A stretch of DNA of 64,000 nucleotides from a virus (lineage: Duplodnaviria; Heunggongvirae; Uroviricota; Caudoviricetes). A program made the position numbers and the translations under genes. Each line of letters starts with the position of its first letter. The first letter of the stretch is position 1. The notes under the pieces were generated by a model. The model did not search any database. It worked only from the letters and a program-made list of their open reading frames with translations, and was not told the origin of the DNA. Below, piece by piece: positions 1 to 64,000 of this stretch. The stretch lies in IMG/VR virus record IMGVR_UViG_3300046047_000272; one strand, 5' to 3'.

Positions 1-106
1 CTACGGTCAACGACAGGCTACCGACTGTCGTCTGAGCGGCGGTAGGCCACATGGCGTCTATGCAAGGACGATTCAGCTCTCTTGATCTGCGACCATGACG
101 CTAAGA

Positions 107-448
107 CTAATGCCGCCAGTGCAGAGCATCCATGAGATCAATGTCTTCTCCTGGGGTAGCACCATCGACGAGTATCCAATCATAATGATAATGATCATCA
201 ATGGTGAGGTAGAGCACGTCGCCATTCGTGAAGACGAAGGTCAATCCTTCCGGGATGATCGTTGGCTCGCGCTCATTGACCATCTTATCCTCGGCCTCAT
301 TCAAGAGCCTATCCAGCGTCGTGGTGTAATGCATCCAACCGACCCTGACGACATCTTGCTCTTGATGGCCATTCTTAGTGATGACTACTCGTAGGTACTC
401 GTCTAATGGAATGACTCGACCATAGATCTTATCAGCAGTTTTCATCAC
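107..448 (-). CDS. hypothetical protein, tandem paralog of 562..915
   Basis: Shares PLDEYLR..RVGW.HYTTTLDRL..EA.DKMVNE.EP..IPEGLTFVFTNGDVL with the next ORF; GAGAGG RBS upstream. Confidence 0.8.
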   Translation of the reverse strand: MMKTADKIYGRVIPLDEYLRVVITKNGHQEQDVVRVGWMHYTTTLDRLLNEAEDKMVNEREPTIIPEGLTFVFTNGDVLYLTIDDHYHYDWILVDGATPGEDIDLMDALHWRH

Positions 449-491
449 AGGCCTCTCTCAATTGCACTACACGTTTTTTGTTGATATAAGC

Positions 492-520
492 ATCATATCA
501 TACACATGAATGAGACACGC
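492..520 (-). promoter_or_regulatory. GCGTGTC-N16-TATGAT promoter
   Basis: GACACGC at 514-520 and ATCATA at 492-497 on +; same spacing at five other gene starts. Confidence 0.65.
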
Positions 521-561
521 CGAATCACCATGATCATCATTGATCAGGGTAATGGTTATCC

Positions 562-915
562 TCATGACGCCCAGTTCAGAACGTCCATGAGATCAATGTC
601 CTTTCCTGTGCCCGCCCCCTTGACGACCATCCATTCAGGATGCTCGTTATCATACTGATCAGTAGTATGCGTTAGGAACAATACGTCCCCATTTGTGAAG
701 ACGAAGGTCAATCCTTCTGGTATGAGCATTGGTTCGTGCTCATTGACCATCTTATCCTTAGCCTCCTTCATGAGCCTATCCAGAGTCGTGGTGTAATGAT
801 TCCAACCGACTCTAATGACATCCTTCTCCTGGTAGTCATTATCGGAGATAATGGACCGCAGATACTCGTCCAATGGTAGCACATGACCGCCTATTTCGTA
901 TCCATACTTATCCAT
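562..915 (-). CDS. hypothetical protein, tandem paralog of 107..448
   Basis: Start moved from 1077 to ATG 915 (AGGAG RBS 7 nt upstream), matching the paralog length. Confidence 0.8.
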   Translation of the reverse strand: MDKYGYEIGGHVLPLDEYLRSIISDNDYQEKDVIRVGWNHYTTTLDRLMKEAKDKMVNEHEPMLIPEGLTFVFTNGDVLFLTHTTDQYDNEHPEWMVVKGAGTGKDIDLMDVLNWAS

Positions 916-955
916 GATCATTCTCCTCTTCCTCATAATGGGTTTTATAATGATC

Positions 956-984
956 ATCCTATCATATAGATACATGAGACACGC
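956..984 (-). promoter_or_regulatory. GCGTGTC-N16-TAGGAT promoter
   Basis: GACACGC 978-984, ATCCTA 956-961; region duplicated with 492-556. Confidence 0.65.
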
Positions 985-1336
985 CGGATCACCATGATCA
1001 TCATTGATCAGGGTAATGGTGAAAGAATGTGTGGAAGGCCGGAGGTGCTGTCCCGGGCACCGCCCTTCTTTACGCAACGATTATCAGACATCAGGTATTT
1101 CAACCTAGGATTCATCCGCTGCATCCCTCGCTAAGGCCTTGCAATGCCGAGTAGCTTCATGCTGTGTGCATTCACGCGATGAATTTCGATGCCCTATCCG
1201 TCGCAACCAACAAGAATGACTATACGTGGCCGCGGTCATCATGTCAACACGGCGTGTCGTCATACGCAGATCATGATAGATCAGACAATAGCCCCATATG
1301 ATGTGGTGGATGGCCCTCAGCCACCTCTCAGACGCA

Positions 1337-2418
1337 CAGAACCGCCGGTCTATCGGATGTAGAGCTAGTACTAGTATAATTACTGATCCTCGTGGCTGCG
1401 TCCGAGGACGGCGGCATAGAATCATTATTAGAGGAATGGTTACATCTTTCATCATCTCATCAATCGCTTGTCATGAGATCAGGGACGGTCTATTATTGTG
1501 TGGAGGATATGACGATAGTCCTATGAGTGAGGATTAATGACGATGGGTCTAGTGATGATGACTAGCGTATGTCCATGTCCAGGGGTGATGTGAGCAGGAG
1601 CTTGCTGTGTGGTTGCTCCTGCTGGATGGATGGACGCTCCTGCAAAGCGTATTCCTAGGATATGCTTCCTCTTGGACACGGTTTATCGTTGCAGTGCCGC
1701 GGTTCCTGAAAATCACTTCTGCACGCTAAAACATGATGTTCTCCACTAGTTCTACGGGGCCAATGGACTCGCTGATCATTGCCATTCCATGCCTCTCACG
1801 TAATCTGTGTTCTCGTCACTGAGGATGACCATATGATCGTGTTGAGAGGCACAGAACCGCCGGTCTATAGGATGCAGAGCCAGTACTAGTATAAAATTAC
1901 TGATCCTCGTAGCAGCGTCCTAGGACGGCGGCTTAGCATCACGTCTATGGGTAGGTTCATATAATGATCCGCTTGGATTGATTCATCATACTAGGAATAG
2001 GAGCGGGATTGCCTATCATTATCATTGAGGTGCTGCTTAGGGTATCATTGAGGTGCTGCTTAGGGTATCATTGAGGGTCAGTGACGGAGTGGGCCCTCGT
2101 GGCTGGGCGCTCCTGCAGAGCGTATTCCTAGGATATGCTTCCTCGTGCACACGCTCTATCGTTGCGATGCCGCGGTTCCTGAAAATCGCTTCTGCACTCT
2201 AGAACATGATGTTATCCACTAGTTCTAAGGAGCCATTGACCCTGATAATTGTTGCAGCTTCGTGGTTCTAGCATGATCTGCATCCTCGTCGCTGAGGAAT
2301 GACGGTGAGATCGTGTTGAGACGCTCAGAACCGCCGGTCTAACAGCCGCAGACCCCGTATCCGTGTAATTATTGATCCTAGCAACTCGATCCGAGGACGG
2401 CGGCTTAGCGTCACGTCT
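1337..2418 (+). repeat. A/B modular repeat locus 1: A-linker-B-A-linker-B-A
   Basis: A (cagaaccgccggtct...cggcgg) at 1337, 1852, 2326; B (cgctcc...agcgtattcctaggatatgcttcctc...) at 1635, 2108. Confidence 0.95.
2021..2076 (+). repeat. 23-bp tandem repeat (about 2.4 copies) inside a linker
   Basis: atcattgaggtgctgcttagggt twice, then atcattgagg. Confidence 0.9.
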
Positions 2419-2560
2419 GTCAATAGCGTGAGTACATATCGTAGAGATAGCTTCACTGAGCGGATATGATGCTTATATGGTATTATGATCATTGTGAGGA
2501 ATGCGTAATCGTACGACCATGATGTCTTGACTGAGCTGAGAACAATGAAGGAGCGTTGAG

Positions 2561-3034
2561 ATGAGTAAGATTTTCGTCGCGTTGCATCGTCCTGATCTTA
2601 GGGATGATGCTATGATTGATGTCTTCATCGCTGGTGGCATATCAAATTGCGCTGATTGGCAGTCCACAGCGATGCGTGAACTCGATGGTGACGATGATGT
2701 GATCATCATGAATCCAAGGCGTCAGACAGGATTCGCTAAGACGGGTTCTTCCGCCGCTCAGCAGATTGCCTGGGAGCATGAGTATCTGAGTAAGGCGCGA
2801 TGCATTCTCTTCTGGTTCCCGGCATCAAGTATCTGTCCAATAACGTTATACGAGCTTGGCTGGGCTATATCACAACCAGGAAAGAAGATCATCGTTGGCT
2901 ATGAGCCTGGATATGCTCGATCCTTCGATATTCTCACGCAGCTTCACCTAGCCGCACCATCGATTCATGTTCACGATGATTTGCAGGATGTCCTTCAGGA
3001 GACGAAGGATTACCTCTCGTCTACGCATCGTTGA
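2561..3034 (+). CDS. nucleoside 2-deoxyribosyltransferase-like protein
   Basis: FIAGGI..C.DWQ, NPRR, QIAWE..YL, ILFWFP, PITLYELG motifs. Confidence 0.8.
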   Translation: MSKIFVALHRPDLRDDAMIDVFIAGGISNCADWQSTAMRELDGDDDVIIMNPRRQTGFAKTGSSAAQQIAWEHEYLSKARCILFWFPASSICPITLYELGWAISQPGKKIIVGYEPGYARSFDILTQLHLAAPSIHVHDDLQDVLQETKDYLSSTHR

Positions 3035-3092
3035 TGATCGCGAGTTAACCGTCGGCAAGCGTGCCACCAATATGTACAAAGAAGGAGTCATC

Positions 3093-3650
3093 ATGCAGGA
3101 TCGTTATGTTATTTTTGATTTAGAGGCCTCATGTGATCATGATAATTCGACAATGACGATGGAGACCATCGAGATTGGCGCCGTGGACACTGAAGGCCAT
3201 GTCTTCGATAGTTTCGTGAAGCCGATCGTCAATCCTATCCTCACTGACTATTGTCAAGATCTGACGTCTATCACGCAGGCTGATGTTGACGCTGCTGAGA
3301 CGTTTCCACATGTCTGGCCGTCGTTCCTCGATTTCGTCGGATCATCTCCGATGCTGTCATGGGGTGCCTATGATCGTCGACAGCTCTTATCAGACCTCCA
3401 CTTGCATCACATCACGGAGGGTGTGGATGTGGTCAATCATCAGCATATGAACCTGAAGGATTATTATCGTGTAATCATGCATCGAAGGGCTAAGGGCATG
3501 GACGCTGAGCTGAGAAGATTACAGTTGCCATTAGATGGTGTCCATCATAGGGGCGTTGATGACGCGAAGAATCTGTTGAAGATCTTCAACTATCTCCTCG
3601 ACCGGTCTCACGGCGAGCTGCCAGATCGTCTTGAGATGGAAAGACCTTGA
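3093..3650 (+). CDS. DEDDh 3'-5' exonuclease (ERI-1/KapD-like)
   Basis: IFDLEASC, IEIGAV, FVKP..NPILT..C..LT.ITQ.DVD.A, WG.YD, HHRGVDDA; AAGGAG RBS before ATG 3093. Confidence 0.9.
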   Translation: MQDRYVIFDLEASCDHDNSTMTMETIEIGAVDTEGHVFDSFVKPIVNPILTDYCQDLTSITQADVDAAETFPHVWPSFLDFVGSSPMLSWGAYDRRQLLSDLHLHHITEGVDVVNHQHMNLKDYYRVIMHRRAKGMDAELRRLQLPLDGVHHRGVDDAKNLLKIFNYLLDRSHGELPDRLEMERP

Positions 3651-3870
3651 CGTTATGATCGGTGGTGTACTGACATGGCCGTCAGTGCGTTAGCTCTATC
3701 GAGCCAGTCTGACGTAAGGTCAACTGTTAGAAGATGAGGTGCATCCTTATCAGTACTATCTTACGAGATGATCATATCAAGACGACGTGTCTAATCCATG
3801 ATTGAGGTGTGGTCGAATCGTCATCTATCGATATCTTGTCAATAGGATAGATAAGCGATAGGAGTATACG

Positions 3871-4350
3871 ATGATGATTAGTGTTAGTGTCCTCATGACG
3901 GTTGGCTGCATGATGGTCATCCTTGCAGCCATGGCTATCATGGTTGAGCGGCCACGGTCTATCGGATCTTATATAGTGAGTTGGCTCACGATCATAGGAT
4001 CAATCGTCTGGTTGGCGAGCACAATGATGATCATCACCGATCCATTGAAGACGAATGTGAGCATTCCTGTGGCACTCATCAGTATCATAGGAGGATTAGC
4101 CTTCATGATGGCTGGTGTCGTCTTCATCATCATTGGCTGTCTCGCCATAGGATCAACCACGATGATCATGCATCGTTCACGAGAATCGAGTCATCAGTCA
4201 GCTTCCCGTTGGCTCCGAGCTATGATGATGCAAGCATTAGAAGTATGCGATCACCCCAGATCATATCATGTCGTTGACGCGGCGGCCTTCTATGACACCT
4301 ATGGTGACATCACAATCACGCAGTGGGTTCGTCGGGGATTATCAGCATAA
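3871..4350 (+). CDS. membrane protein
   Basis: Three hydrophobic segments; AGGAG RBS. Confidence 0.65.
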   Translation: MMISVSVLMTVGCMMVILAAMAIMVERPRSIGSYIVSWLTIIGSIVWLASTMMIITDPLKTNVSIPVALISIIGGLAFMMAGVVFIIIGCLAIGSTTMIMHRSRESSHQSASRWLRAMMMQALEVCDHPRSYHVVDAAAFYDTYGDITITQWVRRGLSA

Positions 4351-4559
4351 TAGTGATGGTGTCAGCATTCTCGGTATAATCATCACATAGGCGTTTATTG
4401 GAGAGTATCAATCACATGGATACGATGATCATCATTGGATCAGTAGCTATTATGTTGAACATCATGGCCTTAGCATGGCTATGCCTTACGGCTTATCGAT
4501 GCCATAAGGATACGATTCATCATGTATCGTGATGAGCTCTATGTTTGATTTGATGATTG

Positions 4560-5620
4560 TTAATGCATATTAGACACGATCTGGTCGATGTGATAATTGA
4601 TCCTCGACAAGGTTGACCGATCCGAGCTGATCGTCATATGATCCTGATTCAACGTGACGAGTTGATCGTGCATATGGACAAGATGTCCAAGCATATCTCT
4701 CATACTTTTGATCACAATTGTTGACTTAGTATCGAGAGCATGATCGTGGGCATTCATAAGATCGTGTTGAAGGATCTTAATATCGTCCTTTGTGGCATCA
4801 TTCAATCCAATATTATCGATGAGTTGAAGATTGTCGTGAATTAGGTCAAGGCATTGATGATAGATGTCATCACTATGATTCCCATGATCAGCGAGTCTAG
4901 TAATGACCTCGTCTTTCCTAAGATCGTATTCTGGATTCAATGATGATAATCTCTTACGAGCAATGATAAAGAAACGATTCACGATAATGTCGATTTGGTC
5001 ATGCGATAATGCTATTGGTGACCATATGGTCAGATCCTGTAGATCGTGCTGGCGTGAATGATACTCGTATCCAAAATCATGTAGATCTGTCTCTCTAATA
5101 TGAAGATGATCCGAGGTGTCCTGAGCATTCATCGTTGAGATAATAACGGTCTGTTCCTGATGCTGATCATTAAGAACGGTCTGCGTGGTGATATAGTCCT
5201 GAACGATGGTGTCATCCCTGGCGATATTATCCATTATGGTAATTGATGTCATCATGAGTATCCCAGGAAGCAGGAAGATGAAAGACGGTAATGCTGTTAG
5301 TCCAGCAAATATTGGTATGAATGCGCCTAATAGGGAGACGTCATAGATATAACCACGCCTACAGCAGGTATCAGGGAATCACCCCAGCGTCCATATGACC
5401 GTATGATCTTCAATAAATATCGGCCTTTTCTATGAGCCATCATCCAGGTCATGAATCGTGACGTTCTAGAAGAAATCTTAGATTTCATCCAACGCCAGAT
5501 CGTATTGGTCTTATTGTTCTTACTATGGATGATTTTCTTCCGAGAATCCTCAGATATAGACGAATACGCTATTCTTTGTTGTCCAGTCAACACTTGGTGT
5601 AATTGTTGTAATGCGGACAT
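4560..5620 (-). pseudogene. frameshifted member of the variable-TM paralog family
   Basis: 5327..5620 has the family N-terminus (AYSSISEDSRK) and 4560..5255 the C-terminus (ITTQTVLNDQHQEQTVIISTM, LTIWSPI); one extra C near 5333 would fuse them through a hydrophobic segment; may be a sequencing indel. Confidence 0.75.
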
Positions 5621-5646
5621 AGACGTCTCCTCTCCTATGGTTATGT

Positions 5647-6741
5647 TTATCCGTGTACTGCTGACGGTAAGGCAACATCATCTAATAGGTTGTCTATTTG
5701 GCGGTTCATGAGTGATAGATGTGATTGAGCATCATGGATGGACGTGTAATCCTCATTCAAAATGAGAAGTTTCTCATTCATAGACTGGAGTGTGTCCCTC
5801 ATGCGTTCTAATTCACGAAGAGTAATCGTTGAGGACATGTTCAGACCATGAGTATTAGCATCACTAAGACACTCGGTGACGACATTGAGATGCTCGCGCA
5901 GTGATTGCTGATCAAGGTGGTCAATCATCCTTCGATTATCAATGATGAGAGCAACGCATTGATCGTATACCGGTGAGCGTTCGTCAACGGGAAGATTCTT
6001 ACTGACCTGTTGATAATGACGAATATCGTATTTGACGTCTAATGAGGACAGGCGACGCTGCATGGTGATAGCATCTCGTTCTGACAATACCCCTATCTGA
6101 TCCTCGGTCAACGGTGTTGGTGACCAGATAGTCAATGGTTGTGTATCGTATTTCGTTCCACTGTAACTATGACCGATGGCCTCTAACGATGCCTCTGGTA
6201 TACCAAGATGCTGAGCAGTGTCCTTAGCCGTCATGGTTGATACGATGACGGTATGCTCGTGCTGCTGGTCGTCATGAACGATATGCGTGGTGATATGAGA
6301 TTGAAGGAGCGCTTGATCAAGAAGAAGATTAGTAAGATAGGGTATCAGAAACACAATGAAAGACGGCATCATCAGAGGAATGATGTAACACATAATCATA
6401 AAACCGATACTGTCCGTATTATGAATAAGCGATAACGGAATGATCATACCAGATATAACCAAGACTATAGCAACTGGCGTAGCGACAAGATTGACATAGT
6501 CTAATGCTTTCTTATGATGCAATAAGCCACATAGTCTACGAAACCATCGATGCTTAAGCCGTTTCGATACGTGTCGTTCATATAACTGCTTCACCATTAC
6601 GGATAATCGTGATAGTCCAGTCTTCTTCTGACGATCTGTCAACGTATTTTTACGTGATTCATCAGATATCGATGAGTAGATAACGCTAGGCGTGTCACTA
6701 ATGGTCTGCTCAGCTAAGCGTTTCCGTTCCTGATTATTCAT
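5647..6741 (-). CDS. variable-TM paralog family membrane protein
   Basis: Basic N-terminus, 2 TM, HITTH..HDD.QHEHT.IVSTM, LTIWSP, LLILNEDY motifs shared with 41230-46696. Confidence 0.85.
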   Translation of the reverse strand: MNNQERKRLAEQTISDTPSVIYSSISDESRKNTLTDRQKKTGLSRLSVMVKQLYERHVSKRLKHRWFRRLCGLLHHKKALDYVNLVATPVAIVLVISGMIIPLSLIHNTDSIGFMIMCYIIPLMMPSFIVFLIPYLTNLLLDQALLQSHITTHIVHDDQQHEHTVIVSTMTAKDTAQHLGIPEASLEAIGHSYSGTKYDTQPLTIWSPTPLTEDQIGVLSERDAITMQRRLSSLDVKYDIRHYQQVSKNLPVDERSPVYDQCVALIIDNRRMIDHLDQQSLREHLNVVTECLSDANTHGLNMSSTITLRELERMRDTLQSMNEKLLILNEDYTSIHDAQSHLSLMNRQIDNLLDDVALPSAVHG

Positions 6742-6756
6742 ATGGCCCTTCTCTCA

Positions 6757-7296
6757 TTAGTCATGACTAAGATCATCCCCATCCTCAGTAACGATCAACC
6801 GGATCATCACACGATGACGATCATTACACCAGATTGACTTAATATCATCCCACGTGTAAGCCTTTGATGATCCAACGGCAGCCCACTCGTCATCATCACC
6901 GTTGAACGTTCGCTCGATCGCGTACTCTGAATACGATCCCGCTGGCTGCAATCTCTGGACGCTGATGACGTAAATGCCGTTAGCCTCTGGTTCATCCATG
7001 TCTGGAAGCAATGGTATTGGCTGATAATCAGATGGCTTTGGAATCATATCGTCAAGATACGTGGTGTTCGCACGGCGGAGGACAGCGTTCACGGACTCGA
7101 CGTACATGTCTAATCCGTATTCCTCCGTTAGCGTGTCCACCATCCGTGGCCAATCAACGTCTTGTTCATAATGCTGATAGGCTGACCATGCACCAGGCAT
7201 ACCTGAAATCATGGTAGCGAACGAGCCATCATAATGCGTCACGATATAATCATGGCTACCATCTGGCTCGTTCTGCACGCGTAGTACATCTCTCAT
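6757..7296 (-). CDS. hypothetical protein
   Basis: 179 aa ORF with AGGAG RBS. Confidence 0.7.
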   Translation of the reverse strand: MRDVLRVQNEPDGSHDYIVTHYDGSFATMISGMPGAWSAYQHYEQDVDWPRMVDTLTEEYGLDMYVESVNAVLRRANTTYLDDMIPKPSDYQPIPLLPDMDEPEANGIYVISVQRLQPAGSYSEYAIERTFNGDDDEWAAVGSSKAYTWDDIKSIWCNDRHRVMIRLIVTEDGDDLSHD

Positions 7297-7367
7297 GAAT
7301 GACTCCTATCAGGTATCGTATATCATACGATTATACCACATCCTGACGAGTATGACGAGGAGCACTC

Positions 7368-7781
7368 TTAGAATTGGATTGGATTCGTGTACGCGGGAGG
7401 ATCAACAACGATAGCACCAAACATGCTATGACCCTCATATTGATTGCCGGAATATTCCCCATCGCCGTCATTGTCCTGATGACGGCGTACAACGAAGCTG
7501 TCGTAATATCTTACGCTATGACTATTGATCACGTCTGAAAGATCGGCGTCATCGTATCCGAAGCAGACGATGTCATCAGGACGACTATAAGAGGAGCCAT
7601 TAAGGTCATTATTATTTGGCGCCTTCCTCAGTATCTTGAGTCCTGCGAATTCATTAAGATAGGATTCATCATTGATGCACTCACAGAATTCTACATCGAG
7701 AGCATGACCCATCGCGGCCAGGAGACCCTTGATTCTTGGTTCATGATCCTCGATATTGAGTAGATCGTTAATGGTCAGCAT
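7368..7781 (-). CDS. hypothetical protein
   Basis: 137 aa ORF, AGGAGG RBS, motif promoter at 7811-7839. Confidence 0.75.
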   Translation of the reverse strand: MLTINDLLNIEDHEPRIKGLLAAMGHALDVEFCECINDESYLNEFAGLKILRKAPNNNDLNGSSYSRPDDIVCFGYDDADLSDVINSHSVRYYDSFVVRRHQDNDGDGEYSGNQYEGHSMFGAIVVDPPAYTNPIQF

Positions 7782-7810
7782 AATGATTCCTCCTAATGTG
7801 TACGATGATT

Positions 7811-7839
7811 ATCGTATCATCATATTCAGGAGGACACGC
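7811..7839 (-). promoter_or_regulatory. GCGTGTC-N16-TACGAT promoter
   Basis: GACACGC 7833-7839, ATCGTA 7811-7816. Confidence 0.65.
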
Positions 7840-7931
7840 TGGTTGGGTCACTTACTCATCTATGAATCATTTTCAAGATTGTGATACTATGACGTAATAG
7901 CATGCTATACAGCATATGTAGGAGAAAGGAC

Positions 7932-8843
7932 ATGATGACGTCTATTAGGAATGGCGAATCAGGTACTCATGATCGTCATAGCTTACGAGGATTCGCGTCC
8001 CGTCAATGGACGCTGATTAAGCAGTATTACGTGAAGGGCGAGCGATTCGAGGAGAGCCTGCTCATTGGATTAGCCATGCTTTTCTCAGTCATCTATGGTG
8101 TTGATGTGCTCATGCCAATGCCATCATGGGCTCACATCGTTCTACGAGTGCTGCTCGGTGTCATATGGAGTGTCTTCATTGCTGATTACATCATGTCGTG
8201 GATCGTCTCCGATAGAACGAGGAAATGGTTCCTATCATCAATCCTCGATTTATTATCAGCCATCCTACCCATGATGAGAGTCTTGAAACTTCTGCACTTT
8301 CTAACGGCCTTCAGACTGTTGAAACGCACATCAAACATTGCTTTTAGGAGTAAGTTGACTGTGTATGCTCTTACAGGAGCCTCAATGATTACATTCCTAG
8401 GATCACTGGCTGTATACGATGTTGAACGAGGAGCTACTGGTGCTCGTATCACATCATTTGGTAAGGTTATCTGGTGGTCATTCGTGACCATCACAACCGT
8501 TGGTTATGGCGATTACTATCCTGTGACGATTGTAGGAAAGATCATTGGCGTGATCCTCGTGCTCTGCGGACTGGTTCTTACAGGTATCATCACAGCGTCC
8601 TTAGCCTTATGGATTGTGAATGAGACGTCTCGTCGGGAATTGAAACATAATAAGAAGCTCATGAGTCATACTGATGAGAAGATCACTGCTCTTTCTCATG
8701 AGATCGCATCATTGAGACAAGTGATCATGGAGACGAGCATGGGGTCAGAGCATTCAGAGCATCTGACCCCATGTAAGCACGATCATGTATTAGATCATGA
8801 CGATGATCACACCCATCACGCCGAAAAGAATCCCGAAGATTGA
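7932..8843 (+). CDS. potassium channel family protein
   Basis: WWSFVTITTVGYGDYYP selectivity filter; multiple TM with S4-like RVLKL segment. Confidence 0.92.
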   Translation: MMTSIRNGESGTHDRHSLRGFASRQWTLIKQYYVKGERFEESLLIGLAMLFSVIYGVDVLMPMPSWAHIVLRVLLGVIWSVFIADYIMSWIVSDRTRKWFLSSILDLLSAILPMMRVLKLLHFLTAFRLLKRTSNIAFRSKLTVYALTGASMITFLGSLAVYDVERGATGARITSFGKVIWWSFVTITTVGYGDYYPVTIVGKIIGVILVLCGLVLTGIITASLALWIVNETSRRELKHNKKLMSHTDEKITALSHEIASLRQVIMETSMGSEHSEHLTPCKHDHVLDHDDDHTHHAEKNPED

Positions 8844-9161
8844 GAAGACGATGCCCCTACTCGTATGATGTCTCCTCATGGAGATGATGCTGATAGCTCC
8901 CAGCGCAATGGCCAAGGCAGACGCTCCTGAGAGCAATAAGAAGGATACGGCCGTGTAGACGATCATGCCATATAAGGATAACACGAGAGCACATAATCCT
9001 GCAACCATACTCAGCACAGCGATAAGACTGATCTTAGGTTTGATGGTTGATTCCACTGGTGTCGTGTCGACCTTCTTATTACTAGCTTCGATAACAGTAT
9101 GGCGTGGCTCCGCGTCCTCGTCTAATACGTCAAATGGTGATGGTATATGTTGATCGTTCAT
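8790..9161 (-). CDS. small membrane protein (DUF4190-like)
   Basis: Three TM; AIALGAISI.....SRG....GI..G pattern. Confidence 0.6.
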   Translation of the reverse strand: MNDQHIPSPFDVLDEDAEPRHTVIEASNKKVDTTPVESTIKPKISLIAVLSMVAGLCALVLSLYGMIVYTAVSFLLLSGASALAIALGAISIISMRRHHTSRGIVFSIFGILFGVMGVIIVMI

Positions 9162-9320
9162 AACAGTGTCCTTACTTGCCAGAGAATGATGATATTTCCT
9201 ACTTGGTAGATATCAGATCAAGGACAATGATCATGCCAAATAGCCAATCTAACTATCTAGTGATATAATGTTCTTAGTGACTACAATATACAAATCATTA
9301 CTAATTGGAGGAATGAAATC

Positions 9321-9347
9321 ATGAGCAACACGCTAACTCCTGATTAG
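9321..9347 (+). other. putative leader peptide MSNTLTPD
   Basis: GGAGG upstream; its 3' end (actcct..taggta) can pair with the RBS region of 9384 (tacttaaggagt). Confidence 0.45.
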
Positions 9348-9383
9348 GTATTTATTGTCTATCTACTTAAGGAGTAATGAATA

Positions 9384-10034
9384 ATGTCTAGAACTATCAA
9401 GGACACGCCATACCATGTAATTCATGACCGTGCTCGCGATGAGGACTATACTCGCAGATCAAATATCAACACTCGCTGGTACGGATCTGGACGATACACC
9501 ATGATGGTCATCAGCATTCCTGAGGATATGGATTACCTCATTCAGGATTGGTCTGATTGGATGCAGTCCATAGGACTCGATGTCTGCATACGTCGACATG
9601 AGCACACCGGATACGAGCGTCTCTTCCCTCGAATTCTCGTTACTAATCGTGCTGGACTAGCGTTCATGAATGATCTTGATGACGAAGATCGTCCAGAGCG
9701 TCGAGCACTTGACCCGAATATGGTGATTGACGCGACGAGTATGGTCACCAAGATCGAGGGACATGCTAAGCCCTCAGAGGACGATGAGCCCGCTGTTTAT
9801 GAGTCCGTTGATGTTAATGAGTATGCATTCATCGATCATGAACATCGCAAGGATCGACACGTCAACGCTGGTCTTATCCGCCGCTGGTACAAGGATGAAC
9901 GCTTCATGCCAGAACGATCAACCGTCAAGGATCATCTACGTCATGCTGTACTCAGATACAACGCGGATGAGGACCTTGATGACTGGGACGATGACCTAGT
10001 CAGTCAGAGGAAGCCATACGTCCTACGCTGGTGA
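9384..10034 (+). CDS. hypothetical protein (MSRTxKDxP start)
   Basis: 216 aa ORF, AAGGAG RBS, strong terminator downstream. Confidence 0.75.
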   Translation: MSRTIKDTPYHVIHDRARDEDYTRRSNINTRWYGSGRYTMMVISIPEDMDYLIQDWSDWMQSIGLDVCIRRHEHTGYERLFPRILVTNRAGLAFMNDLDDEDRPERRALDPNMVIDATSMVTKIEGHAKPSEDDEPAVYESVDVNEYAFIDHEHRKDRHVNAGLIRRWYKDERFMPERSTVKDHLRHAVLRYNADEDLDDWDDDLVSQRKPYVLRW

Positions 10035-10049
10035 CATGACCGCTTAATC

Positions 10050-10121
10050 AAGGCGCCAAATATGATATCTTATCGGGACTATGTGAGATAAGATATCATA
10101 TTTGGCGCCTTATCTTTTTTT
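10050..10121 (+). terminator. intrinsic terminator
   Basis: Perfect 25-bp inverted repeat 10050-10074/10087-10111 followed by T7. Confidence 0.9.
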
Positions 10122-10137
10122 ATGATCAACGTCATCT

Positions 10138-10713
10138 ACACCGTCATTCTCTGATGCTATACCAAGGATCAATAATTACTCGGACACAGGGTTCGAGTCC
10201 GTTAGACCGGCGGTTCTGAGCGTCTCAGTATGATCTCACCGTCATTCCTCAGCAACACATCCTCAGATCACATGAGAACCAGGGAATGGCAATGATTAGC
10301 AGGGTCAATGGCTCTGTAGAACCAGTGAAGAACATCATGCTCTAGTGTGCAGGAGTGATTTTCAGGAACCGCGGCACTGCAACGATAAACCGTGTCCACG
10401 AGGAAGCATATCCTAGGAATACGCTCTGCTGGAGCGCCCAGCCATCAGGCAGGAACGATCCCCCAGCACACTCCTGATCACATCACCAATGATCATGCAC
10501 CAGCGATCATGCATGACGCCCATCACCATGCACCACTGCCGTCATGATCACTTAGATAGAGACCCATATGATTGATGGATGTACGATTATGACAGTAGAC
10601 GCAAATATGCGTCCATCTCTAGATATGATGCTAAGCCGCCGTCCTCGGACGCTGCTACGAGGATCAGTAATTATACGGATACTGGGTCTGCGTCCGATAG
10701 ACCGGCGGTTCTG
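10138..10713 (-). repeat. A/B modular repeat locus 2: A-linker-B-A
   Basis: Reverse-complement A at 10636-10713, B starting at 10436, degenerate A starting at 10218. Confidence 0.95.
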
Positions 10714-10731
10714 TTGTCTCTGAATATCCTT

Positions 10732-10767
10732 GTGGCCTGAATACAGGATTGTCCATATTCAGGCCAC
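10732..10767 (-). terminator. hairpin downstream of 10800..11126
   Basis: gtggcctgaata/tattcaggccac 12-bp inverted repeat. Confidence 0.55.
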
Positions 10768-10799
10768 GGGTTCGTCAAGGATAGATGACGATTGCAGGT

Positions 10800-11126
10800 T
10801 CACTCAGCATTGATGAGACGTTCATAGGATTGCGGTGCGTAGATAACCTCGGCTGCCGAGTATAGCGTGTGAATCAGACCGCGTTGATGATCAAGCATCT
10901 CAGCGTATCGAGTGATGTCGGCCTTCATAGCGTCTGAATCTGGCTGGTCGCTAATGAACGATCTGACTGCGGGGAGCCATTGCTGAGCAGGGAGCTCATG
11001 TTGATCGAGTAGGTCATTGAAGTCAGTTTCGATATCGCCATCGTAGACATCATGGGCTGTGAGGTGATGCTCCTCGATATATGCCTTCATGAGCTCGTCG
11101 ACGTGGTCTGATATGATGTTTGCCAT
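10800..11126 (-). CDS. hypothetical protein
   Basis: 108 aa ORF, GAGGAG RBS, motif promoter at 11161-11189. Confidence 0.75.
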   Translation of the reverse strand: MANIISDHVDELMKAYIEEHHLTAHDVYDGDIETDFNDLLDQHELPAQQWLPAVRSFISDQPDSDAMKADITRYAEMLDHQRGLIHTLYSAAEVIYAPQSYERLINAE

Positions 11127-11160
11127 GATATGCTCCTCAACAGGTTTGCTTGATACTCTG

Positions 11161-11189
11161 ATTATACGTGGCTTGTCGATAAGACATGC
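11161..11189 (-). promoter_or_regulatory. GCATGTC-N16-TATAAT promoter
   Basis: GACATGC 11183-11189, ATTATA 11161-11166. Confidence 0.6.
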
Positions 11190-11237
11190 CGGTTACGAGC
11201 AATATGCGATAGGAGGAGCATCATTATTAATGACGGC

Positions 11238-12182
11238 TCATGCATCCATGATGGTCTTCTGATACGCTGGGCATCCCTCGATGAAGGACATCATGTATGG
11301 GCTGAGACCAGATCTTTTGAGTCTGACAAGCTCATCGTTCATGAGATCTGCTGGCATGCCCCACATGGCCTCAGCAATAGCTCCACTCATAGCGCATTGC
11401 GTGTCAGCGTCTCCTCCCAGTCTGATGGTGTTCCTAAGTGTGGACACGTAATCAACACTGGTGGGATCGAGGAATGCACAGATGGCTTCGGGGACTGATC
11501 CCTGGCATGAGACGTCGAATTCGTATCCAGTGTTGATGATGTCGTCAACAGTGCGATCAAGATCGTACTGGTAGAGGCCTTCCTCTGGGTGGAAGTTCAT
11601 GTATTTCTCCACGATCTGCTTGACGCTCTTCTTATCATGGGTGGTTCTGGCGGCGAAGACGGCCATAGCGATGGCCACGGCGCCCCTGATGCCCTCTGGG
11701 TGATCGTGCGTGCAGGCCGCTGAGGTGACGGCATTCATGAAGATATCCTTCTCGTTGTCATACAGCCATCCGATGGGGCTGACTCTCATAGCTGATCCAT
11801 TACCATATGATCCGTATGGCTCAAGTCCAGATGGTGGCGTTGATGTCTCAGCGTGATCCAGTGATAACGTCTCCGAGCCATCTAAATTGCCCTTGACTGA
11901 CCATGCGAGGAACCGTGATCCGTATCCTGAGTCCGGCCAGGTGAAAACGGCTCTGGCGAATAATGACGATAACGCATCAGCGAAGACGTCATGATCATGC
12001 GTGGGATCGAAGAGATCCCGATGGGCGAATGCGTGACCAACCATGCAGGTCAGTACGCTATCATCAGTGTAATCATACTCACTCTTCCTGAGATCGTAAC
12101 TTGGGTCATTCGCGTATGCCGGTGCGCCAGTATACTCCGATGGTGCGCCAGCGACATCTCCAAAACATGCTCCTAGGGTCAT
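11238..12182 (-). CDS. ADP-ribosylglycohydrolase family protein
   Basis: G...GD..G, YTDDS, GSYGNGSAMRVSP, THDHPEG, GGDADT motifs. Confidence 0.93.
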   Translation of the reverse strand: MTLGACFGDVAGAPSEYTGAPAYANDPSYDLRKSEYDYTDDSVLTCMVGHAFAHRDLFDPTHDHDVFADALSSLFARAVFTWPDSGYGSRFLAWSVKGNLDGSETLSLDHAETSTPPSGLEPYGSYGNGSAMRVSPIGWLYDNEKDIFMNAVTSAACTHDHPEGIRGAVAIAMAVFAARTTHDKKSVKQIVEKYMNFHPEEGLYQYDLDRTVDDIINTGYEFDVSCQGSVPEAICAFLDPTSVDYVSTLRNTIRLGGDADTQCAMSGAIAEAMWGMPADLMNDELVRLKRSGLSPYMMSFIEGCPAYQKTIMDA

Positions 12183-12422
12183 AATGCTCTATCTCCTTCT
12201 TTCGATTTACTGACATATCGTAATTGGATAGTCAGGTCTTGTCAAAAAAAGATATAATCATCGTACTGAAGCGATGCATCGGCATTGATATGATCATGTT
12301 TGGTTTGGTGAAGACATGATCATCAAGCGACGATACGCTGGATCTGGAGCCAGTAAGACGGAATATTCGGCTAAATAATCATATACATATATGTGATAGG
12401 ATGATCCTAGAAGGAGGCCATC

Positions 12423-12704
12423 ATGGCTGTACAGGTGTCCACGGACTTGATGGACAGGATCAATGCTCTTCATGACGTTGAGCAGAGCACGGTCCGAGTA
12501 GATTTCTATGCTGATGACGACAAGATCCACTTAGAGGTCATTCACGGTGTCTTGACATATGTTGACCGTGAGGCTATTCAGGTGACGCCAAATGCCTATG
12601 ATCATCATGATTATCCATCGGATTGGGTGGACACGACCAGTAACGACCATCCTCATATCGTGTCTATTCCCATGTCACAGGTATACTCGGTCATGGCCGT
12701 TTAA
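12423..12704 (+). CDS. hypothetical protein
   Basis: AAGGAGG RBS, 93 aa. Confidence 0.65.
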   Translation: MAVQVSTDLMDRINALHDVEQSTVRVDFYADDDKIHLEVIHGVLTYVDREAIQVTPNAYDHHDYPSDWVDTTSNDHPHIVSIPMSQVYSVMAV

Positions 12705-12804
12705 CGAACATCGAGGCTGTCGTCATATGAACATGATACAATAAGCCATTAGAAGGACTGAAGACGCATAGGCCTTGATGGTCAAATTCTAGAAGGAGAC
12801 AGGT

Positions 12805-13524
12805 ATGAGCACCATCGCATTTAGGAACCGAGTCAAGGAGCGCCCATGGGTTGACGACCCTACTGTTGACGATCGTGAGGACGATCCTTACGCGCTGATC
12901 ATTATCGTCAAGGAGCTCAAAGATCCATCTACTGGACAGGAGATCGTACCAGAGGATCATTACGTTCGTGCGGCCAGCGATGCTCTAGTGGCCCTACTCG
13001 GTGAGTATGGTGATGATCATATTGTGACGAAGAGGCTTGACGCTTGGTTAGACACCCGCATCCGGAAGCTAGTGAAGAGGGCTAAGCCATCACGATTCGA
13101 CGCTATCAAGAACGATCATACGCTATCCTTAGTGACGCGATCATGTCATGACGCTGAGGTCATGGTTCTAGCACCGTTGCGTCGTAGTGAGCAACCATTG
13201 TCTGTACGCAAGCTTCAAGTATCCGGTTTCACGACACGAACGAGAGCCTATGACGTCACGGCATCAGGCCCACATCTACATGTCATCGTGAATGGTGCCC
13301 TCAACATGACCACGGGGAAGATCATCGCTCAGTATGGGCATGCCGTGCAATTAGCGTTCCAGAGCCTATCCGACGATGATTACGCTACTTGGATGGCGCA
13401 TGGCTTTGCCACTGACTACGATCTTGCTGATCCATCACCTGATGATCCTATCATCGTACACGATGCTGGATACACTGAGATCGCGTCAAATTCATTCACG
13501 GCGTCTGCAACGATGATCGCCTAA
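12805..13524 (+). CDS. peptidyl-tRNA hydrolase, PTH2-like (actinobacterial type)
   Basis: LNMTTGK..AQ.GHA and VHDAGYTEI motifs; IRKLVKRA. Confidence 0.8.
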   Translation: MSTIAFRNRVKERPWVDDPTVDDREDDPYALIIIVKELKDPSTGQEIVPEDHYVRAASDALVALLGEYGDDHIVTKRLDAWLDTRIRKLVKRAKPSRFDAIKNDHTLSLVTRSCHDAEVMVLAPLRRSEQPLSVRKLQVSGFTTRTRAYDVTASGPHLHVIVNGALNMTTGKIIAQYGHAVQLAFQSLSDDDYATWMAHGFATDYDLADPSPDDPIIVHDAGYTEIASNSFTASATMIA

Positions 13525-13529
13525 TCGAT

Positions 13530-13671
13530 GGCTTGCGCATCATGTCATCATCGACAACGGACACCATAAACGATGATGGTGTCCGTTGTCCTTTCTGATG
13601 TAGGCTTCACCATTCGAGGACATTCATACGCATGGTCGAACTCACCATGGAATCATAATGATGCGCAAGCC
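13530..13671. other. nested inverted-repeat structure (terminator or structured RNA)
   Basis: 14-bp outer IR 13530-13543/13658-13671 enclosing a 15-bp IR 13553-13567/13576-13590 and a 6-bp IR 13631-13649. Confidence 0.6.
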
Positions 13672-13867
13672 TTGACTGTTGCTTAGACGTCAGGTTACGA
13701 CGAAGAGTAAGAGCCATTAGGTCAGCTTGATCGTATATATGTCATCGTGGTCGAGGCATTTATCAACAATGGCCGTGTGGCCATTCAGTATGACGCTTCT
13801 ATCAATGATCACAGGATTGGCGTGTCTTCTGTCCATATGATGATATGACGTGGTACGATGATCACCT

Positions 13868-14113
13868 ATGGATACGAATACGATACATCAGCGTCTCATG
13901 ACGATGACCGATGCTATGATCATGCTTCATATGAGTGAGAAGACTCTGCATCGAGTTATTGACGCGGGCCGATTGCACGTCGTAGTCAGTGACCGTCAGT
14001 CTTATCTTGACGAGGACGAGGTGCAGCGTTATGAGGAGATGAAGAGGCAGAGGCTACATCGAATCATACAAGCCTCTGATGCTAGGGACGCTCTAGAGCA
14101 CGATAGCCGGTGA
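13868..14113 (+). CDS. helix-turn-helix (excisionase/MerR-like) DNA-binding protein
   Basis: LMTMTDA...LHMSEKTLHRVIDAGRL......SYLDEDEV pattern. Confidence 0.7.
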   Translation: MDTNTIHQRLMTMTDAMIMLHMSEKTLHRVIDAGRLHVVVSDRQSYLDEDEVQRYEEMKRQRLHRIIQASDARDALEHDSR

Positions 14114-14234
14114 CCCGTCCACTGACTGAGTGATGACCGGTCCATTTCGATACATTGTCTTGACTGCGCATATACGACGGCGTGTCGTGATGAGGATGAT
14201 GCTATGATCATGGATAAAGGCACGTAACATTACG

Positions 14235-14501
14235 ATGGGAGTCATCATGGACATGATCAATGAGTTGATAGCTAACGGGACATACGATTTCAGTACTGAT
14301 GAGGACCTGGATAACATCGAGTCCATGCAACGATTCCTCGATGACGCTGAGGCCGGTGATTGTGTTCACGATGATGCAGGCACGATGGTGACGCTCATCG
14401 TTGACGAGGAATGGTTCAGATTAGACTCCTATGGTCTTGGCGACTTCTATCATCATCGTATAGAATGCACACCGATCACCCCTGACGGAGATGAACGATG
14501 A
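14235..14501 (+). CDS. hypothetical protein
   Basis: Acidic 88 aa ORF. Confidence 0.55.
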   Translation: MGVIMDMINELIANGTYDFSTDEDLDNIESMQRFLDDAEAGDCVHDDAGTMVTLIVDEEWFRLDSYGLGDFYHHRIECTPITPDGDER

Positions 14502-14629
14502 CGGCATGACGCTCAGGCGGCGGAAAGCGTCAACAGCCATCCTAGAGCCTGTTAGACACGACAATGCGATTAGTCAGTCAAGTCCATGCTATGATCTGTT
14601 ATGTCCATCATGCATAGCAAGGAGCCATC

Positions 14630-14992
14630 ATGTCAACCATCATTCCATCCATTCACGCATTCATCACATCACATTATGATGCTCACCACGGTATCGTCGT
14701 ATCACCGATCAGTGATAACGATTATAGTCTTAAAGATTGCATCATGATGCCTGATGGTCGTTCATATATGCTGTCCATCATCATGTTCAATAGATCAGCG
14801 AACATTAGCTTTGGCCAATACATCGATGAGACCAAGAGGCCCTTCACCGCTGAGATCTTCCATGAATACGCCATTCCTCTTCCTGATACTGATGATGGTA
14901 TCGTTGATATGGTGTCGACGATCATTGACCGCTTGATGCAAGCCATGATCATCATTCAGGATGTGCATAGGGATTATGCTCCCGTCCACTGA
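14630..14992 (+). CDS. hypothetical protein
   Basis: AAGGAG RBS, 120 aa. Confidence 0.65.
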   Translation: MSTIIPSIHAFITSHYDAHHGIVVSPISDNDYSLKDCIMMPDGRSYMLSIIMFNRSANISFGQYIDETKRPFTAEIFHEYAIPLPDTDDGIVDMVSTIIDRLMQAMIIIQDVHRDYAPVH

Positions 14993-15097
14993 TTCATGCA
15001 TCCTTGCTTTGTCCCGCTAATCATGATAGGATGATATTAACACGATTATTGGGTCATGATGAGACTCGTGATCATATAATCACGACTGGAGGACGAA

Positions 15098-16145
15098 GTG
15101 GACAATCATCTATTCATGAAAACCATCGACGATGCCGCGGACATGACTGATAGGCTCTTCGATAATTTTGAGCGAGCCGAGACGACGGACGAGGATCGTT
15201 TCGTGACGGTTCTGATATCGAAGCCTGGCGTTGGTAAGTCGTCTGTGGTGGCAAGGAAGGCTCGTGAGCGTGGATATGATCTCATTGATCTGAATCTTGC
15301 CTGCATTGAGCCTACGGACATTATTGGTCTTGGCGCGAGGGAACGACGTGATGATGGTACGTGGATGACTGTGCCAGCATTGCCATCGTGGGCAAATCTA
15401 GCATTACGTGGCCACACCATCATCCTTCGTGGATGAGTTTAATAACACGATGCCTGATACGCTGGCAGGCTTTCAGAAGATGTTCTCAGATTTCGTGATT
15501 AATGGTCATAAGCTTCCACGGACGACGCATATCATCGGAGCTTGCAATCCCCCTGGACCTGACGCTCTCTTCGCGGCGAAGAAACTCAGTGGTGCGTTTA
15601 GACGTCGTCTATGCATGATCCCCATTTACGATGATTACGCTTACGTCGAGAAGAAGCATCATGTGACTGTCCCTAGTAGTCTTAGAACCAGTGATTACAC
15701 TGATATTGGTGATTACTGTGCCTATGATGGCTTCTCATCAGCCATAGCTGATAATGTCTGCACCATCGCAGAATATCAGGACATGTCCGAGGAAGATAAG
15801 ACCTGTCTGATTGCTGGATTCGGTAAGCAGGCCATCAACTTTGCTCTTGAGAATGGTTTTATCACCTCAGACACTGTTGATGATGCGTATGACGTCGAGT
15901 CTGATGACGATGATGGCATCACATATAAGACCTGGAAGAAGAATCCTAATGACGATGTGAATGAATTCCAACAGACACAATGGGTACAACGATCAATCAG
16001 CAATTCGAATAATTATAATCGTTCAAAACTCTTTGTCGGACGTATTAGCAATAAGACCATCTACAAGTTAGCCTATGGATTATTGAAAAGTAAATTCCAC
16101 GCTGAGTATCTTGCTGACGATATGAAGCTACCAGCAGAGAAGTAA
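15098..16145 (+). CDS. MoxR-like AAA+ ATPase, split by a 1-bp frameshift near 15425
   Basis: Walker A SKPGVGKS, EPTDIIG and PALPSW in the first ORF; Walker B (F)VDEFN, GACNP and LSGAFRRR in the second. Confidence 0.85.
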
Positions 16146-16215
16146 GGCCGTCAGGGATAGTCATATATGACCATCCCGCTATGCTTACGATAACGATATA
16201 GGATATGGAGGTATC

Positions 16216-18114
16216 ATGCGAAAGACGTTCACCTATGGTGATTTCTGGCCGGTTTCTGATGAACACAATGTGATTGTCCGTGAAGGACCGGAGACGGTGA
16301 TACAACCATCGGACATGACGGCAAATCGGTCTATCCTCCAATTCCTAAAGAATCATCGGTATCAGATTGTCCTTGATCCCGCCCTGGATACGATAGCGGT
16401 GACTGATGTTCAACAGCGGAAGATCTCGCTGAATGCGAATTATGATGAATCCGTCCTGAGAGCAGCTTTCATGCATGAGATGGGTCATCTTGTAGTGTTC
16501 AACGTGCATCAATTCTCATCGATTCACCCAGCGACGTATCGATCCATCATCAGTAAGTACATTTATACCTATGATCATGTCATCACCTATGGGATGCCAA
16601 CATTGCTATCCATTGAGAACATCGTTCAGGACATCGTCATTGAAACGATCAGTGACCATTGCGTCTGCGAGGAGTTATACAGAAGTCTTGGTTATCGATT
16701 AGGCGTGAAGCACGCATCGTCATTAGACGCATTATCCGTGGTCACTAAGGAGACGTTGCATCATCTGCTACCAGATCCTGACCATCAACCAGACATGGCC
16801 ATGACTGCATCAACCGTAGATCGCGTCGCATCAGCCGTGGACAGTCTTACACGTGATCTGCAAGCTGATATGGATAGTATCACTGATGCTATTCAGAATC
16901 AAGAGGACAGTCATGCTCTGACGGCTAGGATCATCGCTCGGAACGCGAAGGATCCATATAACGCGAACGGTAAACCCCGAGAGGATCCGCGGCCGAACAT
17001 TGATCATGAAAACATGTTGATTCAACGGCTGAGCAACCAATTAGAGGGCTTGAAAGACTTGCAGGACAGTGAGCCAGATGAAGAGCGTGCTGAGGCCATC
17101 AAGGAGATTACGGACACCCTTGACCAGATGACCTCTAAGGAGCATAGGAATGCATTAGAACAGGATTGGGAGGACAAGTATCAGAAGAATATTGATCGGT
17201 TGCGTGAGAGTCTTGAAAAGGATCGTGAGTTACTAGACGCCATCAAACGATCATGGGAACACGATCAACAGGATTTGCTCGATAAGGATGCGAATCAGAG
17301 TATGGAGAATGATACTGGTGAGTCCTCAGGCAAGCCATATCTTCATGATCAGCAGGAGCAATTCTGGGATATTCATCTGCCCGCGCCAATCACTGGTACG
17401 AGGGACGAGCTTAGGGATCATGAGTCTATCGTCATCTCGCCGAGAGCTAAGCTCAATATTCGTAAGATCAGAATGTACGATAATGATAACGATCAAATGC
17501 TTGGTGGTATGAAGCGTCGACCTGAACATGAATACACGTATTTCAAACCAAATAAGAAGGAGATCACGCCACAGGACATGTTGAAGGGTTCAAGGAAACT
17601 TCGCTCTACTGGTGTGAATGTCCTCATTGGATTAGACGTCTCTGGATCAATGACGAATATTTGGATTAACGATTATGAGCGGATACGGGATATCGTCCTG
17701 CGATTGAAAGACCGTCTAAACATTACGAATGTCCATTATTTCACGTACACGGAGAGTATTGGTAGTCATTCAGATCATTACGAGGACCTGAGTATTGTTC
17801 CTGGTGGAGGCAATGCTTTCGGGTCAGTGTATCAGGAGGTTATGCAACGATGTCCTGTGGGCATGAGGAATGAGATCATTATCGTCACTGATTGTAAGGA
17901 CACGCTTGGCTTCAAGCTGAATCAAGCCTGCGAGATGGTCCGTAATGGTCGGCCGATTCATACGCATATCAGCGTCATCGATACGGAGAACACTGGATAT
18001 TACGACCGGTCCAATCTTGAGGATCGTGATTGGCGGATCGTCGCGTCAAATAACGATCAGTTGCCAGACATCATCGAATCAAGTCTTGAGGAGAATATTG
18101 ATTACGATGTCTAA
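16216..18114 (+). CDS. HEXXH metallopeptidase-like plus vWA domain protein
   Basis: FMHEMGH; coiled-coil middle; C-terminal MIDAS GLDVSGSM, GGGN, IIVTD. Confidence 0.85.
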   Translation: MRKTFTYGDFWPVSDEHNVIVREGPETVIQPSDMTANRSILQFLKNHRYQIVLDPALDTIAVTDVQQRKISLNANYDESVLRAAFMHEMGHLVVFNVHQFSSIHPATYRSIISKYIYTYDHVITYGMPTLLSIENIVQDIVIETISDHCVCEELYRSLGYRLGVKHASSLDALSVVTKETLHHLLPDPDHQPDMAMTASTVDRVASAVDSLTRDLQADMDSITDAIQNQEDSHALTARIIARNAKDPYNANGKPREDPRPNIDHENMLIQRLSNQLEGLKDLQDSEPDEERAEAIKEITDTLDQMTSKEHRNALEQDWEDKYQKNIDRLRESLEKDRELLDAIKRSWEHDQQDLLDKDANQSMENDTGESSGKPYLHDQQEQFWDIHLPAPITGTRDELRDHESIVISPRAKLNIRKIRMYDNDNDQMLGGMKRRPEHEYTYFKPNKKEITPQDMLKGSRKLRSTGVNVLIGLDVSGSMTNIWINDYERIRDIVLRLKDRLNITNVHYFTYTESIGSHSDHYEDLSIVPGGGNAFGSVYQEVMQRCPVGMRNEIIIVTDCKDTLGFKLNQACEMVRNGRPIHTHISVIDTENTGYYDRSNLEDRDWRIVASNNDQLPDIIESSLEENIDYDV

Positions 18115-18147
18115 TCATGGTGTCTGCATGATGGTCAAGACTGGATG

Positions 18148-18278
18148 AGATCTAGTTAGGCTCAGAACACGAGTAAAGATTCATGTTCTGAGCCTATTCT
18201 GACTGGCGCTGAGCATAAAAGCCCTCAGATGATACGTTATACTAGACGAGACTAGAATCAGGATTAGACGCGAGATCT
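18148..18278 (+). repeat. 131-bp element C, copy 1
   Basis: AGATCT at both ends; 12-bp IR taggctcagaac/gttctgagccta around acgagtaaagattcat. Confidence 0.95.
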
Positions 18279-18297
18279 GTCGTACTGATTCAGGCCG

Positions 18298-18570
18298 TTA
18301 CAATCTTATGCTACTGACGATAGTCGCCATGACGATACATCCACCGGCAAACCAGAATCCTGCGAGTATCCAGGGGAGATTGACGACATGCATGATCGAG
18401 GAGAAGAATACGATAGCGAGGACGGCTGCGAGGACACCACAAAAGAGGAAGAGGCCGGCTATCCGTTGTTCGTGTCCGCGGAACGCTCTGATGGATCCAC
18501 GGATCATGACGCCAGCGCTTCCGACAAGCAGTGAACCAATGATGACTAGCATGGCTACGACGATGGACAT
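18298..18570 (-). CDS. small membrane protein
   Basis: Three TM; GAGGAG RBS; motif promoter at 18600-18628. Confidence 0.7.
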   Translation of the reverse strand: MSIVVAMLVIIGSLLVGSAGVMIRGSIRAFRGHEQRIAGLFLFCGVLAAVLAIVFFSSIMHVVNLPWILAGFWFAGGCIVMATIVSSIRL

Positions 18571-18599
18571 GATGACTCCTCACGTTGATTGATAGATTC

Positions 18600-18628
18600 A
18601 TCATATCATGATATGATGGAGGACACGC
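18600..18628 (-). promoter_or_regulatory. GCGTGTC-N16-TATGAT promoter
   Basis: GACACGC 18622-18628, ATCATA 18600-18605. Confidence 0.65.
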
Positions 18629-18726
18629 GGGTCAAACGCTTATTGTGCGGGTTACATCGATATGATGATGACTCTAATCATGATACGATGATAGACAGTA
18701 CAAATCATGACTGAGGAGGTCAGAAC

Positions 18727-20112
18727 ATGTCTGATATTAAGAATTGGGGATCTGGGCGGTCTAAGCCCATGCACATGAGTAATGATGGCGTCATTCGACC
18801 ATGCACCAGTCAAAGCCAGGCGACCTGCCCGTATCGTCAACAGACCGATACGGCCATAACCAGTCCTGAGACCGATATTGAGTCTGGCATACTAGCCCAG
18901 ACAGCAACATGGCTACACGATCAGTTAGACGCTCTGCCAGGGGATCATCCAGCTATACAGGATCTTCGTAGGAGGAGCATATCACGATCATTACCCATCT
19001 TAGGATGGTGTCCCAGTGGTCGCAGTCTCATGAACATGCTACGATCCAACGGCTACGATGATCTTCACATCTTGAAGTCAGGACTCTGTGATACGAAGCC
19101 AGGAAGCATAGCCCTGCAACCATTCACCAGTCATGCTCTGACCATTCTCCTGTCCAATATCAATGGCCGACCAGAACGCTTCTGGAGGAGGGCCTATGAC
19201 ACTGATCAGGGTCGTAGGAAGTATTCTAGTTCGCGGATCACGTCATACCATGATAGGAATGCGTCAGATCTCTTCTACACGAAGGAAGCCTCGGCCGCAT
19301 GCCGTCAGCATCATGAGGTCATTGTGATGGAGGGTCAATTCGACGTTCTAGCCACACACGCGGCGGGCGTGAAGCAGACCATAGCCGCATCTGGTTGCAC
19401 GAAGTTCTATCAGGCAGAACTCGACGCTTGTCATCGCCTGTCGAATAATGGTCGTATCGTGCTCTGTCTTGATGACGATGACGCTGGTCTGAAAGGCATG
19501 CTCATTCTAGGCAGAAGATTTCCTAATGAACCATTTGACGTCTGCCTGCTGCCATCTGGATACGATCCATGTGATTTACGGTCTGAACGAGGAGATCAAG
19601 TCTTGACGCAAGCTCTCCATCGCCGCGTGCCAATCGCCGATCTCATCGTTCAGAGAGGATCATATCAAGATGCGATACAGGCCATCCATCATCTCCATGG
19701 ACATGATCAGGACAGATTGATTGCACTGTTATCAGAGAAGAGCGGTCAGTCAGAGAATCGTATACGGGAGCAGGTCAGCAACGTGAAGCCATCCCATGTT
19801 GCTACTCAGCCAGCGGCCTATAAGGAGCATCGGCGCTGGGTGAAGGCTATGAGCGTGCCGCCAGACAATCATCAGAAAGCCAAGTCCATCACTGATCGAG
19901 CCCAATCATCAGAGTCCTACAATCTCCTTGCGCAACTTGCCGCGGCGTCATATCGTGAAGGCACGGACATTAGTCAGTATCGTCGAATCATGCCGGCAGC
20001 CCTCTTCCAGGAGGATCACAAGGATGAGGTCATGGCCTTAGACGAGCATCAATCCATAGACGATCTTATCGCTAAGGCGAGGAAGACCATCTGGCGAAAA
20101 CTCGATCTGTAG
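18727..20112 (+). CDS. DnaG-like TOPRIM primase with atypical N-terminus
   Basis: VIVMEGQFDVLA, IVLCLDDDDAG, LP.GYDP.DL; no canonical CHC2 zinc finger. Confidence 0.8.
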   Translation: MSDIKNWGSGRSKPMHMSNDGVIRPCTSQSQATCPYRQQTDTAITSPETDIESGILAQTATWLHDQLDALPGDHPAIQDLRRRSISRSLPILGWCPSGRSLMNMLRSNGYDDLHILKSGLCDTKPGSIALQPFTSHALTILLSNINGRPERFWRRAYDTDQGRRKYSSSRITSYHDRNASDLFYTKEASAACRQHHEVIVMEGQFDVLATHAAGVKQTIAASGCTKFYQAELDACHRLSNNGRIVLCLDDDDAGLKGMLILGRRFPNEPFDVCLLPSGYDPCDLRSERGDQVLTQALHRRVPIADLIVQRGSYQDAIQAIHHLHGHDQDRLIALLSEKSGQSENRIREQVSNVKPSHVATQPAAYKEHRRWVKAMSVPPDNHQKAKSITDRAQSSESYNLLAQLAAASYREGTDISQYRRIMPAALFQEDHKDEVMALDEHQSIDDLIAKARKTIWRKLDL

Positions 20113-20136
20113 ATTCGTCGGCTAGTATGATGAGTA

Positions 20137-20166
20137 ATGGCGTCAATCTTTACGATTTGACGCCAT
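20137..20166. terminator. hairpin between convergent genes
   Basis: atggcgtcaa/ttgacgccat inverted repeat. Confidence 0.55.
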
Positions 20167-20236
20167 CAGCTAATGACGATGTGGACACATTCCTATGCTC
20201 GTGATGGCACACGATCATGGTCGCCTATTCGTGTAT

Positions 20237-21211
20237 TCACGCCCAGCAATGATCCTCAAGACAACGACGCAGGGCCTTCCGCGTCATGTTCGGAGCCATG
20301 GCCATATGATACGAGCCATCACCAGTATACGACACTAGTCCAAATGTTCTTGGCATAGTGTTCACGATGCTTGTTGGGAAGTCCTTATCACCCTCAACGT
20401 CCTGGGGTCTCTGAGCACCGATGTAAACGGTGTTGACTGGCCCAAGCTGTCTGACCATATCGTTTCGATACGTGATATCCGATGATATGATCATGACATA
20501 AACATGGGCGAGTTTTGCTATTCGTTCGGACAATAGGCAACGAACCGTATCATACACGCCTCCATCCTCGAAGAATGATGCACGCCCCATGTCAAGGACG
20601 AGCAGGATACTGGGAACATGATCAAGCACATCTGATTCTTGTCCTAGAGCATGTTTTGCTTCATAATCAGCAATGCGTAACTGGGCCTCTTCATGTATTC
20701 TCAGAACATCACGCTCAAGATTATCAGACAACACGGCGTTCCTTGGCCTAGCGTCCCTGATGAATGACCACTCCGACGTTAAGCCATCGTCCTCGGCGTC
20801 GTACACGCATATAGACCACTCGTCAGGACACGCGCTGAGTGACGATACCACCCATTGAGCATAGTTTGTCTTACCCATGCCGTGCTCACCCTTGACGAGA
20901 ATAAACGATGCATTGCGATGACGATCAAGATGAACATGCTGAATGTCCCCATAAACATCGTATCCTAATGGAATAGCCGTTCTACAATGATCACCACGAT
21001 ATGACTCGGCTTGTCTTGGCCCGCCTTTCTGTAACTTGCGCAATTCAACGCTACGTTTAAGATCGAAGTCCCGAACGCCCTCGCGTCCAGACATTAATAA
21101 CCTCATCTCCGATATGAGTTGGAGATCCTCGTCACTATAATTCGGCTTGTCATCGTGAGGACGCAGCCTATACTGACTGTCGAGATAGTCTTTTGTTGAT
21201 GAAAACAACAT
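20237..21211 (-). CDS. FtsK/SpoIIIE-like P-loop ATPase domain protein (divergent)
   Basis: IPLGYD..G.....LD, ILVKGEHGMGKT Walker A, ILLVLD Walker B without E. Confidence 0.6.
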   Translation of the reverse strand: MLFSSTKDYLDSQYRLRPHDDKPNYSDEDLQLISEMRLLMSGREGVRDFDLKRSVELRKLQKGGPRQAESYRGDHCRTAIPLGYDVYGDIQHVHLDRHRNASFILVKGEHGMGKTNYAQWVVSSLSACPDEWSICVYDAEDDGLTSEWSFIRDARPRNAVLSDNLERDVLRIHEEAQLRIADYEAKHALGQESDVLDHVPSILLVLDMGRASFFEDGGVYDTVRCLLSERIAKLAHVYVMIISSDITYRNDMVRQLGPVNTVYIGAQRPQDVEGDKDFPTSIVNTMPRTFGLVSYTGDGSYHMAMAPNMTRKALRRCLEDHCWA

Positions 21212-21233
21212 GATATAGTCCTTCTTTGCTACG

Positions 21234-21776
21234 ATGCATCAGTCTTCCCAATGCATCATCTACCCTCGTGCAATACGAGTAACGCGAGGCCTTATCGAGA
21301 AGATCCGAATCCTTCCGAAGGCCACGATGGATAAGATCAAAGCTGCTTCGAATATCCATTTCATCTATGGTGATGATATTGATGCGCAGATCGTCATGAG
21401 ATCGTTGATAAAGAGCATGAGTAAGGATGATCGAGGTGTCCTAGTGACTGATCATGAGGCCTTCATATGGCCGGGATACGATACGCGTATATGTTCAATC
21501 GTCGGAACAGAGAAGGTCTACTCTCATAAGATCGACGTCATTGCTAAGCGTATGCGTGTTGACGCCATCTTCGTTGATGGTGTCTGGGATGAGGAGACCC
21601 TCCGGGCTCTCGTAGCAGCGTCATGCATGGGTATCCAAGTCTACGCGATCATACCGGCCTCCTCAAGAGATCAGAGCACCAGACTGCTGCATATGATCTA
21701 TCATGACGTCATTCGATACGATCATCGTGAATGGCTGTCTATCAATGACGTCATACCCGAGGGACAGGTTTCCTGA
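21234..21776 (+). CDS. degenerate PilT/VirB11-like ATPase fragment
   Basis: KRMRVDAIFVDGVWDEETL...MGIQVYAIIPASS resembles LR.RPD.I.VGE.RD.ET...TGH.V..T.HA.S; no Walker A. Confidence 0.45.
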   Translation: MHQSSQCIIYPRAIRVTRGLIEKIRILPKATMDKIKAASNIHFIYGDDIDAQIVMRSLIKSMSKDDRGVLVTDHEAFIWPGYDTRICSIVGTEKVYSHKIDVIAKRMRVDAIFVDGVWDEETLRALVAASCMGIQVYAIIPASSRDQSTRLLHMIYHDVIRYDHREWLSINDVIPEGQVS

Positions 21777-21840
21777 GCAAGAAGGCCGCTGATATGGACA
21801 GATGAGACCACCAAGTCATGTGTCCATATCACAAGAAGAA

Positions 21841-22412
21841 CAGAACCGCCGGTCTAACGGAAGCTGAGCCAGTACTAGTATAATTACTGATCCTCGTGGC
21901 TGCGTCCGAGGAAGGCGGCTTAGCATCACGTCTAGGAGTAGGTTCATAGTATGGCCAACTGGGTCTTATGCATCGTGATCGGAGTAATAGAAGTCAGCTG
22001 ACGTGGCTTGCTCGTGTTGAGGTGGTCGGCAAGGGTTGGGTGAGTGGTGCCGCTGGGTATCTCAAGGCTGAGTGAACTAAGTGAGGGTGACCTAGGCATG
22101 GGCGCTCCTGCAGAGCGTATTCCTAGGATATGCTTCCTCGTGGACACGGTTTATCGTTGCAGTGCCGCGGTTCTCTAAGATCGGTTCTGTACACTAGAAC
22201 ATGATGCTTCTCACTAGTTCTACGGAGCAAACAAGCCCTCTGATCGTTGCAGCTTCGCGGGTCTCACATGATCTTAGGAGGTATTGCTGAGGTATGACGG
22301 TGAGATCGTGTTGAGACGCTCAGAGCCGCCGGTCTAACGCACGCAGACCTAGCGCTCGTGTAAATTACTGATCCTATCCATAGTGTCCGAGTATGGCGGA
22401 TTAGGATCATGT
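21841..22412 (+). repeat. A/B modular repeat locus 3: A-linker-B-A
   Basis: A 21841, B 22103, A 22321. Confidence 0.95.
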
Positions 22413-22474
22413 CAATCCTATATCTACCTTGTACACAGATGGTCCATTTCTATCACATCGTTAAGAAGGTCACA

Positions 22475-22794
22475 ATGTCATTGAGGTTCAGAAAATATTA
22501 GCTCTTGTACTACTCGTAGCCGGTGTCATACTAGCCATGACGCCGTATGCTTGGCTCGCCGTGATTGGTCTCACAGGTGTCTTCGTCGTAGGACTTATCT
22601 ATGAGGCGTTATTCGATGATCATGGCACGATCCTGACCTGGATATATTTGACGCTGAGTTTAGTGGTGGCCGCTGCCTCTTCGGCTATGATCATGACGGG
22701 ATGCGCATCGATATGGCTCGTCGTCATCGTTACGATGATCGCTCTGGCCGTCTTCTGCCCTTTACCAGCCAGTTCTACCACTGTCGAGTACTAA
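22475..22794 (+). CDS. small membrane protein, apparent 1-bp frameshift near 22495
   Basis: One more A in gaaaata joins MSLRFRK to ILALVLLVAGVILAMTPYAW; shares LAMTPYAW with 60233..60547. Confidence 0.55.
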
Positions 22795-22823
22795 CAATGG
22801 TGGCCGGGTAGCATCATCCTGCG

Positions 22824-23138
22824 TCACACGCCACTGTACGAGTCGATCTCATGCTGTAGCTGATCTGCACGATGATGGAATTGACGATATGCCATCATGA
22901 TGTCAGCGTTGGTGAACGTACTGATGATCTTATCCTTTGTGATCCTGTCAAATGATGCATCCTCATGTTCAGTTGTGAACTCGACCAGCCAGATCTCGTG
23001 GTAACGCTCTAATTCACCAGTGTTCATGTCCTTAAATCGATAGGCTGTATACTGGATGAGAGCTAGATGTACATAGGCGTAATCTAATCCCCCTCCAAAG
23101 TCAAAACATGCTGATTCGATTGTTTGATATTGTGCCAT
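22824..23138 (-). CDS. hypothetical protein, tandem paralog
   Basis: ESACF.F, HLA..QY..YR, WLVE.TT.HE..SFD.IT.D shared with the next ORF. Confidence 0.75.
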   Translation of the reverse strand: MAQYQTIESACFDFGGGLDYAYVHLALIQYTAYRFKDMNTGELERYHEIWLVEFTTEHEDASFDRITKDKIISTFTNADIMMAYRQFHHRADQLQHEIDSYSGV

Positions 23139-23190
23139 GATTCTATATTCCTGTCCCTGTATAGATGATGATTGTCTGTTCTTGAATAAA

Positions 23191-23541
23191 TTACTGTATA
23201 TCATTGATCAGCAAGAGATCGTCAGCATGACGCCAAAAGGGGTCTAGTGCTCGACATTGTCTTCGTAGAGTATCCAATCTGAAAGTGAACTGAGCGTGAG
23301 CTTCGACAAGATCCCAATTCGTGACCTTATTGAGAATCATGTCCTCGGTAATGGTGTCAAACGACTCGTACTCATGGCCAGTGGTCTTCTCCACCAACCA
23401 GAACTCACTGAAATACTCTATATGGCCACTCGTACCCGGTCGATACGTCTCATACTGTAGACTCGCAAGATGCGTATACGACGCATTAATGCCGTCACTA
23501 AAGGCAAAACAGGCTGATTCAACCAGTCGATATGGCGTCAT
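23191..23541 (-). CDS. hypothetical protein, tandem paralog
   Basis: Paralog of 22824..23138; start set by alignment. Confidence 0.75.
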   Translation of the reverse strand: MTPYRLVESACFAFSDGINASYTHLASLQYETYRPGTSGHIEYFSEFWLVEKTTGHEYESFDTITEDMILNKVTNWDLVEAHAQFTFRLDTLRRQCRALDPFWRHADDLLLINDIQ

Positions 23542-23575
23542 GATATGTTCTTTCGTCATCAATCGTTCACGGACT

Positions 23576-24262
23576 CTATCGGGTGAGGATAGCAATTAGT
23601 CTACGAGTGGCTTCAATTCTCTGATCATAGGACATGGTTAGAATGTCATCATACATAGCGTTCAATATGAGGTCATGCTGATAAGCCTTGATCATGTCAA
23701 TGGCTTCTTGGACTGTCGTCTGAACGTAGTGATGAGACCAGGTATCCCATTTAAGAATGATGGTCGCTTGGCTGGCGATATCCTCAGCATGATCATCTTT
23801 CGTGATGACTTGAACATCGTTCATGACGACGCCGGGTATGACCTCGTCATCGGGCACATCACGATGTGGGCTTAGGATGAGCACGTCACCATAATTCAGC
23901 GTAGCCAACGTCCCTGGTCGGCCTGCTGGCTCGATAGTATTATGGTCAAGATCATCAATCTCTGGCTCGGTGGCCATACTCATGAGCAGGCTGCCAGCGT
24001 CTTCCTTCGTCAGACGGTCAAAATCGTTTGATTTAATGAACGCTGCATAAACCTGCTGATAATGCTTGATCATATCATCAGCATCATCCGAGGAATACGG
24101 GTCCTCGGCGATCTCCTTGGAGAACGTGATAGCCGCTTGAATATCATAGAATCTCATGACGGTAATATTCGAATAATGATTAGGTGTCACTTGAATAATG
24201 ACCATTGCTCCCTGATTTCCAAAGGCCAGTGGCGCGACGTCGATCGATACTCTTCCGGACAT
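23576..24262 (-). CDS. hypothetical protein
   Basis: 228 aa ORF with RBS. Confidence 0.7.
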   Translation of the reverse strand: MSGRVSIDVAPLAFGNQGAMVIIQVTPNHYSNITVMRFYDIQAAITFSKEIAEDPYSSDDADDMIKHYQQVYAAFIKSNDFDRLTKEDAGSLLMSMATEPEIDDLDHNTIEPAGRPGTLATLNYGDVLILSPHRDVPDDEVIPGVVMNDVQVITKDDHAEDIASQATIILKWDTWSHHYVQTTVQEAIDMIKAYQHDLILNAMYDDILTMSYDQRIEATRRLIAILTR

Positions 24263-24581
24263 GATATTTCCCTTCTAATCATACTATGAACATGGTGCTC
24301 ATATGATGGTTGTTACTGTTTACAGATTCCTACTCCGCCAGTCGTTCACATTATTGAGGACATCGCGAATCAGCTCGTGCTGGTCAATGGTCTCACCAAG
24401 GTGACGGGCGATATGGGTGCGGTAGGCTCTGACACCAGCATCAATATCTCGCTCGGTGACCTCGGTTACTCGTTCTGATTGCTGATGCATGCCTATCCTT
24501 CCGTTTTGACAGAATCAACTATATCACATGTCTCATCATGTATCGTATAGCGGGTCGTACGAACCGCTATCAGTAACTAGA

Positions 24582-25553
24582 TTAGCAGGTCTCCTGCACA
24601 TCCCTCAGGAATGATGCACGCTCGTCATCTAATAATTGATCCGCATATTTACGGATGCCCTCTATATCAGCGAGTCTCGCGGCCGCGATAACAGACGCGA
24701 TGTCGGCATCGGTGGCCTCTGTGAAGTCAACCTGTGGTATGATATGATCATGCTTATCCAACGCCATGCTCATGGATGCGGTATATCGAGCATGAGCATC
24801 ATGAAGGTCGTCAATCATACTATTAATATCGTACAGATCAAGAGATCCTTGTATACTGACCTCCTTATCGTTCGTAATGGTGTCATCACGAACGCACTCA
24901 CCATTAAGCGTATGCGTCTTGGTCCTTCCACCCAGGTATCGCTCAGCGAAGGCGTCCTTCAGAGCGGGCATCGAGTACGGTCCATGGACAATGACGGCTG
25001 CGCAGGTGGTGTCATCGTCATCGTAGTCAGTTGTCCACAGGAAGACGACGGATGTCGTCGTATCTGAAGGTGTCATCTGCTGGCGTCCAGCGATCACATC
25101 CTTTTCATCATTCGTGAGCTTCATCTTTCTGGCCATATCGAGGAAGGTGTTGTACGCGTATCCGTGCTTATCGCCCGTGATCTTACTAGAGTAGGTCGTG
25201 TCAAGATAATCGTTGATCAATGCCTTGATCTTATCAGCTCCATGCATGGTCATTTGGACGTTCATCGAGTCGTCTGCTGGCTGATATTTGACGATATATA
25301 ATGTTGACGATGCTGGAAAGTCGGCAAACTCAACGTAATCCCAATTGTAGATGGTGATGGTTGATGCATTCTGAATGCTCCCATCAGATGCTAGCATCAA
25401 CTTAGGCAATCCATGCTCCTCAGCAAAGTCAAGTAAGGTCGACTTGGGTATTTTCGTGTCGTTGAGATTCATCACGATGACACTCTGATCATCAGTGTAG
25501 CTGGTGATCATGCTCATGGATCGTACATCGTTCAGTAATTTGGCGTCAATCAT
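24582..25553 (-). CDS. hypothetical protein
   Basis: 323 aa ORF. Confidence 0.75.
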   Translation of the reverse strand: MIDAKLLNDVRSMSMITSYTDDQSVIVMNLNDTKIPKSTLLDFAEEHGLPKLMLASDGSIQNASTITIYNWDYVEFADFPASSTLYIVKYQPADDSMNVQMTMHGADKIKALINDYLDTTYSSKITGDKHGYAYNTFLDMARKMKLTNDEKDVIAGRQQMTPSDTTTSVVFLWTTDYDDDDTTCAAVIVHGPYSMPALKDAFAERYLGGRTKTHTLNGECVRDDTITNDKEVSIQGSLDLYDINSMIDDLHDAHARYTASMSMALDKHDHIIPQVDFTEATDADIASVIAAARLADIEGIRKYADQLLDDERASFLRDVQETC

Positions 25554-25873
25554 GAAGGCTTCCTATCATCTGGCTGTTCTCTATCGTCATAATCCATCAT
25601 AACATTATCATCCGATAAGGCAATTAGACGATGCTACCTGTCAGAAGGCATATCTACCATAGGATTGGTATAGTAAGGAACAGGCTAAGGCTTGCCGATC
25701 TTCGACAGGAGGAGACGATATTCTATGCACGACGCATTACGATTATCCGATGACGACATCATGTCCGCGGTTCTACACAAGTATCAGGGATCGTATTCAT
25801 CCCAGGAGATCTACGATGCCGTTGATCGATGGAGATATGAGCAGCTTGCTCATCTGATTGGTGGTGATCGTTC

Positions 25874-27256
25874 ATGAACCAGCATCAACGCGAAGAGGAT
25901 CGTATTCCTAAGACGGCCTACTGGGGTGAACAGACCCAACGAGCCATCGACAATTTCCATGTGACGGGTATCCCAATGTCCGCTCATCCTGAGTTCGTCA
26001 CAGCCTACGCTATCGTGAAGCAGGCGGCGGCTGACGCGAATCTTACCACTGGTCGTATTACTCAAGATCAACATGACGGCATCATCGAGGCTTGTGATGA
26101 GATCATCAATGGCCAGCATGACGACCAATTCCCGGTTGACGTTCTTCAGGGCGGTGCTGGCACATCAATGAATATGAACATGAATGAGGTCATAGCAAAT
26201 ATCGCTCTCGAACGATCTGGTCATCGCAGGGGATCATATGAGGACATGCATCCTAACGATACGGTGAATGCTAGCCAGTCCACGAACGATACGTATCCAA
26301 CGGCCATGAGATTGGCCATGATCTATCTCTGCCAGGATCTATCTGATGAGCTGGGCGCGTTGATCCTGCGATTAGAGAGGAAGGCTGATCATCTTAAGGA
26401 CGTTGTGACCATTGGCAGAACGCAGCTCCAGGACGCTGTGCCAATGACGTATCATCAGGTTCTGATGGCGTATGCTGACAATCTTCAGAACGATCAGTAT
26501 CGTATCGACAAGGCAATACAACGATTGCAGAACGTATCCCTCGGAGGCACGGCCATTGGCACTGGTATCATGGCTAGCCCCGCCTATCAAGATGAGGTCA
26601 TCCTTGCGCTTAGGAAGCGCTCATTGCTTCGGATACAGGGCGTAGAGAATAGGATAGCGGCCACATCAGATATGAGTGATTTTCTCTATGTGTCGTCAGT
26701 CATGAAGATTGTGTCGACGCATTACGGGAAGATGGCCGATGATTTCAGATTGCTGGCCAGTGGTCCTATGGCCGGCCTACAGGAAGTGCATTTGAAGCCC
26801 GTGCAAGCAGGATCGTCAATCATGCCGGGTAAGGTGAATCCTGTCCTATTAGAGGCTGTTGATCAGGTGATGTTTGATGTGATCGGTAAGGACGCGTCAA
26901 TCACGGCGGCCTCCATGCATGGCCAGTTGCAGTTGAACGCCTTCGAGCCATTGATTCTTCACGCTACACTCACTGGATTGCATCGTCTGATGGAGGCTAC
27001 TGGACTGTTAGATACGACGATTCGAGATTTGACCGTCAGGGAGGATGTGGCTGCATCATATGCGAATCGCTCACCGAGTATGGCCACCGTGCTGATTCCA
27101 GTGATGGGATACGATGCAGCTTCATTAATAGCCAAGCAGGCTATTGCCCAGAAGAAGAGTGTAGAGGACGTGGTGAAGTCCATGGACGCTGATACGATCG
27201 CGTCAATCATGGATACTGGCGTGTCGTTTGATCCTCGTAGCGTGACCGGTGAGTGA
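25874..27256 (+). CDS. aspA: aspartate ammonia-lyase
   Basis: YWG.QT.RA.DNF, QGGAGTS.NMN.NEVIAN, SQSTND.YPTA, GRTQLQDAVP, GSSIMPGKVNPV, GQLQLNAFEP. Confidence 0.93.
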   Translation: MNQHQREEDRIPKTAYWGEQTQRAIDNFHVTGIPMSAHPEFVTAYAIVKQAAADANLTTGRITQDQHDGIIEACDEIINGQHDDQFPVDVLQGGAGTSMNMNMNEVIANIALERSGHRRGSYEDMHPNDTVNASQSTNDTYPTAMRLAMIYLCQDLSDELGALILRLERKADHLKDVVTIGRTQLQDAVPMTYHQVLMAYADNLQNDQYRIDKAIQRLQNVSLGGTAIGTGIMASPAYQDEVILALRKRSLLRIQGVENRIAATSDMSDFLYVSSVMKIVSTHYGKMADDFRLLASGPMAGLQEVHLKPVQAGSSIMPGKVNPVLLEAVDQVMFDVIGKDASITAASMHGQLQLNAFEPLILHATLTGLHRLMEATGLLDTTIRDLTVREDVAASYANRSPSMATVLIPVMGYDAASLIAKQAIAQKKSVEDVVKSMDADTIASIMDTGVSFDPRSVTGE

Positions 27257-27314
27257 CGTTTGATCCTATGATATAATTAATCGTATATGATTGTCCTCGG
27301 AGGGGAGATTGGCT

Positions 27315-28262
27315 ATGACGAAGAGTAAGGCTCGATGGATCATTCAGAGTGGTCGTGGTGAGGATGGTGGATTCGGTGATTATGCGAGTCCATCGTCTTG
27401 GCATCAGTTGAGGTCATCTGATGGTTCGTTGATCTGGTTCTCCACGATTGAGGACGCTGAGAAAGTGGCAGTGACGTTAAGATCCCGTGCCTCAGGGGCG
27501 TTCTATCATCATGGCGATCATGATGCCTATGATGGATCGTTTCCTGTAGAATATGAGGCCATCGAGCTGCCTGATTATGCTGATCAGCCAACTGATCCAG
27601 ACGATTACATTGACAGGATCACCGCGTTGAACACTGATTCCTGGTCTGCCGCCTCTGCCATTGACGAGGAGCAGGTTCAGCTGACGAAGGACTCTAATGC
27701 CCGTATCCTCGGATCGGACAATTATCAGGGCGCGATAGACGATTTTACGGATTTCTGTAGGGGCGCATATACGCTTCTTCGTCCTTTCACGGAGGATCAT
27801 ATTCGTGTCAGTATGCTTAGACCTAATAAGTATCATGCTCTTGACCAGCTCACATTAGAATATTATCCATATCAGGGCATTGAGAAGTCATATTACAATC
27901 AACCTGCATCCTATTGGGTCTATGAGTACGATCGGGATAAGAACACTCTCGTACTGGCTCAGAGGAAGGATGATGACCCCGTGGAGTATGGTAATAGCTG
28001 CGTGTGCAATCAGACCGATAATCGTTGTCTACGCTTCGTGAGGACCCTGGAGGACATGAGAGATATCGATGACGAGGATATCGTTTTCATCGGCTCTGTT
28101 GACCGTGATGGTCAGCTTCACAAGAATGACGCCATTGATGATGTCTACAGACTGCCTGATAAACGATACGGGTATACTCCTGAGGACTTCTTAGAGGTGT
28201 CAATGATGGCTGCTGATCTTCAGGATATTACTCGGCGCATTCATCAGAAGCTGCAATCATGA
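27315..28262 (+). CDS. hypothetical protein
   Basis: N-terminal ~130 aa align with 28287..28799. Confidence 0.75.
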   Translation: MTKSKARWIIQSGRGEDGGFGDYASPSSWHQLRSSDGSLIWFSTIEDAEKVAVTLRSRASGAFYHHGDHDAYDGSFPVEYEAIELPDYADQPTDPDDYIDRITALNTDSWSAASAIDEEQVQLTKDSNARILGSDNYQGAIDDFTDFCRGAYTLLRPFTEDHIRVSMLRPNKYHALDQLTLEYYPYQGIEKSYYNQPASYWVYEYDRDKNTLVLAQRKDDDPVEYGNSCVCNQTDNRCLRFVRTLEDMRDIDDEDIVFIGSVDRDGQLHKNDAIDDVYRLPDKRYGYTPEDFLEVSMMAADLQDITRRIHQKLQS

Positions 28263-28286
28263 ATGTCATCATGACCAGCATATCAA

Positions 28287-28799
28287 GTGGCACTGGCAGG
28301 ACGATCATGCCTTCATCTCCTCATGCAATCTAGGGATGGCTGTCAGAATGACGGTGAGCATCATCATGTCTGGTCAACGTTGACTGACGAGGATCAGCAG
28401 GATTACTGGATTGCCGATGCTAACATCGCTAAGCGCGTCTTAACCACATTGCATCAATTATCAACGCAAGCGTTCTTACAGGCCGGCCAATCAGATGATG
28501 ATGTCCTTGATGGGATTCATCCAGCAGAATATCGTCTTGCACAGATTGATGACACTCAGATTGAGTTGCTGGATAGACATCTTCAAACGGACCCTATTGT
28601 TGATGTTGACGATTTCATCGATCATATGGCTGATGTGAATGAGCATTACTGGCCGAGGAGCATAGCCGTTGATGATTTAGAGGAGAAACGTCTGGCCATA
28701 GCGAAGGGATTGCATGATCAATGGGCATCCAGGCACGATCCTATGCAAGCATCATGGATCATTCAGGATCTTCGGGATCTAGGAGATCAGACGGCCTAG
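28287..28799 (+). CDS. hypothetical protein, paralog of the 27315 N-terminal domain
   Basis: Shared QS, W..L...D....W, AF...G, DG..P.EY, D.DD.ID.....N...W. Confidence 0.65.
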   Translation: MALAGRSCLHLLMQSRDGCQNDGEHHHVWSTLTDEDQQDYWIADANIAKRVLTTLHQLSTQAFLQAGQSDDDVLDGIHPAEYRLAQIDDTQIELLDRHLQTDPIVDVDDFIDHMADVNEHYWPRSIAVDDLEEKRLAIAKGLHDQWASRHDPMQASWIIQDLRDLGDQTA

Positions 28800-29807
28800 C
28801 GCGTTAGATGGGAACTCCTCGACCCATGAGCGCGCCGCGATATTCGGAACTGATTTGATGACATCGTCTCCATCACCAAGAATCACGTAATCACCGGCCT
28901 TACATGGACCCCATAATGCTTTCGTTGACGTTCTATTCTGCTCGTCACTGATCAGACTGATCGCCGTTCCCCCGTCATATCGGACGGACATGATCATGTA
29001 GACCTGACGATGGGACAGTTCTGCCGACCATGTAAGCGTCTCATAGCGTCTTGCCAGCATGTATCGAACAATCTCAAGGGTACTGGTCATGCCAGATACG
29101 AGGAGCCATCCACAGGTGACGATGAGAGTGTCTGATGATTGGTATCCTGGTACGAGAGCCATGACTGGTGCCGTGATGATCGCACTGACGAGCAATAGGA
29201 TAGCTTGTCCTGATCGTCCATGGACCATTTGTATCATGAGATAGATGATCATAGCGAAGAAGACGGCGATCCAGGCGCATCTCATGATGGGATGATTTGG
29301 TAGCACGCTGATTGACGGTATGATGGTGAGTACTTGTGGTGTGACGACGAATGCGCTGATGATGGCTAGGACGCTGATGATCGTAGTGATGATCATGAAT
29401 TTGAAGCTGATGCGTATCGCTGATGATCTCGGTTGCTGATTGGCCGTTGATGTTAGATGGTCACTTGGCTGTGATGCTGGCTTATCATTCGATGGGCTTG
29501 TCGTGTGATAAGCTTTCGGCTGATGGTACTCCTGTTTAGACTGCTGATTATGATTCTGTTGGTTTTCTGGGCGCTGACTGTCCGAGGCCGTATTGATGCC
29601 TGCGGCGAGTTGTTGATCATACTCTGCTCGTTTCTGCTCATCGGTGAGCGTGTCATGGATGAGATTCAGATACTCGGTCACTGGTCGGCCATCCTCACCG
29701 ACCACATCTGGGTGATACCGTTTGATCATGACGCGATAGGCCTTATTGATCTCATCTGTCGTCGCGCTCTGCGAGACACCAAGGAATTGATAATAGCTGA
29801 ATTGCAT
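28779..29807 (-). CDS. membrane-anchored DnaJ-domain protein
   Basis: YYQFLGV..SA...EI.KAYR.....YHPD...R.EYD J-domain, low-complexity linker, about 4 TM. Confidence 0.88.
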   Translation of the reverse strand: MQFSYYQFLGVSQSATTDEINKAYRVMIKRYHPDVVGEDGRPVTEYLNLIHDTLTDEQKRAEYDQQLAAGINTASDSQRPENQQNHNQQSKQEYHQPKAYHTTSPSNDKPASQPSDHLTSTANQQPRSSAIRISFKFMIITTIISVLAIISAFVVTPQVLTIIPSISVLPNHPIMRCAWIAVFFAMIIYLMIQMVHGRSGQAILLLVSAIITAPVMALVPGYQSSDTLIVTCGWLLVSGMTSTLEIVRYMLARRYETLTWSAELSHRQVYMIMSVRYDGGTAISLISDEQNRTSTKALWGPCKAGDYVILGDGDDVIKSVPNIAARSWVEEFPSNALGRLIS

Positions 29808-29906
29808 GATACCTACCTTATCTATTTTTCGTGATCATCTAATAATTAGATATGGTTAGACTACGGTTCTTGCATCAATTGATCGTTACTGGTATAATGG
29901 TTTGTC

Positions 29907-31337
29907 ATGGCTGACAAGAAGAAGACTCCAAGGATCAGTGTCCGGCGATGGACCATGCCTAGACACGCGAATCGTTGGATGCAGAAGCGGTCAGTATTAC
30001 GACCGATTGCTATGATCGTATTGTTCATCCTCGTATTCGGCGGCGCGATGGCCGGTGCGACGCTCTGGGATATATCCACGAGGATCCAGAAGAATACGAC
30101 GCCGATCATTGTGAAGGGCAAGGTTAAGGAATCAACCGATCTCGTTGATCCTAATGCTGGTAAGACGATTAACGTGCTGATCCTCGGACAGGATACTCGT
30201 GATGGTGCGTCTAATGCGGCCATAGGTGGATCTGATATGGCTGACGAGCATCAGTCGGACACGGCTATGGTCATGCAGATATCTGCTGACAGATCGTATA
30301 TCAACCTGGTGTCCATTCCCCGTGATTCACTGGTTGACGCACCCGCCTGTAAAACGCCTAATGGAGAGATTCCCGTGCAATACAAGGTCATGTTCAATTC
30401 CATCTTCTCAACGGCATGGCATCGTGGTGGTGGATTGTCAGCTGCGGCGTCATGTACGCTTGACGCGGTGAATGCGTTAACCGGTCTCACGATTGACAAC
30501 TTCATTGTTGTAGACTTCCATGGTCTTCAGAATATGATTGACGCTATAGGAGGTGTTGATGTCTGCCTACCATCAGATACGAAAGATGCGTATACGAGCC
30601 TCGATCTGAAGAAGGGATTGCAGCATCTTGATGGTCTTACGGCCACGCAGTACGCCAGGATGCGGCATGGCACGGGAACCGATGGCACTGACGTCATGAG
30701 GACAACCCGTCAGCAATACCTGATCAAACAATTATTAGATACAGCCATGCAGAAGAATCTCCTCACGCAGACCAGTCAGCTCTACCAGTTGGGTAGAACC
30801 GCTCTTGACTCTCTGAACATTAGCCCTGGATTAGCCGACGCGACCACTCTTGGAGGATTAGCCTTTAGTTTGAGGAATATCCGTATGGATCACGTCTACG
30901 CTCAGACGATACCTGTCAAGGAGGCACCATCTGATCCTAATCGTAGGGTATGGGCGTCATCGGCATATCAGGTATGGAATCGTCTGCAGGCTGGTCAGCC
31001 ATTATCAACCATGTCCACAGACACGCCAGCATCAACGACTGATCCAAGTCCATCGGACGCCGCCAGTACATCAGCGTCAACAACTGATGCATCAGCACCA
31101 CCAAGTCCATCCAACACCACTGATGACCCATCATCTGATACATCATCCTCAGCATCATCGTCAACGGTTGATCCAAGGACTGGTGTCATCACATCATCTG
31201 ATGGTAAGCTTATTGATCCCACGACGCATGGTGTCATCGACCCGTCGACAGGATACATTAAGGATCCTTCTACCGGTGAGTATATAGGCGTAGCCCAACA
31301 GTATTTGAACGTGACGGTCTGCGGCTTGACACGCTAA
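29907..31337 (+). CDS. LytR-CpsA-Psr (LCP) family cell-wall ligase
   Basis: N-terminal TM, LILGQDTRD, SDT, VSIPRDS, VDF.G...MIDAIGGV.VC, YARMRH, D..R..RQQ; S/T-rich tail. Confidence 0.93.
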   Translation: MADKKKTPRISVRRWTMPRHANRWMQKRSVLRPIAMIVLFILVFGGAMAGATLWDISTRIQKNTTPIIVKGKVKESTDLVDPNAGKTINVLILGQDTRDGASNAAIGGSDMADEHQSDTAMVMQISADRSYINLVSIPRDSLVDAPACKTPNGEIPVQYKVMFNSIFSTAWHRGGGLSAAASCTLDAVNALTGLTIDNFIVVDFHGLQNMIDAIGGVDVCLPSDTKDAYTSLDLKKGLQHLDGLTATQYARMRHGTGTDGTDVMRTTRQQYLIKQLLDTAMQKNLLTQTSQLYQLGRTALDSLNISPGLADATTLGGLAFSLRNIRMDHVYAQTIPVKEAPSDPNRRVWASSAYQVWNRLQAGQPLSTMSTDTPASTTDPSPSDAASTSASTTDASAPPSPSNTTDDPSSDTSSSASSSTVDPRTGVITSSDGKLIDPTTHGVIDPSTGYIKDPSTGEYIGVAQQYLNVTVCGLTR

Positions 31338-31406
31338 TAGCGAATTGCGTCATGATCATCATGATGATACCATGATCGTAGCACGTTAACCAGAAGGGAT
31401 GACATC

Positions 31407-32006
31407 ATGCCAAATCACGTTACGACTATTGTTCAGGCCGCGCCGAAGGTTCTTCAGCGAATCCTATCCGTCGAGGATGGTGAGCAGGCCGTCAATTTTA
31501 AGACCATCATCCCGATGCCAGACACGGTCTTTCAAGGCGAACTGTCATCTGAGGACGAGCAAAAGTATCCTGGCGATTTGAACTGGTATGACTGGTCGAT
31601 CAATCATTGGGGAACGAAGTGGAACGCCTATGAGACCGTGATCATCGATGACGACAAGCTGAGTTTCCAGACGGCCTGGTCAGCGCCATGGCCAATCTTC
31701 GAGGAATGGTCACGGCAATGCCCAGAAGAGGTGATGACCATTGCATTCGCTGACGAGGATCTTGGGAGCAATCTTGGCATGTTCCAGATGAAGGATGGCG
31801 TCATCGTCAAGGACAGTGGCATTCAGAATCAGGATGATGCTGTTCGCAGGGAATTCGCGTCCTATCTCATCTTCGGATCATCCTATGAAGACGTGTGCTC
31901 TGACTACGATGCTGACGACAGTATTGGTCTTGATGGTCTCAAGGCTCTGCCTGACTGCAACCCACAACGAATCATCGATTTGCGAGGATCATCTATCACT
32001 GATTGA
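31407..32006 (+). CDS. YubB/DUF1281-like ferredoxin-fold protein
   Basis: MPNHV, NWYDW.I.HWGTKWNA, FQTAWSAP, FADEDLG.N. Confidence 0.8.
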   Translation: MPNHVTTIVQAAPKVLQRILSVEDGEQAVNFKTIIPMPDTVFQGELSSEDEQKYPGDLNWYDWSINHWGTKWNAYETVIIDDDKLSFQTAWSAPWPIFEEWSRQCPEEVMTIAFADEDLGSNLGMFQMKDGVIVKDSGIQNQDDAVRREFASYLIFGSSYEDVCSDYDADDSIGLDGLKALPDCNPQRIIDLRGSSITD

Positions 32007-32036
32007 TGACTCGATGATGACAAGGAAAGAGGAAGT

Positions 32037-32963
32037 ATGGTGAAATTACTGAAAGACGTTCAGGATGGAGACATCTTTGAGGGTGTAGCTCTGGTGCATC
32101 GAGTGTCTATTCGATCATCAAAGAACGGCGAGTATGCTATGGGGGTCATATCCCGTGCTGATGGTGATCTAGATATGAAGAAATGGCAGTGCGGCTCCCT
32201 GGAGGAGGGTGTGTACGATATTGAGGGCAGATGTCAGGTCTATAATGGCCTGAAAAGCATCATCGTCTCGTCACTGACACCAGTAGAAGCTAATCCAGAT
32301 GATTATCTCTACTCTCCATATGATCAGACACTCGACGCCTCCGTTTCAGCCTTCGTCAAGGACTTGCATCCTCAAGCCCGTGAACTCTTCAAATTGCTCC
32401 TAGGTGGCGGCGAGCGAGCACCGAAGCTCAACGCTGGATTCAAGCATGAATACGCGGCGTTATGGCATCATGACGCTTATCCTAAAGGCTTGCTTGCCCA
32501 CTCTTTCAAAGTTGGCCGACTAGCCAAGCAGATGCTCTCAGATCCCCTGTATGCCGGTTTGTACAAGATTGACGACGACATGAAGGACATCATTATCGTC
32601 TGCGCTCTCCTCCACGATCTTGGTAAGGCTTTAGAATACGATCATGGTGTTATCAGTCATGTGGGCAGGATGGTCAGTCATCGTACCTTGATGAGTGAGC
32701 GTCTCGCTCTCCTCAAGGATGACATCATTAGCCTGTATGACGAGGACGCCTACTGGGAGATGCATTCGATCTTCACGCAGCATCATGGCCAATATGAGGA
32801 GACACCACGAACAGTCGCGGCGTTCATCGTTCATCTAGTCGACGATTTCGATGCTAAGATGACTGATCTATCAACGATGATCCAGGATCCTGACCCTGAG
32901 GGCCAAATTACCATCAAGGAGCCATCACCAATGATGAAGCTGCTCTGTCCTCCAACGGACTAA
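32037..32963 (+). CDS. YhaM-like OB-fold plus HD-domain nuclease/phosphohydrolase
   Basis: N-terminal OB-like region; AA..HHDAY..GLL.H, LLHDLGK..EY, HHG..E, VH.VD..DAK. Confidence 0.88.
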   Translation: MVKLLKDVQDGDIFEGVALVHRVSIRSSKNGEYAMGVISRADGDLDMKKWQCGSLEEGVYDIEGRCQVYNGLKSIIVSSLTPVEANPDDYLYSPYDQTLDASVSAFVKDLHPQARELFKLLLGGGERAPKLNAGFKHEYAALWHHDAYPKGLLAHSFKVGRLAKQMLSDPLYAGLYKIDDDMKDIIIVCALLHDLGKALEYDHGVISHVGRMVSHRTLMSERLALLKDDIISLYDEDAYWEMHSIFTQHHGQYEETPRTVAAFIVHLVDDFDAKMTDLSTMIQDPDPEGQITIKEPSPMMKLLCPPTD

Positions 32964-32972
32964 GGATGCATC

Positions 32973-33830
32973 ATGAACATCAAGCATCAACTAGAGCATA
33001 ATCGATGGGAACGTCGTAGAGATCAAGAATTGCCAGGAATCATTGTTCCGAGGATACAGTCAACTATTCTGTCCTGCATTGAGGATCGATATCATGACTA
33101 TACGTCGTGCTCAGAAGACGTCTTAAAGGATGCATCAATCATCATTCCGTGCACTTATGTGTCTAACGATTATGATTGGGTGAACAAGCGTTTTTCGTCT
33201 ACATCGTATTCATATAAGGATAGTCAATATCGTATCAGCATTATTGATGCGATTCAACGTCATTATTGGAGTGACACAGGATGCATCCAATTCCTCATAT
33301 CATGTGGCATCTTCAACGCGTCAACTCAGAATTATAGATTTAATAAATCCACGCCAATCATCATTAATGGCGTCCAGGTACCTAATGCAACGATTAAAGA
33401 TTTTGTGATCTGCGACATCCCAATGACCAGAGACCCAGTTGAATCACTAATTACCGGTCTAGGCACCACGTCACCGGGAGGATACGCTCTCAGCACGCTC
33501 GTGGATACGATGCTCAATCTAAACGATCCTGAGATCACATGGTCATCTGAAGACGAATTGTCATATGCATGGTATGACACCAGCAAAGTGGATGTGATGA
33601 TGTACACTCACATGAGCATATTCGATATCATTGACACGTACTGGACGCTACAGGAATCCTTGGCGTGGATGCTAGCATATGGTCATGCGCAGTCCATCAG
33701 ATTAACGGTGAAGGATCATCATGATTGTCCATCGTGTCTTGAGATAACAGCTGACACCATTAATAGAGGCCTGCCATCGACCGTCACATCAACCAATGAT
33801 TTGATTGACTTGACCATGATCATGGTATAA
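32973..33830 (+). CDS. hypothetical protein
   Basis: 285 aa ORF directly after the previous gene. Confidence 0.7.
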   Translation: MNIKHQLEHNRWERRRDQELPGIIVPRIQSTILSCIEDRYHDYTSCSEDVLKDASIIIPCTYVSNDYDWVNKRFSSTSYSYKDSQYRISIIDAIQRHYWSDTGCIQFLISCGIFNASTQNYRFNKSTPIIINGVQVPNATIKDFVICDIPMTRDPVESLITGLGTTSPGGYALSTLVDTMLNLNDPEITWSSEDELSYAWYDTSKVDVMMYTHMSIFDIIDTYWTLQESLAWMLAYGHAQSIRLTVKDHHDCPSCLEITADTINRGLPSTVTSTNDLIDLTMIMV

Positions 33831-33872
33831 TCATACAGTAGAACCGATATTCAGTGACGGATCGACGTCCTT

Positions 33873-34003
33873 AGATCTAGTTAGGCTCAGAACATGAATC
33901 TTTACTCGTGTTCTGAGCCTATTCTGACTGGCGCTGAGCATAAAAGCCCTCAGATGATACGTTATACTAGACGAGACGAGCATCAGGATTAGACACGAGA
34001 TCT
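33873..34003 (+). repeat. 131-bp element C, copy 2 (loop inverted)
   Basis: Near-identical to 18148-18278 except that the 16-bp loop is the exact reverse complement. Confidence 0.95.
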
Positions 34004-34037
34004 ACAGTGATTGTGGCCAGTGTGATACACTTGACGT

Positions 34038-34418
34038 ATGGACACCATATCATCAGATCAAACGCATCATCAGAATGATCGTATTATCTCAGCGATACAG
34101 CGAGAGGCAAGCGAGCTATCCTCTGATGAGAGCATTATTGTGTACACGCCTACACAGCGCGTCATCATCATGAATCATCGTGGAGAGCCATTAGGTGACC
34201 CATCTCATGGATACACTGACGGATCTAGGATCGACTATCTCAGACCGGTAGCGTCATTGGATGACGCGGAGAACATTCTTGGTCAAGACGACGGTGATCT
34301 AAGCGATCTTGAGGACATCCTTAATGAGGAGTATGGCTTGTACACGATCAGTGACGACTGGGAGGAATTGACTGGTCTCGATAACTGGTTGTTCATGCGG
34401 GTAGGCGTCATATCGTAA
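34038..34418 (+). CDS. hypothetical protein
   Basis: 126 aa acidic ORF, possibly leaderless. Confidence 0.6.
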   Translation: MDTISSDQTHHQNDRIISAIQREASELSSDESIIVYTPTQRVIIMNHRGEPLGDPSHGYTDGSRIDYLRPVASLDDAENILGQDDGDLSDLEDILNEEYGLYTISDDWEELTGLDNWLFMRVGVIS

Positions 34419-34472
34419 GTCATCATCATTGTCCTGTTAGATGATGGATAAGAGTGGAATAGAGGAGGACTT

Positions 34473-35870
34473 ATGGCCTATGTTGTCGTTGATGGCGTCG
34501 TGAAGACTTGCCGAGCACGCGATCCTCAGCATTGTCAATATCATGGTGAACAGACGCCACATTACACGTCCCTACAAGAGGCAGATCATGCTGCGGAGGA
34601 GATGGCCTCAGATCAGCATCGATATGGCTGCCAAGCCCAGGAGTACACCATGGCTATTCCCGCTGATTATGATCGACCTATTCGAGATCTCTCAAGAGTA
34701 GGATTACCGTTAGTCGTTGGTGGCGCGGTGAGGGATTCCTTCCTTCATGCTGATAATAAGGACATTGATTTAGAGGTGTACCATGTTGACATGGATGACA
34801 TGATCGCCTATTTGAAGTCTAAGGATTATCAGGTCAATGAGGTCGGTAAACGATTCGGTGTGTTGAAGGTCACGGGTAATGGTGTTCATGACCTCGATGT
34901 AGCTGTGCCTAGAAGTGAGAATAAGGTGTCCGCGGGTCATCGTGGCTTCCATGTGCAGACGGATACGAATATGACGGTTCCAGAAGCTGCTTCTCGTCGA
35001 GATTACACGATTAACGCCATGGCCTACGATCCGGTGCGTCATCGTCTCATTGATCCGTATCATGGGGCACAGGATATGACGCGTCATGTCCTCAGAGCTG
35101 TTGGTGACAAGTTCTCGGAGGATCCATTACGCGTGCTCCGTGGCTTCCAGATCGCTTCACGATTCGATCTTGCCATGGATTCGGACACGATTGACATGTG
35201 TGCAGGACTCCACTCGGCCGCCCATCAGTTATCATCTGAACGTATTCGCGAGGAGTGGAAGAAGTTCTATAAGCGATCAGTGAATCCCCTTGCTGGATTG
35301 CAGGTCCTGCGATCAACTGGATGGGACGACACGGCCCCCGGACTGCGAGACGCCCTATCATCACGTCACGCTGACGAGCAGGTCCTGAGAGCATGGTCAA
35401 CATCATCGTCACCAACTATTAGAGCGGCAGTTATTGGCCAACTCATGGATCAGCATGACGCCCATGATTTCTACAGGCTGACGTTACCTGATTACGATAC
35501 GGCTAAAGTTGCGTTCAGACTATCCAATACTCACGCTGAGGATCTTACTCGTCAGGCTGATCGTAGGGAGTGGTCATGGTCGAATGAGAAGAGGGGTCTG
35601 AACCTATCCATGGTGCACGATTACGCGAAGGCTATCGGTGATCAGCGACTGGCTGCTGAGGCAGCCCTCGATCATGGCGTGATTCAGCCACTGATTACCG
35701 GCGATGATATTATGGCTTCATCTTCAAAGCCAGCTGGCCGATGGGTGAAGAATCTTCTTGATGATCTGCGTCATGATCAGTATGCTGGTGCATTCCATGA
35801 TCGTGAATCAGCTCTGCAGGCCATGCAGCATAAGCTTCGCTCTGCAGGCCAGACTGATCCTCAGGACTGA
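34473..35870 (+). CDS. CCA-adding enzyme / tRNA nucleotidyltransferase
   Basis: VVGGAVRD, KDIDLEV, VGKRFGV, RRDYTINAMA, DPYHG..D, FSEDPLRVLR, S.ERI..EW.K. Confidence 0.92.
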   Translation: MAYVVVDGVVKTCRARDPQHCQYHGEQTPHYTSLQEADHAAEEMASDQHRYGCQAQEYTMAIPADYDRPIRDLSRVGLPLVVGGAVRDSFLHADNKDIDLEVYHVDMDDMIAYLKSKDYQVNEVGKRFGVLKVTGNGVHDLDVAVPRSENKVSAGHRGFHVQTDTNMTVPEAASRRDYTINAMAYDPVRHRLIDPYHGAQDMTRHVLRAVGDKFSEDPLRVLRGFQIASRFDLAMDSDTIDMCAGLHSAAHQLSSERIREEWKKFYKRSVNPLAGLQVLRSTGWDDTAPGLRDALSSRHADEQVLRAWSTSSSPTIRAAVIGQLMDQHDAHDFYRLTLPDYDTAKVAFRLSNTHAEDLTRQADRREWSWSNEKRGLNLSMVHDYAKAIGDQRLAAEAALDHGVIQPLITGDDIMASSSKPAGRWVKNLLDDLRHDQYAGAFHDRESALQAMQHKLRSAGQTDPQD

Positions 35871-35919
35871 CAGGCGTGTCTAAGTCCCCCCATGATGATA
35901 CGATAATCATATATAAGGA

Positions 35920-36486
35920 ATGAAAGGACATATGATGAGTATCATGACGCGGAAGAGCCAATCATCTGGTGACCTGTCCACAGGACGCCCAATCGTGTAC
36001 TTCGATCTTGATGACACACTGGCTGATTTCACGACCGCGGAGGACCATCTTCGTAAGAGTGGATTAATTACCCCCGATGAACGCCCAGATCGATGGTCGC
36101 ATATCTACGCGATACTGCAGCCAATGCCTGGTGCCATTGAGGCCGTCAGGCAGATCAGCCAACACTATGATTGCTTCATTGCGTCGACGAGTCCATGGCT
36201 GAACGATGAGGCTCTATCGGATAAACTTCTCTGGGTGCAGCATTGGTTTGGTGGTGATGGTCCTGAGAATCCCTTCTATAAGCATGTGGTCTTCACTCAT
36301 CGTAAAGATCTCCTCATTGGTGAGGCTCTTATCGATGATTGGCCCGCCCATGGAGCTGACCATTTTCACGGATTGAAGATCGTCTTTGGCTCGGAGGATA
36401 CGCCAGATTGGGATAGTGTGCTCAGGGTGCTCTCTGATCGGCTTCCAGCATTGCGGAGTCAAGCCGCGGATCGGGAGCGTTACTAG
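35920..36486 (+). CDS. 5'(3')-deoxyribonucleotidase (HAD family)
   Basis: YFDLDDTLADF, PMPGA.EA, STSPW, K..WV...F, HRKDLL.G..LIDD. Confidence 0.9.
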   Translation: MKGHMMSIMTRKSQSSGDLSTGRPIVYFDLDDTLADFTTAEDHLRKSGLITPDERPDRWSHIYAILQPMPGAIEAVRQISQHYDCFIASTSPWLNDEALSDKLLWVQHWFGGDGPENPFYKHVVFTHRKDLLIGEALIDDWPAHGADHFHGLKIVFGSEDTPDWDSVLRVLSDRLPALRSQAADRERY

Positions 36487-36497
36487 TATCGATAGCC

Positions 36498-36526
36498 GCG
36501 TGTTGGACAGACACTGATGTTATAAT
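36498..36526 (+). promoter_or_regulatory. GCGTGTT-N16-TATAAT promoter of fba-tpiA
   Basis: Motif 36498-36504, TATAAT 36521-36526. Confidence 0.6.
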
Positions 36527-36565
36527 AGCGTTATAATATCAAGTTGTGGATAGGAAGGGATCATC

Positions 36566-37477
36566 ATGAAGAATTTTGTTAATGCGCAGGATATGGTTGG
36601 CCAAGCAGCTGACCGTGGAGAAGCTATTGGTGCGTTCAATGTGAACAATATGGAGTGGGCGCAGGCGATCATCCGTGGATCTGTGCAGGCCAATCGTCCT
36701 GTCATCATGCAGGTGTCTATGGGCGCAGCCGAGTATATGGGAGGCTATGAGGCCGCGTATGGTATGATTGACTCGCTCATCTCATCGTGGAAACGCCATA
36801 AGGTCATCCCCGAGGATTGGGTGACGGTTCTTCATGCAGATCATGCTGACTACGATCATGCATTGGAGGCCATTGATGCTGGATTCACCAGCGTGATGTT
36901 CGATGGATCGAGTCTCCCTATTGAGAAGAATCTGATGCTCACTAACTGCATCATCCCACTTGCCCATGCCAGGCATTGCACGGTCGAATCAGAGGTTGGC
37001 AGCATTGGAGGCAGTGAAGATGGCATCTATGGCGATGGTGAGATCTCGCCCATCGAGGACGTGCTGACCATGGCTAATATCCATCCTGATATGATGGCCA
37101 TTGGCATTGGTAACATCCATGGTCCATATCCTGAGAACTGGACTGGTCTGAACTTCGAGTATCTCGCCCAGGTGAACGATGCTCTGAAACAGCGATTTGG
37201 CGTGGTTCCGCCACTGGTGCTCCATGGAGGATCTGGCATCCCTCGTGAGCAGGTTGATCGAGCGATCACTGAGGGCATCGCGAAGGTCAATGTGAACACG
37301 GAGTTGCAGCTGGCCTTCTACCACGCTCTTCGTGATGGCGTGACCACCCTGCCATCTGAGGATAAGGTCACGGCTGATAAGCTCTTTGATCCGAGGAAAC
37401 TGTTGAAGACGCCTACTCAGGCTATGCAGGACACGGTGGTTGAGTTGAGCGAGCAATTTGCCCCTAAGGGCAAGTGA
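36566..37477 (+). CDS. fba: class II fructose-bisphosphate aldolase
   Basis: GAFNVNNMEW, HADH, SVMFDGS, E.EVG.IGG.EDG, GIGNIHGPYP, VLHGGSG, KVNVNTE, FDPRK. Confidence 0.95.
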   Translation: MKNFVNAQDMVGQAADRGEAIGAFNVNNMEWAQAIIRGSVQANRPVIMQVSMGAAEYMGGYEAAYGMIDSLISSWKRHKVIPEDWVTVLHADHADYDHALEAIDAGFTSVMFDGSSLPIEKNLMLTNCIIPLAHARHCTVESEVGSIGGSEDGIYGDGEISPIEDVLTMANIHPDMMAIGIGNIHGPYPENWTGLNFEYLAQVNDALKQRFGVVPPLVLHGGSGIPREQVDRAITEGIAKVNVNTELQLAFYHALRDGVTTLPSEDKVTADKLFDPRKLLKTPTQAMQDTVVELSEQFAPKGK

Positions 37478-37499
37478 CTCATGGCATAGGAGGTGCATC

Positions 37500-38273
37500 A
37501 TGCGTCGTCGTAGGATCGTTATTGGCAATTGGAAGATGAATCTTGACCATACTCAGGCGAGGATTCTTCTGCATGACATCAAACCGTCGGTGAAGCGGTT
37601 AGATGGACTTGATGTGATGGTTCTACCATCATTCACGGCTATTCATTCGGTGTGTCAGTATCTTCGTAAGCATCATATTCCCATGATGTTCGGTGCGCAG
37701 AATGTCTCTGATACGGACGGTGGATCGTACACGGGTGATGTCAGCGCGTCGATGCTCAGATCACTTGGCTGCTCGGCGGTTCTGATTGGTCATTCTGAGC
37801 GTCGTATGCATCATCATGAGGACAATGCTTGCCTGACCCGTAAGCTGCAAACGACGCTCTCGGAGAATCTCACGCCCATTTTCTGCATCGGCGAGTCAGC
37901 TGAGGCCTACGAGCAGGGTCAGACCGAGCAGACGATTATCAGCCAGCTGTCTGTGCTCGATCAGTGCTCTAATGCTGAGGTCGCGGACATGATTATCGGC
38001 TATGAGCCGGTATGGGCTATTGGCAGTGGATCGACACCATCGGTTGAGGACATCGGAAACATTGCTAGGAGCATCCGAGAGTATATACGATCAACACGAG
38101 GAAAGGACGTGGCGAAGACCATCAGAATCGTGTATGGTGGATCGGTGAACATGTGGAATGCTGCTGAACTCTCCTCCATTGATAATCTTGATGGATTCCT
38201 CGTCGGTGACGCATCATTGCAGGCCGACACCTTCCTACCGATTATCTCGTCGTTGCACGCATCAAAACAGTAA
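37500..38273 (+). CDS. tpiA: triosephosphate isomerase
   Basis: GNWKMN, GAQNV, YTGDVS, GHSERR, CIGE, YEPVWAIG, YGGSV. Confidence 0.95.
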   Translation: MRRRRIVIGNWKMNLDHTQARILLHDIKPSVKRLDGLDVMVLPSFTAIHSVCQYLRKHHIPMMFGAQNVSDTDGGSYTGDVSASMLRSLGCSAVLIGHSERRMHHHEDNACLTRKLQTTLSENLTPIFCIGESAEAYEQGQTEQTIISQLSVLDQCSNAEVADMIIGYEPVWAIGSGSTPSVEDIGNIARSIREYIRSTRGKDVAKTIRIVYGGSVNMWNAAELSSIDNLDGFLVGDASLQADTFLPIISSLHASKQ

Positions 38274-38292
38274 TTATATTAAGGAGCATACT

Positions 38293-38490
38293 ATGGCTAA
38301 ATCGTCTTTTGAAGAACGAATGAGGGCATATGGCCTAGGATCAATGAGATGGCCGTGGCCTGATCCTAATGAAACCCGCTGGACGAGTCTTAGGACATGG
38401 CTGACGAATCATCCTGATGCATCAGCTGAGGACGTCATCAAGCGTATGGACAATGACAATCCTGGCTCCATCAGAACATCGACGATATGA
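38293..38490 (+). CDS. hypothetical protein
   Basis: AAGGAG RBS, 65 aa. Confidence 0.55.
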   Translation: MAKSSFEERMRAYGLGSMRWPWPDPNETRWTSLRTWLTNHPDASAEDVIKRMDNDNPGSIRTSTI

Positions 38491-38558
38491 CGCAACGACA
38501 TCATATCGTCTGTATGATGGATGATGGTCAAGCATCACTAGAGTGATTGCATGACCTG

Positions 38559-38641
38559 CAGAACCGCCGGTCTAACTGATGTGGACTCACGGCTGACACG
38601 ATTATAGGTGGAATGTCATGGGTCCGAGGACGGCGGCTTAG
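38559..38641 (+). repeat. solo module A (locus 4)
   Basis: cagaaccgccggtctaac...tccgaggacggcggcttag with a diverged middle and the same 73-bp span. Confidence 0.85.
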
Positions 38642-38654
38642 ACGCCGTGTTAGA

Positions 38655-39029
38655 CTATTTCTCAGTATGATCAGTAAGATGTACCTCATAATTCCTGGCG
38701 ATGTCTTCTAATCCTATGCGCTTGATGGTGAAGAACTGCTCATCGTATAGCCGATAGAGGACCTCTAGTCCTGGTTGGCCATAGTCGAATCTGATCTTGC
38801 CCGCGATAGTGTCGAGTCTAATGCGGCCCTGTTGGACGCATGATGTGATCGTATCGCGAACACGATCCTCTAATGTCGGCTTCGGTGGCTGATCCCTGGC
38901 CATCCATCCAGCTGTGAACGCCGCTCGAATCATATCCATGAACTCCTCCGGATCTACTGGCATGTCATGATCTGGCTGATATGATTGAGCCTCGGTCATC
39001 ATGCGCTGATGATCATCAGATGAACACAT
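38655..39029 (-). CDS. hypothetical protein
   Basis: AAGGAG RBS before ATG 39029. Confidence 0.65.
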   Translation of the reverse strand: MCSSDDHQRMMTEAQSYQPDHDMPVDPEEFMDMIRAAFTAGWMARDQPPKPTLEDRVRDTITSCVQQGRIRLDTIAGKIRFDYGQPGLEVLYRLYDEQFFTIKRIGLEDIARNYEVHLTDHTEK

Positions 39030-39377
39030 TGCGATCTCCTTGATTGGTTGACTTTCCATATTCCCAAGCCATTGATAATACATCCCTCAACGATGCCGTC
39101 AATGATTGTAGATGCGTGTCTAATTGATGATGTCCAGACCACTGGGCGACTTGCTCATAATGAACATTATACCAATATATGATAGGCGTCACATCTTATC
39201 GTCCTCGCTGTTCCGATAACACACCAACCATGTCGATGTAATCTGAGACGACCTTCGAGGCGGCGTCTGAACGTCGATTGGTCATGACGATCTTACTAGT
39301 TGTTGATGTCATGATCTGATGATAGGATAGTAATCATCATAAGGAATACAAGGGGATATGATCTAGAAAGGATCATT

Positions 39378-40589
39378 ATGAGTGGAGCACCTCAGGTTGT
39401 GGTTGGATTAGGTTATGGGGATGAGGGTAAGGGCATGACCACGGCGTTCCTTGCAGAGGAACGCTCTCGGCGGGGAGGCCAGCCATTAGTCGTGCGATGG
39501 AATGGTGGCCCACAGGCTGCCCACAATGTCCGCATCAGAGGTCAACATCACACGTTCTCACAGTTCGGCAGTGGATCGTTCAGTGGCGCTGGCACGCTCC
39601 TATCAGGAAAAATGCTGGTCAGCCCATTCGCCTTGATGAGTGAGGCCGCTGATCTCATGGATCTTGGTCTGCGTCCGCTGACCAATCTGATGATTGATCG
39701 TAGCGCGCCATTGCTCCTACCAGTCCACGCGACGGTGAATCAGGAACTCGAACGGTCTAGGGGATCTAAGAGACACGGCTCTGTTGGCATTGGCGTCGGC
39801 ATTGCCAGATCCTATGAGGAAGACATGGATGATGCCGGGCAGAGGAGCCTTGTCCCACGTGTAGACGATCTGTCCGATCCATTCACCCTAGCCGATAAGA
39901 TCAGTGATATGATCACCTGGCTTCAAGATCGATTCCATGTGCAACTGATCATGCCATTGAGCGAGGTCAGACGCCTGGCGACGAGTCTGCACACGGTGTA
40001 CGATGATCTCATGGCGTCTGGTGTGATCATCACATCGACAGGCAACGTGCTCTATGAGAGGAGGCATCAGGCAGAGGATCTCATCTTCGAGGGATCCCAG
40101 GGTGTGATGCTGGATCTTCGCTACGGATACTTTCCTCATGTCACCTATGGCTGGATGCTGCCGGATGACGTCATGAGCTATGCGCACATGGCTGAGCTTC
40201 CGAAGCCATCAGTCATTGGCTGTACGAGGACCTATTCGACGAGGCATGGATTTGGACCATTCCCACCAGAAGGCAGTTACGATGTGGAGGAGCCTGATAA
40301 TGCTACTGGTGTCTGGCAGGGCGCGTTCAGGACGGGCGTCCTCGATATCGGCACCTTAGCGTACACGGCTAATCTTCTGACACCAGATGCTATCAGCGTA
40401 TCATGCATGGACTTGTATCCAGGTCGCGTGATTACTCACTATGAGGACATGCATGATGGCGGGATGGGCAAGCCAATCCAGGAGTCAGCCACATTAGAGG
40501 AGACCCTGCACATGATCGAGGAAGCGAGTAAGGCGCCAATCATCATAGGGGGTCATGGTAAGACCATTGAGGACTGGAAGCGAATCTGA
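39378..40589 (+). CDS. divergent adenylosuccinate synthetase-like (PurA family) protein
   Basis: GLGYGDEGKG, R.NGG.QAAH, FEGSQG..LD..YG.FP.VT, Y.TRHG.GPFP, R.G.LD. Confidence 0.88.
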   Translation: MSGAPQVVVGLGYGDEGKGMTTAFLAEERSRRGGQPLVVRWNGGPQAAHNVRIRGQHHTFSQFGSGSFSGAGTLLSGKMLVSPFALMSEAADLMDLGLRPLTNLMIDRSAPLLLPVHATVNQELERSRGSKRHGSVGIGVGIARSYEEDMDDAGQRSLVPRVDDLSDPFTLADKISDMITWLQDRFHVQLIMPLSEVRRLATSLHTVYDDLMASGVIITSTGNVLYERRHQAEDLIFEGSQGVMLDLRYGYFPHVTYGWMLPDDVMSYAHMAELPKPSVIGCTRTYSTRHGFGPFPPEGSYDVEEPDNATGVWQGAFRTGVLDIGTLAYTANLLTPDAISVSCMDLYPGRVITHYEDMHDGGMGKPIQESATLEETLHMIEEASKAPIIIGGHGKTIEDWKRI

Positions 40590-40654
40590 CGCGTGGACAG
40601 GGAGAAGGTCGTCGTACGAGTAGATAACCGCTAGATCAAGCGAGAACCTTATCA

Positions 40655-41075
40655 GGACAGCCATTCAGGAGTGGATAGGCTCTGTGGAACCAGTGGAGAA
40701 CATCATATTCTAGCGTGCAGGATGCATCTACGAGAACCGCGGCACTGCAACGATAGAGCGTGTGCACGAGGAAGCATATCCTAGGAATACGCTCTGCAGG
40801 AGCGCCCGGGTCGGGACTGGCGTTGCCCACACCCTCATGCTCACAAAACCCTGCCGAGCCAACGAGTGGCCTGGAGCGTGCTGATCACCATTAATATGCT
40901 GGAGTCTCACGGTTTCTCCCTCATGGCGGTCATGCTCATCATGCAGCTCATCGTATAAAATCAGAATACAAACCTACCATTAGACGTGATGCTACGCCGC
41001 CGTCCTCGGACGCTGCCATGAGGATCAGTAAATTATACTAGTACTGGGTCCGCGTCCGATAGACCGGCGGTTCTG
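40655..41075 (-). repeat. A/B modular repeat locus 5: A-linker-B
   Basis: Reverse-complement A at 40997-41075 and B starting at 40804. Confidence 0.93.
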
Positions 41076-41229
41076 TGCCTTCTAATAATGGCCTATCCAC
41101 GGCCATCATTGTCAGCAGGTCATCATATGGATGATGATCACGCCGGTGACACTCCTCATGACTCTTTGTTAAGTACCATCATTGATGATACGATGTCATG
41201 CAATATGGATTGAAGGAGGTGTCTATTTC

Positions 41230-42300
41230 ATGATGAGACAGGTCACTAGAGCAAGAGCCATTCTAGCCGATCATACGATAACTGATCAATCGGTCATCGT
41301 CTACTCTGAGGTGTCAGATGAGGATAGGAAACGGCGATTGAGATCATGGGAGAAGCCTACTGGCTGGCGTCGTGTATCCTCAACGATGCATCGATGGTAT
41401 AAGAGGATATTGTTGAAGGCTCTTAACGGTCGTCTTCTGCGAAAGATGGTCGTCAAGTTGCATCGATTAAGTCAGTATTACGTAGCTGGTAATGTGATGA
41501 TGGCGTTTTTCATGATCTTAGCCAGTACGATGATGGCCATTCCAGCTTTCCTAACACATGCTTTGATGATCGCCTATATCGCGTTGTCTGTGCCGGTGGC
41601 CGTCATGATCATTGCCATACTAGCAGGAATTCTTCACCATGATCATACGTTGAAAGAGGATCATGTCACGACGCATCGTGTTCTTGATGATCATCATCGC
41701 GAGCATACGGTCATTATCTCGAATATTAGGTACACGGAAGAGGTGGCTGCATTGCTTAAGATGAGCTATTCTGAATTGAACAATATCGGATACGATTATT
41801 ACCATTACGATCTGTCAACACTTAGCATATGGTCACCAATACCATTGTCTGAGGTTCAGAGGGCCGCATTGCTCAAACGTGATGCTCTTATGATTCAGCA
41901 TCGATCTGAGTCATTGGACACTATCTACGATCTTCGTGATGATACGCATGTAGGCAGTGATCATCATGATGATCGGTTTAGCCGATATGATCAATGCATC
42001 GATCTCATTCAGGATAATCGACGGTTGATTGATGGTATCGGTCAGCCAGTGCTTGCTGATCAGTTAGATGTGATTCAGCGACGGTTGAGTGACGTGCAGA
42101 GCCATGGCTTAGATATGGCTTCTTCTACCACGATGCGTGATCTCGAGGATGTTCTTGCGCAGCTTGATCATATGCATGATCAGTTACTGGTCCTGAATGA
42201 TGATTGCGTCTCAGTCCATAACAGTAAGTTGGATTTATCATACATCAATAAGCAGCTTGACACGATGACCAGTACCGTCTCAACGGTTGTGAGCGAGTAG
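41230..42300 (+). CDS. variable-TM paralog family membrane protein
   Basis: Family motifs VYSEVSD, HVTTH.VLDDH..EHT, IWSPIPLS, HDQLLVLN. Confidence 0.85.
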   Translation: MMRQVTRARAILADHTITDQSVIVYSEVSDEDRKRRLRSWEKPTGWRRVSSTMHRWYKRILLKALNGRLLRKMVVKLHRLSQYYVAGNVMMAFFMILASTMMAIPAFLTHALMIAYIALSVPVAVMIIAILAGILHHDHTLKEDHVTTHRVLDDHHREHTVIISNIRYTEEVAALLKMSYSELNNIGYDYYHYDLSTLSIWSPIPLSEVQRAALLKRDALMIQHRSESLDTIYDLRDDTHVGSDHHDDRFSRYDQCIDLIQDNRRLIDGIGQPVLADQLDVIQRRLSDVQSHGLDMASSTTMRDLEDVLAQLDHMHDQLLVLNDDCVSVHNSKLDLSYINKQLDTMTSTVSTVVSE

Positions 42301-42313
42301 AAAGGATGGGCAT

Positions 42314-43441
42314 ATGACGGCGAGGAGCGAGCGCAGACACGTAGCTGAGCAGACGATGGGCGATCATCCCATGATGGTGTACTCTGATGTGGCAGATGAC
42401 GTCAGATGGCATCAACTGGACCATCGTCGTCAGAGGAGGGGATTAGCTCGTCTGCTCACAGTGGCTCATAGAGGATACAAGAGGGTGCTGTATCGGATGC
42501 TTCATCATCGCTATCTCAGGATAGCCATAGGAGCCTTATGTAAATTCAATAGTGATGAATACGTGAAGCCGCTGGCCGTATCTCTTCACGGTGGATTCAT
42601 CGTCAAGTCTGTCTTTGTTATGGAAATCATAATTCGCACCTTAGGATTAGGCGTGTTTATCCTCACTCTACCGCTATTTATTCCCCTAGCCATCAAGCTC
42701 ATATTCTCGCCATTCATGTTGATCGACCTACCGTTATTCATCTCCCTAACTATCAGGTTTATGTTCATACCATGGTATATGGATAAGACCCTCAGGGAGC
42801 ATCACATAACCACGCATGTGGTCCTTGACAATCATCTCCAAGAGCATACGATCATTGTCTCAACGATGAATGAGCAGTATACGGCTAAGCATGTGAAGAT
42901 GACGGAGGCTGAATTAGACACTAATGAGTACGTCTATCATGTGAGGCACGATCTTCGGCCACTGACCATATGGTCAACGATACCATTGTCCGAGGATCAG
43001 ATAACCACGCTGGCAGGCCGTGATTTTCTGATGGCCCAGCAGCGAGTCGAATCATCAGATGCTCGATACGATCTTCATGATGACCAGCAGATCAGTGACG
43101 CTCATGCTGATGCTTGTCTCCCATTGTACTATCAGTGCGTTAATCTCCTCGATGATAATCGTCGTCTCATCGAGCATATCGGCCAGCCAGCGCTTGCTGA
43201 TCGGTTAGATGAGATGACTAGGAATTTGAGTGACGTGAAGAACCATGGATTAGACATATCATCTGACATGACGATCAGTGAGCTTAATGCCATGCACGCA
43301 CAGCTTGATCATATGCACGATCAGCTACTCGTTCTGAATGAAGATTACATCTCAGTGCATCATACGACGATATCCTTATCGGATATCAATACGCAGCTTG
43401 ACACGATGGCCAGTACCGTCTCAACGGTTATGAGCGAGTAG
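42314..43441 (+). CDS. variable-TM paralog family membrane protein
   Basis: Family motifs; internal 60-bp duplication in the TM region. Confidence 0.85.
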   Translation: MTARSERRHVAEQTMGDHPMMVYSDVADDVRWHQLDHRRQRRGLARLLTVAHRGYKRVLYRMLHHRYLRIAIGALCKFNSDEYVKPLAVSLHGGFIVKSVFVMEIIIRTLGLGVFILTLPLFIPLAIKLIFSPFMLIDLPLFISLTIRFMFIPWYMDKTLREHHITTHVVLDNHLQEHTIIVSTMNEQYTAKHVKMTEAELDTNEYVYHVRHDLRPLTIWSTIPLSEDQITTLAGRDFLMAQQRVESSDARYDLHDDQQISDAHADACLPLYYQCVNLLDDNRRLIEHIGQPALADRLDEMTRNLSDVKNHGLDISSDMTISELNAMHAQLDHMHDQLLVLNEDYISVHHTTISLSDINTQLDTMASTVSTVMSE

Positions 43442-43454
43442 AAAGGATGTGCAT

Positions 43455-44513
43455 ATGACGTCACGAAAAGAACGCGGCCGCGTAGCAGAGCAGACGATGG
43501 TCGGTCAGCCAGTGATGGTGTACTCAGAGGTATCAGACGACCTAAGATGGCATCAACTGCATCATCGTCATCAGAGGAGGGGATTAGCTCGCCTGCTCAC
43601 AGTAGCTCATAGAGGATACAAGACCTTGCTGTCCCGGATGCTCCATCATCGTTATCTCAGGAGAGTCATCGGATTCTTGTGTCGATTTGATAGTGATGCG
43701 TACACCGTGCTGATTGGCCTATCTATTCCCTTCAGTCTCATGTTCAGTTTTGTCCTTGCAGTATACAGAATGATTACGACCATGAGCTCATTCATGCTCA
43801 TCAGCATCATACCGCTATGCATTTCCTTAGCCATCAAGGTCATCCTCATGCCATGGTATACGGATAAGACGATCATGGAGGATCATATCACCACGCATCG
43901 AGTTCGTGATCATCGTCTTCAAGAGCATACGATCATTGTCTCGACGATGGACAGTGAACATACGTCTGAGCATCTGAGGATTACTGAGGCTGAATTAGAT
44001 ACTAATGAGTACGTCTATCATGTGAAGCATGATCTTCGGCCACTGACCATATGGTCGACGATACCATTGTCTAAGAATCAGATCGTCATACTATCAGAAC
44101 GTGATTTTCTGATGGTCCAGCAGCGAGTTGAGTCATCTGACACCAGATATGATCTTCATGATTATCACCAGGTCAGTGATGATCATACTGATGCTCGTCT
44201 CCCATTGTACTATCAATGCGTTGATCTCCTCCATGATGATCGTCGTCTCATCGAGCAGATTGGTCAGCCAGCACTAGCCGACCAATTAGGTGTCATAGCT
44301 AATCATATGAGTGAAGCCAAGAATCATGGTCTGAGCATATCATCTGATATCACGATGCGCGAATTGCGAGACATCCTGGCTCAACTAGACGATATGCATG
44401 ATCAGTTACTCGTTCTGAATGAGGATTACGCATCTATCAGAAACGATAAGATGACCATATCAAGAATCAATCAGCAGGTTCATATGATGGCCAAGGAATC
44501 TGTGTCGGAATAA
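43455..44513 (+). CDS. variable-TM paralog family membrane protein
   Basis: Family motifs; closest to 42314..43441. Confidence 0.85.
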   Translation: MTSRKERGRVAEQTMVGQPVMVYSEVSDDLRWHQLHHRHQRRGLARLLTVAHRGYKTLLSRMLHHRYLRRVIGFLCRFDSDAYTVLIGLSIPFSLMFSFVLAVYRMITTMSSFMLISIIPLCISLAIKVILMPWYTDKTIMEDHITTHRVRDHRLQEHTIIVSTMDSEHTSEHLRITEAELDTNEYVYHVKHDLRPLTIWSTIPLSKNQIVILSERDFLMVQQRVESSDTRYDLHDYHQVSDDHTDARLPLYYQCVDLLHDDRRLIEQIGQPALADQLGVIANHMSEAKNHGLSISSDITMRELRDILAQLDDMHDQLLVLNEDYASIRNDKMTISRINQQVHMMAKESVSE

Positions 44514-44598
44514 GCCTCTGATCATCAATAGGAGGTATCATAATAGCAATATGAGCCATGAATACCGCCAAGGACACTCGACATGCTCCTCAGACGCA

Positions 44599-45405
44599 CA
44601 GAACCGCCGGTCTATCGGACGTAGAGCCAGTACTAGTATAATTACTGATCCTCATGGCTGCGTCCGAGGACGGCGGCATAGAATCACGTCTAGTGGTATG
44701 ATCATATAATGATCTACTTGGCTTCATCTATCAGGCCAGGAGTATGAGCGGGATACTCATCGTTGAGGGTTTGTCGAGATACGTCGTTGAGGGGCTGTCA
44801 AGAGCGGGTGATTGAACGGGGGGGGGGTTGTGCCTCGCGGCTTGGGCGCTCCTGCAGAGCGTATTCCTAGGATATGCTTCCTCGTGGACACGATCTATCG
44901 TCGCAGTGCCGCGGTTCTCTAAGATCGGTTCTGTACGCTAGAATATGATGTAATATGACTGCTCTACGGAGCAAGCAATCACGATGATCGTTGCCATTCC
45001 AAGGGTCTCACGCGATCTGCGCTCATCAACGACGAGGAATACCATGGATGAGCATATGAGACATGCAGAGACGCTGGTCTGATGGATGTGGGCGTAGACC
45101 TAGTACGAACGTACACCATCATCAAGGTGAAGAGGGCTGCGGTCAGTAGAGGGTGGATGATCGGCATGAGGTATGTCCTTGGTGGAGTCATCTGTTTTGT
45201 GCCTCGCGGCTTGGGCGCTCCTGCAGAGCGTATTCCTAGGATATGCTTCCTCGTGCACACGCTCTATCGTTGCAGTGCCGCGGTTCCTCAAAATCACTTC
45301 CGCACACTAGAATATGATGTTTTTTACTGGTTCTACGGAGCATATTAGCTCCTGAATGGCTGTTTTTCAAGTTCTTGGGGCATCTTCAGTATGATTGCTG
45401 AGGAC
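44599..45405 (+). repeat. A/B modular repeat locus 6: A-linker-B-linker-B
   Basis: A 44599, B 44847, B 45216. Confidence 0.93.
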
Positions 45406-45631
45406 GATGCGTCAATCATGCTACGATACACGATCATCGACAATGATCATGAGGCCGGCATGGTCGTCATATCAGATGAGAGATAACGTCATATGCTTAC
45501 CGATGATGGTAAAATGTCATATACGATATCATGATGTATGATAAGCTTGTCCAAGGAGTGATACAGATGCACAGAACCATCATGAAGGCCACCGCGATCA
45601 ATGCTATGATCGTCCTGTTAAGGATGACGGT

Positions 45632-46696
45632 ATGAGCAAGCGCGAGGAACGTCGACGCCTAGCCGATAAGACGATCACTCGTCGTTCGTCTACAGTGTAC
45701 TCGGAAATGTCAGACGATTGCCGATTATATCGTCTGGATAGTCGTCAGAAGACGCGTGGATTGGCCCGTCTGTCCGCGATGGCTCATAGAGGATATAAGG
45801 CGTGTCTGTCGAGAATACTCAGACATCGGCTTCTTAGGATGGTCCTAGGATTCATACATGGCATAGACATTAATAATATAGCGATCTCCTCGATCTTCGT
45901 TCTATCACTGCCTATTATGGGGTATATGGGAATGGCAGCCTTAGATCCGAAAGTACCAGACACCTTCCTACCAACGATCGGCGTGTCCGCCATTCTAATC
46001 AGTACTCTTTACGTCTTCCTCATGACGACCATACAAGCCATATCAAATGATCGTACATTAGACGATCATCACATCACCACGCATGTGGTCCTTGACGATC
46101 ATTTCCAGGAGCATACGATCATTGTCTCAACGATGGATGGGGAGCATACGGATAAGTATCTGAAGATGACGGAGGCTGAATTAGACGCTCATCATTCCTA
46201 TGAAGGACCGCTCGATCTACAGGATCTGACCATATGGTCACCAATACCATTATCCAAGGATCAGATAGCCATACTATCAGACCGTGATTTCTTGATGGTT
46301 CAGCAACGTGCTGAATCCTCAGACGCTAGATACGATTTCCATGATTACCGGCAGGTCAGTGAGTCGCATGATGACGCTCGGCTTCCACTGTATCAGCAAT
46401 GCGTTGATTTAATCAATGATAATCTTCGTCTCATCGAGCATCTCGACCAGCAGTCATTGGCTGATCAGTTGCACGTCATATCTAGTCATATGAGCGATGC
46501 GAAGAGCCATGGTCTGAACATGTCGTCTGATATGACGATACGTGAATTGAAGGACATGCTCGGCAAGCTCGATGATATACACGATCAGTTACTCGTCTTG
46601 AATGAGGATTACTCCTCTATCCAGGATGATAACATGATATTATCGAAGATCAATGATTCGGTTCATGCTATGACGAATGCTGAAACAGTGTCATAG
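45632..46696 (+). CDS. variable-TM paralog family membrane protein
   Basis: Family motifs. Confidence 0.85.
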   Translation: MSKREERRRLADKTITRRSSTVYSEMSDDCRLYRLDSRQKTRGLARLSAMAHRGYKACLSRILRHRLLRMVLGFIHGIDINNIAISSIFVLSLPIMGYMGMAALDPKVPDTFLPTIGVSAILISTLYVFLMTTIQAISNDRTLDDHHITTHVVLDDHFQEHTIIVSTMDGEHTDKYLKMTEAELDAHHSYEGPLDLQDLTIWSPIPLSKDQIAILSDRDFLMVQQRAESSDARYDFHDYRQVSESHDDARLPLYQQCVDLINDNLRLIEHLDQQSLADQLHVISSHMSDAKSHGLNMSSDMTIRELKDMLGKLDDIHDQLLVLNEDYSSIQDDNMILSKINDSVHAMTNAETVS

Positions 46697-46715
46697 GACG
46701 TCGAAGGACAATAAG

Positions 46716-47486
46716 ATGAACATTACGAATACGACGACCAGCGATCTCTCGTCATTGTCTGAGGATCAGGCTATAGCCTACGCGGAGGAATTCCTATCAG
46801 CGTTCAGATCGTATCGTCAGCCTCGATATGATATCCGTGAAGACAGACTGGATAAGGGATGGGGACATGTGGTCATGCATGTTCTGAGAGACGACGAGGA
46901 GGTCTTCTCCTATGAGCGAACGTATCATATCTTCGGCAAGGAGACGTGCAGACCATTTCCTCAATATGATTTCGTTGATCATCAATGGCATGATTACCTC
47001 TTGTTCTCAGAGGATTACGTTCGGGCGTCTGTGCTGAATCTTGAGACCGGTGAGCGTGCAGATGAGCCATATCCTGTAGATGCACAGGGTAACGAGCATC
47101 CTGGCATTGGCTTCTGTCCAACTGGGTTCAAGGTGTTCTCACTGGTTGACGAGTATGCGGGTCCATCATCAATGGACCCTAGGGATGGAGCTATCGCGTA
47201 CTGGCAGTCCATCGTTGATGAGGGCAGTCATAGTAGGATCCTCGATCTGCTATCATACTCTGGTGTATTCGCATTGGAATCTGGTTGCGTGTGGGGTGAC
47301 GATCTGAGTGCTAAGCTCCGTCATATTGATATGTCTCGTATCCGTGATGGTGTGCTGAGTACAGATGAGCGCTACGGGTATTTTGAACTTGGCGTTCCTA
47401 TAGATGATGTCGAATACTCTTGTGGCCATATCTACGCACCACGGTTGACGGTTCTTGATGTTCGTGATGGTCGGGTCATCGAGTGA
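46716..47486 (+). CDS. hypothetical protein
   Basis: 256 aa; GFCPTGF and GCVWGDD motifs. Confidence 0.75.
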   Translation: MNITNTTTSDLSSLSEDQAIAYAEEFLSAFRSYRQPRYDIREDRLDKGWGHVVMHVLRDDEEVFSYERTYHIFGKETCRPFPQYDFVDHQWHDYLLFSEDYVRASVLNLETGERADEPYPVDAQGNEHPGIGFCPTGFKVFSLVDEYAGPSSMDPRDGAIAYWQSIVDEGSHSRILDLLSYSGVFALESGCVWGDDLSAKLRHIDMSRIRDGVLSTDERYGYFELGVPIDDVEYSCGHIYAPRLTVLDVRDGRVIE

Positions 47487-47489
47487 ACC

Positions 47490-47990
47490 ATGATTAAGAA
47501 GATCGTCTCGGGCGGGCAGACCGGTGTTGACAGGGCAGCATTAGACGCTGCTCTTGCCTTGGGTGTACCATTCACCGGTATGATTCCACATGGATGGATT
47601 GCTGAGGATCGTCATCCAGAATGGCTGCGGGGATGGTATCCTACGCTTCAAGAGTCGTCGTCATCATCGTATCCCTATCGGACTCGGTATAATATTGAGC
47701 AATCTGATATGACGCTTTTGATTATGGGTGCATCTAGCGTACAGCAGCATCGTGGAAGCCTGCTAACCCCGCGGACAGCTAGGAGCATGCATCGTCCTAT
47801 TATCGTATCGAATGGACGAGATGTAGATCGAGTGGTTCGGGAGATCAATCGTATAGCTATGGGTCTTGAGGATAGTGGTGGCGTCACATTGAACGTTGCT
47901 GGTCCAAGATTGTCAGGATATCCAGGGATTGATATAATTGCGTATCAAATGATGGTTATGGTCATCCTTGCTGATCAATCTGTTCTCTGA
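47490..47990 (+). CDS. putative molybdenum-carrier / SLOG family protein
   Basis: KIVSGGQTGVDRAALD, Y..RT..N...SD.TL, GS.LT, LNVAGPR.S. Confidence 0.88.
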   Translation: MIKKIVSGGQTGVDRAALDAALALGVPFTGMIPHGWIAEDRHPEWLRGWYPTLQESSSSSYPYRTRYNIEQSDMTLLIMGASSVQQHRGSLLTPRTARSMHRPIIVSNGRDVDRVVREINRIAMGLEDSGGVTLNVAGPRLSGYPGIDIIAYQMMVMVILADQSVL

Positions 47991-48039
47991 TTGTAGGAAG
48001 TCTTGGAATGCGCCATGATGAGAAAAAGAGGATGGAATC

Positions 48040-49035
48040 ATGAATTCATTTATTCACATCGTATCGTCACCTGGTTATAGGGATGATTGTCCGAAACGGT
48101 TAAAGCGGAGAAGAGGCCGCGTCAAACGATGGTTTGACGCTATCCTGATGCCTCGTTGGATGAATGCTGGCATGATCGTGTCATCGTTGATATTTCTGAT
48201 TCTTCCATTACTACTGCTCGTTACTGTACTCGTACAATTCCATGTTACTGGCATCTCAAACATCGCGTCAATTACTGGACACTCTCTCATTTTCTATACG
48301 TTTCTATTAAGCATCCTTGGCATTGCCGCCGGATCGCACCATGGTAATCCTGCATATCTCAGCATCGAGTTCTGCCGTTGGGTTAATCACTTACTGATCG
48401 GTCATGCTCATCGTAGGTATCTCAATTGGCTTACTGATAAGCCTATCATTGCCACAGTTAATGATCGTCTTATCGTCCTCCATGATAATGATCATATTAT
48501 CTCATCATTATACGATGTTCGTGCAATCGACTATACAGAAGACACGGCTCGGGCATATACTCACATGTATACTGATAATGATCACGAGGATTCAGTTCGT
48601 ATCTTCACGTCTGACGATGACAACTGTGATTACATCATGCCATCAATATACCATGAGATTATCTATCAGTCCATGAGACACGATGATCAGGTAGCCAATC
48701 AAGAAGATAGTCAACGTCCCGCTACGATGATGCAACAGCTGCAGGATGGCTATCAGAGATTAGCGGATCGTTCAACGCTCATCAATCCTGATCAATATGA
48801 ACTGCAAGCTCTTCATGATGGTGTGATGATGCTGACGCAGCGACTTGAGGACGATGCTGATAATCCAGAAACTATCGTCAAGGTTGAGGACATGCTTCGT
48901 AGAATGGATGATCTCTCGGATCAATTAGATGATATTGATCATGACGGTCAGATGATTCAGAACGCTGTCCATGCTCTTGATCGGTTATCGAATCAAGTTG
49001 ATGAGGCTAAGACGAACGTTGCCTCGGCGTCATGA
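48040..49035 (+). CDS. 2-TM protein with C-terminal coiled coil
   Basis: Basic N-terminus, two TM and a heptad-rich C-terminus, like the paralog family. Confidence 0.75.
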   Translation: MNSFIHIVSSPGYRDDCPKRLKRRRGRVKRWFDAILMPRWMNAGMIVSSLIFLILPLLLLVTVLVQFHVTGISNIASITGHSLIFYTFLLSILGIAAGSHHGNPAYLSIEFCRWVNHLLIGHAHRRYLNWLTDKPIIATVNDRLIVLHDNDHIISSLYDVRAIDYTEDTARAYTHMYTDNDHEDSVRIFTSDDDNCDYIMPSIYHEIIYQSMRHDDQVANQEDSQRPATMMQQLQDGYQRLADRSTLINPDQYELQALHDGVMMLTQRLEDDADNPETIVKVEDMLRRMDDLSDQLDDIDHDGQMIQNAVHALDRLSNQVDEAKTNVASAS

Positions 49036-49079
49036 TCATGATGGTAAGATGCTCTATGAGAGTATCACGATGAAAGGAA

Positions 49080-49364
49080 ATGATGATGGCCGTACAGACC
49101 CTGTCTATTGATGCGTTGATGCGTCAACTCCGTGAGGCTAAGGCTACCTATGGTGGTGATGTCCCTGTCTACACCTATCATGATGGCCGGCTCACGGGGA
49201 CGCTGGCCCTTGATGGTCCTATCGAGATCGTCCACACGTCAGTATATCCTAATGGCGGTCATCCCGTGATGATGCTGGGATACCCAGATCATGAGGTTTT
49301 CGATGATCTGAAGCAGCTACGATCGAATAACCATTCAGACGATCTTGACGCTGATAAGGAGTGA
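49080..49364 (+). CDS. hypothetical protein
   Basis: AAAGGA RBS; L..AKA.YGGDVPV motif. Confidence 0.65.
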   Translation: MMMAVQTLSIDALMRQLREAKATYGGDVPVYTYHDGRLTGTLALDGPIEIVHTSVYPNGGHPVMMLGYPDHEVFDDLKQLRSNNHSDDLDADKE

Positions 49365-49368
49365 TGAT

Positions 49369-50415
49369 ATGGTTACCTGGAACTATTGTCATCATACAAG
49401 ACGGTTGATGAGTCGGCGGGATAGATGGATATACCGATTGCGACGGCTAGCGGCTAATCCAGAGTGCAATTTTCTCATACTGGCAGCAATGATTGGTTTG
49501 AATATGTATATCATGGTTACCGTCTCAGCATGGTTCTTCCCCCTCCTATGCATCATGCCAATGGCTCATATGGCCATGCTAAAGACAATATTGCTCCGCT
49601 ATCCTCCTCATACGAGTAGGCTATATCGTTCTCGGGATACGGCCGTGATTCAGATGCATCATATGCGCACAATAGCTGACTCGATAACGATGATCACTGG
49701 TAAGCACAGTGGGTCACATCCATTATGGTTGCAATCGAATACGCATGATTGCATGACGATCACCATTGATCATACGCCCGTAAGATTGATTCTGAATGGT
49801 TGTAAAGACCATGCGTTGAGGCGTGCTCTTAGTGATTCGACGTCTAAGCATACCTTGGAGAAAGCCGCTGTTTGGAATCATGAGGAAGATCATATTGGCC
49901 ACCCTGATGCTGACGTGGACGCTATGCTGATAAAAGTGCATGACGTGATTCAGCGGATAGGTGACGCGGCTTTTCAAGCTGAATATCAAGGTAAGACGTT
50001 AGCTGATCGTCCATTAGACAGGCGTCTCCTGCCAGTTCGCTCTGATAGACGTGACGATCGTATGACGATGGCAGCTGTGCATGAATTAGCTCATCGTGTC
50101 ACGGGCATGATGCAAGCGTCGTCATTGTTTCCTGACCATGAGCGGGATGTGGCTATCCGAGTGATTGACCAACAGGTTCAGGATGTATCGGATAGATTGA
50201 TGATACTTGAACATGTCTCAGGATTTGACGCTACGATGATGGACGATTGGCGTGCATCATGTCAGGATGTTCAGCGGCGATTAGAGCAAGTTGACGCTTC
50301 TATGACGATGATGACACGAGATGAAATGTCGATTCAGCGTAGCGAGCAGGTATTAGACGATCTTGAGAGGAGTATAGCGGTTATGTCAATGTCAACAGGG
50401 GAGGTCGTATCATGA
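49369..50415 (+). CDS. 2-TM coiled-coil protein, paralog of 50412..51512
   Basis: Shared S.T.ITG..S...PLWLQ....D.MT..I.H.PVRLIL, LE.AAVW.H, L.DRPLD..LLP.R. Confidence 0.8.
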   Translation: MVTWNYCHHTRRLMSRRDRWIYRLRRLAANPECNFLILAAMIGLNMYIMVTVSAWFFPLLCIMPMAHMAMLKTILLRYPPHTSRLYRSRDTAVIQMHHMRTIADSITMITGKHSGSHPLWLQSNTHDCMTITIDHTPVRLILNGCKDHALRRALSDSTSKHTLEKAAVWNHEEDHIGHPDADVDAMLIKVHDVIQRIGDAAFQAEYQGKTLADRPLDRRLLPVRSDRRDDRMTMAAVHELAHRVTGMMQASSLFPDHERDVAIRVIDQQVQDVSDRLMILEHVSGFDATMMDDWRASCQDVQRRLEQVDASMTMMTRDEMSIQRSEQVLDDLERSIAVMSMSTGEVVS

Positions 50416-51512
50416 TGTGGGTGTCTTGCAAACATGTTGAACGCCAACCACGAACGTCGTTACGATGGGTGGGCATGCTGCGGTTATGGATTGCTCAGCA
50501 TAATGAGAAGGCGTTGCGAATATCGAACGTTTTTACGGTCTGTGCAATTATATCTATGATAGGAATAGGCATTGGTGTACGATCGTATAATCTCATTTTG
50601 GCCGTAATATCAACAATAATCTTCATAACGTCATTCATCGTGGATAATTGCTTAGAGTTATACGATATTCAATATACGGTGGATAGTGCCGTATACACGT
50701 CTGATGACGTCACAATCATTCAAGCCGTTGGTCTAAAGAACACTCTCTCAGAATCAGTGACGATCATTACTGGTGTGGATAGTGATCAGCAACCATTATG
50801 GCTACAGACAGCGTCTCAGGATCGTATGACCATGATGATTAATCATCATCCTGTTCGTTTGATTCTTGGTCCTATTCGCTCTCCTGAATGCGCAATGGCC
50901 ATGCGGACTGTAGACGCTAAGTCCGAGTTAGAGCAAGCAGCAGTATGGATTCATTATCATGATAATCATCGTCAACATCATCATGACGCTGTACTAGATC
51001 AGCAGGTGACGGCCATGCAGACCATACTACTTCGACGGATAGGTATTGACTATTATCAGAAGACGATGATTGACCACGATCTTCAAGATCGCCCATTAGA
51101 TGAGAGCCTGCTTCCAGGCCGTCATAATGGCCGGGCTCGTGAGGATCAGGAGCGATTGGCTGGACTTCAATTACAGCTGCACGATCTCATGAATAAGATG
51201 CATGACGTGACTCTTCTCGACCATGATGACCAGATCATATCAAGGATGAAGTTGAATGATATGATTGACGCTTTGTCAGATCAGTTGTCAGTTATACAGC
51301 AACTTTCTGGACAATACGATGATGATTCGATGGCTATACGGTCATGGCGGGAGGATTGTACTGATCTTAGTCATAGGTTCAGTCAATTGAGTGCGATGAT
51401 GAATGACTTATCGAAGGATCAGCATACAGTTCGTGATGGTGTTGAGGCGTTGTCTCATATCGAACGATGGGTTACTGATCTTTATACGGCGATACATCAT
51501 ATCGGGAAATAG
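50412..51512 (+). CDS. 2-TM coiled-coil protein, paralog of 49369..50415
   Basis: Same shared motifs; ATGA overlap with the upstream gene. Confidence 0.8.
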   Translation: MMWVSCKHVERQPRTSLRWVGMLRLWIAQHNEKALRISNVFTVCAIISMIGIGIGVRSYNLILAVISTIIFITSFIVDNCLELYDIQYTVDSAVYTSDDVTIIQAVGLKNTLSESVTIITGVDSDQQPLWLQTASQDRMTMMINHHPVRLILGPIRSPECAMAMRTVDAKSELEQAAVWIHYHDNHRQHHHDAVLDQQVTAMQTILLRRIGIDYYQKTMIDHDLQDRPLDESLLPGRHNGRAREDQERLAGLQLQLHDLMNKMHDVTLLDHDDQIISRMKLNDMIDALSDQLSVIQQLSGQYDDDSMAIRSWREDCTDLSHRFSQLSAMMNDLSKDQHTVRDGVEALSHIERWVTDLYTAIHHIGK

Positions 51513-51639
51513 TGCATCGCTTGTAGGGAATATGGTATAATATGTGTTATGCGGTGATATCGTATTATCGTATGATAATTGAACATTAGCTACTGTTCAC
51601 AAGACGAGGATTCGTCTTACATACGGGAGGATACATATT

Positions 51640-52617
51640 ATGGGTAGTGGAACTTGGAGTGCAGATACATACAATCGTGTCACCAGGTCAAAGATTGACG
51701 CTGGACGATCGTTCTCCTATACGCGGGATGCGTTCAACAGTGGGGTTCTGAAGCCTCATGATACACTTGATCCTATACAGGATGGGAAGCCATCATTCAG
51801 GGAATCCAGGGATAGTGACGAGCATCCAGAATCAACACCAATCGTCATTGGATTCGATGTGACTGGATCCATGGGTGATAATCCTGCATTGATTCAGGAA
51901 TCATTGAAGCAATTGTTCGGCATGCTGATTAGAAAGGACATCGTGTCCGACCCTCAGATTGCCATTGGCGCCTATGGTGACGCCTATTGTGATAGAGTAC
52001 CATTGCAGATCGGTCAATTCGAATCTGATAATCGTATCGACGACGAGCTGGATAACGTGCTTATCGAGGGCTGCGGAGGCGGTAACGATGGTGAGACATC
52101 GAGTCTTCTCGCCAGATTCGTAGGATCGAATATTCGCACTGACGCTTGGGAGAAGCGCGGTAAGAAAGGCTACTTCTTCCTGATCGGTGACGAGAAGACC
52201 TTTGGCTGCAAGGGCGAGCAGCTGAGACAATTCATGGGACTTCCACAGGCGTCTGACGAGAGCGAGGATGACATCTTCGCTAGAGTGAGGGAACAGTGGG
52301 ATGTCTACATGCTCCTCATTGACAATTACTCGTCTAAAGCTCAACACTCGAAGGAGCAGTACACGAAGCTCACTGGCGGTGAACAGCACGTCATCACCAT
52401 TGCTGATGGCTCACTCGCCGCGGCGACCATCGTATCCGTCATCGGCGCCGTCGAAGCAACTGCTGATTATCAGCATATCGCTGATGATCTTATTGACGCC
52501 GGCTTCTCAAAGGATGTGGCCATGGCCTCTCGTAAGGCGACGGTTGATCTTTTCCAGGATGGTGATCATGATACGGTTGAGGCATCCAATGACTACGGGG
52601 ACCTCGATCTATCATGA
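51640..52617 (+). CDS. vWA domain protein (MGSGxWS type)
   Basis: RESRDS.EHP.STPI, FDVTGSMG MIDAS, LQIGQFESD, EG.GGGN, GYFF.IGDE. Confidence 0.85.
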   Translation: MGSGTWSADTYNRVTRSKIDAGRSFSYTRDAFNSGVLKPHDTLDPIQDGKPSFRESRDSDEHPESTPIVIGFDVTGSMGDNPALIQESLKQLFGMLIRKDIVSDPQIAIGAYGDAYCDRVPLQIGQFESDNRIDDELDNVLIEGCGGGNDGETSSLLARFVGSNIRTDAWEKRGKKGYFFLIGDEKTFGCKGEQLRQFMGLPQASDESEDDIFARVREQWDVYMLLIDNYSSKAQHSKEQYTKLTGGEQHVITIADGSLAAATIVSVIGAVEATADYQHIADDLIDAGFSKDVAMASRKATVDLFQDGDHDTVEASNDYGDLDLS

Positions 52618-53516
52618 ACCCGATTGAGGAGGTCTTAACCGATGGTCTGACGGCCATCGTGTTCTTCGGATCGAACACGAAACGCGCAAGACTGAAATAT
52701 CGTCGATACTTGCGCCTTGTCCACCCAGATCTTCATCATGATGATCCTAAGGCTGAGGACGCCACCATCAGATTGAACGATCTATGGGACGATTATCAGT
52801 CGGCCAGCACAGCCAGCACTGGGCGCGGCAAGCCGAAGAGCACAACATCACGCCGATCAATGAGACGAGTTGCTCATGATGACGTCACATCACTCTTCGT
52901 TGATGACCCAGCACAGCAATGGGTGTCCGTCATGAATACCGCGTCTGAACGCAGACCGAGTGCAGATGAGCATATCATCATGGATATGACTGATCGTAGC
53001 GAGGGATCACCAGTGACGATCATACCATTCCTATCAGCATCTGCTGTGCACGAGGCGATTATGCAGTCTGATGGACCCCATGACGCCATGAGGGCTGATG
53101 GCGCACCAGTCGACGTCCTGTACACGGCGAAGGATCTGCTCAGTATGCCATCTATTGATGAGCGAGATGTGGCTTGGATATACAAACGAGCTATCTTCAT
53201 GGGTGGATTGATGGATATGGCTGGAGGTCAATGTTCACAGCCATTGTCGCATCTCATCATTAATCCGAGGACGCATGATGCGTTCATCGATCCAACGGCA
53301 ATAACGGCCAGAACGAAGGGATCGATGATGACGGCCATGGTGAACGATGTTCCTGCAGGTGTTCTTGATGGCTCGTCAAGATTGTCGAAGTGGATTCATG
53401 GTGGCCAGTACACTGATGGACGTCATACTGGTGAATTACTGCACGAGTACGATAATCTTCTCGCGTCGTTGTTCGGCGCGCCATCCTTCCACGTGATGAC
53501 GATGCCAGCATCATGA
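52614..53516 (+). CDS. J-domain-like protein with degenerate kinase-like C-terminus
   Basis: YRR..RLVHPD.....A..A..RLN.LW; DVAWIYKR..HLIINP.TH segment; coupled to the vWA gene. Confidence 0.6.
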   Translation: MNPIEEVLTDGLTAIVFFGSNTKRARLKYRRYLRLVHPDLHHDDPKAEDATIRLNDLWDDYQSASTASTGRGKPKSTTSRRSMRRVAHDDVTSLFVDDPAQQWVSVMNTASERRPSADEHIIMDMTDRSEGSPVTIIPFLSASAVHEAIMQSDGPHDAMRADGAPVDVLYTAKDLLSMPSIDERDVAWIYKRAIFMGGLMDMAGGQCSQPLSHLIINPRTHDAFIDPTAITARTKGSMMTAMVNDVPAGVLDGSSRLSKWIHGGQYTDGRHTGELLHEYDNLLASLFGAPSFHVMTMPAS

Positions 53517-53533
53517 TTTGGTGGTGTATCTAC

Positions 53534-53568
53534 ATGGCCGCATACCGTAAAATACGGTATGCGGCCAT
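53534..53568 (+). terminator. intrinsic terminator-like hairpin
   Basis: Perfect 16-bp IR atggccgcataccgta/tacggtatgcggccat. Confidence 0.8.
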
Positions 53569-53663
53569 ATCTTTATGATAGTAAGGTAACATCATAGGGA
53601 AGAGGATTAGAAATGAGCGATACGGGAACACTGTTGGCCATGATAAGACGAATGTGGTGAGAT

Positions 53664-54221
53664 ATGAAAGCTATTATGCAATGCGCGATTGTCATGTTGA
53701 TGATGAGTTTGGTGTTCTACTGGTATCCTGAAACGACACCATCATTAGCCATGCAGATGATGATGGCTGTTGCCCTGATCGTGTTCTTCAATATGATCAG
53801 TATGATGCATCGACAATGGCGTTGGCCAATGGTCGTGAGAGCTCATATGAGGGTCACTGATTGTACTCATGATGGATTGATCATCGTGAAGCCTCGTCAT
53901 ATGCGGACGGATCAGTATCGTTCAGTGTTCAATGTTATCGATCATGCAGGCATCGCTACATTCGGTGATCATGCGGTGGCCTCAATCAGGATGGTTCCCT
54001 CGGTGAGTCCGATTGATGATCAGCATGATCTGGTACCATCATTGTTAATCGTGAATAGCCAATCGTTGATAACCGGTGTGATGGATAATGAGGACATCAT
54101 GATGCTGACGAAGACGAGTCGTACGGGACACGTCTCCTATGCAGTTGTTGATCTTCAGGAAGTTGCGAGCGATGCATATCGTCATCGTTTTCATGATCGT
54201 TACTCGCTGATATTGAGATAA
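53664..54221 (+). CDS. membrane protein
   Basis: Two N-terminal TM. Confidence 0.6.
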   Translation: MKAIMQCAIVMLMMSLVFYWYPETTPSLAMQMMMAVALIVFFNMISMMHRQWRWPMVVRAHMRVTDCTHDGLIIVKPRHMRTDQYRSVFNVIDHAGIATFGDHAVASIRMVPSVSPIDDQHDLVPSLLIVNSQSLITGVMDNEDIMMLTKTSRTGHVSYAVVDLQEVASDAYRHRFHDRYSLILR

Positions 54222-54232
54222 TTGGTCATAGT

Positions 54233-54363
54233 TAATCTCGTGTCTAATCCTGATTCTCGTCTCGTCTAGTATAACGTATCATCTGAGGGCTTTTACAGCC
54301 ATCACCAATTTGAATAGGCTCAGAACATGAATCTTTACTCATGTTCTGAGCCTAACTAGATCT
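54233..54363 (-). repeat. 131-bp element C, copy 3
   Basis: Reverse-complement copy, loop in copy-1 orientation. Confidence 0.93.
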
Positions 54364-54388
54364 CCTGGATAATGCGATCAACGTCGTA

Positions 54389-55018
54389 TCACTGGTCTAA
54401 CTCCTCGTAGACGAAATGATAGGGTAATGAGGCTAACGGCCTATGATTATTAAGGACCATAGGCGCGATGATGTTGGCTGGATAGGCGATGCTGTCTGGC
54501 CTCATGACGAAATCATATAACCCTGGTAGCAGATCGTGGAATGGCTGCATGAAATCGATGAGGAAATCACGGCCAGCATCACCGTCAATGAGGGTTGAGT
54601 CGTGTTGGCGTATCATGGCAAAGGGTGATGCATTCGATTTTATCGAGTTGCAGTGATAGCAGGTCAGCATGATGTTCCCAATGGTCGTTGGACCATAGGC
54701 GGCTATTGGCATGACATGATCAATGGATATCGTATGATCTGTGAACATGATACGGTCATCGCTGGTCGTGTAGAGTTGGCGTCCGCACCAGAAGCATCGT
54801 CCACCGGTCATGATGGCCGCGTATTGCTCCCATTCCGAAGGACTGATGCCAGTGGCTCTCATGACTCGTCGACCATGGATGGACGCCAGTCTTGTCTTGA
54901 TGTTGGGAGAGCTTGTCCGTATGATCGTTCTGTTCTTGAAGAATAGTGAGCCATAGCTGATCTCTTCAACGGCTAATGGTGATTCTCTCGCATGGTCGAT
55001 GTAGGTGTCTATAATCAT
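54389..55018 (-). CDS. HNH endonuclease
   Basis: CFWC...IDHVMP....G.....N....CYHCN..K. Confidence 0.88.
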   Translation of the reverse strand: MIIDTYIDHARESPLAVEEISYGSLFFKNRTIIRTSSPNIKTRLASIHGRRVMRATGISPSEWEQYAAIMTGGRCFWCGRQLYTTSDDRIMFTDHTISIDHVMPIAAYGPTTIGNIMLTCYHCNSIKSNASPFAMIRQHDSTLIDGDAGRDFLIDFMQPFHDLLPGLYDFVMRPDSIAYPANIIAPMVLNNHRPLASLPYHFVYEELDQ

Positions 55019-55167
55019 TCCGTCTCCTCGTACACGATAATCGTATCATATGATGATGACATTGCTAGACGATTGGTATGGTGTCTTATCGTGGCGTTAG
55101 CCCGGTAGATCTCAGGTTGTATGCGGCAGCTGTGCTCACAATGGTGATCATAGTCATGTGATGACGT

Positions 55168-57795
55168 ATGACTAGAGACTACTCGATAGGAAAGAGTGGT
55201 AAGACACAAATGACGATAGAACACGACGCGATACAGGATAATGATCATTTGAGTATTGATGATCTCGTACGGGATGGTACGGCATGGAAGAATCAGCATG
55301 ATAAGAACAATGATCAGACTACACTGAGTAAGAAGCCATCATTGACGCACTCAGATAGTCTTGGCAACATGCTCAGATCGTGGACAAGCCTGGCTCTGAG
55401 GACTAAATATCAGGGAGACGAGGCCTCTGAGTATGCTAATCTTCAGTCAAAGTTACGCTGTGAACATTGTGGCGCGCAGATTAAAATCGCTATGGATAAT
55501 TCGAAGCATAAGGATCGTACGAGAATCAGGTATTACGATATTAAGGGTAAGCATGCTGCGTACGATCATATCTATCCGTCTTCTAAGGGTTGGATACCCG
55601 TTAAGGGCGGCGTCCAGTTTTATTGTACGGATTGTAATAGTAATAAGGGCGATTGTGATCCTAAGACTTGGATTCATGAGCAATGGGCAATGTTGTCTGA
55701 CGATAACCCCTATATTCGCTCACTGGCCAGGCCGAGCAGATTCTCATCCGAGGCCGAGGAGTTAGCATATTTTAAGACGTATTACGATGATGTGGCCTTA
55801 GCCGAGTATCAACGATTGTTTCCACCAGATTATGAGGATATCTATAGTCAGGCTACTGGACACGATTATCATGGTGTGCCCGTACCATACAAGAGTCAGG
55901 GCTATCTCCTGAATTGGTTTAGTCAGCAACTGGGACCGTTCCCATCATCGAGTACTGAGGATGATGATACCGATGATACGGATTGGACCACGTCTCATGA
56001 GAACACTATAGCGATCATCGCCTATAAGTATGACTCCAGTAAACGTAAGGGTAAGGGCTTATTGTCAGCGAACACGCTGAAAAGATTGTTAGCAAAGCAT
56101 CATCTGGTGGAATCAGTTACATCCTGTTCCGATGAGACTCTCCTCAATATGATGAAACGCATCATGCGCGACGGAATGGCAGAGGATAATCTTCTAGGAA
56201 CAGACAATTCAACGACAACATATTATCAGAAATACACTCAGAGTTTTAATGAGTATCTTCGATTGGCCAATGGATCGAACGATGACGATACCCTGAATAG
56301 ATGTATTCCGATTCCTGATAAGAACTGCGTTGAACTCATGCTTCATCATTGTAAGGATATGGCTTCATGGTCGTTATTATGTAAGATCATGAACGCTATC
56401 CCAACCGGAGATCGATATATAGGACGTCCTAAGATCATGAAGATGCTCTTCTCCGTTATGGACGCTAAGCGCCTATCCGGCAACGGACTCATTGATGAGA
56501 TTCTTCATCTTCCCGCTAGGACAGCAAGCAATGACAAATCTCTAAGGGATATGTTATATCATAGTATTCACAGTTTTGCTACCATTGATGGGCTTCACAT
56601 CAGAATATCGAAGACGAGTCATGATACGAGGTCTCAGATGCCGAAGATCATCACATCGTTTAACCAGCTATGGACGCATCTTATGCAATCTAAGGACCCG
56701 TCAATCACGGCAAGAACGTCATTGACGGTGACGAAAAGTCCTTATACGACAGCTAATCTTATCAAGGATTATCAATGTGACGTGCTCATACCAGATCCAT
56801 TAATGCAGGTGGTGGTTCGTGGATACGCGAAGCGCAGGAAGGGCAATAAGGAGTATAGGAACATAGAGACATTATATAACGATTACATCGCCACGGGGCA
56901 ATGGGATCTTTCCTCGTCGTCTACAGCGATGTCTACGGGATACGCTATCCTCGATTCGACGGTTTCAGATGACCCTAAATTAGAGAGTACTATGCGAAAG
57001 AATTTTAATCTTGTGTTACGTGTCCTCCATGAGGATTACGATTCAGAACAATGGCCGAAGCAAGAATTCCAATCGTCTACTCAACGTCAAGAGGCGCGCG
57101 ATCAACATGATCTTTGTCAACGATACCCGGCATATGCTGACATGATTCAAGAGTACGATGACTATCGAAACACCTTGACCGGTCCATCTAGGAACTATCT
57201 AAAGACATCATCCAAATTACTGCAATTATTAGATGAGGCGTCACATGAGACGGGAAAGCCATTAGATCATCATCATGATATGCTCCTTGCGTATCATATC
57301 ATGAATCAGTCAGACAGTAACGCTAAGTCCCTATCCCTGTTTCTTCATGTCACTGAGAGGATTCACGCTGATTGGACACGCCATGGCGTCAATCCTGATC
57401 ACCCTGGTCATGGTCTCAATGGTAATATCACCCCGCTCATCGATCAATTGGATGATCAAAGAGACGTGGCCTTCATCACGTTTCTGTACGCATCTTACAT
57501 CAATGATAAGCTTGATCGTAAAATGTACTCACCGAAAACATTGTTTACAGAATCGTTCCCTCGAACCGATCGTCTAAACAGGTTCATGCGTAGACTGCAT
57601 ACTGATTACGACAATGAAGGACCGTCAATATATGTTGAGTTCCTAAGGACACTATCTGTACAATCGGCTAATAATCCTGCTATTGATGACCATCAAATCA
57701 GAAAAGCAAGGAGGACTATGCGATACGTATTGGCCTGTTATAAGGAGTATTATCTACAGGGATGTCGTGCATTATCGGTGGTGTCAACAATATGA
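55168..57795 (+). CDS. large protein with N-terminal HNH nuclease domain
   Basis: CEHC...YDHIYP.SKG......CTDCNSNKG near aa 97-161; remaining ~700 aa unrecognised. Confidence 0.8.
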   Translation: MTRDYSIGKSGKTQMTIEHDAIQDNDHLSIDDLVRDGTAWKNQHDKNNDQTTLSKKPSLTHSDSLGNMLRSWTSLALRTKYQGDEASEYANLQSKLRCEHCGAQIKIAMDNSKHKDRTRIRYYDIKGKHAAYDHIYPSSKGWIPVKGGVQFYCTDCNSNKGDCDPKTWIHEQWAMLSDDNPYIRSLARPSRFSSEAEELAYFKTYYDDVALAEYQRLFPPDYEDIYSQATGHDYHGVPVPYKSQGYLLNWFSQQLGPFPSSSTEDDDTDDTDWTTSHENTIAIIAYKYDSSKRKGKGLLSANTLKRLLAKHHLVESVTSCSDETLLNMMKRIMRDGMAEDNLLGTDNSTTTYYQKYTQSFNEYLRLANGSNDDDTLNRCIPIPDKNCVELMLHHCKDMASWSLLCKIMNAIPTGDRYIGRPKIMKMLFSVMDAKRLSGNGLIDEILHLPARTASNDKSLRDMLYHSIHSFATIDGLHIRISKTSHDTRSQMPKIITSFNQLWTHLMQSKDPSITARTSLTVTKSPYTTANLIKDYQCDVLIPDPLMQVVVRGYAKRRKGNKEYRNIETLYNDYIATGQWDLSSSSTAMSTGYAILDSTVSDDPKLESTMRKNFNLVLRVLHEDYDSEQWPKQEFQSSTQRQEARDQHDLCQRYPAYADMIQEYDDYRNTLTGPSRNYLKTSSKLLQLLDEASHETGKPLDHHHDMLLAYHIMNQSDSNAKSLSLFLHVTERIHADWTRHGVNPDHPGHGLNGNITPLIDQLDDQRDVAFITFLYASYINDKLDRKMYSPKTLFTESFPRTDRLNRFMRRLHTDYDNEGPSIYVEFLRTLSVQSANNPAIDDHQIRKARRTMRYVLACYKEYYLQGCRALSVVSTI

Positions 57796-57896
57796 TGATT
57801 CATGCATCGATACGATTTTCCACTCTACGATGAACATGATACAATTAGTTTTGTTTACACAGTCTGTATGTGACCAATTGATGATAGGAGTATGAT

Positions 57897-58646
57897 ATGG
57901 CCGGTATTAAGGAAATCGTTCTTGGAGGGGGCGCTCATCGTCTCATTCTCGGATCTGATGTTGAGGTTAGGATTACATCTGATCCCGGTGAGGCTCGTGA
58001 TCTTACTGGTTTGGGCGCAACCACGTTGCTTATTGTGGCCCAGCCTGAGGACACTGATGAGCCTACGGATAGGGCATCGAGCGATCTGATTGATCCTAGC
58101 AATCTGTTTGATGCATCAAACACTGAGCAGTATTACACGGAGTTCCTGTATCGCGCTAAGGACGGCCATGAGCGTACAATCAGTGGCTATGTATATCCCT
58201 CTGACAGTATTGATACCGATGACGGCGATCAGCGAGTACTTATTGAAACGAATGATGGCATCAGAGCTGTTCTTCTGAGCGGTATTCAGGGATCGCTTGA
58301 TATGTTTGAGAAGCCAAGTCGTAAGGTCGAAGAGATCCGTGAGGTCGAAGAACTCTTTTCCAAGCCATCGCCCATGGAGAAGGTTGTTACTGCTGTCTTC
58401 GATGATCTTGAGGGTGATAAGGACCATCCTTATCTTTCATCGGGCCGTGTTCATCCGATCAACGTAGCAAAGATCTTCTATCGCAAGCAGGATGGATCAT
58501 ATGGAAGTTATGAGAACATGACGTTTGATCCGGCAAATCTGTTCACGGCTAAAGATGGTCGACGCGCTATCAAGGTCCAGACTAAGGATGATGGACGCTG
58601 GCATTCCTTCAAGAAGGAAAGAATCATAACGCTGATTAAGGAATAA
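57897..58646 (+). CDS. tandem WYL-like (SH3-fold) domain protein
   Basis: FLYRAKDGHER...P and FYRKQDG...DP..L...G.......GRWHSFKKERI repeats. Confidence 0.55.
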   Translation: MAGIKEIVLGGGAHRLILGSDVEVRITSDPGEARDLTGLGATTLLIVAQPEDTDEPTDRASSDLIDPSNLFDASNTEQYYTEFLYRAKDGHERTISGYVYPSDSIDTDDGDQRVLIETNDGIRAVLLSGIQGSLDMFEKPSRKVEEIREVEELFSKPSPMEKVVTAVFDDLEGDKDHPYLSSGRVHPINVAKIFYRKQDGSYGSYENMTFDPANLFTAKDGRRAIKVQTKDDGRWHSFKKERIITLIKE

Positions 58647-58683
58647 TCATGCATCTTGTCTACTCTTGCTGTGGACGAGGATG

Positions 58684-58773
58684 AGATCTAGTTAGGCTCA
58701 GAACATGAGTAAGGATTCATGTTCTGAGCCTATTCAGATTGGTGCTGATCATAAAAGCCCTCAGATGATACGT
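58684..58773 (+). repeat. element C, copy 4 (3' truncated)
   Basis: agatctagttaggctcagaacatgagtaaggattcatgttctgagccta...cagatgatacgt. Confidence 0.9.
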
Positions 58774-58848
58774 CATGCATCGTAGGTTGTCTGTTCAATC
58801 TACGCGTGATATGCTGATCATAGTTACTCGAAACGTAGAGAGGACATC

Positions 58849-59580
58849 ATGCATCATTCGATGATGATACTTACTGGTGCTGGCATCAGCGTGGCCAGTG
58901 GTCTACCGGCCTTCACCGGACCCAATGGCCTGTACACCATGGATGATGAGGCTCAATCCATGTTTAGTAAACTCCCCTTCATGGCCAAACCGGCTCTGCG
59001 AAGACGTCTATGGCCGTTCATCGCGGCGAGTCTCACGGCTAAGCCTTCACCAGCTCATATGGCCATAGCCGATTTACAACGCCGAGGACTCGTCACCTCA
59101 CTGATTACACAGAATATCGATATGTCTCATGAGGCTGCTGGATCTGAAGCCAGACATGTCCATGGTCGAGCTGATAGGGCTTGGTGTGAACGATGCCATG
59201 CGCAGTATGATGTGCAATCCATTATCCAACATCTCGACGAGACCCCAGATCCTCATTGCACGATAATGAAGAATAAGAAGCGAAAGGGTCTGTGGTCATG
59301 CGGTGGCGTGATTCGTCCGGGTATCGTCTTCTACGGGGAATCACTTGACGCTGATATCATGACGAGCTGTGAGCATGACGTGTACTGGTGTGACGAGCTA
59401 TGGGTCATAGGATCATCTCTTAGTGTGTATCCAGTGGCTAATCTTATAGACATAGCTTTGTCAATGGATAAGCGAATCATATTGTTTAACGATCACCCGA
59501 CGGCATACGATGATCGTGTATCAGATGTGATCAGAGGTGATTGTCAGGACGCCGTTGTGGATTATGCTAATCAGATGTGA
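58849..59580 (+). CDS. Sir2/CobB family NAD-dependent deacylase
   Basis: LTGAGIS.ASG.P.F.G..G, ITQNID..H..AGS, HG, CxxC...C..C, RP.IVFYGE, GSSL.VYP. Confidence 0.93.
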   Translation: MHHSMMILTGAGISVASGLPAFTGPNGLYTMDDEAQSMFSKLPFMAKPALRRRLWPFIAASLTAKPSPAHMAIADLQRRGLVTSLITQNIDMSHEAAGSEARHVHGRADRAWCERCHAQYDVQSIIQHLDETPDPHCTIMKNKKRKGLWSCGGVIRPGIVFYGESLDADIMTSCEHDVYWCDELWVIGSSLSVYPVANLIDIALSMDKRIILFNDHPTAYDDRVSDVIRGDCQDAVVDYANQM

Positions 59581-59784
59581 TAGATCCTGGTATTATATAT
59601 TATATGAAGAGGAGGGTACGATCATGAATGATTTCGATGTGGATAATTGGGATCAATGGGAGCGGCATGTTGACGATGTTGCTGACGCCATTCATCAGGA
59701 TCCGCATGGCTGGCTAGATCGTCAGCGTCGCATCATCATGAGGGACGATCTTCCGAAATGGTTACAATGGATGGTGAGGATATC

Positions 59785-60177
59785 ATGACAACACGAGGAA
59801 CATCACAGCATCATAGTGTTCGTGGATTATGGGTGATTATGACGGCAATGATGATCATTGTGCCGTGTCTGATATCTCCTGTGGTCACGTATGCTGATCA
59901 GCCGTCATCAAGCGTAGTCATGACCATTGAGGATAGAACACCATCACCATCTGAGGGTCCTGATGCTACCCGTAGAGCATCGTCAGATGATGATCATGTG
60001 ACCATTGCGCCATTACCGCCTAAGACGGTATCTACCGTTAATTCAGTATCATCATACTGGCCAACCATTGTCATATCAGTGACGATTATGCTTATTCTCA
60101 TCGTCATTGGAGCCGCAGAGCATTACACCAGCAAGGTTTCTCTATCTCATCATGAATCTGAGTCTGATAGTCATTGA
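59785..60177 (+). CDS. secreted or membrane-anchored small protein
   Basis: N-terminal hydrophobic segment, P/S/T linker, C-terminal TM. Confidence 0.55.
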   Translation: MTTRGTSQHHSVRGLWVIMTAMMIIVPCLISPVVTYADQPSSSVVMTIEDRTPSPSEGPDATRRASSDDDHVTIAPLPPKTVSTVNSVSSYWPTIVISVTIMLILIVIGAAEHYTSKVSLSHHESESDSH

Positions 60178-60232
60178 CAATGATGAGTCATCTGTGATAC
60201 GATAACAGTAACGAGGGGGGGGGGGATGACTG

Positions 60233-60547
60233 ATGCGGCGTATACTTATCGATGGTGGTGTTATTGCGCTGAGCGCTTTACTGATATGGTTGGCTATGAC
60301 GCCGTATGCATGGATTCCTTTGTCGATAATCCTAGTAGTATATGTGATTAGTAGTAATTGGGGAATGTATCAAAGCGGTTGCTTCGGTGAGGCGCAAATC
60401 AGCCTAATGATTAGCCTGTTCATTAGTATTGTAACGATTATCGTCATGTGGTTAGGCTATGCATCTATACTCTTGGCTGGCATTACTCTTCTTAGTACGA
60501 TCATTTACGGATATCATATTATTGATCGTTATCGTTGTGCGGATTGA
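60233..60547 (+). CDS. small membrane protein
   Basis: About four TM; LAMTPYAW shared with 22475..22794. Confidence 0.65.
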   Translation: MRRILIDGGVIALSALLIWLAMTPYAWIPLSIILVVYVISSNWGMYQSGCFGEAQISLMISLFISIVTIIVMWLGYASILLAGITLLSTIIYGYHIIDRYRCAD

Positions 60548-60556
60548 AAGGACATT

Positions 60557-61423
60557 ATGGATACTCAGTATCAGGAGACAGTAATTGATCATGCGACATG
60601 GCTGCCAGAACTCATCAAGAATGACGTTCTACCAGTCATCAGATCAGTAACTATGTATCGTATTGGTTATCGAAAGGGCGATGACGTCTTCATCATAACA
60701 GATCCTGACCAGCAGGTTCATACGATACCCAGAAATGATCATAAGGGTAATATCGAGTTAAAACAATATGTCCAACTCATGAAACATGATCCCAATCATG
60801 AACTATGGTTTGATGATACTGTAGAGGATCTAGGCGAGATGTATAGCGTGTCTAATGCTTTGTGCATGATTATGAACATGTCAGACGATGAGTATGATCA
60901 ACTTCCTGAAGCTGAAGCCAACGATAGTCATAAGCGTCCAAATGATCTCGTGTTCATAAAATCAAAGCCTGGTTTCATGGAGGAACTCATGGCTGCAAGA
61001 TCCGCCTATCGAGCGTTTCTTACAATCAGAGACGAGTGGCTGGAGGATCCAAGGAATACGATACTCGCGTATCAGTTCATTGATCATCATCCAATTGGAT
61101 GGCATCTCCGCAATGAGGCTTCTACTGGCGTACCCCTATCGCATACTCGAATCGCCACATCAGGACTATTCAGTAGTATGATGGGCTGGCAGACCTATTG
61201 CGACCATCATCGGCTGCTCGTCGAGCCATTAGCCTTTTGTCACGATCCGCGACTTGATTATGTTGGATCTGATTTGTCAGATATCGTCGTCAATGTAGCG
61301 GAGCGTATTGACAGGTATTATCTGCCTAATGGTGATGACCGATCACTGCCTGATGACCATACTACTCACATAAAGAACGATCATCATCACAATGAGGAAG
61401 ACGAGGGACATCATGAATCCTAA
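60557..61423 (+). CDS. hypothetical protein
   Basis: AAAGGA RBS, 288 aa. Confidence 0.75.
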   Translation: MDTQYQETVIDHATWLPELIKNDVLPVIRSVTMYRIGYRKGDDVFIITDPDQQVHTIPRNDHKGNIELKQYVQLMKHDPNHELWFDDTVEDLGEMYSVSNALCMIMNMSDDEYDQLPEAEANDSHKRPNDLVFIKSKPGFMEELMAARSAYRAFLTIRDEWLEDPRNTILAYQFIDHHPIGWHLRNEASTGVPLSHTRIATSGLFSSMMGWQTYCDHHRLLVEPLAFCHDPRLDYVGSDLSDIVVNVAERIDRYYLPNGDDRSLPDDHTTHIKNDHHHNEEDEGHHES

Positions 61424-61841
61424 TGATGAGCATGATTGGCTGATGGACGCCAAGTTGAATGAGGAGTCTGAGCAACCCGCTCGTCGGCAAGTGTCAACGG
61501 TCGAATCGATCGTGCCAGCCGCCACCGTACAGGACTCGGATGACTCTGACGAACCAGAAGCTGTTCCTGATGTACTGGGTCCTGATGATCAACTTGAGAG
61601 TGGAATGTGGTACGTGGACGAGGACACTGAGGACAGTGAGGGCGCTCGCGTGACGAATCGTACTTGGTGGCTGTATACTCGTGGTCACTGGCTGGTTGGC
61701 GATGAGAAGTTCGGCGGGTACTGGGATTATGATTACAATAAGGAGATCCTGTTCGCACCGCATCAACCGCCATCAAGAGCCGTCCTGGAGAAGGCGTACC
61801 CATTTGGTCAGCGTCAGACCATTATCGGGGGTTCCTGGTGA
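61413..61841 (+). CDS. hypothetical protein
   Basis: Acidic N-terminus, W/Y-rich C-terminus; overlaps its neighbours. Confidence 0.65.
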   Translation: MNPNDEHDWLMDAKLNEESEQPARRQVSTVESIVPAATVQDSDDSDEPEAVPDVLGPDDQLESGMWYVDEDTEDSEGARVTNRTWWLYTRGHWLVGDEKFGGYWDYDYNKEILFAPHQPPSRAVLEKAYPFGQRQTIIGGSW

Positions 61842-62419
61842 GTATCAGGCTCTACAATGGGTTCAGGGTCATTGGCGAGACCGACCCATTCATCGCCGCC
61901 ATGAGTATCAGGCGAGTACTGGAACCATACTGGTATCAGAGTATAACCACGATCATGGAAACGTACCATGACCTGCCCGAGGGTTCGCGATGGTCTGATA
62001 TTCCCGAGTTCTTCGATGATGACACTGTGATCGATAAGCGGCGATTACCCGTTGAGGTGATTGATCGTGTGGAACGCTTCCATCAGTCAAGGACCGTTGA
62101 GCTCACTGATGCTGACATCGCGTATGACGTGACGTTAATGCGATCAGGTGATGGTGAGGGGCTCCTCGGCTTATTGTTCACTCAGGCCGCGGCTGCTAGC
62201 ACTGTGCTCATGTCATCAGGTGTGGTTGAGGAGTACGGGTACTGGGATAATGCTGATCATCCTGGTATCAGTGAGTATGCGTGGTCTGAGCGTGAACGAG
62301 CATGGTCACCCCTGGTATCAGGTGATGACGTACCCGCGGCCATTGGACTATCCTTCTCATCGCCTGGGAGGATGCTCACCTTGGATCATCTTCAAGCGGC
62401 ATTAGGCAGTCTTCGGTAA
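61838..62419 (+). CDS. hypothetical protein
   Basis: GTGA overlap; MS..LYNGFR and EYGYWDN.DHP.....W.ER..AW motifs. Confidence 0.7.
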   Translation: MSIRLYNGFRVIGETDPFIAAMSIRRVLEPYWYQSITTIMETYHDLPEGSRWSDIPEFFDDDTVIDKRRLPVEVIDRVERFHQSRTVELTDADIAYDVTLMRSGDGEGLLGLLFTQAAAASTVLMSSGVVEEYGYWDNADHPGISEYAWSERERAWSPLVSGDDVPAAIGLSFSSPGRMLTLDHLQAALGSLR

Positions 62420-62431
62420 GCATAATCGATA

Positions 62432-62848
62432 TTGCGTGACCTTGGTATTAATCATCATATGAGGAGGGGAAGGTTCGTGTCTAATCAGGACGGGCAATCC
62501 AAGGACACTGGCGTGGTGTCAACTGGTGATCATGGGTTCACTGTGAGCATGCTTCGTGATGCTACAGGATTGACTGAGCGTCAGATTGGCCGTCTTTTCG
62601 GCGTCACCCAACGTGATGTTCACAATTGGATAACAGGTTCGCCAATGGGTCCACGATACGCTGAACGATTGGATACGCTGCGAGCAGTCGTCGCAAGGCT
62701 TCGCTCAAATGATCCCGTTGAGCGGATACAAGAGTTACTGGACTCATCGAGGGGGATGAGCATGTTCCATCAATTAGTCCGTGAGGTCCGGTCTGGTCAC
62801 ATCATTCAGGGTGACGCTATGTCTGCGAGAGATCAGCTTGGCTTATGA
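62432..62848 (+). CDS. Xre-type HTH protein, antitoxin-like
   Basis: LRDATGLT..QIGRLFGVT.R.VHNW..G..M; true start probably downstream of 62432. Confidence 0.7.
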   Translation: MRDLGINHHMRRGRFVSNQDGQSKDTGVVSTGDHGFTVSMLRDATGLTERQIGRLFGVTQRDVHNWITGSPMGPRYAERLDTLRAVVARLRSNDPVERIQELLDSSRGMSMFHQLVREVRSGHIIQGDAMSARDQLGL

Positions 62849-63248
62849 TATAATGAATATTAAGACTTTTTTTGATACAGGAGGATAATCATGGTGAATC
62901 ATGATAAGCAACAGGGTGCGTCATCAGATGATGAGAGCAAGAAGACGAAGGTATCGTTCGGAGAAGTGGTTACAGACGTCTGTACTATGACTGCATCCTT
63001 GTTCGGTTTCTTGTTGATATTGCTCAGTCTCTTGTTTACAAGCTTGAATGAATAGCATCAAAACGCTGCGATTAGGCAGTACTCGGTTCAGAATTATAGT
63101 CAGTATCATCAGCATGATAACACACCTAAGAAAACCCAGAAGGATCATCATCCTGAGCAATCATCCGATGGATTGCAAGCTTGAAGCGTTGTGATATAAT
63201 GCGTGCGGAATCATATGGGAAGGATATGATAATGAGGGGATACAATCA

Positions 63249-63833
63249 ATGACACATTTTCTCGGTGTGGTGCTCGATGATAAGACCAATAGTCACGATG
63301 AGGAATTATTAGAACCGTTTTCTGAGAACTTGGAGATTCCAGCGTATATTGGTGAGAAGCTCGATGATTGGCTGGCGGATGAACGCCGTGAGCTCAGTGA
63401 GGACAGTCCTGATCGCAATCTTACTGACGATCAATTCAAGCGTAAGATTATAAGCCAGGGGTATTATCATTATGATGATCATGGTAATCGTTTGACGACC
63501 TATAATCCTGATAGTCAGTGGGATTGGTATTCTGTCGGTGGTCGCTGGGCTGAGGATCTTGAGGATCTATACGGGACTAGTACGAGCATTCCAGTGAACA
63601 AATTCCTGCAGATTCTTACTGAGGAGCTGGACGAAGATCAGATTCCAAGGGCGCTCGTGTATGACGATCCTGAGAAGGGACCGACATGGCTTGAGGATGG
63701 ACCCACCGGATGGTTTGGCATGCATGATCAGGTTATTGATCCCGAGGAATGGCGTCAAATCATCGTTGACAAACTGACAGCATATAAGCACGATCCTAAT
63801 GTTTTTGTATGGTTCTACGACTTCCATATCTGA
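63249..63833 (+). CDS. hypothetical protein typical of phages and mobile elements
   Basis: MTHF..V, LL.PF.EN, TYNPDS.WDWY.VGGRW, GWFG, DFH motifs. Confidence 0.75.
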   Translation: MTHFLGVVLDDKTNSHDEELLEPFSENLEIPAYIGEKLDDWLADERRELSEDSPDRNLTDDQFKRKIISQGYYHYDDHGNRLTTYNPDSQWDWYSVGGRWAEDLEDLYGTSTSIPVNKFLQILTEELDEDQIPRALVYDDPEKGPTWLEDGPTGWFGMHDQVIDPEEWRQIIVDKLTAYKHDPNVFVWFYDFHI

Positions 63834-64000
63834 TTTGAACGACTATGGAGAGGACAATCTTATGAGCTTATCGACATTTGACGCTTACATGAATGATCCC
63901 ATCCCAGAGGGCAAGACGCTCATATATGGTCGTTCAGACGATACCGTGTTATGTGACGGCTATGTTGACGAGGAATTTGAGGCCATTGACTCGACGCCAG

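What the first reader, a model, noticed from the sequence alone, without database searches (positions are those of the whole stretch)
1337..45405. Modular A/B dispersed non-coding repeat system at six intergenic loci
Seen: two modules recur only between genes, in a consistent grammar on either strand. A-B-A-B-A (1337-2418,+), A-B-A (10138-10713,-), A-B-A (21841-22412,+), solo A (38559,+), A-B (40655-41075,-), A-B-B (44599-45405,+). Totals are 10 A and 7 B. Every locus begins with A, and B is always co-oriented. No transposase, Cas gene or integrase lies next to any locus. Inference: a multi-copy cis-acting system, such as recombination or gene-shuffling sites, replication/partition sites, a non-autonomous mobile unit with A as a terminal direct repeat (tandem dimer and solo copy both present), or a family of ~500-nt RNAs. 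I cannot match it to a family I know.
Basis: partly seen in the sequence, partly recalled or inferred. Interest (0 to 1): 0.88.

Follow-up and report, generated by a model that had tools for sequence, protein, structure and literature searches.

The report
Modular non-coding repeats in huge phage
A phage-like genome of about half a million bases carries a real, previously undescribed family of gene-free repeat units (a long hairpin, a G-rich variable stretch and a conserved block) that fill its largest gaps between genes. They likely spread and reshuffle as selfish DNA, and what they do is untested.

Summary
The 16-nt A core occurs 10 times where 0.02 are expected. A profile search finds 10 A, one decayed eleventh A (45060-45107) and 7 B. 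All lie between ORFs, and B is always downstream of A on the same strand.

Each unit is A (about 90 nt, a long imperfect hairpin), then V (105-208 nt, unalignable but always G-tract-rich), then B (about 230 nt, with an 80-nt core 88-96% identical). B shows no coding signal and no convincing RNA fold. The trailing A of each array is decayed. Modules are mosaic between units.

The loci fill the five largest intergenic gaps, in every gene context and in both orientations. No transposase, integrase, reverse transcriptase or Cas gene was detected in the window. No Rfam family matches, and no relative turned up in the phage, plasmid, viral, metagenome or genome collections.

The source is a bioreactor-sludge genome that looks like a huge phage; the longest contig on record is 491,046 bp. 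Contig depth suggests roughly 25-30 copies genome-wide.

Best reading (0.4): selfish, recombining non-coding cassettes gained and lost at the A hairpin, which acts in single-stranded form. Rivals are an ncRNA gene family, PeSL-like regulatory cassettes, and replication-type cis sites. I class it as a new variant of a known kind, of moderate interest.

The parts
1331..1424 (+). A1, leading hairpin module of locus 1
   Evidence: nhmmer E 4e-29; RNA MFE -35.5 kcal/mol, z -3.3
1425..1625 (+). V1, variable G-tract-rich spacer
   Evidence: GC skew +0.35, 3 G3+ tracts against 0 C3+; unalignable to other V except its last ~49 nt, which match V3
1626..1845 (+). B1, conserved module
   Evidence: nhmmer E 3e-72; alignment
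1846..1941 (+). A2, internal hairpin module of leading type
   Evidence: nhmmer E 7e-27; MFE -31, z -2.7; one compensatory CG-to-AU pair
1942..2099 (+). V2, variable spacer with a 23-nt tandem duplication
   Evidence: 6 G3+ tracts against 1 C3+; its first 68 nt are 78% like V6; duplication seen
2100..2319 (+). B2
   Evidence: nhmmer E 1e-75
2320..2413 (+). A3, trailing A; the 5' arm is intact but the hairpin has decayed
   Evidence: nhmmer E 2e-25; MFE -19.5, z +0.5
10626..10715 (-). A4, leading hairpin of locus 2
   Evidence: nhmmer E 4e-28; MFE -33.3, z -3.8
10446..10625 (-). V3
   Evidence: GC skew +0.22 on the element strand, 3 G3+ against 0 C3+
10225..10445 (-). B3
   Evidence: nhmmer E 1.5e-76
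10134..10224 (-). A5, trailing decayed A
   Evidence: nhmmer E 4e-23; MFE -17.8, z +0.7
21835..21928 (+). A6, leading hairpin of locus 3
   Evidence: nhmmer E 3e-28; z -1.8
21929..22093 (+). V4
   Evidence: GC skew +0.39, 5 G3+ against 0 C3+
22094..22314 (+). B4
   Evidence: nhmmer E 8e-76
22315..22409 (+). A7, trailing decayed A with one change in the core
   Evidence: nhmmer E 2.5e-24; z -1.4 with a different fold
38553..38643 (+). A8, solo A; both arms are conserved and the interior is unrelated yet still pairs
   Evidence: nhmmer E 1e-19; MFE -31.3, z -1.9; alignment
40987..41080 (-). A9, leading hairpin of locus 5
   Evidence: nhmmer E 3.5e-27; MFE -35, z -3.0
40812..40986 (-). V5
   Evidence: GC skew +0.14, 4 G3+ against 2 C3+
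40627..40811 (-). B5, truncated; it lacks the B tail and a trailing A
   Evidence: nhmmer E 2e-58, profile positions 4-188 only
44593..44686 (+). A10, leading hairpin of locus 6, 97% identical to A1
   Evidence: nhmmer E 4e-29; MFE -37.7, z -4.2; identity
44687..44837 (+). V6, containing a run of 10 G
   Evidence: GC skew +0.35, 5 G3+ against 0 C3+; sequence
44838..45059 (+). B6
   Evidence: nhmmer E 1.6e-68
45060..45107 (+). Ax, strongly decayed A; only its 5' part is recognisable
   Evidence: nhmmer E 0.03, profile positions 2-43; alignment
45108..45206 (+). V7
   Evidence: GC skew +0.29, 2 G3+ against 0 C3+
45207..45433 (+). B7; the tail is present but the trailing A has decayed beyond recognition
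   Evidence: nhmmer E 1.3e-66; alignment

Best explanation
These are non-coding A-V-B units that occupy intergenic gaps of a huge phage-like genome. They likely persist as selfish, recombining DNA cassettes that are gained, duplicated and lost at the A module, which is predicted to act as a hairpin in single-stranded form. SHOWN: (1) The unit is A (~90 nt imperfect hairpin with invariant arms), then V (a variable, G-tract-rich spacer), then B (~230 nt with a nearly invariant 80-nt core and no coding signal). (2) Units occur solo, single, in tandem and truncated, in either orientation and in every kind of gene junction. (3) The A that ends an array keeps its 5' arm but has lost its hairpin. (4) Different modules of one unit have different closest relatives. 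INFERRED: An enzyme encoded elsewhere in the ~0.49-Mb genome or by the host, or the phage's own homologous recombination, exchanges DNA at the conserved A arm. Insertion of an A-V-B circle at an existing A would then give A-V-B-A, a second insertion would give A-V-B-A-V-B-A, and excision would leave a solo A. The B core and the A arms would be kept by selection as the recognised sequences. What V and B do for the phage, if anything, is not known.
For: Placement: the loci fill the 5 largest intergenic gaps (592-1483 nt), in -+, +- and ++ junctions and in either orientation, so they are not tied to a neighbouring gene. Locus 6 lies between tandem paralogues whose other junctions are 7-13 nt.
Forms: one solo A, A-V-B-A twice, A-V-B-A-V-B-A, and truncated forms.
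Polarity: 6 leading or internal A plus the solo A fold at -30 to -38 kcal/mol (z -1.8 to -4.2). The 3 trailing A do not share that fold (z +0.5, +0.7, -1.4), although their 16-nt 5' arm is intact in 2 and has one change in the third.
Mosaicism: A of U6 is closest to U1 (97%), the start of its V to U2 (79%) and its B core to U4 (96%).
Uneven conservation: B core 88-96%, A 80-97%, middle of V 19-49%. Uniform neutral decay would not give this.
Strand-specific single-strand signal: in the A stem there are 37 G-T cells against 8 A-C cells out of 280, and 19 against 2 in the six well-folding leading and internal copies. V has 23.9 G3+ tracts per kb on the element strand against 2.6 on the other, with positive GC skew in 7 of 7. 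A and B show no skew.
Other points: no target-site duplication or terminal inverted repeat was seen by eye at the locus ends. In 4 of 6 loci the leading A starts 2-11 nt after a locus-specific hairpin (z -2.5 to -5.9), as with elements that insert beside hairpins. More copies exist outside the window: 13 of 16 flanking loose ends are absent from it, and summed contig depth over the A core is 708-880 against 28.7 beside it.
Against: No mobility event was seen. Where contigs of the other three runs cover loci (solo A8, locus 5, the start of locus 6) they show the same insertions with 0 differences, and no empty site was found.
No transposase, integrase, HUH or reverse-transcriptase family was detected among the ORFs I scanned: 62 at E<=1e-5 and 30 unknown ones at E<=0.05. 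The rest of the genome could not be read.
V differs almost completely between units, which is unusual for recently copied elements.
Covariation in the A stem is weak: 83.6% paired against 82.4% in shuffles, and 74 of 500 shuffles reach the observed value. Selection on the fold is therefore not demonstrated.
The strand asymmetries are explained just as well by transcription of the element strand. The G-T and A-C cells are not independent events.
Confidence: 0.4

Rival explanations
1. A family of non-coding RNA genes. Each unit would be transcribed from A towards B. The A hairpin would serve as a processing or stabilising signal (as the conserved RNase III hairpins between T7 early genes do; recalled, not tested). 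V would be a variable G/U-rich segment and B a constant sequence that binds a protein or pairs with a target.
For: A, V and B are strictly co-oriented in 7 of 7 units. G-U-compatible changes outnumber A-C in the A stem on the element strand, 37 against 8. V shows element-strand G+T richness and G-tract excess in 7 of 7 units whatever the genome strand. Conservation is uneven, with a nearly invariant B core. There is no coding signal: the synonymous fraction is 0.16-0.23 in all six frames, and variable sites fall 23/27/19 by codon position.
Against: The B core folds no better than shuffles on either strand (z +0.3 to -1.3 sense, +0.4 to -2.2 antisense), and its predicted folds differ between copies. 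Whole units have z -0.5 to -3.8 sense and +0.4 to -2.5 antisense. No promoter-like or terminator-like site recurs at a conserved place. No Rfam family matches. V matches nothing else in the window beyond chance. The decay of trailing A and the truncated units are not expected of maintained genes.
Confidence: 0.25
2. PeSL-like regulatory cassettes. A (stem-loop), and perhaps B, would insulate or drive transcription at gene boundaries. Their sequence conservation would make them landing pads for homologous recombination that shuffles neighbouring genes.
For: PeSLs of T4-type phages are conserved composite promoter plus stem-loop motifs. They sit between non-essential genes, mediate insertion, deletion and replacement, and give mini-circles (PMC2839356, passages read). 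Here A is a conserved stem-loop between genes. In 4 of 6 loci it lies 46-86 nt after the stop of a co-oriented upstream ORF (86, 64, 46 and 79 nt to the profile start of A). The window is rich in ORFans and auxiliary metabolic genes. Modules are mosaic.
Against: No recurrent sigma-70-like promoter or T-tract terminator lies in A or B, although the host's promoter type is unknown. Two of 6 loci point away from or against both neighbours. The cassettes between successive A carry no ORF, only V and B. Units of 450-520 nt are far larger than a regulatory signal needs to be.
Confidence: 0.15
3. Cis-acting sites for DNA transactions of the phage. One example is multiple replication start sites in which transcription through the G-rich V forms a persistent RNA-DNA hybrid. 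Others are partition, packaging or recombination hot-spot sites recognised through the B core.
For: The G-tract-rich, C-poor, strand-specific V lies between conserved blocks. The 80-nt B core is nearly invariant, non-coding and unfolded, with dyad symmetries such as AGCGTATTCCTAGGATATGCT, as expected of protein-binding DNA. The multi-copy spread over a very large genome also fits.
Against: No iterons or AT-rich unwinding block recur. Orientation is mixed with respect to a monotonic cumulative GC skew across the window. Tandem and truncated copies and decayed trailing A are not expected of essential sites. No known origin, parS or pac family could be tested.
Confidence: 0.07
4. Functionless remnants of local duplications, or an assembly artefact.
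For: Repeats break short-read assemblies, and Logan contigs of the source run end at the repeats (table 8).
Against: Contigs of four runs from four studies carry the same A and B junctions with unique flanks. Ten copies share a 16-mer that is invariant in 9 and has one change in the tenth (22321), while V is unalignable. Neither neutral decay nor mis-assembly gives that pattern.
Confidence: 0.03

Closest known systems
PeSL (promoter-early stem-loop) cassettes of T4-type phages (Arbiol et al. 2010, PMC2839356, passages read; Comeau et al. 2014, PMC4122927, search listing and start of abstract only)
   Same: They are conserved composite non-coding motifs with a stem-loop. They are repeated between non-essential genes of a large phage and act as sites of recombination, producing mosaic arrangements and duplicated forms.
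   Different: PeSLs are short and carry a consensus sigma-70 promoter, and their cassettes contain ORFs. Here the unit is 450-520 nt, no recurrent promoter was found, and the material between successive A is gene-free (V plus B).
REP/BIME/REPIN and BOX-type modular intergenic repeats of bacteria; 'mobile/repeat sequence candidates' of the Breaker-lab surveys (PMC11109978, passages read; REP, BIME and BOX details recalled)
   Same: These are multi-copy, intergenic, hairpin-forming and modular, with orientation inconsistent relative to neighbouring genes and no adjacent transposase.
   Different: REPs are 20-40 nt, and BOX modules are 45-60 nt with no long variable spacer. None is described from a phage genome with a ~230-nt conserved second module. 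No RAYT or Y1 gene was detected in the window.
Integron attC sites and CALIN clusters (recalled)
   Same: A is an imperfect palindrome with conserved outer arms, unpaired bulged bases and a variable apex (solo A8). It shows a strand-biased fold and occurs in arrays of cassettes bounded by the site, as well as solo.
   Different: The R''/R' consensus (RYYYAAC...GTTRRRY) is absent from A (read). The cassettes hold no ORF. The arrays are dispersed in both orientations. No integrase was detected in the window.
IS200/IS605-derived non-autonomous elements (PATEs) moved as single strands by Y1 HUH transposases (recalled)
   Same: Both have a strand-specific hairpin near one end, no terminal inverted repeats, no target duplication, and insertion beside other hairpins.
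   Different: The right-end hairpin is decayed in 3 of 3 trailing A. The interior is variable. No tnpA or tnpB was detected in the window. Tandem arrays are not typical of PATEs.
Repeat regions of Campylobacter group II phages CP21/CP220 (PMC4546147, passages read)
   Same: They are extragenic repeat units with a conserved core, in direct or inverted arrangement, that divide a large phage genome and are linked to module inversion.
   Different: Those are arrays of up to 18 units of 72-86 bp around a 13-nt core at four places. Here the units are ~480 nt and tripartite, with at most 2-3 per locus.

Membership tests
Any Rfam 15 RNA family | A covariance-model match at the gathering score | tested here: not met
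   There were 0 matches in the whole window. On two loci searched at E<=5, only two chance snoRNA matches appeared (15-16 bits against a gathering score of 35).
tRNA / tmRNA | A cloverleaf found by ARAGORN | tested here: not met
   0 genes in the window.
MITE | Terminal inverted repeats and a target-site duplication at the unit ends | tested here: not met
   Units are bounded by direct copies of A, not by inverted ends. No duplicated flank was seen by eye at 6 loci.
MITE | A parent autonomous element with a transposase | not testable with these tools
   None was detected in the window. The rest of the ~0.49-Mb genome could not be read.
Integron attC / CALIN | Conserved R''/R' boxes (RYYYAAC ... 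GTTRRRY; consensus recalled) | tested here: not met
   On either strand, the ends of A (CAGAACCGCCGG ... GGACGGCGGCTTAG) do not fit (alignments).
Integron attC / CALIN | An imperfect palindrome with bulged bases and a variable apex | tested here: met
   The folds show a 6-bp outer stem, a bulged G, 3 bp, a bulged A or U, and then 8-10 bp. Solo A8 keeps the arms with an unrelated interior.
Integron attC / CALIN | Cassettes that carry ORFs; an IntI integrase | tested here: not met
   There is no conserved ORF between successive A and no integrase family was detected in the window. The whole genome was not testable.
PeSL cassettes | A stem-loop plus a consensus early promoter in one motif | tested here: inconclusive
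   The stem-loop is present. Promoter-like sites number 6 against 2.5±1.5 and 3 against 2.5±1.6 in shuffles, and none sits at a conserved position of A or B. The host promoter type is unknown.
CRISPR array | Short (23-50 nt) repeats, unique spacers of similar size, cas genes | tested here: not met
   The repeated part is ~90 + ~230 nt and the variable part is 105-208 nt with a shared composition. No Cas family was detected in the window.
REP/REPIN with RAYT | 20-40-nt palindromes with a conserved 5' tetranucleotide; a RAYT gene | tested here: not met
   A is ~90 nt, and no Y1 transposase family was detected in the window.
IS200/IS605-type PATE | Hairpins at both ends recognised by a Y1 transposase | tested here: inconclusive
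   The leading hairpin is present, but the trailing one has decayed in 3 of 3. Whether the genome has a transposase is not testable here.

The most novel reading that the evidence does not exclude
A huge phage runs an integron-like cassette system for gene-free modules. A is an attC-like site that folds on one strand, A-V-B circles integrate at A sites scattered through the genome, and an unrecognised recombinase encoded elsewhere in the ~0.49-Mb genome catalyses the exchange. This would make A a genome-wide set of docking sites for shuffling DNA in a virus.
Probability: 0.13. Interest if true: 0.8.

Novelty: new variant of a known kind. Interest (0 to 1): 0.45.

Why it matters
Huge phages are known almost only from metagenomes, and how they gain, lose and rearrange DNA is poorly understood. 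This is a sequence-defined, multi-copy, gene-free cassette with a strand-specific hairpin at its boundary. It gives concrete sites at which recombination, mobility or non-coding RNA production can be tested in such a genome. If A proves to be a recombination site, it would extend the PeSL and integron logic of site-bounded cassettes to a new virus lineage and to non-coding cargo. If the units are RNAs, they would be a new multi-copy phage RNA family. If they are only selfish repeats, they still explain the largest non-coding stretches of this genome and why its assembly breaks there.

Tried and rejected
Relatives of the elements. None was found in any collection.
- Megablast of window 1-25000 against plasmids: no match.
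- blastn of locus 1 against phages: no match.
- Exact scans of viral contigs: B core 25-mer 0 hits; B 21-mer 0 hits; A 16-mer 3 hits and gapped A pattern 4 hits, all seed-only chance matches in unrelated, mostly GC-rich DNA.
- Metagenome contigs with the gapped A pattern: 7 hits, all chance.
- Genome contigs with a B 20-mer: 1 hit inside a coding region of a Cryomorphaceae MAG, chance.

Relatives of the genome.
- The PurZ-like protein finds only viral contigs at 25-36% identity (one 48-residue fragment at 50%), with no synteny to use.
- The primase and one conserved protein find only distant phages.
- A paralogue protein has homologues only in its own genome.

Whole genome. None is held, so there is no genome-wide census and no search for a recombinase.

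Expression. No RNA holder is listed among the public runs.

Empty sites. Laying contigs of four runs showed no bridging contig that skips a locus. The joints listed are cross-mapping of other copies. Coverage of the three non-source runs is 2-5x in 150-400-nt contigs.

Readings considered and set aside.
- Coding reading of B, including two frames that stay open in most copies: no synonymous excess in any frame; tblastx of the units against the window found nothing outside the loci.
- V as guide or antisense: only 12-19-nt matches at chance level.
- V as Shine-Dalgarno mimic: the genes use AAGGAG-type sites, not the TGAGGGT-type words enriched in V.
- Halophile origin guessed from acidic peptide patterns: pI is 4.5-9.0 and not acid-shifted.
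- DnaA box in B: present only in B2.
- tRNA-like T-arm in A5: does not pair.
- A 9-mer, GCTCAGAAC, is shared by trailing A and the unrelated C repeat family; I estimate the chance of this at ~0.1, so it is not significant.

Earlier notes of this scan. There are none for this genome.

Full report
OBSERVATION

The 16-nt core of A (CAGARCCGCCGGTCTA) occurs 10 times against 0.02 expected, and none of 100 shuffles reaches 10. Profiles built from the copies recover the following with nhmmer:
- 10 A (E 4e-29 to 1e-19);
- one strongly decayed eleventh A at 45060-45107 (E 0.03);
- 7 B (E 1e-76 to 2e-58).

Nothing else is found, and there is nothing at all in 46-64 kb. The last locus is A-B-(decayed A)-B, not A-B-B.

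A third part was overlooked. Between each A and its B lies a spacer V of 105-208 nt, so the unit is A-V-B with a period of 470-517 nt.

ANATOMY

A (about 90 nt) is a long imperfect palindrome. A 6-bp outer stem (CCGCCG/CGGCGG) is followed by a bulged G, three pairs, a bulged A or U, then 8-10 pairs and a small apical hairpin.
- Five leading or internal copies fold at -31 to -38 kcal/mol with z -2.7 to -4.2. A6 and the solo A8 reach z -1.8 and -1.9.
- A8 keeps both arms but has an unrelated interior that still pairs.
- The three A that end an array (2320, 10224r, 22315) keep the 5' arm but do not share the fold (z +0.5, +0.7, -1.4).
- Statistical support for selection on the fold is weak. 83.6% of cells pair against 82.4% in column shuffles, and 74 of 500 shuffles reach this. 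Slid controls give 31-49%.
- Non-Watson-Crick cells are strongly one-sided. There are 37 G-T against 8 A-C of 280 cells, and 19 against 2 in the six well-folding leading and internal copies. This favours folding of the element strand as a single strand, RNA or DNA. These cells are not independent events.

V cannot be aligned between most units; its middle is 19-49% identical. It nevertheless has a shared, strand-specific composition.
- GC skew is +0.14 to +0.39 in 7 of 7, whichever genome strand the unit lies on.
- There are 23.9 G3+ tracts per kb on the element strand against 2.6 on the other. The window background is 6.1 and 4.4.
- A and B have no skew.
- Words such as AGGGT, GAGGG and TGAGG are 5-14 times enriched, and their reverse complements are almost absent.
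- These words are not the ribosome-binding sites of this genome, which are of the AAGGAG type.
- V matches nothing else in the window beyond chance.

B (about 230 nt) starts with an 80-nt core that is 88-96% identical between copies. It then becomes looser (57-83%, then 36-73%). It ends in a tail that is again conserved (65-88%) where a trailing A follows.
- B is not coding. In all six frames the synonymous share of differences is 0.16-0.23, variable sites fall 23/27/19 over the three codon positions, and stops interrupt most frames.
- B is not convincingly a folded RNA. The core plus middle folds no better than shuffles on either strand (z +0.4 to -2.2), with different folds in different copies.
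- Consensus folding found no compensatory support on the element strand and one pair on the complement.
- Whole units give z -0.5 to -3.8 on the element strand and +0.4 to -2.5 on the other.

ARRANGEMENT

The six loci fill the five largest intergenic gaps of the window (592-1483 nt) and one of 381 nt. They lie in divergent, convergent and tandem gene junctions, and in both orientations relative to their neighbours. That speaks against a role tied to an adjacent gene.

Locus 6 sits between two members of a tandem paralogue series whose other junctions are 7-13 nt. In 4 of 6 loci the leading A starts 2-11 nt after a strong, locus-specific hairpin (z -2.5 to -5.9). I saw no target duplication and no inverted termini at the locus ends (by eye).

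Relationships between units are mosaic. U6 has the A of U1 (97%), the early V of U2 (79%) and the B core of U4 (96%). Decay is polar: in all arrays the first A is intact and the last is decayed or missing.

CONTEXT

The window encodes:
- a Toprim primase;
- a PurZ-type adenylosuccinate synthetase and a PurB-like lyase;
- a CCA-adding enzyme;
- class II aldolase and triosephosphate isomerase;
- Sir2;
- ADP-ribosylglycohydrolase;
- several HNH endonucleases;
- many ORFans.

No transposase, integrase, reverse-transcriptase or Cas family was detected, and there are no tRNAs. A paralogue protein has homologues only in its own genome, and the longest contig on record is 491,046 bp. The DNA is held almost completely by one bioreactor-sludge run and in part by three others. 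I therefore read it as a huge phage-like genome. That is an inference from gene content and size, because no structural genes lie in the window.

Laying the runs' contigs on locus 6 gives summed depths of 708-880 over the A core and 618-2079 over the B core, against 28.7 beside them. At least 16 contigs carry a variant at one A position. In addition, 13 of 16 flanking loose ends are absent from the window. Copies therefore exist outside the window. My rough figure of 25-30 per genome rests on depth sums that the tool itself warns are not copy numbers and that overlapping short contigs inflate.

SEARCHES FOR RELATIVES AND KNOWN FAMILIES

Rfam gives nothing at gathering scores, and only two chance snoRNA hits at E 3-5 on two loci.

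No similar DNA was found in the phage or plasmid collections. Exact-pattern scans of the viral, metagenome and genome collections returned only chance matches.

No close relative of the genome was found through proteins. The family is so far confined to this lineage. For that reason, comparative tests (empty sites, covariation in diverged copies) could not be done.

HOW IT MOST LIKELY WORKS

The following points are what multi-copy selfish or recombining DNA looks like, and not what a cis-regulatory signal or a set of maintained genes looks like:
- orientation-free intergenic placement;
- solo, single, tandem and truncated forms;
- polar decay of the trailing A;
- mosaic modules;
- conserved boundaries with a free interior;
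- no terminal inverted repeats or target duplication.

The one-sided G-T excess in A and the one-sided G tracts in V point to a step in which the element strand is single-stranded.

My best reading (0.4) is a non-autonomous cassette exchanged at the A arm. A circle carrying the rest of A, then V, B, the B tail and the arm would recombine with a resident A. That gives a well-conserved leading A and a trailing A made from the older resident site. A second event would give the dimer, and excision would leave a solo A. The recombination and the enzyme are inferred, and no event was observed. Where the other runs cover loci they carry the same insertions.

The same asymmetries fit transcription of the element strand, so an RNA-gene family is the main rival (0.25). 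It is weakened by the lack of a stable or shared fold in B and by the lack of recurring promoter or terminator signals. A PeSL-like regulatory and recombination cassette (0.15) and replication-type cis sites (0.07) remain possible. An artefact or neutral remnant is unlikely (0.03).

COMPARISON WITH KNOWN SYSTEMS

The closest described systems are these:
- PeSL cassettes of T4-type phages (PMC2839356, passages read);
- the modular REP/BIME/BOX type repeats, or 'mobile/repeat sequence candidates', of bacteria (PMC11109978, passages read; REP, BIME and BOX details recalled);
- integron attC sites (recalled);
- IS200/IS605-derived hairpin elements (recalled);
- the repeat regions of Campylobacter group II phages (PMC4546147, passages read).

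The family fails the testable defining features of MITEs, attC/CALIN, CRISPR, REP/RAYT and every Rfam family. It is inconclusive for PeSL and PATE (see the membership table). Notes from this scan on other genomes show that modular hairpin repeats between genes are found often. I used those notes only as leads.

VERDICT

This is a confirmed, statistically solid, lineage-specific non-coding repeat family with an unusual tripartite unit, in a huge phage-like genome. It is a new variant of a known kind (dispersed modular intergenic repeats), and its function is unproven. Interest is moderate (0.45). It would rise sharply if A were shown to be a recombination site or if the units were shown to be RNAs.

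Noticed in passing
18148-18278 (+), 33873-34003 (+), 54226-54364 (-), 58684-58814 (+): A second intergenic repeat family ('C', ~130 nt, 4 copies). It is built around a perfect 14-bp hairpin (TAGGCTCAGAACAT...ATGTTCTGAGCCTA). The central 12 nt (loop) are reverse-complemented in copy C2 (33873) relative to the others. It shares the 9-mer GCTCAGAAC with trailing A copies.
   Followed up: partly
whole window: Word usage is extreme. GATC occurs 742 times against 248 expected, CATG 662 against 248, TGATCA 143 against 17, TCATGA 137 against 17, and ATGATCAT 46 against 1.2. AAATTT and TTTAAA occur 0 times against ~20 expected. This looks like a highly iterated palindrome, or strong methylation- or restriction-related selection.
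   Followed up: no
39378-40589 (+), 25874-27256 (+), 32037-32963 (+): A PurZ-type adenylosuccinate synthetase (PHROG 1211, E 6.5e-60), a PurB-like lyase and an HD-domain protein lie in the window. The genome may replace adenine by 2-aminoadenine (a Z-genome); this was not tested.
   Followed up: no
36566-38273 (+): Class II fructose-bisphosphate aldolase and triosephosphate isomerase genes lie side by side in a phage-like genome (Pfam E 2e-76 and 8e-78). These are unusual auxiliary glycolytic genes.
   Followed up: no
41182-46696 (+); 4560-6741 (-): A family of ~355-375-aa paralogues, four in tandem plus two on the other strand. It has no Pfam family, and its homologues are found only in this genome among 5.8 billion proteins.
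   Followed up: partly
10714-10783, 21771-21840, 38489-38558, 41076-41145: Locus-specific strong hairpins (DNA fold z -2.5 to -5.9) end 2-11 nt before the leading A in 4 of 6 loci. The two loci without one (1337, 44599) share a 97% identical A and the same ~12 nt upstream of it.
   Followed up: partly
~10036-10105: A long, near-perfect hairpin (GGCGCCAAATATGATATCTTATC ... GATAAGATATCATATTTGGCGCC) lies between the trailing A of locus 2 and the end of the convergent gene 9384-10034. It is likely a bidirectional terminator (seen).
   Followed up: no
44812-44821; ~60215-60225: Runs of 10-11 G occur, one inside V6 and one just upstream of the start of gene 60233-60547. Both are possible slippage-prone tracts.
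   Followed up: no
2019-2075: A 23-nt unit (ATCATTGAGGTGCTGCTTAGGGT) is tandemly duplicated about 2.5 times inside V2.
   Followed up: no
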